IMG/VR virus record: IMGVR_UViG_3300025398_000034 | Location: 1 to 46,089 of that record | DNA: 46,089 nt | Source: a virus | Taxonomy: Duplodnaviria > Caudoviricetes | Direction: 5' to 3' (one strand) | In this document: positions 1-46,089 of the stretch, one piece after another | Layout: every line of letters begins with the position of its first letter | How positions within the stretch are numbered: the first letter of the stretch is position 1 | Notes under the pieces: generated by a model | Seen by the model: only the letters and a program-made list of their open reading frames with translations | What the model was told of the DNA's origin: nothing | Databases searched by the model: none | Program-made: the position numbers and the translations under genes

Positions 1-15
1 AAGGATGGATGACTG

Positions 16-42
16 AAAAAAAGGGGGGCACTAAGACCCCCC
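16..42 (-). terminator. Rho-independent terminator at the end of the ejection-protein operon
   Basis: Minus strand reads GGGGGG-tcttagtg-CCCCCC-TTTTTTT, about 20 nt after the stop of 62..1807. Confidence 0.85.
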
Positions 43-61
43 AAAACCCTCTTTGCAACTG

Positions 62-1807
62 CTAGGGATTCGTTTGTATTGGTGGCTCTAGATCGGGTTG
101 AGCACCTTGGATGCCACCCAATGCAGATAGACCACCGGTCACATAAGGTGATGCCTTCTGAAAGACTTCAGGCCGCTTAGTGGCTAAGTTAGTCAACATC
201 TTCATTCCTACTGGGGAATAAGCGCCAGATGCAATAAGGGATTTGATTGCTAAAGCCCCTAGAGCAGGCGATCCAACACCAGTTGCTCCTGCACCACCAA
301 GCCCCATGGCCAGTTTCTGCCACATAGCCCTATCTGCGGTATTGCTGTTAGGAACAGTTCCACCCATGACGTTTTGTGCAAGCTTTGCCTCGTTAGAAAA
401 CTTGCCCAAGCCAGACGCTGTTTGTTTGCGTCCTGCGGCTTGTTGTACGGCACTGCTAAATTGGTCAGGCGAGAATACTCCTTCGTCTGCACCTTTTCTA
501 GATGACGCAGTTTCAAGCACCTTATTATTCTTAAATACCTCGTGCGTATTGGCAATTTGTTTTGCAACAGCAGGGTTTTGATATGCCATTTCAGACCGGA
601 GACTTCTTAAAATACTCTCATAGCCAAAACCAAGGTCTTCGTGACCCTTTTCAAAAGCTTCGTTTGCCCTACTACTCAAATACTTTTCCATTGAGCGATA
701 GTCCTTGCCACCAATTAATTGACCCTTTTGCATCGGTTCAATAATGTTTTTGATGACATCTTTTTTCAACTGAGATGCGTAGTCTGGGATAAACGGCGAA
801 TAGTTATTCAGCGCCTCCTCTATACGTCCAGAAGTAGTTTTTCCAGTCGAGTCAAGTAAATTGGTTCTAAAGACATTGTTGTTTGCTATATCGTCATATG
901 ACTTATTAATTTGTTCATTAATAAATTGATTAGTTTCATGTCCTGCTTTAATGTTTTCAGGAACAGTAATTCCCAAAGGAGCTAGAGCTTTGTTGGCTAT
1001 GGCTTTATTGAATCCCTTAAACGTGTTTCTAACGCCACTGGCCATGATGTCACCCAATATAGGCACACTGGACATTTTCTTTTCACCTTCACGCAAAGCA
1101 CCACCAACAATAGGCATATCACCCATTAATTGACCGATTGTGAATCGATCCATGCCCATGTCCATCAACTTCTTGATTTCATCTGAAACAACAGGCTTTG
1201 TCAGCATTTGACCGACTTTACCAAGCCCTGCACCCATAGCCGTTGATGAAGCTAGTTGCATTGGCTTTTCTTCTGAGAACTCGCCTTTTCCTTCAGTTGG
1301 CGTTAAAGCACCCGCTGTAAGACCGCCTGCACCTGATTTGAATAAGGTAGATCCACCCAAGGCAGGAACCTTGCCTGCTAACTGGAATGCCTTGCCTGCC
1401 ACGGGGCCAACAGTTGCGCCCTCGCCAATCATAGAACCCAAAGAAGAAACAGCAGGATAAGAAATGTCGGCGGCGTGTTGCTTGGCCTCCCGAACCATCT
1501 GGGCAGGCTTTCTGTATCCAACATACTCAGCCAATGCCGCAGGTATAGATGCCGCCCCTGCCAAACTTGACTCACCAAGAGCCATGGGTATATTTGCAGA
1601 TCGCTCTGTGTCTTGCACAGCCCTGCGGCCAGTCATTTGAGGGAACACACCAGTCGCGGCTCCTCCACCAGTAGTTTCTACTGGAGTTGCTGTTTTCTTA
1701 GCATTAGGGAGAATATCTGTTTCTATGGCGTGGGTGATCTGCTTGTCACTGAAATTATCAGGGAAGTCAACATCACCAACACCCTCAACGTGTACTGTTT
1801 GTGCCAT
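62..1807 (-). CDS. Putative DNA ejection / internal virion protein (P22 gp16-like position), 581 aa
   Basis: Last gene after the tail hub; Gly/Ala-rich amphipathic segments, helical core, hydrophobic C-terminal stretch (LAMGLGGAGATGVGSPALGALAIKSLIASG). Confidence 0.6.
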   Translation of the reverse strand: MAQTVHVEGVGDVDFPDNFSDKQITHAIETDILPNAKKTATPVETTGGGAATGVFPQMTGRRAVQDTERSANIPMALGESSLAGAASIPAALAEYVGYRKPAQMVREAKQHAADISYPAVSSLGSMIGEGATVGPVAGKAFQLAGKVPALGGSTLFKSGAGGLTAGALTPTEGKGEFSEEKPMQLASSTAMGAGLGKVGQMLTKPVVSDEIKKLMDMGMDRFTIGQLMGDMPIVGGALREGEKKMSSVPILGDIMASGVRNTFKGFNKAIANKALAPLGITVPENIKAGHETNQFINEQINKSYDDIANNNVFRTNLLDSTGKTTSGRIEEALNNYSPFIPDYASQLKKDVIKNIIEPMQKGQLIGGKDYRSMEKYLSSRANEAFEKGHEDLGFGYESILRSLRSEMAYQNPAVAKQIANTHEVFKNNKVLETASSRKGADEGVFSPDQFSSAVQQAAGRKQTASGLGKFSNEAKLAQNVMGGTVPNSNTADRAMWQKLAMGLGGAGATGVGSPALGALAIKSLIASGAYSPVGMKMLTNLATKRPEVFQKASPYVTGGLSALGGIQGAQPDLEPPIQTNP

Positions 1808-1808
1808 G

Positions 1809-3458
1809 TTATTGCTCCACTAAGCCTTTACCTTGAACGTAAACTTTTCTTTTAGGTGCTCCAGTAGGAGTTGGTGTACTTGACTTGCCTTCAGCGTCAG
1901 GTTCGCCATAAACTGGTTTTTCACCACGCTGAATGCGTTTAATATTTTCCATACCTTGATCCATCTTTTTATTGATGTAATCAAATTGCTTTTCTTGTTC
2001 GGCATAAGAAAGTCCGGGATCGATTGCCGCAAGTGCATTGGCAACCTGTGCTCCCTCTTTATTAGACAAAGCACCCAAACCACGCATTTGCTGTACTTGC
2101 GACAAGAACGCTTGGCTTTTTAATACGCCAACATTGGCCATAAAACCATATTGGCTTGTGCCTCTAACATTTTGCAAAGGATTGTAAGAAGTCAAACCAC
2201 TCATGCGTCCTTCATGACTTCTGACTTCGTTTACTTTATCCTTCATGGATTGCATGGTTTGATACTGTGTTTCTAAAGCTTGATCACGTTTTTCTTGTTT
2301 TTCATCTTTTTTGTCTTGTGCGGCTTGTTTTGCTAAATCAAGCCTTTCTTTGGCCATAGACTCCATAATAGCCTTGCCCTGACCTTGTAAAGCCAAACTC
2401 ATGTTCTTAAAGGTTTCATTAGAAGCCAATTGAGCATTTTTATCCATGCTTGATGTAGCCATAGACAACAGATGTTGGGCAAGCGTATTGGCCTTATCCT
2501 CGTCCATGATGCCACTCTTATATTGCTTGGCGTACTGTTCTGCGGCTTGCTTTATTGCAGGGCCAGATTTGCCCAATTGATCTGCCATCAATGATAAAGC
2601 ATCAAAAGGCGTACCCGTACTGGCGCTTGTGGCCAACATACCATTCTTACGCATTTCGCCCACTGTTTTAGCATACTTCTCAGCAGATGCCAATGGATCA
2701 CCAGTGAGTCTGGCGTAGTCTTGGAAGGCCATAGGATTGAGAGTAAACCCAACTTTTGGCTTGCCGTTCTCGTCCATTGTTGTGGTAGATTCCAACACTT
2801 TTGAGCCTGCTTCTTGCAAAGCTCGTTGTTTTTGCTCTGTTTGAGCTTGTTGTAGAAATTTGGGGTCTCTGAGAACAGATGCCAATCTCATGGCAATTCT
2901 TGGATCCATTTCTAGACCAGTCTTGCCTTCCTTGTACAACTGACCCATTAAGTTTTGAGATTCTTTTTCGCGCTCATTCTCAGAGGCGGCCTTGGCCAAT
3001 GCCATTCGAGCTTGCACATTAGAGATGTCATTCTTTTGCATCTGACCCTGTGCATTGCCCACCTCTTCGGCCACATTACCAAGGGATTCAGAAAAGCTAC
3101 CAGTCTTAGTGGGTCTAAAAAAGCCACGAGACATTGCCAACCCCATAGGATTGAAAGTATCTTTTTGGCTTAATAAGTCCTGAAGCTTACTTTGAGCATC
3201 TTCAAAAATCTTGTCGTATTTGTTGGTGTATGGCTCAACTCCTGTTGCCAAAGGAGCAGAAGCAACTGGAGGTGCAACTTGAGGCTCAACTGCAGGCTGT
3301 GGTGGAGGTGCAGGAGGAGTCAATGGCGGCTGTAGTGGAGGCTGTCCACCCATAGGTGGAGCGCCAGTCACTTGGCTCATGATGTCGTTACTAGTTGAGA
3401 AGAGAGCCTTATTAGGATCTCCACCACCGATAAGATTGGGTTGAATAGGTAATGGCAT
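1809..3458 (-). CDS. Putative DNA transfer/ejection protein (P22 gp20-like), 549 aa
   Basis: Coiled-coil rich; C-terminal AFLSQVQQMRGLGALSNKEG resembles the gp20-type DNA transfer protein C-terminus; Pro-rich N-terminus. Confidence 0.6.
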   Translation of the reverse strand: MPLPIQPNLIGGGDPNKALFSTSNDIMSQVTGAPPMGGQPPLQPPLTPPAPPPQPAVEPQVAPPVASAPLATGVEPYTNKYDKIFEDAQSKLQDLLSQKDTFNPMGLAMSRGFFRPTKTGSFSESLGNVAEEVGNAQGQMQKNDISNVQARMALAKAASENEREKESQNLMGQLYKEGKTGLEMDPRIAMRLASVLRDPKFLQQAQTEQKQRALQEAGSKVLESTTTMDENGKPKVGFTLNPMAFQDYARLTGDPLASAEKYAKTVGEMRKNGMLATSASTGTPFDALSLMADQLGKSGPAIKQAAEQYAKQYKSGIMDEDKANTLAQHLLSMATSSMDKNAQLASNETFKNMSLALQGQGKAIMESMAKERLDLAKQAAQDKKDEKQEKRDQALETQYQTMQSMKDKVNEVRSHEGRMSGLTSYNPLQNVRGTSQYGFMANVGVLKSQAFLSQVQQMRGLGALSNKEGAQVANALAAIDPGLSYAEQEKQFDYINKKMDQGMENIKRIQRGEKPVYGEPDAEGKSSTPTPTGAPKRKVYVQGKGLVEQ

Positions 3459-3467
3459 TATTAATCC

Positions 3468-4568
3468 TTAATCAAATCCAGTTATGACTTCTTTTCCAGT
3501 TGAATCTACAGTTTCGCCAGTCACTGGATCAATATGCACTTCCCCAATAGGATTGCTTCCACCTGCGTGAGTTAGATCTGTAGGAATTACCGTACCGGGT
3601 GTAGTCACCCCTGAATTAAAGTTTGACAACAATGTATTTGGATCATTTTTACCAGTCAAACCAAACGCACTCAAAAGCCCTTGTGCGGCACTTGTTCCAC
3701 CACTATTAGAGCCAAACAACGAAGCCAAACCTGCAATCTGTGACAATGGCGATGCACCATAGCTACTGGCAGGCCCAGTCGAGGTTGTATTCGTAGTAGT
3801 GGGAATCGTGTAGCCTCTAAGCAACTGAGCCACATTTGTAGCATTGCTCAAGGGTGCATTAATCATAGCTTGAGTCTGAGCTTGACCTTGAGAACCCAAA
3901 GTGGATGCCTCATTCAAACCTGCAACCGTGGCATTCATTGTGCCCGTACCAATGTTACCTTGAGTGCCTGCAATACTTCCAAGATTTTGTTGGTTTTGCA
4001 AAGCATTAGTAGCGGCTTGATTATAGGCGTTGTAGTTGTTTGTGGCCTCTTGTCCTAGCAAACCTGTCTGAATGTTACCCAAAGCTTGCCCAGTGGCGTT
4101 TAAGGCGCGGCTTGAGCCTGCATTGCCTGAACCTGCAAAAAAGGACTGTAGACCCGGCAACACCGTTTGGTTAATGTTATTTGTATTTGCAGTCTCTAAA
4201 GCCTTATTGAGGTTGGCCACCTCGGGGTTATAAAGATTAGAAATTGCGGTTGGACTAAATGCATTTGTTGCATTTGTTGCTGTGGCGGCCGCAGAAGTAA
4301 GTGGACTCAACGCACCTTGTAATGCATTGGCTGAATTGGCTTGTCCTAATTCAGTGCCAAAAACTTGATTTTGTAAGGTAGTTAATGGTGCAACTAAAGG
4401 CTGACCTTCGGCTATATTGCCTGCAAGTGTTTGTTGAGGGTTTAGAGCTTGCGTTCCTGCTGTACCCAATGCGCTTAAAAAACCCGCATATTGAGATGGC
4501 GCAATAGTTTGCGATGTACCTGTGGTAGTTACATTGGGAGGTGCAATGCCTGAGAAAATGTCTGCCAT
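3468..4568 (-). CDS. Putative DNA transfer/pilot protein (P22 gp7-like), 366 aa
   Basis: Q/N/A/G/T-rich helical composition, hydrophobic C-terminal segment SPLSQIAGLASLFG, position in the ejection cluster. Confidence 0.55.
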   Translation of the reverse strand: MADIFSGIAPPNVTTTGTSQTIAPSQYAGFLSALGTAGTQALNPQQTLAGNIAEGQPLVAPLTTLQNQVFGTELGQANSANALQGALSPLTSAAATATNATNAFSPTAISNLYNPEVANLNKALETANTNNINQTVLPGLQSFFAGSGNAGSSRALNATGQALGNIQTGLLGQEATNNYNAYNQAATNALQNQQNLGSIAGTQGNIGTGTMNATVAGLNEASTLGSQGQAQTQAMINAPLSNATNVAQLLRGYTIPTTTNTTSTGPASSYGASPLSQIAGLASLFGSNSGGTSAAQGLLSAFGLTGKNDPNTLLSNFNSGVTTPGTVIPTDLTHAGGSNPIGEVHIDPVTGETVDSTGKEVITGFD

Positions 4569-7378
4569 TATTTTTTCCTACCTTTCAAGTAATCTAAGGG
4601 TGATTTTAGAGCATCTGGGGCTAAATCGCTAGGCTTTGCCGACCTAGCTCTGTTCCTGATGGAATGCATCATTTCGTACAGTTTTTGAGTTCCTGCCTTG
4701 GTAGATCCATTGCCAAGGGCGGCCACTACGTCAGCAGGAAAGACAAACTCCCCATCAGCCAACATCGCAGGGATATCGTCTGAAGTGCCATCCCCATGGC
4801 CTGCCACATGAGCACCATGCCTAAAGTCGTGCCTGCCATCTGGCCTTGGTATTGACCCTAAAGGGGTAGGAACGCCACCCGTTTTGAGGGGTTGTCCTTC
4901 CATAGAAGGAGCTTGATAGTTCTCAGTCAACATCTGTTCAACAGAAGGCAAATTCTGCCCATATTTGTAATATGGCTGTTCACCTTGAGCTTGGGATCTT
5001 TGTTGAAGCATTTGGAGTAATTTGGGATCAATGTTATCTTGCATGGCTTTCTCGCTTGTTTGTCCTTTGGAAACGATATCCTGTAGTCCTTTTAGGACAT
5101 TTTTGAAAGAATCTTGTGTCATCAATGTATGTAGTAAATGGGGGCTTAAATCCAAAGGCGTTGGAGCGCCACTTACACCACTTGGTTGCGTTGAGGCCGA
5201 TAGTGATGGAGTTACTTTAGTTGTAGAAGTAGGAGTTGGTGTCGGAGTAGGCGTTGGAGTAGGTGTAGGGGTGGGGGTAGGTGTTGAGGTTTTTGTGTCA
5301 ATCTTTGTATCAGGTTTTGTATCAATTACTGTGTTGTCTATAACAGTATCTGCAGGCAACTTTTGACCAGTAACAGTAACATTATTTAATTTAAGAGCAT
5401 TAGGATCTTCAGTAACATCAGGGTTGACATAAACTCCATCCACAGTGTCATTGGCTAATTTTTGACCAGTAACGGTAACTTGCCCCAAATCAGGCACTGA
5501 TTTTCCAGTAACCGTTACAGGATTTAAAACAGTATTATCAGTTGTGTCATCAGCTAATTTTTTACCAGTAACTGTAACTTTTGGTATGCTCAAAGCATTG
5601 GGGTCAGCAACAACATTATCTGTAGATTCAGTTCCACCAGTACCACTAACCACAACAGGTTCTGCAGAAAGTGAAGTTTGATTACTAGGTGTAACCTTGG
5701 TATCTAAAATTGCGTCATTTTCAGCCAAGTTAGCATTGCCACTTGTTGACTTGGTATCTAATATGGCATCATTGGCCTTCATTTCAGTGTTGGCATTGGC
5801 CTCGGCTTTAATTAATGCTTTGACCTCATTAGTACCTGCGGCAATGGCGGCATTGATGGCTGTCTGTGTTGGATTTGCTCCTGCAAGAGTTCCACCAATA
5901 ATTTTGTTAACAGCAGATTGCGCCGCAGGACTCAGAGTGCTGTAGCCGGGTATCTGTGCTCCCACCATAGGTACAGCAGAACTTATACCTCCTGCCAACA
6001 ATGCTGTGAGTGGGTCTGCTTTCCCCTGAGTCATAATCTCAGCAGATGTTAATCCTTTGGTTGCACCAGATGCAATCGTACCCAAGTTATTAGCTATTGC
6101 ACCGTTTGGCAAAATGTCAGTAAGAGTATCACCAACAAAATTGCCAACCGTATTGGGAACACCTTTTTTCAACAAAAGTTGTGCTTCATCTGACATATCA
6201 GCAAAGCCGGGTATTAATGAGGCAGAATTTCCCAATCCAGTCGTAAGCGCACTTAGTCCTGCACTGGTCAAACCTTTGGCTAGATTACCAGTTTCGATGG
6301 CTGTTGTTGCACCACTGACTAAAGGCAAAAATTCAGGCGCAAAGATGGCAGTGGCTATCGAGGGAATTGGCCCCAAGTCTTTGAGTGTATTTTTAATGAA
6401 TCCACCACTTTGACCGCCCTGAGAAATGACTTGCTTACCATAATCTTGAATAGGAGAAACTATTCCAGTGCTAGGATCTGCCAATACAATAGTGTGAATA
6501 ATTCCACCATCAGATGAATATGTCTGCAAATCATATTGATTGTCGCCAAGCGGCTTTATGGTATCAACAGGCAATGGTTTACCATCTGGGCCAAGTAAAG
6601 CAGGCGTATCACTTGTTGTTGATATACCAGTCTCAGGATCAGTTGAGACTACAGGATTTGTTCCTATTTTCGTGTTGCCGTATTGAATGGCTTGGTAAGT
6701 TGTAGCAAAGTTAGGAACAACACTTGCAGTGTGTGGATCTGTTTGAGTAGGAGCACCTGAATATTCAGCAGTTTGTGATCCAGTTGGACTTGCAATGTTG
6801 TATTGCTGTTGTACGTAATCTTGATTTATATTCAATGCAGTTGCCAATTGACTTGGACTAATATGATTCTTGTCCATTGCACTGGCAACATCAGCATAAG
6901 TACCGCCACTATCCAATATAGACTTTGCTGTACTTGCAATTTGATCATTCAATGATGGTGCAGGTGTAGGTGTAGGGGTTGGTGTAGGAGTTGGACTGGG
7001 CGTAGGAGTAACTAAGTTTCCTTTTCCAACCATGCTTTCAAACTGGCTCATCGCAGGAGATACAGGCGTTGGAGTAGGCGTTGGAGCGGGTAATCCACCC
7101 AATGCAACTTGATTTGCATATGATGGAGCTTGCGCCTGAGATATATTCCCACTAGAAAGGCCATTAAGAACTGAGGCGGCGGTTAGAGGGGGCGCTCCAG
7201 TTAAAGAATTGTAGTTACTACCAATAGTTCCCACATCAGTCCCATAATGCTGTGCAAGAGCTTGGGACATATCAGAAGTTAATCCACCATTGGATTGCAC
7301 TGCCTTGGCAACATCTGATGTTGATGCAGTGGGGTTAGCCGCAAAATATTGGGCAACAATGTCTGAAGTTGTTGTCAT
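4568..7378 (-). CDS. Putative internal virion/ejection protein with Pro-Thr linkers, VTVTG repeats and a C-terminal GDGTSDDIPAMLADGEFV module, 936 aa
   Basis: Long ORF with overlapping start/stop junctions to both neighbours; motifs read directly from the translation. Confidence 0.6.
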   Translation of the reverse strand: MTTTSDIVAQYFAANPTASTSDVAKAVQSNGGLTSDMSQALAQHYGTDVGTIGSNYNSLTGAPPLTAASVLNGLSSGNISQAQAPSYANQVALGGLPAPTPTPTPVSPAMSQFESMVGKGNLVTPTPSPTPTPTPTPTPAPSLNDQIASTAKSILDSGGTYADVASAMDKNHISPSQLATALNINQDYVQQQYNIASPTGSQTAEYSGAPTQTDPHTASVVPNFATTYQAIQYGNTKIGTNPVVSTDPETGISTTSDTPALLGPDGKPLPVDTIKPLGDNQYDLQTYSSDGGIIHTIVLADPSTGIVSPIQDYGKQVISQGGQSGGFIKNTLKDLGPIPSIATAIFAPEFLPLVSGATTAIETGNLAKGLTSAGLSALTTGLGNSASLIPGFADMSDEAQLLLKKGVPNTVGNFVGDTLTDILPNGAIANNLGTIASGATKGLTSAEIMTQGKADPLTALLAGGISSAVPMVGAQIPGYSTLSPAAQSAVNKIIGGTLAGANPTQTAINAAIAAGTNEVKALIKAEANANTEMKANDAILDTKSTSGNANLAENDAILDTKVTPSNQTSLSAEPVVVSGTGGTESTDNVVADPNALSIPKVTVTGKKLADDTTDNTVLNPVTVTGKSVPDLGQVTVTGQKLANDTVDGVYVNPDVTEDPNALKLNNVTVTGQKLPADTVIDNTVIDTKPDTKIDTKTSTPTPTPTPTPTPTPTPTPTSTTKVTPSLSASTQPSGVSGAPTPLDLSPHLLHTLMTQDSFKNVLKGLQDIVSKGQTSEKAMQDNIDPKLLQMLQQRSQAQGEQPYYKYGQNLPSVEQMLTENYQAPSMEGQPLKTGGVPTPLGSIPRPDGRHDFRHGAHVAGHGDGTSDDIPAMLADGEFVFPADVVAALGNGSTKAGTQKLYEMMHSIRNRARSAKPSDLAPDALKSPLDYLKGRKK
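5226..5285 (-). repeat. Coding (Thr-Pro)n repeat; further copies at about 6960-7010 and 7066-7090
   Basis: TPTPTPTPTPTPTPTPTPT in the 936-aa protein; synonymous codons vary, so it is kept at protein level. Confidence 0.9.
5355..5665 (-). repeat. Five copies of a VxV(T/S)G peptide motif
   Basis: EPVVVSGT, IPKVTVTGKK, LNPVTVTGKS, LGQVTVTGQK, LNNVTVTGQK; DNA ccagtaacNgt recurs four times. Confidence 0.85.
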
Positions 7379-7617
7379 GATGAACTTGTTACTCTCATTG
7401 AATTAGATAAAGCAAACGCCCAATCTTGCCAAGTTTCAAATCCTCTAGAATCTGGTACGCCTGATTGTGAAAAATAGCCAATACCACTAATTGCATCAGC
7501 CCAAATTTGCCATTGATCTTCTGGTATGGTTCCAAGTTGATTGGCCGCAAATTGCTCTGCAGTCCGCGCACACCACAAGTCCCATTCCATGTTTCTAGGA
7601 TCAAGTGTGACGGCCAT
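7375..7617 (-). CDS. Hypothetical Trp-rich virion-region protein, 80 aa
   Basis: Start overlaps the upstream stop (TAATG); stop overlaps the next ATG (ATGA). Confidence 0.7.
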   Translation of the reverse strand: MAVTLDPRNMEWDLWCARTAEQFAANQLGTIPEDQWQIWADAISGIGYFSQSGVPDSRGFETWQDWAFALSNSMRVTSSS

Positions 7618-9611
7618 TATGGGTTTCCAGTCCCACGTACATCGCCAACTGTGAAGGAAATCAAAACTTTACCCATTTGGTAATTGCCGCCATATGTGTT
7701 TGACTCAAAATGCAACCGCATCTCACGGCGTTGCTCTTTCATGTCAATCTTTAATGTGCCGGGATCAAAGTTATACATCACAGAAGGTTGATCAACATCA
7801 TCTGCATAACCTCTACCTGTAATCACCAATTGCATAGTTCCATACTGTACAAAGTCAGGCTCAACTCGCTCCACTCTTGACCATAGGTTATCGCCGGGTT
7901 GCTGTGTCGTACCAACTAAAGATCCCAAATAACCAATTGCGGGAGTCTCAAAATAACTACGAACAGCATCAACAGTGGTCAAATAAACCCTATCTGCACC
8001 AGATTCATGTTGCCACAATGGATAAACATAAATGTACATGGCCGTAGAGGTAATGGCAGTATAGGAATTATTAAGCGTATAAGTTCCTGTATTTCCTGTT
8101 CCTGTACCTAAAGCAGTGATGTATGTGTTTATTTGGTATGGATTACTGGTTTGACTTGAAAAAGTAATAACCTGACCAACACTGAGTGTGCCTTGGGTAA
8201 CTGCAGTCACCGTTAAGGTTGTGCCGGAAATACTACCTGTAAAAGTGGTTGCTAAAATTGGGTTTGTATCTCCCCAAATAGGCTTTGGAAAAACTTCTGT
8301 ATAAGTTCCTGCTGATCTCTGCGCTCCAATAGCCTGACCTGCATCGTACCAAGTCTTCTCTCTGACGTTATAGACAATTGCATCTGTACACTCAGTAGCC
8401 GTACCACGTGGGTAAAACCACCAAATCTCACCATAGCGACTGACCTTAGTACACCAAACTTTTTGTCTTTGTGCAAAGTTAATATTGTCAAAGAAATAGT
8501 TCTGATTGACTGCATTGGGGATCTCTTGTACAACACCGTTATACATTAGGAATCGGTCAATACCTACCCAATAAAAGATACCATCATATTCAATGACTGA
8601 ACTTGAAGACATAATGGATGTTTGACTAGAAATCAAGTCATAAGTCCAATACGAGGTCGCTGTAGTGCCTCCAACCGTAATTGAGGTGGGGGCATAGGCA
8701 ACCCTAATTAAAGCGTCCAAAGCCCAGAATAGACCCGATGGCGAGGTTGTACCGCCCCTAACAGGCAGACCCTTGACAATCTTACCTGTGGCCACGTTAT
8801 TGGCGTTAGAGACGGCAGAACCAAAGTCTGTATAGTCTGCCGATCCACTATTTTGAATTAATCCGTTATTGCCAAAAACAAATAAGTAAGGATGGATAAT
8901 TACTGCGCCACCTGAAACAGCTATGTTGTTATCAAATGTTACCGTGGTGGATCCAGAGCCAGTTGCGGCGGCGCTCATGGTAACTGTTGTACCAGAGACT
9001 GACACCACATAAGCTCCTGTTGCCATATAGGTTCCAGTAAGCGTCTGGCCTGATGCAATTCTTATATTGGATGCACTTAAAGTTAAAGTGGTTGTACCGT
9101 TGGCCGTAGCTGTTTGGGTAAAAACACCAACTTTGCTCATCGAGAGCGAACCAGTGCTACCGGGAAACGAGCCATACAGAACAGGCGTATTGACCGTAGA
9201 GTCAATTGCTGTCAAATTCTGGCCGGGATGGGCAATCAGTGTATTGGCACCGCTACCAGAGGAGTTGTATCCAATATCAAACTGCCACAGATTGTTTAAA
9301 TTGTATGAGAAATTAGTTAATGAATACTCGTATGGGCCAGTTCCAGTTCCATCATTGTTTCCTGTGACCCATTGCTCTAAACCATTGGCGTTACCAGATA
9401 CAAGGTAGTTAAGTCCATTAGAGGATGACATCAACATACCGCGAGAAATGCCAGAAGCATTTAAGAAAATAGCTTTGTATCCACCCATCTTACGAGGTCT
9501 GCCACGCTGAAATCTGACCCATTGCCCATCAACATACATGGGCGAGTCAAATTGCGTCCCGTCACGCTGTATGCCGGGCTGTATTTGTAAGGCAACAACC
9601 TTAGCGGTCAA
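7617..9611 (-). CDS. Tail hub/nozzle protein (P22 gp10-like DNA stabilisation protein), 664 aa
   Basis: Beta-rich; motifs [38 protein letters not shown]; lies between adaptor and ejection genes. Confidence 0.65.
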
Positions 9612-10822
9612 AATACACCCCCAGATATTCCATTGGCGACATACAAACCTGTTGAAGAAAGGGTTGCCGCCTGCGAACCACTGACGGTAAATCCAATAAC
9701 ATTACTCGATGGCATATAAAGGCCAGTCGTTGTATTCCCAGTAAACGTCAAGGATGGGGTTGATACAGAGCCAAGAGATAACGTGACCAAACCAGATACA
9801 GTTGTATTTGATGTTGTACTATAAACATTTGTACCGTCACAAACTGCAAAAGCAGTTGTACCCTGAGCAACAGCCAATGTTGTACCGCTTCCTGCTGTCT
9901 TAAAAGTGACTGTGTACGATCCAGAAGTACCGTTTTGTAATGTGTATAGTTGAACTGTAGAAGGTAAAATAACTGTTGCATTTGAAGTCAAGGTTCCCAC
10001 GTATTCCTGTACTACGTTTGAACCTTCAGCAGAAGTTAAAGTTACAGTACCACCGGTGATAGATTTAGTTAGTTGAGTGAAAGCAAATTGATTTGAGCGG
10101 CCATAAGCATAGGTATTGAATCCAGATGATCCATTGGAAACAACAACCAAAGACTCAGTCAATTGCAATTGTTGAGTTGCATTACCATCAATAGTATCTG
10201 AACCACTGGGTGTTATGGTTAAAATCCCAGTTCCTGCATTTCTAATAACAACAAACCACCCTGCGCCTACACTAGAGGCTGTGGGTAGTGTGAATGTTCC
10301 CACACCGCTAGACCATACTTGGAATGATGCTCTATTGGTAATCGAAAGAGCCGTACTGGAATAAACCAATGAAACGGGTAGATTTTGATTTAAAGTTGTG
10401 CCAAGTGCTGTTAGGCCATAACCTGCAAGGGCAGAAGCATTTGCAGAAGAAGTACCTGCGCCAAGGGTAACAGTAGCCCAAGTTCCATTAATTGTGGTGT
10501 TATCTGTCAACCAAATGAATTGAGCAATACCGCTATTAATCGTAATAATTGTGTTGCCAGAATTGTCTGTAACGGTAAAAGGATTAGATCCTATGTTTCT
10601 GACTAAAACCGTTTGGCCAGTTGATACTTGAGTTGCAGGAGGTAGCTCTAACAATAATCCTGTGGTGGTTGCAGTACAGTCAATAATTGAACTTGCAGGT
10701 ATGTTTGTGTTTCCATTAATCGGCCACTGTAGCGTTGTGTTGCTACTAATTGTTAAGTTTTCGTAGCTGACTGATGATGGGCTAATTGTTTGCCCAGTAA
10801 AAGGATTTGTATATGTGGTCAT
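9608..10822 (-). CDS. Tail fibre/needle-like structural protein, 404 aa
   Basis: Thr/Ser/Gly-rich; repeated LP..A....G..v.vRN.G module; C-terminal [19 protein letters not shown] fibre motif. Confidence 0.65.
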
Positions 10823-10824
10823 GT

Positions 10825-11463
10825 TTAAGAGTCCTGTACAACTGTTTGACGATCCCCAATACGTAGGGTGTCCTCTGATTTAAGTGAAGCCATTGCTTGG
10901 TCAAACAAGGCGTTCCACGTAGCTAGGCGAGGATCATCCTTCAAAAATGGTGCGGTTTGCTTCAAAACACCAAATAACAATGCATTTGGCGCATTTTGAG
11001 TTAACCAGTTAGTTTGGTTATCAGAGGCTAATGGCTGTAAACGAGTATAGCAAATTGCCTCAAAAGCATACGCTTGATCAGGCGTAGGCGCTACAAACCA
11101 ATGATCCCAATCGTAATCGGCATAGTAAAGTGGCTGTCCAGTGACTGATACATTAGGAGCATATTCGTTCAAATACTCTAACTTACGCAATAGGATAGGT
11201 TGCTTACCAGAGGCAGTTGTGAGCGTCATAGAGACCGTTTTACGCCATCTAGCAGGCTTGGCAATGACTGGGTTGCCTGCATTCATGTTGCTGTCTACAA
11301 CGACCATTTGACCTAGGGTTTTAATCTCTTGGGCTATCTCAAACTCTGCCAAAGTAATGGCTGTAGGTATAAAGTTTACAACAGCGGTGTCTGATCGCTC
11401 TAAGTATTGCAATACCAAAGAGGTCAAATTATCGTAAGTTAAGACGTAAGAAGGCGTAGTCAT
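10825..11463 (-). CDS. Phage head-tail adaptor / tail tubular protein A-like, 212 aa
   Basis: LTYDNL...FIPTAITLAE, GQPLYYA, VAPTPDQAY, NWLTQNAPNALLFG pattern typical of podovirus adaptors; directly upstream of tail genes. Confidence 0.6.
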   Translation of the reverse strand: MTTPSYVLTYDNLTSLVLQYLERSDTAVVNFIPTAITLAEFEIAQEIKTLGQMVVVDSNMNAGNPVIAKPARWRKTVSMTLTTASGKQPILLRKLEYLNEYAPNVSVTGQPLYYADYDWDHWFVAPTPDQAYAFEAICYTRLQPLASDNQTNWLTQNAPNALLFGVLKQTAPFLKDDPRLATWNALFDQAMASLKSEDTLRIGDRQTVVQDS

Positions 11464-11494
11464 TCTTTGCCCTTATTAGCAGTTGCACATTGCA

Positions 11495-11523
11495 ATTTTA
11501 GTCTTTGTTTGAATGTCAAGCAA
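11495..11523 (-). promoter_or_regulatory. Putative sigma70 promoter for the adaptor/hub/ejection operon
   Basis: TTGCTT-N17-TAAAAT on the minus strand in the AT-rich gap; a promoter is needed here because a terminator at 11905 isolates this operon. Confidence 0.5.
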
Positions 11524-11611
11524 GAATAAAATCTTTGTGAAAACCCAGTATTTATGAACCTATTGTCACAAATTTACTCCAAAATGAAGTTTTTAACCAA
11601 AGGAGCTTGCC

Positions 11612-11875
11612 ATGAAATACGAAGTGAAAATGAATGATTGGATTCTAGGTTTGGACTTGACCATCGAAGCAGATGACTTTGACTTGATTTCTGAGATACA
11701 AATGGCCGTTGAAGCCATTGTTGATTCTTTCCATGAGTCTGTTGCTGAAGCAGAAAATGAGACTGAAGAGACTGAAGAGAGTGAAGAAGAATCTATTGAT
11801 TTTGTAGAAGATGATGCTGATGATGTAACCATTGAGGGTACACAAGGTACAGTGGTTATCATTAATACCAAATAA
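11612..11875 (+). CDS. Small highly acidic protein, 87 aa (only credible plus-strand gene)
   Basis: AAGGAG RBS at 11600-11605; fills an otherwise empty gap; followed by a bidirectional terminator; 28 Asp/Glu versus 3 Lys and no Arg. Confidence 0.8.
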   Translation: MKYEVKMNDWILGLDLTIEADDFDLISEIQMAVEAIVDSFHESVAEAENETEETEESEEESIDFVEDDADDVTIEGTQGTVVIINTK

Positions 11876-11904
11876 TCTAACATTACAAGTGTTAGTTTTA
11901 CCTT

Positions 11905-11931
11905 AAAAAGGGGGCTTTTGCCCCTTTTTTT
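11905..11931. terminator. Bidirectional Rho-independent terminator
   Basis: AAAAAGGGGGC-TTTT-GCCCCTTTTTTT between convergent genes, with A-run and T-run flanks. Confidence 0.9.
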
Positions 11932-12883
11932 ATACTTTGATCACTTTTCCTCTGAACTCAATGTGATCTTTGTCATAGACTGAAACCAATTCTGGATATA
12001 GCAATCTACCTTTATGGAAAGTTAAGACAGCAAATCCAGAGCGCCAGTTGAGTGGAGCTTCTTCTGTGTAATCCCTAAACTGAGGGCCTAAAGGGTCAGC
12101 CAATGTTCCGGTATCCACGCCATAGGTCGTTCCATTGAAATTTGTGTGCGGTATAACCTTCATGCTATGAAGATGCCCAGTCACAAAATTAGTCCCCGAA
12201 TGGAGTGTATTGTTGTATACAGCAAAATTGCCACCCTTCCATCGGTGCTTAACAACAGTTTGCTCGTTCATCCACACCGACCAACAGGGTTGCCAAGAAG
12301 GGAAATGGTCTTTTAGGCTGAATCCCTTGACGTGCTCATAGTGAGGGGCATTGGCCGCCAAAAACGTCTCAAAACGAGCGTCATGGTTACCCATGGGCCA
12401 TATCAATTTAATGCTTTTGTTTACATTTTTGGCTTCATCTTCAATTTCACCCATTGCCAATTCGCAGGCTTTTAGCTCTTCAATGACTGATGGTGCTTTG
12501 CTCCAACCAATGCGTGGATGCCTGCTGATACCGCCTGCACCATCAAAGACATCGCCATTTGCAACCACCGCTTTAAGGTCATCAAACTCTTTGATTGCCC
12601 AAATAAGGCCATCATATGCCGTTGACCTGAGACCGGGGAAAAAGTGCGCGTCCGAGAACACCAATACCGTCCCATTTAAAATACCCAAATCCAATCTTTG
12701 GGGGGCAGGATCAACCCTATCCTTGATTTGAATTGTAAGCAAATGTATTCCGTATCTACCTTCTAAAGAATTTCGCCTTGCTTGTATACCTCTGATTGAC
12801 AATCCCGTATCATTTGACATTGAAGCGGGATTTCCGTATAGCTGAAATAGCGTTATAAACTCTTCATCAGATAAATAATTCAT
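11930..12883 (-). CDS. Calcineurin-like metallophosphoesterase with N-terminal HTH-like segment, 317 aa
   Basis: All five motifs present: SDAH, NGDVFD, GNHD, KH, GHLH. Confidence 0.85.
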   Translation of the reverse strand: MNYLSDEEFITLFQLYGNPASMSNDTGLSIRGIQARRNSLEGRYGIHLLTIQIKDRVDPAPQRLDLGILNGTVLVFSDAHFFPGLRSTAYDGLIWAIKEFDDLKAVVANGDVFDGAGGISRHPRIGWSKAPSVIEELKACELAMGEIEDEAKNVNKSIKLIWPMGNHDARFETFLAANAPHYEHVKGFSLKDHFPSWQPCWSVWMNEQTVVKHRWKGGNFAVYNNTLHSGTNFVTGHLHSMKVIPHTNFNGTTYGVDTGTLADPLGPQFRDYTEEAPLNWRSGFAVLTFHKGRLLYPELVSVYDKDHIEFRGKVIKV

Positions 12884-13299
12884 AACTTCTTTCTAAAGTA
12901 AAGGGTGCCTTTAGCACCCCAAGGATGTAGGGGTTCGTATAACTTAAATCCACAAGAAATCAGAGAATTTGATGATGGTGGGTTATCGTAGGTACTTGTG
13001 ATCAAGTACTCCCATCCTATTTTTTTTGCAAAAGTTTGGCGCACTCGAATAAGTCTCTTCTGAACCCCGCGCCCACGAGCAGAATAAATAACACCTGCAC
13101 GGCAAAGATAACCAGTATCAGCCCACCTAGCAGAAGGAACAAGACCCGCGAAACCAATTGGAATGCCATCTTGATAAGCAATCCACCAATTTCCTTCGCT
13201 AACATCAAACGGTTTATCATAAGGAAGAATCTTCTTCTGCATAGACAACAGAAGTTCCTTATTAACTTCAAGTGATGCGTCTATGTGCTTGATTTTCAT
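12880..13299 (-). CDS. GNAT-family acetyltransferase (start at 13299 or 13320)
   Basis: PIGFAGL, acetyl-CoA motif V..SARGRGVQKRLI, NPPSSNSLISCGF. Confidence 0.85.
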   Translation of the reverse strand: MKIKHIDASLEVNKELLLSMQKKILPYDKPFDVSEGNWWIAYQDGIPIGFAGLVPSARWADTGYLCRAGVIYSARGRGVQKRLIRVRQTFAKKIGWEYLITSTYDNPPSSNSLISCGFKLYEPLHPWGAKGTLYFRKKL

Positions 13300-13340
13300 G
13301 CAGTAATGGTATTGTTTCATTACTGCACAATTATGACAAG

Positions 13341-13937
13341 CTAAGATAAAATTGATAACGCTTTTGTAGTAAGCGATATCCTTTCCTGCAAACCAAATGT
13401 ACCGCCATTGATACGTTTGGTTAAGCCCTCCCAGTTTTGGGCTTCAGCAAGCTCATTACAGCCATGAGTCTTCCAGAACCACCCTGCACTTAGGGCGGCA
13501 TACATGGGAGATGCTACCAAGGCAGTATCACCAGTGACAAAGTTTTGATTCACTGCTTGGCCAAAGTGCCAATAGTTATCGTGGCCAGTCAGTTGGATAC
13601 AGCCTCTGCCGTGGAATTTCCATCCGTCTCCCGAAGATTCATCACGATTTCCCATTCGATTAGCATAAATCCGATTGGCAATTTTCTCTGGATGGTGAGC
13701 GTAAACGGCAATCTCTTCTGGCTTAAATTTATGTCCGAAGAGCTTTTCCAAGGTTTCTGGTCTGTAGTTAAGGTTTTCTTCCAATGTCTTGAAATGGTTG
13801 CACTCATGCGAGCACTGTCCGATAAAAGCGGCCATTTTTTTGGCATCATTCATCCCAAACGTGGTAAATGTTGTAGTTAAGGGTTCTGACCATTCAGCAC
13901 CTATACCTAACGCATGGAGCTTTTCAGGACTGATCAT
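13341..13937 (-). CDS. Glycoside hydrolase family 19 endolysin, 198 aa
   Basis: AAFIGQCSHE, EENLNY, GDGWKFHGRGCIQLTG..NY, SAGWFW, TKRINGG. Confidence 0.92.
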   Translation of the reverse strand: MISPEKLHALGIGAEWSEPLTTTFTTFGMNDAKKMAAFIGQCSHECNHFKTLEENLNYRPETLEKLFGHKFKPEEIAVYAHHPEKIANRIYANRMGNRDESSGDGWKFHGRGCIQLTGHDNYWHFGQAVNQNFVTGDTALVASPMYAALSAGWFWKTHGCNELAEAQNWEGLTKRINGGTFGLQERISLTTKALSILS

Positions 13938-14497
13938 TTGACACCCTCGTTGACTGTCTGTCTTACTTGGTTGTATTGGGTAATACAGGCGTTGAGGCTT
14001 GTGATGGCGTTGTCTCCTTCTGTTGCGATGGAGATAAGAGCTTTGATAGTCTCTCGCTCAGATTCGCTTGGAGGGGCTGTATCTCCTCCGCTAGGGGCGG
14101 CATTTGTATTGGCTTGTACACCACAGGAGGAGGGGAGGCGCAACTCACCAGAGTCAGCCCTAGCATCAAGGCGAGCTTTGTTTGAATTAATTGCATTTCT
14201 TTCCTTCTGTAGTGAACTACTCAAATTTTTTACTTTTGTAGTTAGCTCTGCTTCTTTTGCCCGAGCTTCGCCATTAAGTCGCTCAATTTCGACTTGATCT
14301 TCTGTAACTCTTCTTTGATAACCGTGATGATCTGCGACATAGTAACCTCCTAAAATCATTAAAATAACACTGACAATCTGTACTGGGAACTTATATGTAC
14401 CCAACGGAAACACGTAAGACACTACGTGTACCAAAATTGAACATATAAGTACACAATATGCAATATAGAGGAAAATGTTAGCGAAAAATTCAATCAT
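13934..14497 (-). CDS. Rz: i-spanin (Rz-like), 187 aa from ATG 14497
   Basis: N-terminal TM segments, coiled coil, GELRL, C-terminal D.AI..LNAC..QY; ATG overlaps the end of the upstream gene; hosts an embedded lipoprotein gene. Confidence 0.8.
   Translation of the reverse strand: MIEFFANIFLYIAYCVLICSILVHVVSYVFPLGTYKFPVQIVSVILMILGGYYVADHHGYQRRVTEDQVEIERLNGEARAKEAELTTKVKNLSSSLQKERNAINSNKARLDARADSGELRLPSSCGVQANTNAAPSGGDTAPPSESERETIKALISIATEGDNAITSLNACITQYNQVRQTVNEGVK
13963..14196 (-). CDS. Rz1: o-spanin lipoprotein (Rz1-like) embedded in the i-spanin gene, 77 aa
   Basis: Signal peptide with lipobox LVS-C, then Pro-rich ASPPPVVYKPIQMPP, nested in another frame of Rz. Confidence 0.82.
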   Translation of the reverse strand: MQLIQTKLALMLGLTLVSCASPPPVVYKPIQMPPLAEEIQPLQANLSERLSKLLSPSQQKETTPSQASTPVLPNTTK

Positions 14498-14966
14498 TGA
14501 CGCTATCCCTCGCATGAGCCATTCTAAGTCTTTCCTCGTCATCTTCCAAGACAGGTGGGCCTGACGGAGGGGGTGGAGGTGTCCAATTCTGGAATTGAAC
14601 ATTAGACTGTGGCATTGCCCCAAAAGGTTGCGACATAGCCCCAAAACCCATAGGCTGTCCGAAATTGGGGTAGCAAGGGGGCATCTGAGGTGTTGTGGCT
14701 TGTTTTATCGATCCCAAAGAACCTGCTATGCCCCCCGCTACTTTTTTGCCTGCAACGCCTCCTATTGCCCCCACAAGGAGGAGCACGATGTCGTTGAGCA
14801 TCTTTGTATACGCTTGGTCAATCGGGGCCATAGCTTTAATAGGCTGAACCACAAAAGTGACGGAATAAAGAAGAGCAATAACAATGAAAAATAAAATGGC
14901 AGTAATAGATAGGACAACAATCGCCCAAACACGAGTGACAATTTCTTCATCTGTTAATCTATTCAT
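14490..14966 (-). CDS. Putative holin, two TM helices plus Pro/Gln/Met-rich tail, 158 aa
   Basis: VWAIVVLSITAILFFIVIALLYSVTFV and IVLLLVGAIGGVAG; located in the lysis cassette. Confidence 0.6.
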   Translation of the reverse strand: MNRLTDEEIVTRVWAIVVLSITAILFFIVIALLYSVTFVVQPIKAMAPIDQAYTKMLNDIVLLLVGAIGGVAGKKVAGGIAGSLGSIKQATTPQMPPCYPNFGQPMGFGAMSQPFGAMPQSNVQFQNWTPPPPPSGPPVLEDDEERLRMAHARDSVND

Positions 14967-15124
14967 TTCACTGGCGCGGTCAAGTACTCAGGACAAGTCT
15001 GACTAAACTCGCACTGAGGATGCTGACACTCTTTCTCATTAAAATGGGCAAAGTCTTGACACTTGTACCTGTAAGCATCTTTACAGGAAACTAGTAAAAG
15101 CGTGAGAATAATTACATATCTCAT
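14963..15124 (-). CDS. Unannotated 53-aa Cys-rich lipoprotein: MRYVIILTLLLVSCKDAYRYKCQDFAHFNEKECQHPQCEFSQTCPEYLTAPVK
   Basis: Translated by hand (below the ORF-track cutoff); lipobox LVS-C; its stop overlaps the holin ATG (ATGA); AAGGTG upstream. Confidence 0.8.
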   Translation of the reverse strand: MRYVIILTLLLVSCKDAYRYKCQDFAHFNEKECQHPQCEFSQTCPEYLTAPVK

Positions 15125-15671
15125 TCAATGACACCTTTGCTTTTTTGGTAGTCTAGATGAATACCATACATGAGTACGGAGAAAATAAATATCCATGTAA
15201 CCACGCCCGTAGCCAAAGCCACTCGAACTTTCCATTTATCGATAAACTGGCGGCGCTGAAGGGCAACCAACTCACGGGCTTTTTTTCGTCACGCTCGATT
15301 TTTTCTCGCTCTTTTCGCACAATTTCGCGCATTTCTGTGAACTTTTGCCATAAACCGGGCATCCCGACCTGATAAATGATCATTTCTCTTAACTCAGTCT
15401 CCATCTGATCGATCTGCTGTTGGCGCAGAATTCTGTTCATTGCCTCTTCGTTGATGCTGATATTCTTGGGCAATGGGTTCTTCTTGGCTTCTTTCTCTGC
15501 TTCTTTGAAAGACTCTTGGTGAGTAAAAAATGCGCCAAGGTTTTTCCCAATATCCCCGACAATATCACCAACGTCTTTACCGTCCCGCTTGAAGTCTTGA
15601 TATAGATCAATGCACTCACGAATCCCTGCATGAGCCGCCTTACACGCCGCAAAGATGGTGATTGGATCCAT
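15121..15671 (-). CDS. Coiled-coil membrane protein of the lysis cassette: 172 aa in frame 0 (stop 15153) or 183 aa via a -1 shift at A_AAA_AAG (stop 15121)
   Basis: The -1 frame continues ARELVALQRRQFIDKWKVRVALATGVVTWIFIFSVLMYGIHLDYQKSKGVIE and its TGA overlaps the next ATG. Confidence 0.7.
15279..15285 (-). other. Candidate -1 ribosomal frameshift heptamer A_AAA_AAG
   Basis: Codons GAA AAA AAG place the heptamer in the canonical X_XXY_YYZ phase. Confidence 0.55.
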
Positions 15672-15865
15672 TAGATTCCAAAGAACTTGTGGAAAAACTG
15701 AGCCGCCACACCCGGCCCAAACATCACCATGGCCATCACAGCATAGATCAAATACTCGATCTTAGTCATGCGTCTTTCGCCATTCTTTAACGATGCTTCA
15801 ATGTTGCGATAGCGCTCATCGCAAACAGCAATGTGGACGGCTAGGTCTTTCTCGGTATCGCTCAT
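15671..15865 (-). CDS. Small coiled-coil plus TM protein (XhlA/holin-like), 64 aa
   Basis: HIAVCDERY coiled coil followed by YLIYAVMAMVMFGPGVAAQFF; first gene of the lysis cassette. Confidence 0.65.
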   Translation of the reverse strand: MSDTEKDLAVHIAVCDERYRNIEASLKNGERRMTKIEYLIYAVMAMVMFGPGVAAQFFHKFFGI

Positions 15866-16092
15866 TCTTCACCTATGATTGCTGTTGATGTTTCTCTGTT
15901 AATGGTCATTTTACCTTCGCAGGTAAAGTTCCAATCTTCACTTCTAGAGTCTTTTTCAGTCTTTGAGGGTACATTTATTTCAACATTCTTGAATAAATAT
16001 TCCTTTTCTCCCTCAAAGACTCTCCAACAATGGTCTTTTGAACCCCTTCCAGTTGCTCCCCTAGATTTGTTGAATCTGATTGAATACTTCAT
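15862..16092 (-). CDS. Hypothetical protein, 76 aa
   Basis: ATGA-type overlaps on both sides. Confidence 0.75.
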   Translation of the reverse strand: MKYSIRFNKSRGATGRGSKDHCWRVFEGEKEYLFKNVEINVPSKTEKDSRSEDWNFTCEGKMTINRETSTAIIGEE

Positions 16093-16814
16093 ATCACCTC
16101 AGCCTCTGGTGGCGTGGTAATAGTCACTAGATTATTAACTCTAACACCAATATTGAAGTGAATAAACTTCAAAGGCTTTAAGGATGCATGGCGAGTAAAA
16201 GAATGGGGTGCCCAAGCATTGGCAAAAAATATCATCCCTGCCTCTGGCACAAAATTAATCATGTTACTAGCCTGAGTTGCTTCGTTCATATTGGATTCAG
16301 GAATATGAGCCATGACCTTACCGGGTCTAGGATCATGAACTACAACCCTTGATGACTCTGGCGGCACTTCAATAAAGTAGAAACCAACAATCTGCGCCCC
16401 ATAAGGATGAACGTGCTCGTCCATTGCCGAATGTCTGTGGTGCTCTTGCCCCCAAAACTCAGTGAAAAATGTGACCTTATCATCCATTTTGTAACCCTGA
16501 GATTGCAAAATGTTCCAAGCAGTTGATGCAATGTAATTGCAAGCCTCTTCCAATCTTGGATCACCAAACAAGTTTCCAGTCATGTGAACTGGGTATAACT
16601 TGTCCAATAATTTATCGGTCTTACCCTTCTTCTCTTTTTTAATTAACTTTATGTTTTCGTTGAAAACAGCAGTGGCATCTTTGAGAAATTCTTTTTTCTT
16701 GATGGTATATACGGCTGTAGGGAAGTAAAAGTGAGCACTTAATTGCTGTTCAATTGCTTCTTGGTTTACTTCCTTAACTTCACCAACAATTTCAACAGAG
16801 TTTTCGTCAAACAT
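16089..16814 (-). CDS. Putative 2OG-Fe(II) oxygenase (TIGR02466-like), 241 aa
   Basis: YFPTAVY, EHVHP, GFYFI, HDPRP, PEAGMIFF..W.PHS, F+HFN double-stranded beta-helix motifs; AAGGA RBS. Confidence 0.75.
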   Translation of the reverse strand: MFDENSVEIVGEVKEVNQEAIEQQLSAHFYFPTAVYTIKKKEFLKDATAVFNENIKLIKKEKKGKTDKLLDKLYPVHMTGNLFGDPRLEEACNYIASTAWNILQSQGYKMDDKVTFFTEFWGQEHHRHSAMDEHVHPYGAQIVGFYFIEVPPESSRVVVHDPRPGKVMAHIPESNMNEATQASNMINFVPEAGMIFFANAWAPHSFTRHASLKPLKFIHFNIGVRVNNLVTITTPPEAEVI

Positions 16815-16865
16815 AATCTTCCTTTGATAGTTAACAATAAGTTAGATTATGCACCATAAATACTA

Positions 16866-17147
16866 TTAACGACCAATAATAGCCATTATTTCAGCCTCTG
16901 TAAGTCCAAGTGCTGTAAGTTTTGCAATTGCAGATTCCTTTTCTGCAATTGTAGGATCTACAACTGGCGTTGGTGTTACAGGTGCTACAAATGTCTCATT
17001 AGAATATGTATAACCTATACCAATTGTTATACCTTCAACATTAATTGCTGTATGAGTATTGGGAGCAGACCAAGAATCACCACCATCCCAAAGAATTACA
17101 TTGTCTACAACATTTGTTTCTTTATTAATTAATGCGTATTTATACAT
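16866..17147 (-). CDS. Small tail-fibre-associated protein (assembly chaperone-like), about 93 aa
   Basis: YALIN..TNVVDNVILWDG...IGIGYTY...F.AP; C-terminal KLTALGLTEAEI; follows a Gly-rich fibre gene. Confidence 0.6.
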   Translation of the reverse strand: MYKYALINKETNVVDNVILWDGGDSWSAPNTHTAINVEGITIGIGYTYSNETFVAPVTPTPVVDPTIAEKESAIAKLTALGLTEAEIMAIIGR

Positions 17148-17152
17148 TTTGA

Positions 17153-18382
17153 TTACCAACTTCTAACAATAATTTGACCGTTTCCACCCTTGGCGCCTGC
17201 TCCACTGGCTCTTGAATTTCCAGTAAATCCTGCTCCCCCGCCACCACCACCACCACCGCCGGGTGTAGCTCCGCAACCACCTTTACCACCGGCATTTGTT
17301 GCACCGCCACCGCCGCCTCCAGAACCACCGCCGCCAGAACCAGTTTTAAACACAACGCCATTTTGTCCTACTCCTCCGGGTGCAGTTCCTCTTGTTGCTT
17401 GACAAGAAGCACAAGTTTGATACCCTTGACCACCTCCTAGACCTCCGGCTGTTGCCGCACCCGATGTGCAATTTGTTGTACCGCCACCACCGCCACCACT
17501 GGGGCCAAAAATAGAACTACCTGCATTGTAAGGGACAGCGCCATTAATTGGTGTACCACCAGCACCACCACCCCATTCTGCACTGCCTCCACCACAGACT
17601 GATGAACCGGCACCACCGCCCCCAACTGTATTAAAATTAGTTGTAGAACCAAAATAAGTGTTAGAAGGATAACCACCGTTTTTACCTGATGAAATTGCGG
17701 TTGGAGTGATACCAGCGCTACCAGAACCACCGCCACTACCACCCGGAGCTTGTGCGGCACCCACGACACCTTTGAATCCACCGCCACCACCATAAGATTT
17801 TGCATAAGCGGTTGCAAGTGTTGATCCAAAGTATGTATTACCTCCTACAACTCCAGAATTACCATTAGTTGTACAAGTTACCGATGCCCCACCGCATCCA
17901 CCTGCACCAATTGTTACGTTAACTGTTGAAGTTAAACAAGCCGCTGAAAATATTGATTGAACTCTTGCGCCTGCGCCTCCTCCACCACCTCCGGGCTTTC
18001 CGCAAATACTAGCATATGAAGCGCCACTACCACCACCACCACCTGCACCCCAAACACACACTTGAACATAAGTAATACCTGCGGGTTTAGTCCAAGTACC
18101 TGAAGAGGTGAATGTTTGTAAGTTTGCACTAGAAGCCGATACGCAAGCCCAAACAGGAGTTCCTGCGCCTGCTGATTTCAAATATTGACCAGAAGTACCT
18201 GCGGCTGTTACTCCATGTGCAGTACCTGTTCCATAAATAATTGCGCCCGCTGTTGGCGTTGCAGTAGAATTTGTACCGCCATTTGCAATTGGTAACGTAC
18301 CACTCACACCAGTTGTCAATGATGCTTGACCTGATGTATTTAGATTGTCGGCAAATGCGCCTAAATTACGAGGTTGTGTCAT
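17153..18382 (-). CDS. Glycine-rich tail fibre/adhesin, 409 aa
   Basis: LPIANGGT fibre module, FTSSGTWTKPAG..V.V.VWGAGGGGG start of the Gly-rich domain, terminal GGNGQIIVRSW. Confidence 0.75.
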   Translation of the reverse strand: MTQPRNLGAFADNLNTSGQASLTTGVSGTLPIANGGTNSTATPTAGAIIYGTGTAHGVTAAGTSGQYLKSAGAGTPVWACVSASSANLQTFTSSGTWTKPAGITYVQVCVWGAGGGGGSGASYASICGKPGGGGGGAGARVQSIFSAACLTSTVNVTIGAGGCGGASVTCTTNGNSGVVGGNTYFGSTLATAYAKSYGGGGGFKGVVGAAQAPGGSGGGSGSAGITPTAISSGKNGGYPSNTYFGSTTNFNTVGGGGAGSSVCGGGSAEWGGGAGGTPINGAVPYNAGSSIFGPSGGGGGGTTNCTSGAATAGGLGGGQGYQTCASCQATRGTAPGGVGQNGVVFKTGSGGGGSGGGGGGATNAGGKGGCGATPGGGGGGGGGAGFTGNSRASGAGAKGGNGQIIVRSW

Positions 18383-18391
18383 TGTCTTTCC

Positions 18392-18868
18392 TTACGTTAA
18401 AGCAACCCAAGTTGCTGTTGCAAAATCAAATTTATATTGTTTACCATCATCTGGATATGGTGGACGAACAACCCAAGAATTTGTTGTGCCTTGCCAGAAA
18501 TAATTACCATCTGTTGGTCTTGGCGTTGGAGGAACATAAGCACAGGTAGCCTCGTCAAATGTCCATGCAGAGAAATTATCACGATTTGGTAGGGCTGACC
18601 AAGCATCTTTTACTACTTGTTGTGCTTCAGCCTTTTCTGTATCCGTCATGTCACGCAAAGCCCAAACATCAGTCCACACACCATTGACTTTTTGATAAGT
18701 TGGATCTGGTGAAGCAAGCACTTGATAAACGGTAGGAACAGGTCGTTCTACACGAATGAAGGGCTCCCACTCTGATGGGATAGATCCAAAAGCCTGAAGC
18801 AAGTTGTCTTCAAACGCAGGGTGATCAATTGTGTTTCCGTTACCGTCTGTTTTAATATAAAGATTCAT
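18392..18868 (-). CDS. Tail-fibre-associated protein, 158 aa
   Basis: Trp/Pro-rich (WTFDEATC.Y.PP.PRP.DG..Y.W); follows a Gly-rich fibre gene. Confidence 0.6.
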   Translation of the reverse strand: MNLYIKTDGNGNTIDHPAFEDNLLQAFGSIPSEWEPFIRVERPVPTVYQVLASPDPTYQKVNGVWTDVWALRDMTDTEKAEAQQVVKDAWSALPNRDNFSAWTFDEATCAYVPPTPRPTDGNYFWQGTTNSWVVRPPYPDDGKQYKFDFATATWVALT

Positions 18869-18882
18869 TTTCTACTCCAAAA

Positions 18883-20313
18883 TTAAGGCGATCCAACGCA
18901 AGTTGATGGGAATTGTCGGGTAGTTCCCGGCCAGACGATACGTACAGCACCTGTTGCGCCACATCCTCCTGCGCCATTTGGAGCAATTGTGGCGTTACCG
19001 CCACCGCCGCCACCTCCGTAACTACCGCCATTGCCACCAATTTTTGTTGTTGCGGTTACACCTGCACCGCCACCACTTCCACCGCCACCGCCATGACTGC
19101 AACCGCCACCACCAGCGGCTCCAGCAGTGCCGTTAGACCCTTGACCAAATAGGCCAGTGCCGCCACCACCACCGCCACCAAATTTACAACCGCCATATCT
19201 ATCCATACCGCCGCCGCCGCCACCACCCGATCCTGCGGTGGGATATAAACCACCTGTGCCACCGGTACCAGAATATCCTCCTGCGCCTCCACCACCTCCC
19301 GGTGCCAAATACTGACATTCAGGTTCACTGCCTCCACCACTACCACCACCACAACCATGCGCTCTAACACCGCCACTAGCCGTGCCAGTGTAATTAACAA
19401 TTCCACCACCACCTGCACATAAAGTTGCAGTACCAATCCAGAAACTATTGCATCCAACAAGTCCTGTAGCCCCTGCACCTCCTCCTGCTCCTTTTGCGGC
19501 AACTTTTAAAGAATAACTGTTTCCGGGCGTTACAGAAAAATTGTTAATATAACCTAAAGCGCCACCACCGCCACCACCACCTCCATTGGGGCCTGCACAT
19601 TGGAAGCCGCCACCACCGCCACCGCCGCCGCCAATTGCAACTACAGAAACAGAAGTTACGCAAGCAGGAGCAACCCAAGAATAAGTGCCGGGTGTTGTGT
19701 AAGACTGTGAACTTGGAGCAATGGGCGTAGTAACACTATTACTATTGCCACTATAAGAACCATATCCAACAGAATTTTGTGCTCTAACTTGGAATGTGTA
19801 ACTTGTAGATGCTGTTAAACCTGATACTGTAATTGGGCTACTAGCTCCTGTAGCCGTAATGCTTCCGGGGCTTGATATAGCTTGATAGTTTGTAATAGTT
19901 GCGCCACCATTAGAAGCAGGGGCTGTAAATGCCACTGTTGCCGTAGTTGCGCCAGTTGCTGTTGCCGTTCCAATAGTGGGTGCGCCGGGAACAACAGCAG
20001 AAATAGTAGCAGTTGTGTTTGAGTTTGCATTTATACTGCTAATAGCATTAGTCGCTGTAACTGTAGCGTAAAGAGTATTTCCAACATCACCTGCAACTAA
20101 TGTATATGTACTTGATGTTGCACCGCCAATAGCAGTGCTTGGGCTTCTATACCATTGATATGTGTATGTTGGTGTCGGTACACCTGTCCATGTTCCTGTT
20201 GTAGTCGTTAAAGTTGACCCAAATGAAGTTGTTCCCGTAACAGCAGGAGCAACCGTATTTACGGGTGGTGAGCCATAACTACCACCAACAAAGGAATTAA
20301 GAATGCCACTCAT
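18883..20313 (-). CDS. Ig-like + fibronectin type III + glycine-rich adhesin, 476 aa
   Basis: TYTYQWYR Ig-like domain; PGAPTIG...NGGATITNY...GLTASTSYTFQVRAQN FN3 domain; poly-Gly C-terminal domain. Confidence 0.8.
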   Translation of the reverse strand: MSGILNSFVGGSYGSPPVNTVAPAVTGTTSFGSTLTTTTGTWTGVPTPTYTYQWYRSPSTAIGGATSSTYTLVAGDVGNTLYATVTATNAISSINANSNTTATISAVVPGAPTIGTATATGATTATVAFTAPASNGGATITNYQAISSPGSITATGASSPITVSGLTASTSYTFQVRAQNSVGYGSYSGNSNSVTTPIAPSSQSYTTPGTYSWVAPACVTSVSVVAIGGGGGGGGGFQCAGPNGGGGGGGGALGYINNFSVTPGNSYSLKVAAKGAGGGAGATGLVGCNSFWIGTATLCAGGGGIVNYTGTASGGVRAHGCGGGSGGGSEPECQYLAPGGGGGAGGYSGTGGTGGLYPTAGSGGGGGGGMDRYGGCKFGGGGGGGTGLFGQGSNGTAGAAGGGGCSHGGGGGSGGGAGVTATTKIGGNGGSYGGGGGGGNATIAPNGAGGCGATGAVRIVWPGTTRQFPSTCVGSP

Positions 20314-21344
20314 GTCACATTAGTCCCTGTTAATAGCCATTGAGTTGTAGCAATCTTGATACAGTTTGCTATGCCATATTGAGCCAAAGTCCTAGATCCA
20401 GTTCCACCACCTTGCGCCCAAGTTAATGTGTCTGAAGTAATAGAGATTGTCACTGCATTTGCTGACATATTAATGAACTGAATCACTGTGCCAATTGGAT
20501 ATGCAACTGAAGCATTGGCGGCAATAGTGAAAGTTCTTGCATTTGCATCGCTTGCAGGGTGGAATATTGCATATCCAGAGTCTGCCAAAACAGTCGTGTA
20601 GTTTGCGCTTTGGCTATTCTGGGGAATATTTTGGTAGCCCAGAGTGCCAGAAACAGGCAAAGTTACAGAAGTTGCCGCAGTAACGGTAACAGTCGTTGCA
20701 AATGCACCGCTGAATGTTAAGTTTCCACCTGTTGTGAATGTTCCACCAGTAGAAAGATTACCGCCTACTGTGATTGTATAGGAGCCATTATTAACACCTG
20801 TACCGCCATAAGTGCCACCTAAAGTTCCCCATGTGGGTGACCCTGTACCACCAGATAGAAGTGGCTGTCCAGATGTGCCTGCGGCAGTGAATAAAGTCGT
20901 ACTTGCGGCTGATTGGTAAGGCACGACACCTGCTGAACCACCAGAAATATTTGTGGCATTTCCTATAGCAGTTGTGTTATAGGCTATAAATTCAACAATA
21001 TCTCCCGCGCTCGTGCCTGTTGCAAGAACAACGGTCGTACCATTTGTTGCCGTGTAGTCAGCACCATTTAAAAATGAGCCGTTCAAGTATACTTCAACGT
21101 ATCCAACCGTGTAGGTCACAGTGAATGTAGTTTGACTGGCACTGGCAGTTATGCTTGTTCTGGTATAAGTTGAGCTTGCTCCACCACCACTGATACTTTT
21201 AATGGCTGAACCATTGTTGTAGTACAAAACACCATCAGCATAATTAAGTGCCAACTCGCCAGTAGTCAAATTAGACGTGGTAGGCTTATTTCCAGTGGTT
21301 CCACTGTTAAAAAGAATGATTGGGGTGTAACCTGATGCCGCCAT
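20310..21344 (-). CDS. Tail fibre-like protein, 344 aa
   Basis: P..SNL..GELALNYADG.LYY N-terminal fibre motif; VEVYLNG....DY domain; YQNIPQNSQSANYT C-terminal module. Confidence 0.7.
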   Translation of the reverse strand: MAASGYTPIILFNSGTTGNKPTTSNLTTGELALNYADGVLYYNNGSAIKSISGGGASSTYTRTSITASASQTTFTVTYTVGYVEVYLNGSFLNGADYTATNGTTVVLATGTSAGDIVEFIAYNTTAIGNATNISGGSAGVVPYQSAASTTLFTAAGTSGQPLLSGGTGSPTWGTLGGTYGGTGVNNGSYTITVGGNLSTGGTFTTGGNLTFSGAFATTVTVTAATSVTLPVSGTLGYQNIPQNSQSANYTTVLADSGYAIFHPASDANARTFTIAANASVAYPIGTVIQFINMSANAVTISITSDTLTWAQGGGTGSRTLAQYGIANCIKIATTQWLLTGTNVT

Positions 21345-21353
21345 GATTAATCC

Positions 21354-23576
21354 TTAGAAAGTTCCACCATTAATACCTGCTGTTAAGGTATTATTAGTGT
21401 AATTGTATGTCAATAATGTGTTTGTGGTAAGGGGTTGATTACCTGTTGCAGTCGCTGAAAATGTCAAATAATTGGTTGCGCCAGTACCTGCGGCCAAGGT
21501 CACATTGGTTGCCGTTCCTGCTGTAGCGGCATTCAAATTTGCAACTTGAGTTGTACTGGTAACAGTCAAAGGTGCTGTACCTGTAGCAACGGTCGAAACA
21601 AGCGTATTTCCAGTGACTGCTTGCGTTGATGTAATTGCCGAGCCTGTACTTAAAGTATTGGTAGACCAAAAAGTACTTGATGGAATTGATGCATGGGAAT
21701 CCCAAGAACCTGCGGCTGTTGAATTACTCAATAAACTTACAGTTACAAATGCACCAGCTTGAACAGTAACAATTGTGGTGCTTGAGTTATTCTTGACAAC
21801 AATAGTTCCACTACTTTGGTTGTTGTTAAATGTGAAATCTGCTCCATTTGGAAGCGTAGTTGCATCAGGCAATTGATAAGTTTGGCCACCAGAGCCAGTA
21901 ACAACATAATTTGGTACTGAAGATGCTGTAAGTACAGTGGTTGTACCTGCGGCGGCTACGCTTGAATAACCTTCAAAAATTGAATTTGTATTAATATTGC
22001 CATTAGCATCTTTGACAACAACACCGCTTACGGCATTGGTAGTATTGCCTAAAGCAGTAGCAACTCCAGTTCCTAAGCCACTAACACCAGTGCTAATTGG
22101 TAATCCAGTGGCATTAGTTAAAGTTGCAGACGATGGCGTACCGAGTGCAGGCGTCACCAAAGTAGGGCTTGTGGATAAAACTACGTTTCCAGAACCAGTG
22201 GTGGAATAAGAAGCTCCCCAAGATGTACCTGTAGAATTAGGTATTCCTGAACTAGGATAAATCATCCCACTAGGTGCAGATTGCCATGAGGCGGTACTGC
22301 CATTTGATGTCAGTAAGTACCCACTTGCTCCAATAGGCAATCTGGCGGGCAAATTAGACACATTCCCAATTATCAGGTCACCTTGAGTGGTAATAGGTGA
22401 AAGATTTGAAAATGCAGTGGATGCAGTTGTTGCGGCAGTTCCACCATTAGCGATGGGGACAACGCCAATAGCAATTGTTCCAGTGCTTGTAATTGTGCCG
22501 CCAGTTAAACCAGTTCCTGCTGTGATTGATGTAACAGCACTAACCCCTGCCACGGCTGTATTTACAAAGGCAGTCGTTGCAATTTGTGTAGAGTTTGTTC
22601 CGGCTGTAGCTGTAGGCGCAGAAGGAGTTCCCGTGAATGTTGGGCCTGCACTAAGAACAACACTTCCTGATCCAGTGCTTGTAGTTGTTCCAGTTCCACC
22701 ATTATTAACATTTAACGTACCGCCCAATGTTATAACGCCAGTTGTTGCAGATGCAGGCGTTAATCCTGTGGTTCCACCCGCAAAAGAAGCTACACCCGCA
22801 ACACTGCCTGAAATTTGATTCAGAACAAATGCTGTTGTGGCTACTTGTGTAGTATTGGTATTAAGGGCGGCTGTAGGCGCTGTAGGCGTTCCAGTAAGCG
22901 CAGGACTAACCGCCAATACCACCGCACCAGTTCCAGTTGTTGATGCATTAGAGGCTGATGTAGCGCGTCCATAGGCATCAAAAGTAACTGTAGGCAGGGT
23001 ATAAGAGCCTGCTGTTACTGCGGTCGTTGCAAGGCTGATTTGGGGGCTTGTAGACCCATTGGCAACCGATATTTGACCACTGACACCAGTTACTGACACG
23101 GTGCTGAGTGCTGTACCGCTAATGGCTAACAATCCTGTGCCAGTAGTTCCTACAAGGTTTTGTAGTACCGTGGACAATGAAATTGTGGGGTTTCCAGTCG
23201 TGCCATCTGGGTTTGTAATTGTTAAGCCAGTACCTGACGATGCAATTTGCACATTGGTCAGTGTTGATCCGCTTGTTTTAACTTGAATGCCATTGCCAGA
23301 ACTAATCAGGGATGACAAGGCACCTGTTACAGCAATTGTGTAGCTACCTTGTGCGCCACCATCTGTAAATGTTAGACCAGTTGATACTGCAATTTGGCGG
23401 CTATTGGCCAAACTAGTCTGTTGTCCAACAGTTAAAAACGGTTGGGTTTGTGTAGGCTGTACAGAAATCGCACCAGTTGTCGTCTGGACTGTGACACCAT
23501 TTTGCACAATCGGCACTGATTCCAAACCCGTGAGAGCACTGGCTAATGGTAATTGCGTTATGGTTACATTTGACAT
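21354..23576 (-). CDS. Long tail fibre protein, 740 aa
   Basis: ITQLP.A..LTG.E.VPIVQNG N-terminus; AGSYT...VT.DAYGR; two TGTP.APTA...TN.TQ.ATTAFV repeats. Confidence 0.8.
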   Translation of the reverse strand: MSNVTITQLPLASALTGLESVPIVQNGVTVQTTTGAISVQPTQTQPFLTVGQQTSLANSRQIAVSTGLTFTDGGAQGSYTIAVTGALSSLISSGNGIQVKTSGSTLTNVQIASSGTGLTITNPDGTTGNPTISLSTVLQNLVGTTGTGLLAISGTALSTVSVTGVSGQISVANGSTSPQISLATTAVTAGSYTLPTVTFDAYGRATSASNASTTGTGAVVLAVSPALTGTPTAPTAALNTNTTQVATTAFVLNQISGSVAGVASFAGGTTGLTPASATTGVITLGGTLNVNNGGTGTTTSTGSGSVVLSAGPTFTGTPSAPTATAGTNSTQIATTAFVNTAVAGVSAVTSITAGTGLTGGTITSTGTIAIGVVPIANGGTAATTASTAFSNLSPITTQGDLIIGNVSNLPARLPIGASGYLLTSNGSTASWQSAPSGMIYPSSGIPNSTGTSWGASYSTTGSGNVVLSTSPTLVTPALGTPSSATLTNATGLPISTGVSGLGTGVATALGNTTNAVSGVVVKDANGNINTNSIFEGYSSVAAAGTTTVLTASSVPNYVVTGSGGQTYQLPDATTLPNGADFTFNNNQSSGTIVVKNNSSTTIVTVQAGAFVTVSLLSNSTAAGSWDSHASIPSSTFWSTNTLSTGSAITSTQAVTGNTLVSTVATGTAPLTVTSTTQVANLNAATAGTATNVTLAAGTGATNYLTFSATATGNQPLTTNTLLTYNYTNNTLTAGINGGTF

Positions 23577-23578
23577 AA

Positions 23579-23917
23579 TTAGCTCAATGAAAGGTTGTCA
23601 AGGTTGCCATTTTGGGCAGGATTTGAAGTGGTTTGCTCAGGAGATATAACAGCATTTGAATACTCGCCAGTTTGCAAGTTATTATTTGTTGTTGCCACAT
23701 CTTGATCTGGTCTTGGAAAACGAATGTTGATACGTTCAGTCTTCCGAGCCGCAAGTCGATATGGGTCTTTCTCGTCAGCACAGCCTTCGTTGCATACACG
23801 CAAACCGGGAAAGTTTGGATCGTTTCTCATCACCGCATGAGGACGCTTCATCTTGCACCGATCACAAATCGCAATCGATATTGTAGACATTCCACGTGTA
23901 TCAAGGAATATAGGCAT
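23579..23917 (-). CDS. Hypothetical neck-region protein with CxxC...CxxxC, 112 aa
   Basis: AICDRC...VCNEGCAD...FPRPD; GAGG RBS; follows the adaptor gene. Confidence 0.7.
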   Translation of the reverse strand: MPIFLDTRGMSTISIAICDRCKMKRPHAVMRNDPNFPGLRVCNEGCADEKDPYRLAARKTERINIRFPRPDQDVATTNNNLQTGEYSNAVISPEQTTSNPAQNGNLDNLSLS

Positions 23918-23919
23918 AA

Positions 23920-24993
23920 TTACCTCGTATACACAGAGATATTAGGTGCAAAGTATTCTGGTGATTTGTCGCGTTCTTCTTGTTCGACATCATAAAGATG
24001 CTTATCTGCCATCTTTTCAAGATACATGATTCTTTGAATGTCAACTGCAGGAAACTCCAAGCTCATTTTGTGAGCTAGTAAGTTAATTACAGCCTCATAC
24101 CAACGATTCGGTATGGCCAATTGCCCCGAAAGGGCACCAACGTCTTGGATATAGGCTGAATACCATACAGTGACCTGCACAAATGAAGTAGAGGGGACTG
24201 GCCAAAGCGCCAAAGTGGGATTTGGTATTGTTCTTTCAAAATAATATTGAAAAGGTTGGTTGGCAGTAAAGTTTTTGTTAGGCAAATTGGTGTAATCGTC
24301 CCTATTTAGACGTGACATCTCAATTTCTGTGCTCATGTTTCCAAAATATAGCTCTCGCAACGCCAATGTAGTGCCATTAAATGCCAAAATACGGTAGTAA
24401 ATGACATTGGATCCGGGATCTATGTCTTGCCAAATCCATTGGCCATCAGTCACCGTGACTGCAGTAGCCGTATATAGCGTAGTCCAGTTTGTATTATCGC
24501 TCGAAGACTGTAAGTAATAGCTCCAAGTAGACGTTCCCCCCCCAGAAATGTAGGGCATGATGCCAATTGAGCCTATATACTGAGGATTACTTGTGCCGTA
24601 ATTGATTGCAAAGTTTCCATTTGCGCTTGTTTGTTGGCAATATGTACTGACATCTTGGTCATACAAGTTGGAAACAGTACCGCCTGCGCTAGAAGTATAG
24701 CTACCAGAAGGTTGCTTCATTTGCCGATATAAGACGTTTAGAGCGTCATTTGCACCCGCAGGCAGGGTGTACATATACTGGTTTGCATTACAGCCTATAA
24801 CGGTCTTAGAAATGGCAAAATACTGTATTCCACGGTTCATCATGTGCGACAAAAGGAAAAAAAGGTTTTCCCTAGCCGCTAACTGAAGCTCAGAACTTAT
24901 CTCTTCGGCCAATTTTCCGCACCTACGCGCCGCATGATCAATTACGGTTTGTACGGTAACTACGGTTTGACCTACTGTTCCTGAGTATGCCAT
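23920..24993 (-). CDS. Head-tail adaptor (P22 gp4-like) with an inserted discoidin/F5-8-like domain, 357 aa
   Basis: Helical N- and C-termini (IPNRWYEAVINLLAHKMS), LWPVP; insert LQSSSDNTNWTTL...YYRI...LRELYF. Confidence 0.6.
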   Translation of the reverse strand: MAYSGTVGQTVVTVQTVIDHAARRCGKLAEEISSELQLAARENLFFLLSHMMNRGIQYFAISKTVIGCNANQYMYTLPAGANDALNVLYRQMKQPSGSYTSSAGGTVSNLYDQDVSTYCQQTSANGNFAINYGTSNPQYIGSIGIMPYISGGGTSTWSYYLQSSSDNTNWTTLYTATAVTVTDGQWIWQDIDPGSNVIYYRILAFNGTTLALRELYFGNMSTEIEMSRLNRDDYTNLPNKNFTANQPFQYYFERTIPNPTLALWPVPSTSFVQVTVWYSAYIQDVGALSGQLAIPNRWYEAVINLLAHKMSLEFPAVDIQRIMYLEKMADKHLYDVEQEERDKSPEYFAPNISVYTR

Positions 24994-25002
24994 TTAATTT
25001 CC

Positions 25003-25524
25003 TTACCAACCGGGACAGTTCCAACGCTTTAGTGATGCCTTAGCTCTTGGCGCATCTCCACTTGCGTGTTTTACTACCCCAGACATTCTTGCACAAAATG
25101 AATCCTTGCGTGAACCACCTTGGGGCTGTGGAGCCTTTAAATGGCTTCCTGTCTCACGGTTGTACTTAGCCCTGCCTTTAGCTGTGAGTCCCGCGCCTTT
25201 GTCTGTCGATAGTTTTTCACCTCGTCCGACAGCCAATGACACGCCACCACCATCTTTGTGCTTTGCAGTTTTAGCTGATTCTTTGAAAGCTTCAGCAGTT
25301 GGGGCACCCTTTGAACCAACTTTTCGCATTTTTTCATGAGATCCATGGGCAATCCTCTCTTGTTTTGCATGAATATTGGCATACAAGCCGCCTTTGGCCA
25401 TTTTCTTCCCCTCATCAGCTTTGACAAATTCTTTGCCGACCTTCTGAGGAACACCACCAAACCCACCTTTTGTGTGGGCGGCGGCTTCCATCAGCCTGTG
25501 TTGAGCAGGTGATTTACTTGGCAT
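25003..25524 (-). CDS. Basic multi-module protein, 173 aa (C-terminal module DUF6321-like)
   Basis: ATG 25524 just after the upstream stop; GLTAKGRAKYNRETGS.LKAP...RKDSFCARM...SLKRWNC. Confidence 0.7.
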   Translation of the reverse strand: MPSKSPAQHRLMEAAAHTKGGFGGVPQKVGKEFVKADEGKKMAKGGLYANIHAKQERIAHGSHEKMRKVGSKGAPTAEAFKESAKTAKHKDGGGVSLAVGRGEKLSTDKGAGLTAKGRAKYNRETGSHLKAPQPQGGSRKDSFCARMSGVVKHASGDAPRAKASLKRWNCPGW

Positions 25525-25525
25525 A

Positions 25526-28159
25526 TTAAGCTTGTGACTCTTGCCAAGATAAACGGGCAAATGCAGTACCGTTTGAACCAATTTGGCTAACCGTTACATA
25601 CAAAATATCAGGACCATCAGGATAAGTTCCCGCTTGGCTTGTAGGCACAGTGTTTGACAATCCACCACCCAATATGCAATTACCAAAAGGTGCAACTGCA
25701 GTTAAGTCTAGAGTTGTTTGGCCTGCTGTATTGGTAAAGAATGCCGCAATGGACTCACCGCCAGTGATGGTGGTTGCTGTATTGGTATTCGTAGCCACTT
25801 GCACAATTGAACTTGTATTGGTGTTGTTTTGTGTTGGAGAAGCAAAAGAAGTGAATCCACTTGTTCCACCAATAACACCATTCAAGATGAACTGAACAAG
25901 ATAACTTGTAGTAGTCAACATAGCAATCTCACGCATTTGCAACTGCAAGCGATTGATAATCTCTTTGACCCCCAATGTACCCACAGTGCCGTTATCCACC
26001 GAAGGAGCCACGCGAATAGCCATAATTGGCACAGCCGTAGTGCTTGAAGTAGATACAGCCGAAGTCATACCGTAGTTAAAAATCAACGATATGTCATTGG
26101 TAAATCCACCGTCCATAACCACTGATGAACCCCAGTGAGATAGTTGAGCGGCAGTATCAGGAGATGCATACTCAACAGCAATTGGAGCAGTTGCAGAATA
26201 GGTAAATGCAGTAGCGGCGGCACCACCTGTTGCGCCCCTTGTAGCGCCTGTCAGAGATGTAGATGTCAATCCAGTATAAGAAATATACTCAATGACTCCA
26301 GAAGTACCATTACCAATAATACGAGCACTTCCACCTGCAGGGTTGAATCCTGATGTGCTACTCACATTAATCGTAGTGTCAGAAACGCCAATACTTGATG
26401 TAATGGTTGTCAATGGCAATATACTGTTTTGCTCATAGTGTGATGGCAAGTTTCCTGAACGCATATATGCTTGATATTGCACATTGTTGTTCTGGAATCC
26501 ATAAACATAAATGATTGCACCACTTGTTGCCCTAAATCCAAATCTAGCTACACCTGCACCGTACCAAGAATAGTCCATGTAGAACATTTGTATTTTGGTC
26601 AAGTCTAGGTTATATCCAGATGGATTAGATGCAGATCCAGAACCATCACACACATCCCACCATTGTGATTGTGGAATCTTAGTCTCAACAACCCTTGAAA
26701 CTAGAGCATTCGCAATGGTTGCACCACGATACTCAGGAGTTATATAAAGTTGTGTGTCGCTAGTGATAGTCAAAACTCTGTAAGTTTGGCCGCGAATGGT
26801 AATATAGTCACCAACCACCAATTGGGTTGTAAATTGAGTACTGCTACCAGTTACCAATGAACTGTTTTGTGTTGCAGTAACTGTTCCAGTAATTTGGTTA
26901 ACGCTATTACGCAATACGCAATATAGTGTTTGGCCATCAAATTGGAAGAAGATACCGTTTTGGCTATCAAAGAATCCAATCTTGTTGCTTGATCCATACC
27001 AAGAATATGGGCTAACGTGAGGGATAGAAGGTACAGTAGATGTGGCTGTAGCCGCTGTTGGAGTTGACAATGCGGTATAAGTAAATGTCAACGCTGTAGG
27101 TACACTGGTAATTCTAAAAATACCATTGTAGGCAGACTGATCAAATCCATTAACTTGCACATAAGTGTTAATAGTAAAATTATGAGGAGTCTTACTTGTA
27201 ACAGTTACTGTTGTTCCAGATGAAGTTAATGAAGTAAACGCAATCTGTGGTTTTAAAATAGTACCAGTAGAGAACTGAATACCTTTACCAGACTGGTATC
27301 GGAAATAACGTCTTGTCTGTCTGAACAGTTGCTGATTAGGAACGCCTGCACCCGCAGTAAAGTTTACAGAGCCATCATAAGCATGGCAATCCACCCAACC
27401 CACTGGACGGGCATAAAGATTAGATTGACCTGCCGTGTTAGCAATAGTCGTAGATGGTGTTCCATTCACGTTTGTAAACGTGAAGGTTGTTGCTGAAGGT
27501 GTTGTTGCTACAGTTTGTGCGCCATTGATCTGTGTTGCAGTCGATGGTCCTGTTGTTCCAGTGATGTAAATGGAAGAACCTGCTGACAAACCATGTGGGA
27601 ATGAAGTTGTACAAGTTACTGTAGAACCAGAAAATGTAAATGCAGTCGTGCCAGTCAAGGCAAAAGCGCAATTTGAAAACGTGTAGCCTTGATAGCAATA
27701 GGTAGTAGCCGCAGAATAGTTGTTGACAGTAGTAACTGGATTGGCAACTTGAACGGTAATAGATGTACCTGCGCTAACACCTGCGACTACATATGCCCAA
27801 CCTTGAGCATTAGGATCAATTGTGTCCTCAATAAAGAAAGGCGTACCAGTTGCAACAGTCACATTTGATGCAAACGTAATGACTAGCTGATATGTATTAG
27901 CTTGATTGCCTGTAATAGCAGACACTGGCAATGCCGCAGAGGGCAAATAATACAATGATTGACGATTGTTTTCTAGAGAAATTTGCTCCCACTTGGTAGG
28001 CTGTTGGCCATACTCAAAGTCGGTATCAATCAAGGATTGGGGCGTAGATACACGCATTTTGTCTACAGCATCATAGGCTCCAGACCTTTGTGCCTGCTGA
28101 AGACGTAATTGATTGTCAGTATTTGACGTTGGGCCAGTGTAAACTGATAATTCAGACAT
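25526..28159 (-). CDS. Large virion structural protein with inserted small beta domains, 877 aa
   Basis: RVSTPQSLIDTDFEYG, RQTRRYFRYQSGKG, DYSWYGAG core motifs; repeated TVT.T...H.....+.+.G....NG...+...P...TFT inserts. Confidence 0.65.
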   Translation of the reverse strand: MSELSVYTGPTSNTDNQLRLQQAQRSGAYDAVDKMRVSTPQSLIDTDFEYGQQPTKWEQISLENNRQSLYYLPSAALPVSAITGNQANTYQLVITFASNVTVATGTPFFIEDTIDPNAQGWAYVVAGVSAGTSITVQVANPVTTVNNYSAATTYCYQGYTFSNCAFALTGTTAFTFSGSTVTCTTSFPHGLSAGSSIYITGTTGPSTATQINGAQTVATTPSATTFTFTNVNGTPSTTIANTAGQSNLYARPVGWVDCHAYDGSVNFTAGAGVPNQQLFRQTRRYFRYQSGKGIQFSTGTILKPQIAFTSLTSSGTTVTVTSKTPHNFTINTYVQVNGFDQSAYNGIFRITSVPTALTFTYTALSTPTAATATSTVPSIPHVSPYSWYGSSNKIGFFDSQNGIFFQFDGQTLYCVLRNSVNQITGTVTATQNSSLVTGSSTQFTTQLVVGDYITIRGQTYRVLTITSDTQLYITPEYRGATIANALVSRVVETKIPQSQWWDVCDGSGSASNPSGYNLDLTKIQMFYMDYSWYGAGVARFGFRATSGAIIYVYGFQNNNVQYQAYMRSGNLPSHYEQNSILPLTTITSSIGVSDTTINVSSTSGFNPAGGSARIIGNGTSGVIEYISYTGLTSTSLTGATRGATGGAAATAFTYSATAPIAVEYASPDTAAQLSHWGSSVVMDGGFTNDISLIFNYGMTSAVSTSSTTAVPIMAIRVAPSVDNGTVGTLGVKEIINRLQLQMREIAMLTTTSYLVQFILNGVIGGTSGFTSFASPTQNNTNTSSIVQVATNTNTATTITGGESIAAFFTNTAGQTTLDLTAVAPFGNCILGGGLSNTVPTSQAGTYPDGPDILYVTVSQIGSNGTAFARLSWQESQA

Positions 28160-28179
28160 TATTCCACCTATAAATCATG

Positions 28180-28204
28180 AAGTGGGAGCCGTAGCCCCCA
28201 CTTT
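28180..28204 (-). terminator. Stable hairpin with C(UACG)G tetraloop; weak terminator or RNA stability element
   Basis: AAGTGGGGGC-TACG-GCTCCCACTT right after the 558-aa gene; poor U-tract. Confidence 0.6.
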
Positions 28205-28206
28205 TC

Positions 28207-29883
28207 TTACTTTTTGATACTGCCACCACGCTTTTTAGGTGGTACAACTGTAGTTGATTTTACAGTTTTAGTCACGCTACCTGATGGAGGCGCTCCAAAT
28301 CCCAAAGCATTCTTGACCATGTTGTATCCACTTGTTAGCGGCTTCAACATCATGTCACGCATTGCTATATTGTCGGCCTTGTCTTGTTTTGCAACAGAGT
28401 CATAGCCTCCATGAGATTCGTCAGTGGTAGAGCCACCACCATCAAACTTTTTTACGTGGCCACCCTTCTTGAACACACCCGACAACTCATTGATCCGAGT
28501 AGCTCTTGAAGGAGGTTTGTTAGCTTGGGGCATTACCACGGCAGAACCCTGTTTGTTAACAGAGCCCCCCGTGGCGAAGTGCTTTTTTGCGTGGCCACCT
28601 CGCTTGAATCCACCTGCATTAGCTTCTTTCACCTCACCAGTTTTGGTGTGTGATTTGCCCTTGGGTGTAGTATCAACATTGTAGTTGGTGAAGTGACCTT
28701 CATTGCCTTCAATGGTGCCCTCTAGATCAACCATGCCGCCTTTAGCATAGTGGTGCTTCTTAGCCTTGCCACCGTGCTTGAAACCGCCGTCATTGGCCAT
28801 ATCAACTTGGCCTGTACCGCGAGCTTTTCTATCAGGCATTGCAGTGTGCAAATCAGTGTTCTCGTAGTAGTGCTCATTACCCTCGATAGTTCCACCCATG
28901 ACTGACTTGCCACGTGTTTCGCTCTCGTTGGTCTCACTAGGAATACGTGAACCAATTGCACCGCCACTAGCGTACTTGCCGCCTGAACACATAGCTTTAT
29001 GGTGCTCCATCATCTTTTTGTGATGAGCAGAACCACCTTCTTTGTGCATTTTGGCATGGTGTTTAGCCATGTGCTTGTGGTGCTCAATAGAGCCTTCAGG
29101 ATGGCCAGATTTATGGTGAACCTTACCACCATGCTTAAAACCACCTGCATTGCCCTCTTTGATTTCACCAGTACCGTGTGCTGTATCACGACCTGCACCA
29201 ACAACCTTGGTTTTGACAAAAGGCTTTTGGTTGTTTTCAATGGTATTTTTTGTTTCAAAACTATCCATTTCCTTCCCGCCGTCAACCTTGCCACCCTTGG
29301 CATAATGATGTTTAGATCCACCAGTTTTGCATTTTTCCAAATGCTCCATGGCTTTATCTAGATGATGAGCACCGCCACCTTCTTTGTGTTTCTCAAGGCA
29401 AGCTCTGGCTTTAGCAAGATTCTTCATGCGCTCAGAAGCAGAACCACCTGCGGCCATACCTTTGTGGGCTAAGTGAGCAGGCATATGCTCGTGATGACGC
29501 AACTCTTTTTCAATCTTCTCAAAGCGTTTGTCTTCAGCTTCTTGCTCTTTACGAGTTTCGATCTCACCGCCGACAGCCTTGTGAGCCTTGCCACCTTTTT
29601 TCATCAAAGGAGTAGCCATTGCCTTGCGGCGCATAGCCATGCTAGGACGCATAGGAGCCGCACCTGCCATTGCAGGAGCCATGCCCATAGGACGTGCCAT
29701 AGGCATTCCGCTCATTCCACCCATAGCGTGGTGTTCCATTGACTTGTGGCCGTGCTCTTCCTTGCTTTCATGCTTTTTGGAAACATGACCGCCTTTTTTG
29801 AGCTTCAGAATAACTGAAGGCTCGTCAGTCATCATTTTGGGCATTTGGACGAATCCAGTTGCACCCTTCATTGCTTTTGCCAT
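28207..29883 (-). CDS. His/Lys/Met/Gly-rich low-complexity repeat protein, 558 aa (probable internal head protein)
   Basis: AGGAG RBS; about 18 xxxGG motifs; three roughly 60-aa internal repeats. Confidence 0.75.
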   Translation of the reverse strand: MAKAMKGATGFVQMPKMMTDEPSVILKLKKGGHVSKKHESKEEHGHKSMEHHAMGGMSGMPMARPMGMAPAMAGAAPMRPSMAMRRKAMATPLMKKGGKAHKAVGGEIETRKEQEAEDKRFEKIEKELRHHEHMPAHLAHKGMAAGGSASERMKNLAKARACLEKHKEGGGAHHLDKAMEHLEKCKTGGSKHHYAKGGKVDGGKEMDSFETKNTIENNQKPFVKTKVVGAGRDTAHGTGEIKEGNAGGFKHGGKVHHKSGHPEGSIEHHKHMAKHHAKMHKEGGSAHHKKMMEHHKAMCSGGKYASGGAIGSRIPSETNESETRGKSVMGGTIEGNEHYYENTDLHTAMPDRKARGTGQVDMANDGGFKHGGKAKKHHYAKGGMVDLEGTIEGNEGHFTNYNVDTTPKGKSHTKTGEVKEANAGGFKRGGHAKKHFATGGSVNKQGSAVVMPQANKPPSRATRINELSGVFKKGGHVKKFDGGGSTTDESHGGYDSVAKQDKADNIAMRDMMLKPLTSGYNMVKNALGFGAPPSGSVTKTVKSTTVVPPKKRGGSIKK

Positions 29884-29896
29884 GAATTATTCTCCT

Positions 29897-30949
29897 TTAA
29901 GCTTGGGTGATGCCAAGCAAACCAGTTGCTGTAGCGTTAGGGCCAACCTGAATTGCAGTCAAACCTAACTCAAGTACCAAACGGGCTAGACCGTTCAGAG
30001 TGCCGCCGGGTGCATAAGTGCCGCGCACATCAGGTGTTACTGAGGTAGAAGTAAACTGGGGAACCAAGCTCATACCAGAGGTAATTGTTGTGCCGCTAGT
30101 AGCAACATAAGTACCTGCCAAGTAGTTGGCTTGAGTTGTAGACAATTTACCAGTTGTACCGTTAATCTTTGTCCACCAGTAAGTAGTGTTCAATGAAACT
30201 CCGGTCAAAGTACCCAAAGCACCAGTCAACTGAATCAAAGTACCACTCTCAGGAGCATAGGCCACGGTGATAACGCCGGGCGTAGCTGATGTGAAGTTAG
30301 TAATTGATTGAGTATTGTAGTTAGTGGTGTTGCTGTAATAGCCACTCAAGTAAGTACCTGAATCAAATGCAAGTGATCCAGTAAACTTGTTAGAAAGGAT
30401 ATAACTAGCATCGCTCATACGAGCAGGCAAACCGAGGATATTTGTTGTATCAACAGACACTGCAACAGTGGTTGCGGCTGAATAAGCAACTGAATAAACT
30501 TGGAAGAAAGCCTTGCGACCACTGGTAGTTGTTGATGCAACAGTACCAGACTGAATGATTTCAGTCATTGATTGGCCGTAATAGTCATAACCAGTGATAG
30601 TTATAACTGAATTGGTGGGTGATCCTGATGCTGTGGTTACAGATACTGCACGTGGATAGTCAAACTGAATAACAGAAGTACCATCTGAACGAATAACAGT
30701 AGTTGTTCCTGCAGTAGCAGAAGCAGTGGCAAGTGCAGTACCACTATAAGTGGTTGCAGTTGTAGGTGTCTTGGCGGCCAATACAGCGGCAGTAGTGGCA
30801 ACAGCAGGAGTTGTATCATATAGATACACACGTCCCATTGGGCCAAAGCCAACTGACATTGGGGAAGGATTCTGAAAGGCGCTGTTGGCGTTTGTGCCAA
30901 CGTACGCAGGTGCATTGCCTAGAAATAGGTCATCTGAAAATTGGGGCAT
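29897..30949 (-). CDS. Virion structural protein, 350 aa
   Basis: Thr/Ala/Ser-rich; DYPRAVSV, ITGYDYYGQ.M.E, DVRGTY.P; first gene after the major capsid gene. Confidence 0.65.
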   Translation of the reverse strand: MPQFSDDLFLGNAPAYVGTNANSAFQNPSPMSVGFGPMGRVYLYDTTPAVATTAAVLAAKTPTTATTYSGTALATASATAGTTTVIRSDGTSVIQFDYPRAVSVTTASGSPTNSVITITGYDYYGQSMTEIIQSGTVASTTTSGRKAFFQVYSVAYSAATTVAVSVDTTNILGLPARMSDASYILSNKFTGSLAFDSGTYLSGYYSNTTNYNTQSITNFTSATPGVITVAYAPESGTLIQLTGALGTLTGVSLNTTYWWTKINGTTGKLSTTQANYLAGTYVATSGTTITSGMSLVPQFTSTSVTPDVRGTYAPGGTLNGLARLVLELGLTAIQVGPNATATGLLGITQA

Positions 30950-30979
30950 GATCTTTACTCCATGAAAAGTTGATCAATT

Positions 30980-31010
30980 AAAAAAAAGGGGAGAGGTTTT
31001 GCCCCTCCCC
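30980..31010 (-). terminator. Rho-independent terminator after the major capsid gene
   Basis: GGGGAGGGG-CAAAA-CCTCTCCCC-TTTTTTTT. Confidence 0.9.
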
Positions 31011-31019
31011 ACTTTGGCA

Positions 31020-31934
31020 TTAAACGCCTGCTGTACCAAACAACGCGCGTGGATCAGTCCAGTTAGGAATGTAACGCTCAGTTGCTTTATAACGCATTGA
31101 ATCAGTCTCGAAATCACCTTCCATGGTTTTCTCCAAACGTCTACGCATCATGAGCTTCATGCCCTCTGGCGCATCAGTCTGAACCCACCATGCAGTGGCA
31201 GAAGTCAAGCGTGACAATACGGCGGCACCCTCGTCTAGCAACCCGATTGACTTGATAGGATTCAAGTCATTGTTTGCTGTACCAGTACGGAGAACTGATT
31301 TCAACAAAACTTCAGCTTGGAAGATGTTACCGGGGGCAACAACCAACTGACGGGGAACCAAACGGATTTTCTTACCATTGTTGTCCACAGATTGACGGAT
31401 TTGAATCAACATCTGTTCAAGAGATGTTTGGCTCAAAACTGCGGCTGAAGACAATTGGTTAGAGAATGTACCGTTCACGATTGGGTGAGCAGTGTTAATC
31501 AACGACACGCCATCACCACCAAGATAGGAACTATTGAAGGCTCTGTTCAAAATGTTTGCACAGAGAGTTTCTTTAGTTTCAATCAATGATTGTGCTAGGT
31601 GACGAGCATACACTTGACCGATACGGATGTGATCGCCATCTTCCACCAACACTTTTGTCAAGGCAAAGGCTAAACCAAAGACTTGATAAATATAGCGTTG
31701 TAGGAAGAGAACTCCACCCTGTTGGTAGCTGACAGGTGTACCGTCAGGCAACTGGGGAGCGGCTCCAAATCCATATAGGACAGGCTCTTCATGGTAGTTA
31801 CGTGGAATACCGTCTTCTTCACGGAAAACACGTGACCACTCGTCTTCACGTAGGTCATAGACTCCATCAAAGCATTCGTTGAGAATTGGTTCAACAATAC
31901 TTCTAAAGTCCGTACTTCGCATTGGTGCGGCCAT
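31020..31934 (-). CDS. Major capsid protein (HK97 fold, Mu gpT-like family), 304 aa
   Basis: EEPVLYGFG.A....DG..V.Y, ANILNRAF, GGDGVSL....HP, PRQLVV.P, EGDFETDSMRYKATERY...WTDPR; GGAG RBS and own terminator. Confidence 0.85.
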   Translation of the reverse strand: MAAPMRSTDFRSIVEPILNECFDGVYDLREDEWSRVFREEDGIPRNYHEEPVLYGFGAAPQLPDGTPVSYQQGGVLFLQRYIYQVFGLAFALTKVLVEDGDHIRIGQVYARHLAQSLIETKETLCANILNRAFNSSYLGGDGVSLINTAHPIVNGTFSNQLSSAAVLSQTSLEQMLIQIRQSVDNNGKKIRLVPRQLVVAPGNIFQAEVLLKSVLRTGTANNDLNPIKSIGLLDEGAAVLSRLTSATAWWVQTDAPEGMKLMMRRRLEKTMEGDFETDSMRYKATERYIPNWTDPRALFGTAGV

Positions 31935-31944
31935 AATTTACTCC

Positions 31945-32586
31945 TTATACGACAGCAGTAGTTGCCGCAACAAATTGAACATATGGTAATTGCACACGGA
32001 CAACCGTGTATGCATCACCCCAAGCGTTGTCCACCAAAGGTGCAAGATCAACAACGCGCATTTGGCCTTGAGCGGCATTGGACTGAGCAGATGCTGAAGC
32101 CAATGTACACTGAGACAAACCAGTAGTTGTTGAACCACCAGTAATTGCGCTGAAGTTATACTCGCCACCAATAGAGGTTTGAGCTAGAGAACCATCGGCT
32201 TGGATTTCATAAACGATGTTTTGGTCGTTATAGAAATAAGCAATACAAGATCCAGTGATGAATGTTGTGTTTGCAGGCCAATAGTTGGACACACGGCGGC
32301 GACCAGTAGAATCAGTCCACTCAACGCCTGCGAACGCACCTGCGACTTGGTAGCCAGAGGATGCGGCGCTATTGCCGGGTGTAGCTGAAGGTACGATTGT
32401 GCCGTTAGAGATTCCAGACAAACCAGTAGCAGTCAAAACTGCGGCGGTCACATAAGAAACAGGTTGGCCTTTCAGAATACTGACGGACAAACCAGATTGA
32501 ATCCCATTAGCTAACGCTTGAGCACGATCCAGACCAGAAGGGTGAAACGCAGGGCGTAAGCCAAAGGGAGCATTCGATGCTGACAT
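31945..32586 (-). CDS. Capsid decoration/cement-like protein, 213 aa
   Basis: NAPFGLRP, GAFAGVEWTD, DQNIVYEIQADG, GSTTTGLS; immediately upstream of the capsid gene; AAGGAG RBS. Confidence 0.6.
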   Translation of the reverse strand: MSASNAPFGLRPAFHPSGLDRAQALANGIQSGLSVSILKGQPVSYVTAAVLTATGLSGISNGTIVPSATPGNSAASSGYQVAGAFAGVEWTDSTGRRRVSNYWPANTTFITGSCIAYFYNDQNIVYEIQADGSLAQTSIGGEYNFSAITGGSTTTGLSQCTLASASAQSNAAQGQMRVVDLAPLVDNAWGDAYTVVRVQLPYVQFVAATTAVV

Positions 32587-32612
32587 AAACTACTCCTTTT
32601 GTTAAATAAACC

Positions 32613-33158
32613 TTACCCGTAAAAGACGGGATTAGGCACATTATTTTTGCTTAACTGTCTCAACCCATCACCTTCGATGTCAGCCAACCCACGTCCAGAA
32701 CTATCTTGAGTTCCTTGGAGTTGCTCAACTTGGACTCTGATCTTGTCAGCTTCTTCATTGGGCAAGTCGTGGTGCATATGCAACATAACCTCTTGGTACA
32801 TATCCATAGGGATCTTAAACAAGAGCATTTCATTACAAGCTACATAACCAACGTGTTCTCCGGCCTTGACTTTGTAACCCTCGAATCCAGATACTTCTTC
32901 CGATTTAACCGGAACATATCCTAATCGCATACGCTTATCAATGCTGTCGTAACTGTTAGTAGATGACAACCAACATACGTGCCATCCGGGAATGGATGGG
33001 GCTTTGGGTAAAGCACTTTGCGTCCACTCTTCGCTCCACATTTTTTTACGTTCATGCGAACTAGTGAACTTTTCTTCTGGTGCCAGTCGGGAGTGATCTT
33101 CAGTTGACCGATTCTCTCTACCGCCTGCATTCAAAGATTTTTTTAGACGTGATTCCAT
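32613..33158 (-). CDS. Hypothetical head-module protein, 181 aa
   Basis: LP.AP..PGWHVCWLS, RMRLGY.PV, MLLFKIP; lies between scaffold and decoration genes. Confidence 0.7.
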   Translation of the reverse strand: MESRLKKSLNAGGRENRSTEDHSRLAPEEKFTSSHERKKMWSEEWTQSALPKAPSIPGWHVCWLSSTNSYDSIDKRMRLGYVPVKSEEVSGFEGYKVKAGEHVGYVACNEMLLFKIPMDMYQEVMLHMHHDLPNEEADKIRVQVEQLQGTQDSSGRGLADIEGDGLRQLSKNNVPNPVFYG

Positions 33159-33170
33159 TTGCTAGATCCT

Positions 33171-34115
33171 TTATTGTTTGTTGCGTGATTCTTTGATATA
33201 TCGCTGTATCATCTTGGCCTTTTTAACAGGGTCATCCCACATTCCTGCGTCCTTCATAGCCCTTACCTGTTCTGGTTCAAGTATGAATTGCGCCCTGTTA
33301 GTAGAACCGTTGACGGTTTCGCGTCCAGTTCCTCCCACAACACTCCTAGGTCTCCTTGCAGATGGATTTGCGTCCATAGTGTCATTGTACCTATGGTTAA
33401 CGCGCTTTGACAAGCGTTTGTCCAATTCCGACCAATAATCTGGATCAGCAGGATTCCAACCTTCTTTAACTAGGTCTTCATCAATAACTTTTGCTATACG
33501 GCTGTCAGTATCGTGGCCATTTGGGTCGTACCATTCGTTCCTTTCCATCCAGTTAGCGGCATTGCGCTGTACTCGTGGATCGGGCAAACTATTGTTTTGC
33601 TGAGGCTTGATAGCGGCTTCTTTGTAACCTTTTAGGTCACGGATCGCCATCATCGCTTCGTCCCTTAACTCTTGAGCCTTATTGAAAGCCTCGCCGTCTT
33701 GGGAAGACATAGCCTCTGACATCTTCATCTTGGCATACTGCAGGCGCAACTCTTGGTCTTCTACGGCCTTGTCAATACGGGCAAGATCAGCACTGTGAGT
33801 CTTACGCTCAACAACAGCCAGACGCTCCATTAACTGTTCGTTTTGCTTTCGGAGCAGATTAAGTTGGGCTTCCTTCTCAGAAGTTGTAGCCTTGGCTATT
33901 TCCTTCTTGTATTTGCGTTTGTTGCGTCTAGCCTCACGGATGGCTTGTGTGTCATCAGGATGGTCATCTCCACCATCTTCTGGGACATTAGATATGTCTT
34001 TTGGACTATCTTCGGCATCATCCTCGGGGATCATACCCTCGGGTACATCAATCACGGCAGACCCATCGGTCTCTTCCTTGACTGTGAATTCTGGTTCTTT
34101 AGTTTCAGTTGTCAT
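33171..34115 (-). CDS. Putative capsid scaffolding protein, 314 aa
   Basis: Acidic disordered N-terminus, long coiled coil, W..RN.WY, C-terminal L..EQ..AM...G helix pair. Confidence 0.6.
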   Translation of the reverse strand: MTTETKEPEFTVKEETDGSAVIDVPEGMIPEDDAEDSPKDISNVPEDGGDDHPDDTQAIREARRNKRKYKKEIAKATTSEKEAQLNLLRKQNEQLMERLAVVERKTHSADLARIDKAVEDQELRLQYAKMKMSEAMSSQDGEAFNKAQELRDEAMMAIRDLKGYKEAAIKPQQNNSLPDPRVQRNAANWMERNEWYDPNGHDTDSRIAKVIDEDLVKEGWNPADPDYWSELDKRLSKRVNHRYNDTMDANPSARRPRSVVGGTGRETVNGSTNRAQFILEPEQVRAMKDAGMWDDPVKKAKMIQRYIKESRNKQ

Positions 34116-34546
34116 ATATAGGCTCTCATGGCTAAGGGATCACCGATTACTTTGGCAATTACTTCATGGTCGTTGAGGATCATAAAAAGAGCTTTGTCTT
34201 CATGAATGTCCTCACCGGGAACTGCTACTTCCCATCGATCACCGCCCCATTTGGGGACTCGGATGTAGTCACCTACTGCACACCATGAGCCTTCTGGCCA
34301 TGGATTCATAGTGTCTCGGTTTTTAAACGCCAATGGCCCGATCATCAGGACTTTGGCTACCATGTTTTGCCACTTCTCAGTCTCTTTTGTTTCTTCCAAA
34401 AGAATAATCCCTGAACCTGTAGTTTTCTTCTTAGTACGCTTTAACTGAACTAAAATTCTTCCACCTAATGGCTCTGCTCCGGGATTTACAACTGGAAATG
34501 CCCAATTTATCTCAGCTTCGTTAAAAGCTACCGTGCTATCGCTCAT
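34112..34546 (-). CDS. groES: GroES-like co-chaperonin, 144 aa from ATG 34546
   Basis: EPLGGRILV, mobile-loop-like KTTGSGIIL, AKVLMIGP, VGDYI, ILNDHEVIAKV. Confidence 0.85.
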   Translation of the reverse strand: MSDSTVAFNEAEINWAFPVVNPGAEPLGGRILVQLKRTKKKTTGSGIILLEETKETEKWQNMVAKVLMIGPLAFKNRDTMNPWPEGSWCAVGDYIRVPKWGGDRWEVAVPGEDIHEDKALFMILNDHEVIAKVIGDPLAMRAYI

Positions 34547-34730
34547 TTTCTCTATCCTGTTCTTGTTGTAACAAATTGTTAATAGTATCCAAGACCTCTT
34601 GGAGACCAAGATAAACACCAACTGTCCTTTGGTACGATTCCCATGACGAAGCGTTTCCACACCCCAAGGAGAAAGCTATTTCAGCTTGTCGCGCCTTAAT
34701 GACAGTGATGATCTGTGAAGTTGAAATCAT
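34536..34730 (-). CDS. Hypothetical helical protein, 64 aa
   Basis: L..GNASSWESYQR.VG...GL pattern; ATGA overlap with the upstream 52-aa ORF. Confidence 0.75.
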   Translation of the reverse strand: MISTSQIITVIKARQAEIAFSLGCGNASSWESYQRTVGVYLGLQEVLDTINNLLQQEQDRENER

Positions 34731-34885
34731 TTATTTTTCTTAGCTTGTGCGAGTCCTCCTTGTGGTTTAGATGGGGTTTTTGATCCACCTTTGGGTTGAT
34801 AAGATGTGCCGTCAAGCTTTTCGCCTTGGGCAATACGTTTGTGCTGTGGAACGTCCACAGACTTTTGCTCGTTATCACTAGACAT
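34727..34885 (-). CDS. Unannotated 52-aa basic protein: MSSDNEQKSVDVPQHKRIAQGEKLDGTSYQPKGGSKTPSKPQGGLAQAKKNK
   Basis: GGAGG RBS; start overlaps the portal end; stop overlaps the next ATG. Confidence 0.75.
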   Translation of the reverse strand: MSSDNEQKSVDVPQHKRIAQGEKLDGTSYQPKGGSKTPSKPQGGLAQAKKNK

Positions 34886-37433
34886 TTTGTCCTCCTAAGT
34901 AAGATTGGGCACGGTCTTGTAGCTCCAATGCAGTTTTTGCCTGCTCATGTTGCAATTTATCCCCGTCATGGGATAACTTTGCAGATTCAATACGTTCTTT
35001 AGTAAGATTGTTCTCAGTATTCATGGCAACACCCATTTCTGTCTCTGCGGCGAACTTGTCCTCGTCAGCCTTGAGTTTTGCAGATTGCAATGCTTGGTCA
35101 GCCTGCAACTTAGCCTGAGACAATGTCATATCCATCTTGTCTCTCTGTGCCCTACGCTGAGTCTCAGCCATAGAGGTTTGGATCAAAGCTTGAGCTTCTG
35201 GATCTGGCGGTACTGCCTGTTGTTTCAACTGCTGTACTTGTTGCATCATCTGTTGGAAGATAGGCATGACGTATTGGAAAGTCAACTGGGAGTCTTGTTT
35301 CACGTGTTGAGCGGCTAGTGCATAGAGCTTGTCAATGCCATGTGTCACCTTCTCATCGTCATAATCCATGTGTTTATGCTTCAATGCACCGTTAACATAC
35401 TCATTCATGCGATGCTGATACCATTTGCCCAAGTGATCTTGCACGTGCTCAACCATAGGCTGTAGCAATTGAGGCATGACTAATGGATTATTGCCACCAA
35501 AGACAGGATCTTGGTAGAAATCAATGTGGGTTTGGATGTGCGCTAGGTGATCTTGCTCGTCATAAGCCTTGGCAGGCTCTCCACCCATCATCATGATGTT
35601 CTCTTGCGAGGCATCAATCATCTTGTCTTCAGGCTCCATGATCATCAATTCATTGATCTGGGGCACTTTCATCTGCTTTAAGAAGCGTTCTAGTACCTTT
35701 TTAGTCTTGAATTGGTCTGGAAACTGTCCCATCAAGGCCATTACAGCCTGAGTTTGAGCCATTCTCTGCGTTTCAGAGAAGATATGTGGGTCAGAAACAG
35801 GAATAACGTCTGTATTGCGCTTGAAATCATCCCTGTGGATGTCTAAATCAGCAACAACTTCGCCTTTTCTCTGCTCGTCAAGATACCAACGGTTCAATCT
35901 GGCCAAGACTTTGAGCACACGCCCTTGGGATTCATGCAACCTAGCGTGAATTGCTGAGTAAACATGAGCGCCCTGCTCAATCAAGGCTTGGGCAGTACCC
36001 ACAGGCATATTGTTGGTAGCGTCTGCAATCTTCTCTTCAGAGGTAGATACAACGCCTTTGGCGGCTTCCGTTAGCCAACCCAATAGCTCCATAAGCACTG
36101 CGCTTGGAGGATTGAATGGCATGGGCATAGCAATCTTACGTACGTCATCTACGCCCGGTGCGCCCTCGATCTCAGCCACCTGAGTGACCTCAACTTGCTG
36201 TGTCTGCCCTGACATCCTTGCGCCCTTGATCTTGAGCATGGTTGCAGAGTTATTAATGTGGGCAGAGTCCAATAGAGCACGTAAAGCACCCGTCAAAGCG
36301 GCACTCAGTCCACCAATAAGGTGAGGCATTCCAATAGCGTAAGCACCCCTCCAAGGGATAAACTTAAACTCGATCAGGTAATCGAGCTTTGTCATTGTCT
36401 CATCGCCCTCTTCCCAGTTCCTGTAGAGGCCAACGACCTTTTGGTCTAACTCATCCACCATCAAGATGTAAGGAGCATTCTCGCCCTTAGTGCGCTTGTC
36501 CTCGTCAATGTCTAGCCATGTATAGATGTGGTAGACGTTCCTGACTCCATCATCATTGTTTTCCCATTTCTTACCCTCAATCTTGGCGTTAGCCTTCTCC
36601 GAGTAAGTCTCTTCAGGTGTTTGCGAGGCGCGAATCAAGTCGATGTCACGATAAAGTCCTGCCTTTACCCTGCGCTCGAACTCCCATGATGTGATAGTGT
36701 TAACTTCTGTTACCCGTTGTGCGGTATAGAAGTTGGCGCAGGCGTAAGGCAAGTAGATATTGTCAATAGGTACAAATTCAGTACAGGGACGTTTTTTGTC
36801 TTCGTCATACCACATTTTGAGGTACTGTGAGCCACCAAGAGGAAGTTGGGTCAGTAACTGCTCTTGTTCGTCCCTGAACTCTTCAATCTGCTCAGTCAAC
36901 TGCCAGTTCATGTAGTCACGCTTACGCTCTGCTACTTTGACTTTTTCGTCATTGACTTCGCCAATAATCTTTGTGCGGGTTGGGCCATCTGGTGGGAAAA
37001 GCTCTTTAATGGCTCTAGACGCAAAGTCTACGCAAGCTTCTGCCATGATAGGGTGAACGACTTTAGAGGCTCCTAGGAAGTTTGCGCCTCCGGGTGCATC
37101 CTTACCCATACCAGTCCGGCGTAAGCCCTCCTCGTACTGTTTATCGCGCTCCTCGCGGCTCTTCTTGTCATTGTCAATCAAGTCCATGTAATGCATGGCT
37201 ATCTTGTTCAAGTCATAAGGGTCAAACACCTCTGCCAAGTTCTGGTAAAAGTCTTCGTCCTCATCAGGAGATGAATAGTTTTCTAGGTTAACAACGGCCG
37301 AACCATCAGCCTGCTCTTCAACGTCTAAGTCTTCATCATTGATGTCAACGGCCACACTTCCATCTTCATCAGGCTCTGATATGCCTTGAATGAATCGGTT
37401 GTAATCTTGTGGTACGGGCATTTGAGTAGCCAT
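34878..37433 (-). CDS. Portal protein (P22-like, long C-terminal coiled coil), 851 aa
   Basis: HPIMAEACVDF, ELFPPDGP, LPLGGSQY.K.W.D, FIPWRGAYAIG, PVGTA.ALIEQG, Gln-rich C-terminal helix; position after terL. Confidence 0.85.
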   Translation of the reverse strand: MATQMPVPQDYNRFIQGISEPDEDGSVAVDINDEDLDVEEQADGSAVVNLENYSSPDEDEDFYQNLAEVFDPYDLNKIAMHYMDLIDNDKKSREERDKQYEEGLRRTGMGKDAPGGANFLGASKVVHPIMAEACVDFASRAIKELFPPDGPTRTKIIGEVNDEKVKVAERKRDYMNWQLTEQIEEFRDEQEQLLTQLPLGGSQYLKMWYDEDKKRPCTEFVPIDNIYLPYACANFYTAQRVTEVNTITSWEFERRVKAGLYRDIDLIRASQTPEETYSEKANAKIEGKKWENNDDGVRNVYHIYTWLDIDEDKRTKGENAPYILMVDELDQKVVGLYRNWEEGDETMTKLDYLIEFKFIPWRGAYAIGMPHLIGGLSAALTGALRALLDSAHINNSATMLKIKGARMSGQTQQVEVTQVAEIEGAPGVDDVRKIAMPMPFNPPSAVLMELLGWLTEAAKGVVSTSEEKIADATNNMPVGTAQALIEQGAHVYSAIHARLHESQGRVLKVLARLNRWYLDEQRKGEVVADLDIHRDDFKRNTDVIPVSDPHIFSETQRMAQTQAVMALMGQFPDQFKTKKVLERFLKQMKVPQINELMIMEPEDKMIDASQENIMMMGGEPAKAYDEQDHLAHIQTHIDFYQDPVFGGNNPLVMPQLLQPMVEHVQDHLGKWYQHRMNEYVNGALKHKHMDYDDEKVTHGIDKLYALAAQHVKQDSQLTFQYVMPIFQQMMQQVQQLKQQAVPPDPEAQALIQTSMAETQRRAQRDKMDMTLSQAKLQADQALQSAKLKADEDKFAAETEMGVAMNTENNLTKERIESAKLSHDGDKLQHEQAKTALELQDRAQSYLGGQNV

Positions 37434-37435
37434 AA

Positions 37436-40400
37436 TTATTTCCTTTTGAATGCTTTATTTTGCAATTCCATTTGCATTGCGTCAGAATTCTTTGTTACCT
37501 TAACTTTGCCGCCCTTTTTCTTGCCAGTCAGAGCTTTCATCTGTTTTTGATATTCGCCAATTTCGTCAATCAGTTGTTGATCAATAGGCTGTCTAGGGCC
37601 AACCATGCCAAATGATCCAAACTCTTGTGGCGATTGCTTTGGGTTTGCCCTTACTGCCTTAACTGTGTCAGGGAAAGACAACTCATAAGGAACAGGATAT
37701 GGCGAGGTTCCCAAGAAAGAACCGGGGATGTCATGCGAATAAGTGGGATGGCTAGAGTAATCCAATGGCTGATCTGGCCTCATCTCACCAATTGACTTGC
37801 CAGTTACGCCTATCTCTAGATTGCGTAAGCTAGGCTCAGTGATTGCATGGGCAATGTCTTGGCCTCTAGGTATGCCAATCTCTTCGCTTAAAGTAGGCTT
37901 CATCATTAACTGATTGAAGTGCTTTCTAAGCTTGGGATCCATCTGCATCTGCATATAAGCATTGCCAATGTCTTCAACAGTCTCAAAGTTTGGTCTTGGG
38001 CCTTTAGACAACGGGCCACCCTTACGAATCAATTCATTGAGCTTTTCTATCTGCTCAGGAGTCATGCCAGACTTTGCAATAGCATTCAAATTGGCATCAG
38101 CAAGGTGTTGGGCATAGTAGTAGCTATTTGGCCCCATCATGACATAGTTACCCAATACTGGGGCGTTATATGCCTGCGAAGCTTCTTTGGCTAAGTTCTG
38201 TACGCCTTGTGCAGGGCCAAGTCCAGATGCCCAGAAGACATCTTTACCTTGTCCATACAATGGGCCGCCATGCTGTGGTGATGGAGACTCCAACTCGATG
38301 TCACCCACTTTGTGTAAGGTCTGGTTAGTAACAGTAGGATCACCTTTGATCCCAATCATTACCTTGCCCTTATGCTTGGCTAGGTCAACCATCTCAGGGT
38401 CAGGCATGGGTGTATCGACTCGAATGTCTACAGGCAAAGACTTCTCACGCATAAATTGCTTGTTAGACTTGCCTGCAACACCACTGACTTCACCTGTGAC
38501 TTGTGGTGCCATGCGTTCAGCAATAGCTCTGATCTCACTAATAGTCTTTGGGGCGGCTCTTTCAAGCATCTTGGCTATAGCTCCACCACCCGCAAACTTC
38601 CTGTCGCTCAACTCCATCATCATTGCGTCTGGATTGTCGCTAATGTGAACCTTTCCACCACGCTTGAACTGTGGCGTTGCATCAGGCGTTCCACTTACTG
38701 TGCCCAAGTCAACTGGTGCTTGTGTATCTTTTGGAAGATAAGACTTCAATTCTTCGTCAATTGGCGCGTTCTCTCCATGGATTTGCTTGAGATTGTTATA
38801 TTTGTGAATCAAAGGCATTACGGTTTCATAATCTTCTGTTGGCATAAATCTTGGAAGATCAAAGCCACTTGCCTTGCCTATATCTTGTGCGCCAGTCATT
38901 ACTGTATCGTGCAATCCAGTATTATGTAGATCACCCACATCACTCCAGTTACCTGACTTTACAAAGTCTTGAACAAAAGGGAGGTATTGCTCGTTAGGAG
39001 CACGATTCTGCTTGCCTTTGATTTGAGTAATGTCAAGATTTTGTGGAATGTTTAAATCATCAAATAAATATTGAGCATGGCTCAATTTTTCTTCTGGACT
39101 GGGTCTGTAATCAATGTTATAAATCCAATTTTCAAAACGTCTGTTAAATTCGTCTTGAACTTCTCTAGGTTGTTTATGAAGATGTTCTTCAGTAGGATTT
39201 GATTGTGCAACTTCAATTGTAGTATGTGGATTGCCTTTAGGGTCAACCAATGAGTAAACCTTAGCTTTCCCACTCTTAATGGCTTCCCATCCACCGTGAC
39301 CATAATAGTCGCTACCTGAGTCACCAGATTCTGGTATCCAATCAGGATGGCCTTCTGGTGGCTCGTATCCACGAACCGAGTGACCCATGGCTTGTGATTC
39401 TGCGGCAAATTGTCCGGGTTGATCTAACTGCACCCACTTCATTCCATTGGGATACTCTTTATGCAAAGTCATTTCATCAAGCTTTTTAGCTTGAGCTTCT
39501 TGCATCTTCTTAGCTAATGCTAAATCATAGTCAGCAGTCTTGCGTACTGCCTGCTCTATGCTAATGTTTTTCAACTCTTCGGGTTTCAAACGCCCAGTAG
39601 TTAAATTTTCTTTCAACACATCTAATACGTGATCAAAGCCTAGGCCGCCAGTTTGGGCTGAATAAACACGAGTATTTGGATCGAGCTTGTTTACAAATGG
39701 GTTTTCTTCAAGAAGTTCTTTGTTGTATTCTAAATCGTGAGAATGTAGATTTAGTTGTTTGGCCAAAGCTTTAGAAAATGTATCATCTCCAACAATTTGT
39801 TCTTTATCGTCATTAGCAATGTTTCTAACAAAATTGTTTTCTTGTTCTGGGCTTAGATTCAGACCTTTGTCTCTGATATGTTGTATTAACTTTTGATTTA
39901 AATCATCATGCGCTTTTAATGATTCTTGTTTGGCTTGCTCAAGTTGTGCCAGTCTTTCTGGCGCTTCTTGTATGCTTTTGGCTTTTTTAGGATTAATTGA
40001 CATATCAGAAATGTCTTCCCAACTCTTTGCCTGCGTTGACTTACCCATTCCTTTAAGAGGAAAACCTTCATCAACTCGCATTTGATCTAGTAGCTCATTG
40101 ACATCTTCCAATGGAACATGAGCAACGTGCTTTGTACTTAATTCTTTTTCATTCTCAGCTTCAGTTCTTAATCTATTAGCTTCACGCTGAAAGTTTGCCT
40201 GTCTTCTAGGATCTGGTTCGCTTTGTGCCCTTTCAGTAAGACGATCAGCCTTTGCAATGTCTTTGCTGTACTTGCTGTTAATTTCATTGATTCGATTGTC
40301 AATCATTAACCGAATTGGGTCTTCAGGCGTACCCATTTGATTCTTGACGTAGTTGGTTAGATTCTTTTCAATCCAGTTGTTTAAGGCAACATCTTTTTGT

Positions 40401-40987
40401 AAATTATTTTTGCTATTATGGAAAACTTGTTGTGCTTCAGGTGAAGACTTTTTCATCTCTTCTGATTGAATATAGTCTTCTAATTGGTTCAATAAGTCTT
40501 CAGGTTTTCCACCACCTGCTGTTGTTTGCTTTAATCTTTTTAAATTTTGCTCAACGCTGTTGTTTAGCCAATTACCACCCTTGGGCTTGATCACAAAGTT
40601 GGCTGTAGGTGCTCCATAAGGGAACATCTGTCCGGACAAGAACCGCTTATTGAGTTCCTCTCCTGCCATCTTTCCAACGGCTTTAGCGCCCTTTCCTGCC
40701 ACATTAGCTAGGTCAGGCGCATAAGGTGCCACATCTAAAGCAAAGTCTCTTACATCAGGCGCTAGGTTCTGTGTACCGCCTAATCCACCTGCGCCAGTAG
40801 TCAAAGGCTTGCCATATGACCTGTTCTTAAAGAATTCAGCGCCAGACTCTAATGGTAATAGGTTGGCAAAGTTAAAGCCTCTTGGCTTGATCTCTTGGCC
40901 ATCAACTGTAGGGTGAGCCATGAATTCAAGTGCTTTTGCTAATGCGCCTGTGATTGGCTCTTGTGGCGATGCCTTTAGTTCAGCCAT
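37436..40987 (-). CDS. Large polyvalent-type protein with a PcfJ-like domain, 1183 aa
   Basis: ESQAMGHSVRGY...KVYSLVDPKGNPHTTIEV...ITQIKGKQNRAP; GAGG RBS; sits between terL and portal. Confidence 0.6.
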   Translation of the reverse strand: MAELKASPQEPITGALAKALEFMAHPTVDGQEIKPRGFNFANLLPLESGAEFFKNRSYGKPLTTGAGGLGGTQNLAPDVRDFALDVAPYAPDLANVAGKGAKAVGKMAGEELNKRFLSGQMFPYGAPTANFVIKPKGGNWLNNSVEQNLKRLKQTTAGGGKPEDLLNQLEDYIQSEEMKKSSPEAQQVFHNSKNNLQKDVALNNWIEKNLTNYVKNQMGTPEDPIRLMIDNRINEINSKYSKDIAKADRLTERAQSEPDPRRQANFQREANRLRTEAENEKELSTKHVAHVPLEDVNELLDQMRVDEGFPLKGMGKSTQAKSWEDISDMSINPKKAKSIQEAPERLAQLEQAKQESLKAHDDLNQKLIQHIRDKGLNLSPEQENNFVRNIANDDKEQIVGDDTFSKALAKQLNLHSHDLEYNKELLEENPFVNKLDPNTRVYSAQTGGLGFDHVLDVLKENLTTGRLKPEELKNISIEQAVRKTADYDLALAKKMQEAQAKKLDEMTLHKEYPNGMKWVQLDQPGQFAAESQAMGHSVRGYEPPEGHPDWIPESGDSGSDYYGHGGWEAIKSGKAKVYSLVDPKGNPHTTIEVAQSNPTEEHLHKQPREVQDEFNRRFENWIYNIDYRPSPEEKLSHAQYLFDDLNIPQNLDITQIKGKQNRAPNEQYLPFVQDFVKSGNWSDVGDLHNTGLHDTVMTGAQDIGKASGFDLPRFMPTEDYETVMPLIHKYNNLKQIHGENAPIDEELKSYLPKDTQAPVDLGTVSGTPDATPQFKRGGKVHISDNPDAMMMELSDRKFAGGGAIAKMLERAAPKTISEIRAIAERMAPQVTGEVSGVAGKSNKQFMREKSLPVDIRVDTPMPDPEMVDLAKHKGKVMIGIKGDPTVTNQTLHKVGDIELESPSPQHGGPLYGQGKDVFWASGLGPAQGVQNLAKEASQAYNAPVLGNYVMMGPNSYYYAQHLADANLNAIAKSGMTPEQIEKLNELIRKGGPLSKGPRPNFETVEDIGNAYMQMQMDPKLRKHFNQLMMKPTLSEEIGIPRGQDIAHAITEPSLRNLEIGVTGKSIGEMRPDQPLDYSSHPTYSHDIPGSFLGTSPYPVPYELSFPDTVKAVRANPKQSPQEFGSFGMVGPRQPIDQQLIDEIGEYQKQMKALTGKKKGGKVKVTKNSDAMQMELQNKAFKRK

Positions 40988-41015
40988 GTAAACCTCGTAG
41001 GGTAAGGATACGCTG

Positions 41016-41044
41016 ATTATGCCAACAGTTAGACAAAAGGTCTA
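41016..41044 (-). promoter_or_regulatory. Putative promoter for the 1183-aa gene and head operon
   Basis: TAGACC-N17-CATAAT with an extended -10 TG. Confidence 0.45.
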
Positions 41045-41046
41045 GA

Positions 41047-42468
41047 TTATTGAGCATAAGGGTTGCCTTTATTCCTAGACTGGCCAGAGTCTACATAATC
41101 CTCTTCATCATAGTCATCAGGTCTTGGGCCATCTACATCCAACCATCCAGAGTCCCTTAGATACCGCAAAGCCTGAGTAATGGCATCTACGTAGTCATCA
41201 TGTGCAGACTCAGGGAATGAACAGATCTGGCTCACCATACCCTCAGCCCAATCACGAACGAAACCTTTATTCTTACTTGACTCAGGTATCCAGACTCTGC
41301 CGTGGGCAATGACTGGGCTTACCACGTTGAGGCGTTGCACCTTGTCAATGCGGCCGGGGTTATAGGCTCTAACGGGTAAGTGCGCCCTTTGCAGGTCTTG
41401 GATCAACTGAATGCCTGCTGACTTATCCTCCACCAGAATCAAGTCTATGCGCTTCTTGTCCTTGCCCTCACCATAGACTACCTCGTACTCTTGTTTGACC
41501 TTTGGGCGTAGATCTGGATACTGCAGGCGGTCTTGCCAACAGTCAATCACCATACAACTCATGGCACCATCGGTAGGCTTGAACACGCCCAGAGTCACAC
41601 ACGCTGTAGCATCATTGACCGTCTTTTCTGATGTTGCACAGTCATAAGACTGGATAATGTACTCGAACTTAGGGTAAGCCTTGCCGTTTGGCCATAGCTT
41701 AAACATACTGCGCTTGATGATTCCAGTGTCCTCGGGATCGAGGATCTCAGCATAAATCTCCTGCCGCCCTAGTTTGGTGCCTTCATACTGCAGAATCTGT
41801 TTCCTAAAGCTTGGCGCTAGGTTGTCAATATTAGTGTAGGTTGAGGCGGTAGTAACGCATACATCATCCCCATCCCTGCCTACCAGATCAACAATCAAGT
41901 CCTTTGGCCGTGGCGTTGTCGTACAGATTATGCGAGTCTTGGCTCCCAAGCGCACCGAGAACTGGATCTGATCCCACGCTTCCTGCAGGTAATCCCATGC
42001 CGCCAACTCATCACACCATGACCCATGCCACTGTCCACCCCTGAAACGCTCAGGCTCTGATGCGGGAATACCCTTAATCAGGCTACCGTTGATCAGGATG
42101 ATTTCACTGAAGCTCTTGTTGTAATCTTGTATAAGTTCACTGGGTATGACATTGATCAGTCCAGAGTCACCCTCAAAGCAAGTACCCCGTACGTCAGCAG
42201 AAGTCGGAGCGGCCACTAACCATCTAGTCTTTGGCTCACTCCATGCCCACCAGAATATTTGCTCACTGGCCATACGAGTCTTGCCTGCACCCCTCCCTGC
42301 AAGGACAAGGTGTATATTGAACCAGTCGCCCTGTGGCGGTATTTGGTGCTTATGAGCCTGTTTGAGCCATAATAAACGCTTTGCGTACGCTATTTGGTCT
42401 AAGTCATCTAAGTTGTCAAAGGCTTGCTGTACGCTTGGATCGAGCAATACATCGAATACATCACTCAT
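41047..42468 (-). CDS. terL: Terminase large subunit, 473 aa
   Basis: Walker A AGRGAGKT, Walker B WCDELA, TTTP coupling motif, RNase H-like QSYD..., VEDKSAG, HDDYVDA. Confidence 0.95.
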   Translation of the reverse strand: MSDVFDVLLDPSVQQAFDNLDDLDQIAYAKRLLWLKQAHKHQIPPQGDWFNIHLVLAGRGAGKTRMASEQIFWWAWSEPKTRWLVAAPTSADVRGTCFEGDSGLINVIPSELIQDYNKSFSEIILINGSLIKGIPASEPERFRGGQWHGSWCDELAAWDYLQEAWDQIQFSVRLGAKTRIICTTTPRPKDLIVDLVGRDGDDVCVTTASTYTNIDNLAPSFRKQILQYEGTKLGRQEIYAEILDPEDTGIIKRSMFKLWPNGKAYPKFEYIIQSYDCATSEKTVNDATACVTLGVFKPTDGAMSCMVIDCWQDRLQYPDLRPKVKQEYEVVYGEGKDKKRIDLILVEDKSAGIQLIQDLQRAHLPVRAYNPGRIDKVQRLNVVSPVIAHGRVWIPESSKNKGFVRDWAEGMVSQICSFPESAHDDYVDAITQALRYLRDSGWLDVDGPRPDDYDEEDYVDSGQSRNKGNPYAQ

Positions 42469-42805
42469 TAATTGACTTCAGTTCGATGTTCTTTATAACC
42501 TCGTCCATCATTTCCTTAGCCCGAATCCTGTGCTCATGGACAACAGGGTTTTCAGCGTCCCCCACAACTTCTGTCCTAGCAAGCTTAGGAATATGGTACT
42601 CAACCACCGTCTGAAACATATCGAAAGCTTTGGCAGGGTTGGGCTTGATATCATGAGTAGGGTCACCATTGGCCACCGCATCGAGCCACTCAGTGAGCCT
42701 GTGCGCGTTTCCATCGACAAAGGTAGCTATGGCCTGTCGAGCCTCGTTTGTAGCCTTGTTGGGCGTTCCTGCCTGTCTACCGCCCGTCTTCTTGCCTACA
42801 GTCAT
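42461..42805 (-). CDS. terS: Terminase small subunit (probable), 114 aa from ATG 42805
   Basis: GKKTGGRQAGTPNKAT N-terminus, EYHIPKLARTE; overlaps the terL start; GGAGG RBS. Confidence 0.7.
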   Translation of the reverse strand: MTVGKKTGGRQAGTPNKATNEARQAIATFVDGNAHRLTEWLDAVANGDPTHDIKPNPAKAFDMFQTVVEYHIPKLARTEVVGDAENPVVHEHRIRAKEMMDEVIKNIELKSINE

Positions 42806-42865
42806 AATCGTCCCTCCAAGTAAATCTATTTCAGATAAGTAAGTGTTTACTAACAACCTGCTATT

Positions 42866-43141
42866 TTAGCCTTGCATGACCCTTCTGTTGAGTCGGTTGA
42901 TGTTGTCTTTTTGCTCTTCAATTGTTTCGTTAGCCAATGCTAACTTGTTTTCTAAGTATCTTATCCTGCTTTGAGCATACTCTACCCAGTTCATCCAGTC
43001 CATGCTTGTAGACTCTATGTCTTCGACTGTTGGTACTTTTGGCTTTGGTGCCTTTGTTGTCTTTGCGTCTATAGTCTTCTGGCTTAGTGCCTTAGACTTG
43101 TATGCCTTTGTCGGCGGCTTGGTTAGTTCTTTAGTAGTCAT
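42866..43141 (-). CDS. Hypothetical basic coiled-coil protein, 91 aa
   Basis: TAATG coupling to the upstream ORF; W..WVEYA.SR+.YL followed by a coiled coil. Confidence 0.7.
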   Translation of the reverse strand: MTTKELTKPPTKAYKSKALSQKTIDAKTTKAPKPKVPTVEDIESTSMDWMNWVEYAQSRIRYLENKLALANETIEEQKDNINRLNRRVMQG

Positions 43142-43377
43142 TATTTGTTCCTATCCTTTAAAGCGCGCGACAATTCTTTGGCTAACGCAAATATATCCTG
43201 ACCTTTGCAGAAGTTTGCAATCTCAAATACTTCGTCATCGGTTAAGTCCACCCATATTGATGGCGGCTCGTCTATTGACTTCAAAGGGCACTTAGGGAGT
43301 ATGTTCTTTGCCCAATCCATGCGGCGAATCATGCGCTCGAACTCTTCGTCTTCTTCCCGCGATATTGTGGTATTCAT
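43141..43377 (-). CDS. Hypothetical protein with WVDLTDDEV...LAKELSRALKDRN module, 78 aa
   Basis: Coupled ORF; module repeated in neighbouring ORFs. Confidence 0.7.
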   Translation of the reverse strand: MNTTISREEDEEFERMIRRMDWAKNILPKCPLKSIDEPPSIWVDLTDDEVFEIANFCKGQDIFALAKELSRALKDRNK

Positions 43378-43622
43378 ACCGTCTCACCTACACCGTGCTC
43401 TTTTTCGATGTCTCTAGCCAGTTGCCGCCAATCTAGGCTATGTCTGTACAGAGCATAGACTCGGTCATCAGTAAGTGGGTCTTTATGAAACCGTGCGAGC
43501 AATTCTGTTTTGCGCCGCACATCTGCCTCATATTCAATGAGCAGTTTACGCAATTCACTTATCTCTGACTTCAGCGCTTGCGTTTCTTCCGAGCTTGGCA
43601 AGTGGATTGTGTAAGTGGTCAT
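43374..43622 (-). CDS. Hypothetical protein with PLTDD...LARDIEKEHG module, 82 aa
   Basis: AAGGAG RBS; ATGA coupling downstream. Confidence 0.75.
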   Translation of the reverse strand: MTTYTIHLPSSEETQALKSEISELRKLLIEYEADVRRKTELLARFHKDPLTDDRVYALYRHSLDWRQLARDIEKEHGVGETV

Positions 43623-43662
43623 GGTCGGTCTCCTTTTAAATTAACGGCCTCCATGACTCAGT

Positions 43663-43692
43663 ATTTTAATCGATTGTTAACAGTCAAGTCAA
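43663..43692 (-). promoter_or_regulatory. Putative sigma70 promoter
   Basis: TTGACT-N18-TAAAAT in an intergenic gap. Confidence 0.55.
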
Positions 43693-43704
43693 CTAAAAGT
43701 TTAA

Positions 43705-43899
43705 TTATTCCACTATTTCTGTTGCTAAAATTGCCTGCAAGCCTGCCAATAACTGTTCGGCCTCTGCCTTTGTGAAGACAACAAAATTAGAGCCATGGCT
43801 ATGCTGTAGGCTTAACCAAGCGCCGCCCTCGTTCCAGTCTGACAGTGATACCCTAACGCCGTCTTTTGTCTTGATGATTGTTTCGTTTTCTAATGTCAT
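43705..43899 (-). CDS. Hypothetical protein, 64 aa
   Basis: AAGGA RBS; beta-beta-beta-alpha pattern. Confidence 0.7.
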   Translation of the reverse strand: MTLENETIIKTKDGVRVSLSDWNEGGAWLSLQHSHGSNFVVFTKAEAEQLLAGLQAILATEIVE

Positions 43900-43914
43900 G
43901 ATGGTTCCTTTTGG

Positions 43915-44151
43915 TTAAATGTCGTACAAGTAAGCGGCTGTCATTTCGTCAGCGTGGTCGGCATAATCACCCTTTGCGAAATCTTCTAGTTCGCTCAATT
44001 CATATTTGTCCAAGTCATAGGTGACATTGGTGCCTGATGCATCAAAGACGAACACATCAAAGTATTGGCCGTAGCCATCGTTACATACGTCATATGCTAC
44101 TGTATAGCCATCTGTATTAACTTGGAATTTAAAGTCTGTGGGTTTAATCAT
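43915..44151 (-). CDS. Small acidic, aromatic-rich hypothetical protein, 78 aa
   Basis: First ORF behind a strong promoter; 17 Asp/Glu versus 4 Lys. Confidence 0.7.
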   Translation of the reverse strand: MIKPTDFKFQVNTDGYTVAYDVCNDGYGQYFDVFVFDASGTNVTYDLDKYELSELEDFAKGDYADHADEMTAAYLYDI

Positions 44152-44166
44152 TTTGTTTCTTTCAAG

Positions 44167-44185
44167 TAACCTGCTCTGTTGCAGT
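44167..44185 (-). repeat. Leader repeat copy 1 (ACTGCAACAGAGCAGGTTA)
   Basis: Matches 44925-44942 apart from a 1-nt indel; same position relative to the -10 box. Confidence 0.8.
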
Positions 44186-44191
44186 ACGTTA

Positions 44192-44221
44192 ATTATAAGT
44201 TAAAGTAAATACCTCATGCAA
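44192..44221 (-). promoter_or_regulatory. Sigma70 promoter
   Basis: TTGCAT-N18-TATAAT. Confidence 0.7.
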
Positions 44222-44233
44222 CTGTAGGGTTAT

Positions 44234-44437
44234 TTAATTTAAAAATGTTCCGTCATTAACAGACTCGTAAATTCCCAAAAGTGCAATGTATTCACCATAA
44301 GCCACAACACGGTCAAAATCTGATCTATCTTTAATTTGGTTTGTACCATTGGTGGACACAAATTTCCAAATGTTTTCCATTTTGGATATTTGAATTTTTA
44401 GTTCGTTGAGTAAAGCTTTTTTGCTAAAGTGAGTCAT
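44234..44437 (-). CDS. Hypothetical protein, 67 aa
   Basis: Fills the gap in the small-ORF array; AT-rich. Confidence 0.65.
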   Translation of the reverse strand: MTHFSKKALLNELKIQISKMENIWKFVSTNGTNQIKDRSDFDRVVAYGEYIALLGIYESVNDGTFLN

Positions 44438-44449
44438 GATTGTTTATTC

Positions 44450-44572
44450 TTAATTAGTTTGGATATGACAGTTAATGCCTTGAGCACGAAGATGTTCCAC
44501 TAATTGCACAGCATCCTCATAGAGCATAGGTGCAGTTGGCTTGCGATAACTTGCTATAACAATGTATTTCAT
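44450..44572 (-). CDS. Unannotated 40-aa protein: MKYIVIASYRKPTAPMLYEDAVQLVEHLRAQGINCHIQTN
   Basis: AAGGA RBS; exactly fills the gap; translated by hand. Confidence 0.65.
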   Translation of the reverse strand: MKYIVIASYRKPTAPMLYEDAVQLVEHLRAQGINCHIQTN

Positions 44573-44586
44573 GGTGTTTCCTTTAA

Positions 44587-44600
44587 GCCCCCGAGGGGGC
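44587..44600 (-). terminator. GC-rich intergenic hairpin (weak terminator or processing site)
   Basis: GCCCC-CTCG-GGGGC followed only by TTAAA. Confidence 0.5.
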
Positions 44601-44607
44601 GTTTGGT

Positions 44608-44901
44608 TTAACGTGATGTAACTTTGACTGAGAACACTGCTGTGACTTTGGTGTTGTCAATGATCACCTCGTCAGGAATGTTGTAAATCTCTGCAATGGC
44701 TTTCCAATCGGTAGTCTTGCGATTGGACTCAATGTATGTGGCCTTGAACAAAGCACCTTCGACAACCTTAGCACCACCCATGGATGCTTTGTCTTTGATT
44801 TCGTCTTTGATCTTTTCTGCTTGTGCAGTTAGCTCTGCAATGCGAGCAAGTAACTCGCCTAGTGTGTCTACGGGAGAGAGAGTGAGGTCGTTTGCATTCA
44901 T
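44608..44901 (-). CDS. Hypothetical phage protein, 97 aa
   Basis: AAGGA RBS; VD.LG.L.A.IA.L coiled coil, EG.LFKA, R.T.DWK. Confidence 0.8.
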   Translation of the reverse strand: MNANDLTLSPVDTLGELLARIAELTAQAEKIKDEIKDKASMGGAKVVEGALFKATYIESNRKTTDWKAIAEIYNIPDEVIIDNTKVTAVFSVKVTSR

Positions 44902-44924
44902 GATGTTTTCCTTTGTGTTTCAGA

Positions 44925-44942
44925 TAACCTGCTTGTTGCAGT
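44925..44942 (-). repeat. Leader repeat copy 2 (ACTGCAACAAGCAGGTTA)
   Basis: Matches 44167-44185. Confidence 0.8.
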
Positions 44943-44949
44943 GATTGGA

Positions 44950-44977
44950 ATCTTAACACAAAGTTAATGGCTGTCAA
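44950..44977 (-). promoter_or_regulatory. Sigma70 promoter
   Basis: TTGACA-N16-TAAGAT with an extended -10 TG and an AT-rich upstream element. Confidence 0.7.
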
Positions 44978-44998
44978 ACACCTATTTATATTGTCCTT

Positions 44999-45292
44999 CT
45001 ACTCTGTGGGGTTATTCAACAATTTAGCTACATCATCAGCCAGATCATCCTCTGTAAACCCCCAGTGCTTAGGGAATCCCTTTGTGCCTAGCCCGTGTAC
45101 GCCCGTGTTGCCTCTGTGGTGCTCTGGGCATAGCGGTAGTACGTCTATGTCTTTAGACCGCCCCCAACCGCCTGCCTTGCGTCTAGGGTGGTGCAATTCA
45201 GCAGGCGTTCCCTCATAGCCCATGCGCCTACAGACAATACACCCTAGCTCGGCTACCGAGTTCATGTATTTCTTTTCGGCCTTGGTGCTCAT
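44999..45292 (-). CDS. Ref-like recombination enhancement (HNH-type) nuclease, 97 aa
   Basis: VAELGCIVC...AELHH.R...G.G...VLPLCPEHHRG..GVH. Confidence 0.8.
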   Translation of the reverse strand: MSTKAEKKYMNSVAELGCIVCRRMGYEGTPAELHHPRRKAGGWGRSKDIDVLPLCPEHHRGNTGVHGLGTKGFPKHWGFTEDDLADDVAKLLNNPTE

Positions 45293-45630
45293 ACTGTTAT
45301 CCGATCCATTGCTCGGTCATTTGCTGACTGCGTTCTCCACACCTCGACTCGCGCCTCTGCCGCAATAAGTTGCCACTTTAATGTCTCCTCGATAGCCATG
45401 GCTTCTTTAATCGATAGTAAATGCGCTTTATAGTTTGGATGGCTATACGCCTCCCTCTCCTGTGCATTGACCGCCTCAATGCCCTTTGTAAGCGCCTCTT
45501 TGCACAGTTCTGCCTTGATTGTCTTGCGGTACTCTTCGAGGTAAAAGCGGTCAGCCTTGGCTTGAGCGTATTTGACCGCATTCTCGTACATAAAGTCGAT
45601 TGCGGCATTTGGGTCTATCTTGGTGGTCAT
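45289..45630 (-). CDS. Helical hypothetical protein (possibly UvsY-like fold), 113 aa
   Basis: AKA.R.YLEE.RK, AQEREAY.HP.Y, EVWRT..AN.R; ATGA coupling. Confidence 0.7.
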   Translation of the reverse strand: MTTKIDPNAAIDFMYENAVKYAQAKADRFYLEEYRKTIKAELCKEALTKGIEAVNAQEREAYSHPNYKAHLLSIKEAMAIEETLKWQLIAAEARVEVWRTQSANDRAMDRITV

Positions 45631-46028
45631 ACGGCACTCACAGTTCCATCTCTGTAGAACAACCCGTCAAATCTCCTTGATGGGTAAGCAAAATGGTCAT
45701 CGGCACCCTGTCTTACTGCAGGCAACCGAGTCTCTTTGCCTGTATAAACCTCATAGGTGTACCTGCCTTCCCTCTTTGGTAATTGCTTCTTAACAAACCG
45801 ACCCATTTGATCTAAGCGAGATACGCCAGAGGGCGTGATTGTAAAGTTATAGCCAGAGCGGTTGATGAATCCGTCATTGGACAGCGGCTGAATAATAGCT
45901 CGGTCGAATATTGACGGTGCGTCTTTGTACTGAACCGATTTACGCCAAGTGCCTGCATCCATTGGAAGCATCTCAATTTTGCACAGAGCTTGGTGAATCT
46001 TTGATCCAATTGTGTATTTACTTTTCAT
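45627..46028 (-). CDS. Hypothetical protein with a winged-helix-like segment, 133 aa
   Basis: L...GFI.......TITPSG...L wing motif; AAGGAG RBS. Confidence 0.65.
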   Translation of the reverse strand: MKSKYTIGSKIHQALCKIEMLPMDAGTWRKSVQYKDAPSIFDRAIIQPLSNDGFINRSGYNFTITPSGVSRLDQMGRFVKKQLPKREGRYTYEVYTGKETRLPAVRQGADDHFAYPSRRFDGLFYRDGTVSAV

Positions 46029-46089
46029 GTGTTCTTCTCCTTGAGTTTGGCTTCAATGGCATGGGCAAATGCAACATGGTGAGGCACTG
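46025..46089 (-). CDS. Partial CDS (C-terminus ...HVAFAHAIEAKLKEKNT), truncated by the window edge
   Basis: Open frame ending in a TGA that overlaps the next ATG. Confidence 0.65.
   Translation of the reverse strand, partial: VPHHVAFAHAIEAKLKEKNT

Follow-up and report, generated by a model that had tools for sequence, protein, structure and literature searches.

A conserved Gly-Gly junction motif at module borders of probably particle-internal proteins in an uncultured phage and its relatives

Several otherwise unrelated proteins of an uncultured phage (IMGVR_UViG_3300025398_000034), whose analysed stretch of 46,089 nt is referred to below as the window, share a junction motif of seven positions, namely a bulky hydrophobic residue, Lys/Ala, any residue, Gly, Gly, any residue and Val/Ile/Ala (strict pattern [FYMLH][AK]xGGx[VAI]). 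All copies in the window lie on the minus strand, and each one quoted in an earlier sequence-only reading of this DNA was recovered in place, in the 558-, 173/192-, 1183- and 936-aa ORFs. The motif is real and apparently previously undescribed: literature searches on polyvalent proteins and cleavage, tape measure cleavage, podovirus virion processing and the peptide strings themselves returned no description of it, the strings giving only primer or other non-phage hits among the matches listed. Our leading interpretation, held tentatively and at somewhat less than even confidence, is that the motif serves as a conserved seam where swappable modules of probably particle-internal proteins join, acting as a standard flexible joint rather than an address tag; the seam is possibly also a cutting point.

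The 558-aa His/Lys/Gly/Met-rich repeat protein (28207..29883, minus strand), which belongs to no Pfam or PHROG family and for which the ESM Atlas gave nothing informative, carries 15 motif copies of 21 nt each within 28216..29802 (29782-29802, 29584-29604, 29560-29580, 29437-29457, 29368-29388, 29284-29304, 29119-29139, 29026-29046, 28954-28974, 28762-28782, 28729-28749, 28588-28608, 28558-28578, 28453-28473 and 28216-28236, minus strand). Thirteen are strict and the 15 are reached if Lys is allowed first and Tyr last, so that the previous count of about 18 was too high; the protein has 27 GG pairs in total. Its N-terminus (..TDEPSVILKLKKGG) and C-terminus (..GSVTKTVKSTTVVPPKKRGGSIKK) are conserved and its middle is variable. 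Among 36 distinct family members the full-length ones span 335 to 582 aa with 6-15 core motifs, again with a varying middle, and the motif is borne by all 34 of 34 distinct C-termini. Many copies sit within tandem repeat units (..TIEGNE..HGTGEIKExNAGGFKxGG..).

Chance expectation was estimated from 2000 composition-preserving shuffles per protein over 36 window ORFs. The 13 strict copies of the 558-aa protein compare with 0.10 expected, and 0/2000 shuffles reach 13; the 1183-aa protein has 2 strict copies against 0.04 expected (P 0.001), and the 173-aa protein has 1 against 0.03 (P 0.03). When the window ORFs are pooled without the 558-aa one, 3 copies are found versus 0.65 expected (P 0.03). 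Two glycine-rich fibre-like window proteins contain 57 and 66 GG pairs yet lack the strict motif, and glycine density is thus not its source; as stated previously, the basic form has no copy in capsid, portal, terL or the enzymes of the window. The comparison was extended to 80 related viral contigs, counting distinct sequences with the window excluded; these are kin, and the counts are therefore not independent events. The polyvalent ORFs of the relatives (variable giants in the terminase–portal interval) hold 139 copies in 99 ORFs versus 4.1 ± 2.0 in shuffles, the 558-aa family 292 in 36 proteins versus 2.4 ± 1.5, and the scaffold-like family 14 in 53 proteins versus 0.1, whereas TerL (0 in 60), capsid (0 in 30) and portal (1 in 69 versus 1.1) stay at chance level, and the 181-aa family has 0 copies in 45. 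The motif is restricted to few protein families in the 80 contigs, and its sharing across proteins is weakly significant within the window and clear in the relatives. Enrichment over a composition-matched background, a check that the sequence-only reading had named, is hence positive both in the window shuffles and in the relatives.

Conservation of the motif is at the protein level and not at the DNA level. Lys codons within it (AAG 61, AAA 49) follow the background (4499 and 3168), Gly codons are mixed, and slippery-like copies number 12 of 139. A programmed frameshift at the Lys-Lys-Gly-Gly codons was rejected on the background-like Lys codon use and the 12/139 slippery-like copies, and a DNA-level recombination site on the mixed Gly and Lys codons.

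The relation of the motif to module borders is seen at the 1183-aa ORF (37436..40987, minus strand), which lies between terL (41047-42468) and portal (34878-37433). It appears to belong to a family of highly variable modular (polyvalent) proteins and has modules in common with relatives' ORFs by BLAST; the window ORF itself has no Pfam match. Twenty-two large ORFs of relatives were scanned, and 17 gave a Pfam match at E<=0.01; the domains among the 22 comprise ART-PolyVal in 9 (8 above cut-off), LPD23 in 2 (1 above) and PcfJ in 4 (3 above). The ART-PolyVal and LPD23 domains borne by these giant ORFs suggest that they are polyvalent proteins. FKRGGKV (residues 774-780; 38648..38668, minus strand) marks the joint after the N-terminal region, and together with FAGGGAI (residues 798-804; 38576..38596, minus strand) it flanks an internal ‘class A’ unit, HISDNPDAMMMELSDRK (38597..38647, minus strand), a unit seen again in relatives, both inside the protein and as its C-terminal tail. 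KKKGGKV (residues 1156-1162; 37502..37522, minus strand) forms the junction ..YQKQMKALTGKKKGG, behind which follows a C-terminal class A tail, KVTKNSDAMQMELQNKAFKRK (37439..37501, minus strand); in relatives, the shared module end of this same junction (..LTGKKKGG) leads into 11 different continuations. Two kinds of conserved tail follow the motif, class A (..N[RP]DxMxMELxNKKLKRK) and class B (..GDDLILEERPL). Of 3929 internal BLAST alignment ends, 432 fall no more than 10 residues from a motif, versus 131 ± 21 for circular shifts (maximum 201 in 300 shifts), and the ends concentrate 0-10 residues beyond the GG. The core motif occurs in the last 40 residues of 76/99 polyvalent ORFs (about 10.5 expected) and in the first 40 of 2/99. 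The pile-up of alignment ends, the C-terminal bias and the 11 continuations bear out the earlier claim that the motif lies at module boundaries or near the C-terminus.

Iyer et al. 2017 (PMC5512222) predict that the polyvalent proteins of phages and conjugative elements enter the virion and are injected. By that account these are giant, highly variable, multi-domain and encoded beside portal and terminase, and the 1183-aa ORF has the gene position. Their processing was proposed there to proceed via an embedded metallopeptidase domain, whereas the window 1183-aa ORF has neither a metallopeptidase domain nor any Pfam domain. A zincin-like HE[LM]QH occurs in 3/99 polyvalent ORFs of relatives (13 more have HExxH by letters only) and is absent from the window ORF. 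The words ‘linker’ and ‘glycine’ have zero occurrences in the main text of PMC5512222, and no shared junction peptide is described under those words.

The same coincidence of motif and border is found in a small basic protein of 173 aa (192 aa from an upstream TTG; 25006..25524, minus strand) consisting of three modules: module 1 (25402-25524), module 2 (25261-25386) and module 3 (Pfam DUF6321; 25006-25239), all on the minus strand. MAKGGLY (25381..25401, minus strand) lies at the joint of modules 1 and 2, and HKDGGGV (25240..25260, minus strand) at that of modules 2 and 3. In 24 distinct relatives of the three-module protein, deletion, insertion or a split into separate ORFs occurs exactly at the motif. 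Short homologues number at least 7967, and the 120 best were surveyed for stand-alone modules. Module 3 stands alone in 63 of these 120; each of the 63 begins with Met, which in 53 lies no more than 8 residues from the module, and GG is kept in 8/63. Module 2 occurs without module 3 in 43 of the 120, where 23 end just before the GG (15 of them in ..TAKVK) and the other 20 retain it, with a vestigial tail behind it (Trp being the last residue in 19). Both the fused and the split arrangement of these modules are very common, and module borders and split ORFs coincide with the motif, which answers the question of separate ORFs in homologues raised in the sequence-only reading. The GG is mostly missing from the stand-alone modules (55/63 and 23/43 among the 120 best), implying that in this family it is a feature of the joint and not an address carried by each module.

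The 936-aa protein (4568..7378, minus strand) combines PT-rich linkers with a C-terminal module of apparent tape-measure type, and is encoded next to genes with matches to PHROG families of annotated DNA ejection proteins. Upstream of the module lies LKTGGV (4871..4888, minus strand), which misses one pattern position and aligns in a column that reads F/Y/M-K/A-x-G-G in relatives. A degenerate copy, FRHGAHV (4805..4825, minus strand), marks the module start and aligns with MARGGYA of Caulobacter phage RW. The C-terminal ‘GEFV’ module itself (..GDGTSDDIPAMLADGEFVFPADVVAALGNGSTKAG..; 4571..4825, minus strand) has 13034 cluster representatives at E<=0.001, and among the 150 matches listed the matching stretch is located within about 20 residues of the C-terminus. 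By tblastn it finds annotated tape measures of Arthrobacter, Rhodococcus and Nitrincola phages (E 6e-4 to 5e-5) and Phage DSL-LC04 (8e-9); its similarity to lambda gpH by hhalign is weak (E 2.7e-4, probability 41%), and NCBIfam TIGR01541 matches lambda gpH and not the window 936-aa protein. The relatives of the window phage are podoviruses, and the 936-aa protein is therefore inferred to be an ejection protein rather than a ruler. An AlphaFold2 model of its C-terminus averages a pLDDT of 54, falls mostly below 50 over the motif and the GEFV stretch and has just two helices of >4 residues, and the only PDB sequence match of the module is the mycobacteriophage Douge tape measure (8zdo), of which residues 1658-1699 alone are resolved. 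An enzymatic role of the module finds no support, as it is predicted to be largely disordered alone. In the 314-aa scaffold-like protein (33171..34115, minus strand), many relatives carry an acidic form, A-[EDS]-G-G, in an N-terminal linker that is without it in the window copy. Copies likewise occur next to unrelated modules and in the tape measures of phages of actinobacteria and enterobacteria. The cultured Pelagibacter phage HTVC027P carries copies in gp41, gp42, gp44, gp46, gp47 and gp82. Structure or proteomic records for carriers of the basic form or for this phage group were sought and none found, nor were solved relatives of the portal, capsid, 936-aa or 1183-aa proteins.

In the seam reading, the two glycines would act as a free swivel, with the hydrophobic and Lys/Ala residues beside them capping the modules on either side. 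Small or disordered modules strung together in this way may fit into the head or tail lumen and pass one after another through the channel of portal and tail. Joining any two of them at the seam would then yield a functional chimaera, and the heavy shuffling would be explained. An exposed seam would also lend itself to cutting wherever cutting takes place, as in tape measure proteins. Several features sit uneasily with a joint of this kind. A swivel alone does not explain why seven positions, hydrophobic residue and Val included, are conserved across unrelated modules and distant phages, a pattern that resembles a recognition site. Copies located 3-25 residues from true C-termini leave little to hinge unless the tails are mini-modules, and tape measures are cut in this very region (T5 pb2 as mapped, lambda gpH in its FATGG-bearing region).

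The tape measure cuts bear most directly on a second explanation, which we regard as possible though rather less likely, whereby the motif is a processing site at which polyproteins are cut, either by a protease of host or virion or in the course of assembly or ejection, to free modules that are separately encoded elsewhere. T5 pb2 is converted to pb2* and pb2C by a cut after R1127 that was mapped by mass spectrometry, the passages on this cut naming no catalyst (PMC10038345). In sequence the cut reads ..FVPR|AEGGMM.., within a conserved R|AxGG block where modules meet, and R-A-x-G-G with the following GE(H/N)GxE block is kept in 5/5 Demerecviridae tape measures aligned, down to 39% identity. 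Within the sources cited here, it is the only tape-measure cut mapped by mass spectrometry. Lambda gpH gives gpH* and gpHC with loss of ∼14 kDa from a Gly-rich C-terminal region, the site and catalyst being given as unknown (PMC12617516); this region holds FATGG (732-736) and YATGG (777-781) around GEFV. T5 and lambda are the only cases in which such trimming of a tape measure is known. TP901-1 Tal is processed in NGGGNSGGGD (PMC11409707). The likeness to the window lies in the end module of the 936-aa protein, which matches annotated tape measures and is preceded by motif copies. Cuts in Gly-rich or GG blocks of all three proteins, the frequency of both fused and split forms, and a seven-position pattern resembling protease subsites are all consistent with processing. 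The mapped T5 cut, however, falls three residues before the Gly-Gly and not after it, with Arg in place of the hydrophobic residue of the motif, and pb2 has no similarity to the window module by BLASTP or hhalign, such that T5 offers no more than an analogy. Cutting at copies spaced 8-11 residues apart would free tiny peptides, and at those 3-10 residues from the C-terminus it would trim almost nothing. N4 vRNAP and P1 DarB, large proteins carried in the particle, are not known to be cut, which also counts against processing.

The search for an enzyme argues in the same direction. No peptidase family was matched in the window ORFs scanned against Pfam, PHROGs and NCBIfam, C39 and cysteine proteases included, in line with the earlier claim that the window has no recognisable prohead protease. 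No protease is annotated in the annotated complete relative MW202545.1, and the zincin-like motif is confined to 3/99 polyvalent ORFs. The readers of the motif suggested previously, the 181-aa conserved ORF (32613..33158, minus strand) and the GEFV module, do not appear enzyme-like in their predicted structures, the former giving a poor model without a fold match and the latter one that is largely disordered. A protease role of the 181-aa ORF finds no support, its model having a mean pLDDT of 59.8 and 0 Foldseek matches to the PDB at E<=0.001 (best E 1.1); against the Atlas, its model finds viral hypothetical clusters only. Caulobacter phage RW keeps a homologue of this ORF without a polyvalent ORF between terL and portal, and has a single motif copy, before its tape-measure-type module. 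For phiRIO-1, a podovirus lacking a protease, the published account reports no processing (PMC4819975).

Gly-Gly processing has viral precedents in adenain, with the consensus (M/I/L)XGG-X, ASFV pS273R (GG-X) and related cysteine proteases, and the motif resembles their sites in having Gly-Gly after a hydrophobic residue at virion-precursor borders. Here, however, a hydrophobic residue is most frequent at the third position ahead of the first Gly and Lys/Ala at the second, which is where (M/I/L)XGG has its hydrophobic residue, and no virus-encoded clan CE cysteine protease was found in the window ORFs scanned. Double-glycine leaders, which are N-terminal on exported peptides and are cut by C39 peptidases of the cognate ABC transporter, likewise have Gly-Gly after a patterned stretch; the motif differs in being near the N-terminus of only 2/99 polyvalent ORFs, with no C39 domain in the window. 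Both parallels had been drawn from the sequence, and in neither does the register fit. A broader form of the processing idea, to which we give slightly less weight again, is that the motif is the recognition site of a widely shared cutting activity, a host enzyme or one triggered by assembly or ejection, that splits module strings in ejected proteins (polyvalent cargo, the 558-aa and small basic proteins, and tape measures like lambda gpH and T5 pb2), a Gly-Gly code parallel to those of adenoviruses, asfarviruses and coronaviruses.

It is unlikely that the motif is instead a head-loading or docking tag which, with its short tails, binds portal, capsid interior, scaffold or DNA and thereby brings cargo into the prohead. 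The C-terminal bias (76/99 polyvalent ORFs, 34/34 distinct 558-aa family C-termini) and the conservation of the class A and class B tails would suit such a role, as would portal-adjacent small ORFs of 51-54 aa that end in ..KKQGGALSQAKKK, an ending also present in 4/50 distinct portal C-termini. Capsid-targeting signals do exist in the T4 CTS and the P1 DarB signal (PMC9024508), short portable N-terminal peptides bringing cargo into the head. The motif differs from these in being internal or C-terminal, of different sequence and dispensable in stand-alone modules; its rarity in the first 40 residues (2/99 polyvalent ORFs) is at odds with the N-terminal placement of known targeting signals. The loss of GG from most stand-alone small-protein modules (55/63 and 23/43 among the 120 best homologues) also argues against a tag. 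An acidic form in the scaffold-like protein and copies in tape measures of the tail lumen do not point to any one partner. The sequence-only proposal of a signal for cutting or loading therefore holds insofar as a portable signal is common to unrelated, probably virion-internal proteins, its head-loading half being weakened by the GG-less modules. That the motif has no function of its own, as a by-product of Lys/Gly-rich low complexity, tandem duplication or shared linker descent, is most improbable and already largely refuted by the shuffles (13 versus 0.1 expected in the 558-aa protein, 139 versus 4.1 in relatives), by border alignment, by codons that vary where residues are kept and by the absence of copies from fibre proteins with 57 and 66 GG pairs, although the 558-aa copies often lie in tandem repeat units and the relatives are not independent samples.

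If the seam is a defined signal, it would provide a simple rule by which thousands of giant unannotated phage proteins can be parsed into modules, as well as concrete residues for mutation. Where and how the tape measures of T5 and lambda are cut has, going by the accounts cited above, been unsettled for decades, and in the conserved A-x-G-G block there is a candidate that can be tested directly. Should the seam be no more than a standard connector, it would still account for the free shuffling of cargo and effector modules, and may supply a design rule for engineered cargo proteins.

In the window, every copy of the motif [FYMLH][AK]xGGx[VAI] quoted in the sequence-only reading was recovered at its position, and the multi-copy description of the 558-aa repeat protein holds, with 13 copies by the same pattern and 15 by a slightly wider one rather than about 18. 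These 13 strict copies compare with 0.10 expected from 2000 shuffles of the protein's own residues; by shuffles, the values are 2 versus 0.04 (P 0.001) in the 1183-aa protein and 3 versus 0.65 (P 0.03) in all window ORFs minus the 558-aa one, pooled. Two glycine-rich fibre-like proteins (409 and 476 aa; 17153-18382 and 18883-20313, minus strand; Pfam Gly_rich_2 and fn3, PHROG tail-fibre-type matches) lack the strict motif despite 57 and 66 GG pairs, and thus serve as an internal control. Judged on the window alone, a motif common to several proteins is weakly indicated, and the test was therefore moved to relatives.

The 46,089-base contig is the entire assembly. All of its long ORFs are encoded on the minus strand and make up the late region of a tailed phage that has not been cultured. 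On that strand, terL (41047-42468) is followed by the 1183-aa ORF (no family), then by portal (34878-37433) and a GroES (Cpn10)-like gene (34112-34660) that sits within the head module. Next come a scaffold-like protein of 314 aa, the conserved 181-aa ORF and another of 213 aa, then the major capsid protein (31020-31934), an ORF of 350 aa, the 558-aa repeat protein, a virion protein of 877 aa, the 173/192-aa DUF6321 protein of three modules, and adaptor-like, fibre and lysis genes. The 936-aa protein at the far end (4568-7378) adjoins two genes matching the PHROG families 'DNA ejection protein' and 'released from the phage upon host infection'. The GroES-like gene has ~60 additional N-terminal residues, is kept in relatives (60 family members across loci) and is annotated as a co-chaperonin in Caulobacter phage RW and HTVC027P. 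Matches to the SU10 adaptor family (PF24175) fall in two separate minus-strand genes (10825-11463 and 23920-24993), in the second as a fusion with an F5/8 type C-like domain, and the late genes include a metallophosphoesterase, a GNAT acetyltransferase and a 2OG-Fe(II) oxygenase (11930-13320 and 16089-16814, minus). By portal similarity, the nearest record is the freshwater metagenomic phage MW202545.1 (59%), followed by RW-type Caulobacter phages (45%) and Roseobacter and HTVC023P-type Pelagibacter phages (31-34%), the HTVC023P type being assigned to the Podoviridae in one abstract.

A portal-based scan of viral contigs gave 597 confirmed relatives in 600 matched stretches, of which the best 80 loci were kept; their ORFs were called, then assigned to window families by BLASTP, and the strict motif was counted on distinct sequences, window excluded, against 200 composition-preserving shuffles. 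The ORFs between terL and portal (99 proteins) hold 139 copies versus 4.1 ± 2.0 expected, the 558-aa family (36 proteins) 292 versus 2.4 ± 1.5, and the scaffold-like family (53 proteins) 14 versus 0.1, copies that are not independent events as the sequences share descent. The enrichment over a composition-matched background, left as a check by the sequence-only reading, is thus present in relatives. No copies were observed in TerL (60 proteins, 0.7 expected), capsid (30, 0.3), the 181-aa family (45, 0.1) or GroES-like proteins (42, 0.2), and one was observed in portal (69, 1.1 expected). Kinship notwithstanding, the motif is specific to certain families.

In the terL-portal interval, ORF length ranges from ~200 to 2050 aa, and the way these ORFs are divided changes between phages. 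Among 22 large ones scanned, ART-PolyVal exceeds the Pfam cut-off in 8, LPD23 or PcfJ is found in others and no family in 5; by virtue of these domains, the relatives' ORFs are probably polyvalent proteins, the class defined by Iyer et al. 2017 (PMC5512222). Pfam domains are absent from the window's member, the 1183-aa protein. In the 558-aa family, both ends are conserved (N-terminal ..TEPSVELKLKKGG, C-terminal ..GSVTKTEKSVTVTPxKKRGGSVKC) and enclose a variable His/Lys/Gly/Met-rich middle that gives lengths of 335-582 aa and 6-15 core motifs. Many carriers of the motif terminate in Cys or Cys-x-x-Trp directly after the last GG (..KKRGGSVKC, ..GGKMTKSCW, ..WNCPGW), as seen in relatives' 558-aa and DUF6321 families and at window 25006-25020. 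The C-terminal (GEFV) module of the 936-aa protein has 13,034 cluster representatives at E≤0.001 and, in the 150 listed of these, the match lies ≤~20 residues from the C-terminus of proteins of 97-2913 aa. This module matches proteins annotated as tape measures in siphophages, actinobacterial ones among them, and, weakly, lambda gpH (E 2.7e-4, probability 41%), and 2-4 tandem motif copies lie upstream of the tape-measure-type module. Long Pro-Thr repeats (TPTPTP..) at residues ~100-140 and 699-717 of the 936-aa protein form a second, distinct linker type.

Across the 99 polyvalent ORFs, 432 of 3929 internal BLAST alignment ends fall ≤10 residues from a motif versus 131 ± 21 after circular shifts (maximum 201 in 300 shifts), clustering 0-10 residues downstream of GG, such that the association with domain borders extends to homologues. 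A core motif lies within the last 40 residues in 76/99 (~10.5 expected) and within the first 40 in only 2/99. The module end ..YQxxMKxLTGKKKGG, which closes the window's 1183-aa protein, has 11 different continuations across phages: one of two tail types, class A, and a stop; the other, class B, and a stop, then an overlapping second ORF; or more modules. In split polyvalent genes (e.g. L026:3317-7240 / L026:7237-9864, and loci L042 and L054), the first ORF ends ..GG-x-I-x-GDDLILEERPL and overlaps by 4 nt (ATGA) a second that always begins MSL.., then ..PFYSAVDEAL..KGTGxEF; the conservation of the EERPL end may in part stem from a ribosome-binding site for the coupled ORF. In relatives, ORFs of 51-54 aa just downstream of portal end ..PAKKQGGALSQAKKK (e.g. 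L026:12419-12574, L030:3644-3799, L042:12546-12701), an end absent from the window's 60-aa ORF at that position (34696-34878).

Among 24 distinct relatives of the three-module protein, module 2 is absent from some, one has an extra module between two motif copies, and in one phage the second joint separates two ORFs. Searching 5.8 billion proteins, with length limited to 30-94 aa, returned at least 7967 short homologues. In the best 120 of these, module 3 stands alone in 63, with a Met start in 63/63, a start ≤8 residues from the module in 53/63 and GG kept in only 8/63; module 2 without module 3 accounts for 43, of which 23 stop right before GG (15 ending ..TAKVK) and 20 have GG then a vestigial tail, Trp-terminated in 19. 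The 14 others were unclassified by the patterns used, and most resemble module-3 forms. Separate ORFs starting or ending at the motif, a further check named by the sequence-only reading, thus exist in this family. As stand-alone modules mostly drop GG, the pair is a property of the joint, and from these sequences would not be needed by each module on its own.

Codon usage ruled out both a frameshift at the motif and DNA-level conservation, and selection therefore acts on the peptide. We tentatively favour a seam between modules, which fits the junction-only behaviour, predicted disorder, absence of protease and module shuffling, but poorly explains the seven-position conservation and the copies near C-termini. 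A cutting site would account for the conservation and is the next, rather doubtful, reading, as it is without an enzyme and poorly fits closely spaced and terminal copies. No protease family matched the window ORFs scanned, in agreement with the sequence-only reading, and the annotation of the complete relative MW202545.1 includes none. The zincin-like HE[LM]QH occurs in only 3/99 relatives' polyvalent ORFs, as HE[LM]QHxxQxxEG (L065:3894-9998, residue 711; L006:712-2262, 271; L051:5320-8829, 312), possibly an embedded peptidase; 13 more match HExxH by letters alone, and the window's 1183-aa ORF lacks the zincin-like motif. GHEGRHR is found in 11 relatives' polyvalent ORFs, in a GHEGRHRxRAL motif that resembles ParB-like nucleases, and is absent from the 1183-aa ORF. 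Of the two phage-encoded readers proposed earlier, the 181-aa ORF yields a low-confidence structure prediction (mean pLDDT 59.8) for which no matching fold was found, and the GEFV module, modelled alone, comes out as mostly disordered (mean pLDDT 54), its sole solved-structure relative by sequence being a tape measure with that part unresolved. A homologue of the 181-aa ORF is kept in Caulobacter phage RW, a phage with only a single motif copy, before its tape-measure-type module, and without a polyvalent ORF in the terL-portal interval.

Cuts are on record for the tail proteins T5 pb2, lambda gpH and TP901-1 Tal. Mass spectrometry is reported to place the T5 pb2 cut after R1127 (PMC10038345); in the site, ..FVPR↓AEGGMM.., AEGG holds the only GG of the last 730 residues, and R-A-x-G-G with a downstream GE(H/N)GxE block is found in 5/5 Demerecviridae tape measures aligned, to 39% identity. 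Lambda gpH is described as losing ~14 kDa from its glycine-rich C-terminal region, site and catalyst being unknown in that account (PMC12617516), and FATGG and YATGG fall in this region; processing of Tal is placed within a glycine run (PMC11409707). The T5 pb2 cut differs in that it precedes A-x-G-G, no similarity was detectable between pb2 and the window's GEFV module, and the likeness to the window motif is one of analogy, not membership. A head-loading tag is improbable, and the weakest of the functional readings once stand-alone modules were found mostly without GG; that the motif has no function of its own is very improbable.

The literature searched (polyvalent proteins, tape measure cleavage, podovirus virion processing, peptide strings) holds no description of the motif. 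New here are the rejection of a frameshift and of explanations at the DNA level, the finding that neither the 181-aa ORF nor the GEFV module is supported as a phage-encoded reader, the correspondence of the T5 pb2 cut site with the motif together with the conservation of the cut block, and the loss of GG in stand-alone modules.

Follow-up and report, generated by a model that had tools for sequence, protein, structure and literature searches.

Does a gene in the putative lysis cassette of a tailed phage use a programmed -1 frameshift to add a membrane anchor to its product and, if so, by what machinery and to what end? The window, the whole 46,089-nt stretch of DNA analysed here, is an IMG/VR virus record with a completeness of 82%. 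It encodes terminase, portal and capsid proteins and no tRNA, and it contains the gene in question once. The original prediction placed the shift at an A_AAA_AAG heptamer. The features of the gene are as follows.

15153–15671, minus strand: frame-0 open reading frame (ORF) of 172 aa, consisting of a conserved N-terminal 131 aa and a non-conserved 41-aa tail
15309–15314, minus strand: AAAGAG, positions -29 to -24, with nearly invariant silent positions (1 and 0 third-position changes)
15289–15296, minus strand: Shine-Dalgarno (SD)-like word GAGCGTGA at -11 to -4, predicted to stimulate the shift from the 5' side or to mark a pause site, and containing a -1-frame TGA
15279–15285, minus strand: slippery heptamer A_AAA_AAG at Glu129-Lys130-Lys131, within a 7-A run (15286–15280)
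15240–15276, minus strand: weak 3' hairpin region with a register that differs among homologues; possible modest stimulator
15121–15279, minus strand: -1 frame extension of 52 aa, with coiled coil, basic stretch, transmembrane (TM) helix and short tail
15166–15222, minus strand: predicted TM helix, residues 151–169 of the -1 product, hydropathy 2.09

On the minus strand the sequence around the break reads GAC GAA AAA AAG CCC, with the heptamer in phase with the ORF 15671–15153. The geometry of both frames was as predicted: frame 0 continues for 41 codons past the heptamer to a stop 28 nt ahead of the ATG at 15124, and the -1 frame stays open for 52 codons to a TGA (15123–15121) that overlaps the ATG of the next gene. 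The transframe product would have 183 aa. A TM-like segment was found in the -1 tail and none in the frame-0 tail, again as proposed (best 19-residue hydropathy 2.09 versus 0.9); the frame-0 tail is rich in Trp because the TM codons are read out of frame. The frame-0 ORF matches PHROG 32327, a family of unknown function (E 2.3e-6). An in-phase A_AAA_AAG is by itself unremarkable, with 3 occurrences in the 13,144 codons of 31 window ORFs. What lies above chance is the invariance of the heptamer combined with a switch of selection to the -1 frame. The two other in-phase copies (28588 and 28453, minus strand, ORF 28207–29883) have short -1 frames and probably arose by chance.

We redid the homologue search with only the N-terminal 128 aa as query, because the frame-0 protein as query could favour broken relatives. 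The TM motif was in frame in none of the 120 proteins listed out of 250 matches, and 117 of these 120 were 157–173 aa long. Among the metagenome loci obtained with the same query (80 kept of 126), 73 were shifted, 7 were too short and none was in frame. Within the window's clade, the heptamer was in phase in 159 of 161 sequences, the remaining 2 being truncated, and it was unchanged in all 84 distinct segments. Four fetched contigs were identical to the window across the gene, although some may be re-assemblies of the same data. A homopolymer sequencing error, a recent mutation or phase variation would fit a break that sits in an A run; we rejected this explanation, the probability of which is negligible, given the same phase and run length in the 159 assembled clade loci, the identical contigs and the lack of any in-frame close relative. 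With the heptamer conserved and no close homologue carrying the TM segment in frame, the proposed programmed -1 shift is strongly supported, and real recoding at the break is almost certain.

Selection was analyzed on both sides of the site. On a tree of 77 sequences of clade 1, that of the window, the three silent third positions of the heptamer underwent no change, compared with 0–21 changes (median about 9) at the third positions of 16 upstream Lys, Glu and Gln control codons. The two lowest of these controls were AAA GAG at -29. Likewise, the Arg codon CGT at -8 had no change versus 12–23 at six other Arg codons of clade 1. Clade 2 has AAG GAG where the window has AAA GAG (15314–15309), too far upstream for an SD element of frameshifting. 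Pooled pairwise pN/pS, computed from non-independent pairs, was 0.13 upstream of the site in clade 1; over the 26 codons past the site it was 0.32–0.33 in the -1 frame versus 1.01 in frame 0, and the corresponding values past the site were 0.44 versus 0.78 in clade 2 and 0.59 versus 0.80 in clade 3. Downstream of the heptamer, purifying selection acts on the -1 frame but not on frame 0. Silent divergence was equal in the -1 frame (0.73) and upstream (0.72), and therefore the frame-0 tail puts no constraint on the -1 frame. With a pN/pS of 1.01 and a length of 1–95 aa for this tail, a sequence-conserved second isoform was not supported. Frame 0 was kept free of stops for 25 codons: none of 35 eligible silent changes created a stop, versus 31 of 102 in control stretches, and tails of at least 26 aa were present in 72 of 73 loci of the unbiased set (N-terminal query). 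Frame 0 stops at once after the site in L110, L342 and L344. In L253–L256, L262, L272 and L277 it is open for 83–95 codons past the site, nearly as long as the -1 frame.

A profile search of the wider family yielded 145 representatives less than 50% identical to one another. A hydrophobic C-terminal segment is in frame in 104 of the 141 representatives of at most 400 aa, and about ten representatives end in Lys-Lys and an unrelated tail. The -1 extension of the window resembles the in-frame C-termini of relatives, for example P0122, P0127 and P0139. Family DNA comprised 369 sequences, 11 of them truncated, and the rest collapsed to 241 distinct loci. These divide into 90 with A7G at the break, 11 with A6G, 60 with A9, 4 with A9-10 ending in AAG, 74 in frame and 2 unclassed, counts that do not represent population frequencies, as up to 80 loci were taken per scan and queries were chosen partly as broken. 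Clusters P0158 and P0126 (Lys-Lys, then an unrelated tail) stand outside these counts, no DNA having been found for them. At the A9 loci (L173–L252, L342, L344), CAA or GAA AAA AAA A replaces the heptamer, with a -1-frame stop 3–12 nt upstream and a -1 tail of 65–87 aa; the tail of the main clade ends in a Cys-containing domain common to in-frame relatives. Among the 74 in-frame loci, a slippery word is missing near the site in 62 and occurs at other positions in 12.

These classes are interleaved in the family. A quick tree was built from 43 of 65 rows, after removal of 9 with long branches and 13 near-duplicates; on it the shifted state requires 6 changes, at least 3 of them forced by strong branches. 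The tree is unrooted and gives no direction. A single shifted clade was rejected (AU p 5e-56), with the grouping tested after the first tree had been inspected. Even close pairs differ in state: L342 and L344 have A9, whereas L343 and L346 have no run and are in frame. An extra indel near the site in L368, P0117 and P0147, each a single record, is likely an assembly error or the mark of a dead copy. Shortly downstream of the PHROG 32327 members in cultured phages (Roseobacter CRP phages, Limnohabitans phage DC31) come a holin-like gene with a hydrophobic product and an endolysin gene; the two examined of 13 matches, Limnohabitans DC31 and Roseobacter CRP-1, belong to the same kind of cassette but differ from the window in being in frame. 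Our searches found no cultured phage with the split gene and no relative in bacterial genomes, and the ESM Atlas returned unnamed viral clusters only.

How would the break be crossed? A_AAA_AAG is reported to be among the most shift-prone motifs in E. coli (PMC4066793), and the dnaX site alone gave 14% shifting in a cell-free assay (10.1101/2025.10.02.679949). GAGCGTGA was invariant in 84 of 84 distinct clade segments and provided the best anti-SD pairing within 150 nt upstream in clade 1 (mean -8.0 kcal/mol, one bulge). The same word is present in the distant L253 clade (-7.7), clade 2 offers several anti-SD matches of lower strength, and the main A9 clade has none (about -2). The SD-like GAG of the word ends 8 nt ahead of the heptamer, and its pairing needs a bulge. 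As 5' SD-like -1 stimulators are reported at 9–14 nt upstream (PMC5009743), GAGCGTGA may tune or pause rather than stimulate.

On the 3' side, the hairpin of the window was ordinary (-10.2 kcal/mol, z -0.38). The region from +7 to +54 folded more stably than synonymous resamples in 24 of 24 representatives of clade 1 (mean z -1.48), in 4 of 5 of clade 2 (mean z -2.1) and in 9 of 17 of the main A9 clade (mean z 0.05). We found no consensus 3' fold or common register among homologues, covariation was within that of shuffles (76/500 as high), and Rfam gave no match. The GCCCGT/ACGGGC pair and the palindrome at 15235–15246, suggested earlier as stimulators, are present in the window but were not conserved in homologues.

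Transcriptional slippage is reported to use 8–9 A; runs of 9 A slip, and Thermus dnaX uses one (PMC5009743, PMC3711429). At the A6-7G loci the break has fewer than 8 A in a row (90 loci have 7 and 11 have 6), whereas longer runs occur in sister clades, A9 in 63 and A10 in 1 distinct loci. The final G of the heptamer was invariant. From the sequences, we infer that ribosomes shift at A6-7G and that the polymerase slips at A9, the latter with less weight because A_AAA_AAA can also shift ribosomes. In the window's clade itself, RNA-polymerase slippage on the 7-A run has a slim chance: it would accord with the 7 A of all 90 distinct A7G loci, with A9 at the same place in sister clades and with 10% shifting of a 7-A cassette (PMC3711429), but the run was never extended by a change of AAG to AAA (0 changes in the clade), 11 loci have only 6 A, and a word that pairs with the anti-SD is conserved upstream. 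Ribosomal rather than transcriptional shifting is thus highly probable in this clade. It is most improbable that the -1 segment forms an independent small gene translated from a start of its own. The window does offer an in-frame TTG at 15270, but in three clades (27 of 77, 9 of 11 and 44 of 56 sequences, respectively) ATG, GTG and TTG are all absent from the upstream stop to the TM segment, and the in-frame relatives are single polypeptides. A promoter scan was at chance level (10 versus 9.7). A terminator-like hairpin with a T run lies inside the upstream 64-aa gene (15720–15698, minus strand); the scan gave 6 such sites versus 3.3 expected.

We next considered the protein and its surroundings. 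AlphaFold modelled residues 1–131 of the window protein with a pLDDT of 94.9 (helices 3–29, 35–62, 73–102 and 107–130) and the in-frame relative P0122 with a pLDDT of 92. The predicted architecture is a three-helix bundle with a long helix running into the TM segment, and basic residues ahead of the latter suggest an N-in topology. Searches of Pfam and PHROGs gave no match to any named family, holins included. Sequence and fold comparisons with the PDB yielded no significant match, the folds retrieved being generic bundles, and BFVD returned uncharacterised phage proteins only. The N-terminal bundle scored Z 10.2 with syntaxin 6 (rmsd 2.6 over 92 aligned residues), no better than with spectrin-like and designed bundles, and Foldseek gave E 0.6 in the syntaxin-like test. 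Homodimer prediction for residues 1–131 scored 0.00, a value without verdict either way. The neighbouring genes are the following.

15671–15865, minus strand: upstream 64-aa gene encoding a coiled coil and a hydrophobic C-terminus and ending in a stop that overlaps the frameshift gene's start
14963–15124, minus strand: 53-aa Cys-rich predicted lipoprotein with a lipobox-like LVSC; its ATG overlaps the -1 stop (ATGA)
14490–14966, minus strand: protein of 158 aa with a pair of hydrophobic segments; only its position is holin-like; PHROG 25359, unknown function
13934–14503, minus strand: Rz-like inner spanin (PHROG 1327, E 3.7e-11) with an embedded lipoprotein ORF (13963–14196), likely the outer spanin
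13341–13937, minus strand: GH19 endolysin (PHROG 181, E 2e-65; PF00182)

The lysis-cassette setting extends to the family: among loci with enough flank, an endolysin lies at most 2 kb downstream in 94 of 98 shifted and 64 of 65 in-frame cases, in agreement with the original prediction. The endolysins beside family loci are of five enzyme types. The frameshift gene has two features expected of a holin or antiholin gene, at least one predicted TM helix and proximity to the endolysin gene. A role in lysis is suggested solely by this gene neighbourhood.

The explanation that we favour as a whole, with a probability of roughly 0.55, is that the gene is split at an invariant A_AAA_AAG, that ribosomes slip there and that the anchored form is thereby kept low. 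A fraction of ribosomes would slip back one base when their two lysyl-tRNAs let go of A_AAA_AAG and pair with AAA_AAA instead, with modest help from the SD-like word on the 5' side and a loose hairpin on the 3' side, and would make the 183-aa protein with its predicted C-terminal membrane anchor. Ribosomes that do not shift would make a soluble helical bundle with a disposable tail. Ribosomes that do shift would terminate at the start of the following gene, to the translation of which they may contribute. RNA-polymerase slippage on A9 is the likely way across this break in sister clades, and other relatives are in frame.

The slip would thus keep the amount of a lysis-cassette membrane protein low. 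We rank such dose limitation first among the possible purposes, with odds somewhat better than even, because relatives with the gene in frame produce the anchored form and nothing else, and because frame-0 tails range in length from 1 to 95 aa; with 74 distinct loci in frame, the anchored form alone suffices there. Against it, a weak ribosome-binding site would be a simpler way to lower the dose, the protein matches no holin family, and avoidance of stops for 25 codons in frame 0 is not obviously needed by a purely disposable product. Hydrophobic tail ends are known in principle as degradation signals, and that of frame 0 could act as one. It would also fit the stop avoidance that a nearby stop would disturb the shift rate, because ribosomes stalled at a stop 5–11 codons downstream are reported to raise -1 shifting (PMC6815119). 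The main rival is that both products matter, the soluble frame-0 bundle being an antiholin-like partner or antagonist of the anchored form or of the neighbouring holin, at a ratio fixed by the slip, much as for lambda S105/S107 or G/GT. The frame-0 product contains the entire predicted bundle, its frame is kept open, and the break persists by two apparent mechanisms in lineages less than 50% identical. Precedents exist in one-gene holin/antiholin pairs and the cytoplasmic antiholin RIII (PMC6116005), and in TssM, for which both lengths and their ratio are reported to be needed (PMC4256274). However, the 74 in-frame loci, 62 without a slippery word near the site and 12 with one elsewhere, and a frame-0 tail that conserves neither sequence nor length make this reading doubtful, though a serious contender. 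Metering of the next gene by translational coupling (holin-like in most relatives, a lipoprotein in the window) is unlikely as the main function of the shift, but can hold alongside dose limitation by ribosomal slipping. The distance from the stop to the next ATG is at most 15 nt in 147 of 153 shifted loci (-1 stop), compared with 30 of 69 in-frame loci; yet the long in-frame gaps (about 150 nt) seem to stem largely from a single clade, the -1 protein is itself under purifying selection, and the next gene differs among relatives. More speculatively, the family could be a widespread lysis timer, in which one gene gives a tail-anchored holin-like protein and a soluble antagonist by C-terminal recoding, a single homologous site having changed over repeatedly between ribosomal frameshifting, slippage of RNA polymerase and coding in frame; we regard this as possible but tentative.

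Several known systems resemble the gene in part. As reported for dnaX tau/gamma, the E. coli site combines the A_AAA_AAG heptamer with a 5' SD-like word and a 3' structure, and the family swaps a ribosomal site (E. coli) for A9 transcriptional slippage (Thermus thermophilus) (PMC5009743, PMC3711429). In contrast to dnaX, the shift in the window gene extends the protein and adds a predicted membrane anchor in a phage lysis-cassette gene, many relatives are in frame, and the SD spacing (8 nt) is about 2 nt shorter (dnaX position after PMC6815119). Lambda G/GT likewise represents a -1 shift conserved in tailed phages that yields a short and a C-terminally extended product (PMC5009743). The window gene, however, lies in a lysis cassette and not between the tail-tube/major tail and tape-measure genes, and its family has no chaperone homology, a predicted TM helix as extension and common in-frame alleles. 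Lambda S105/S107 and T4 holin T/RIII are pairs of lysis-cassette products that differ in membrane insertion, with single-TM, N-in topology and amphipathic cytoplasmic helices in common with the window protein (PMC6116005, PMC12162936). They arise from dual starts or separate genes instead of a frameshift and share no sequence or fold match with the window family, in which the predicted cytoplasmic part is about 150 aa long. In Citrobacter rodentium tssM1, an A run also gives two lengths of an envelope protein (PMC4256274). That gene differs in belonging to a bacterial secretion system and in having an A11 run. Both TssM forms reportedly retain TM segments.

Phage frameshifts are known mostly from tail-chaperone and capsid genes. 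Our literature search found no report of this gene family or of a three-way swap at one site. The word 'holin' is absent from the first 300,000 characters of a 2016 review and from the main texts of GeneTack and PRFect, the supplementary tables of which could list the family. Earlier citations of lysis-linked frameshifts include one proposed for MS2 lysis and one for a Lactococcus lysin encoded by overlapping genes; recoding of stop codons in lytic genes is a different concept (10.1101/2021.08.26.457843). The recoding mechanisms are already known, and the gene family and the three-way swap are absent from the literature searched. The locus presents a conserved, probable frameshift in a lysis cassette that would toggle a predicted membrane anchor, one that gene callers miss by recording only the junk-tailed product (anchor in 0 of the 120 listed database proteins). 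As natural alleles of three kinds occur at one site (A6-7G, A9, in frame), the family can be used to test what governs the choice between ribosomal and polymerase slippage, and it could also test whether recoding helps time lysis.

Some further observations concern the neighbouring genes. The upstream 64-aa gene has no Pfam or PHROG match, and its positional counterpart in L057 matches PHROG 1193 'hemolysin' (E 2.5e-4). The gene for the small Cys-rich lipoprotein (14963–15124) separates the frameshift gene from the holin-like one; in a phage record from spring water, an in-frame family member is followed by a look-alike (L373, 2830–3033). A 164-aa protein (PHROG 1544, unknown function; for example L004, 3545–4039) is encoded downstream in 69 of 98 shifted loci, its gene often overlapping the -1 stop, and a distant look-alike in L281 matches the holin PHROG 3427.
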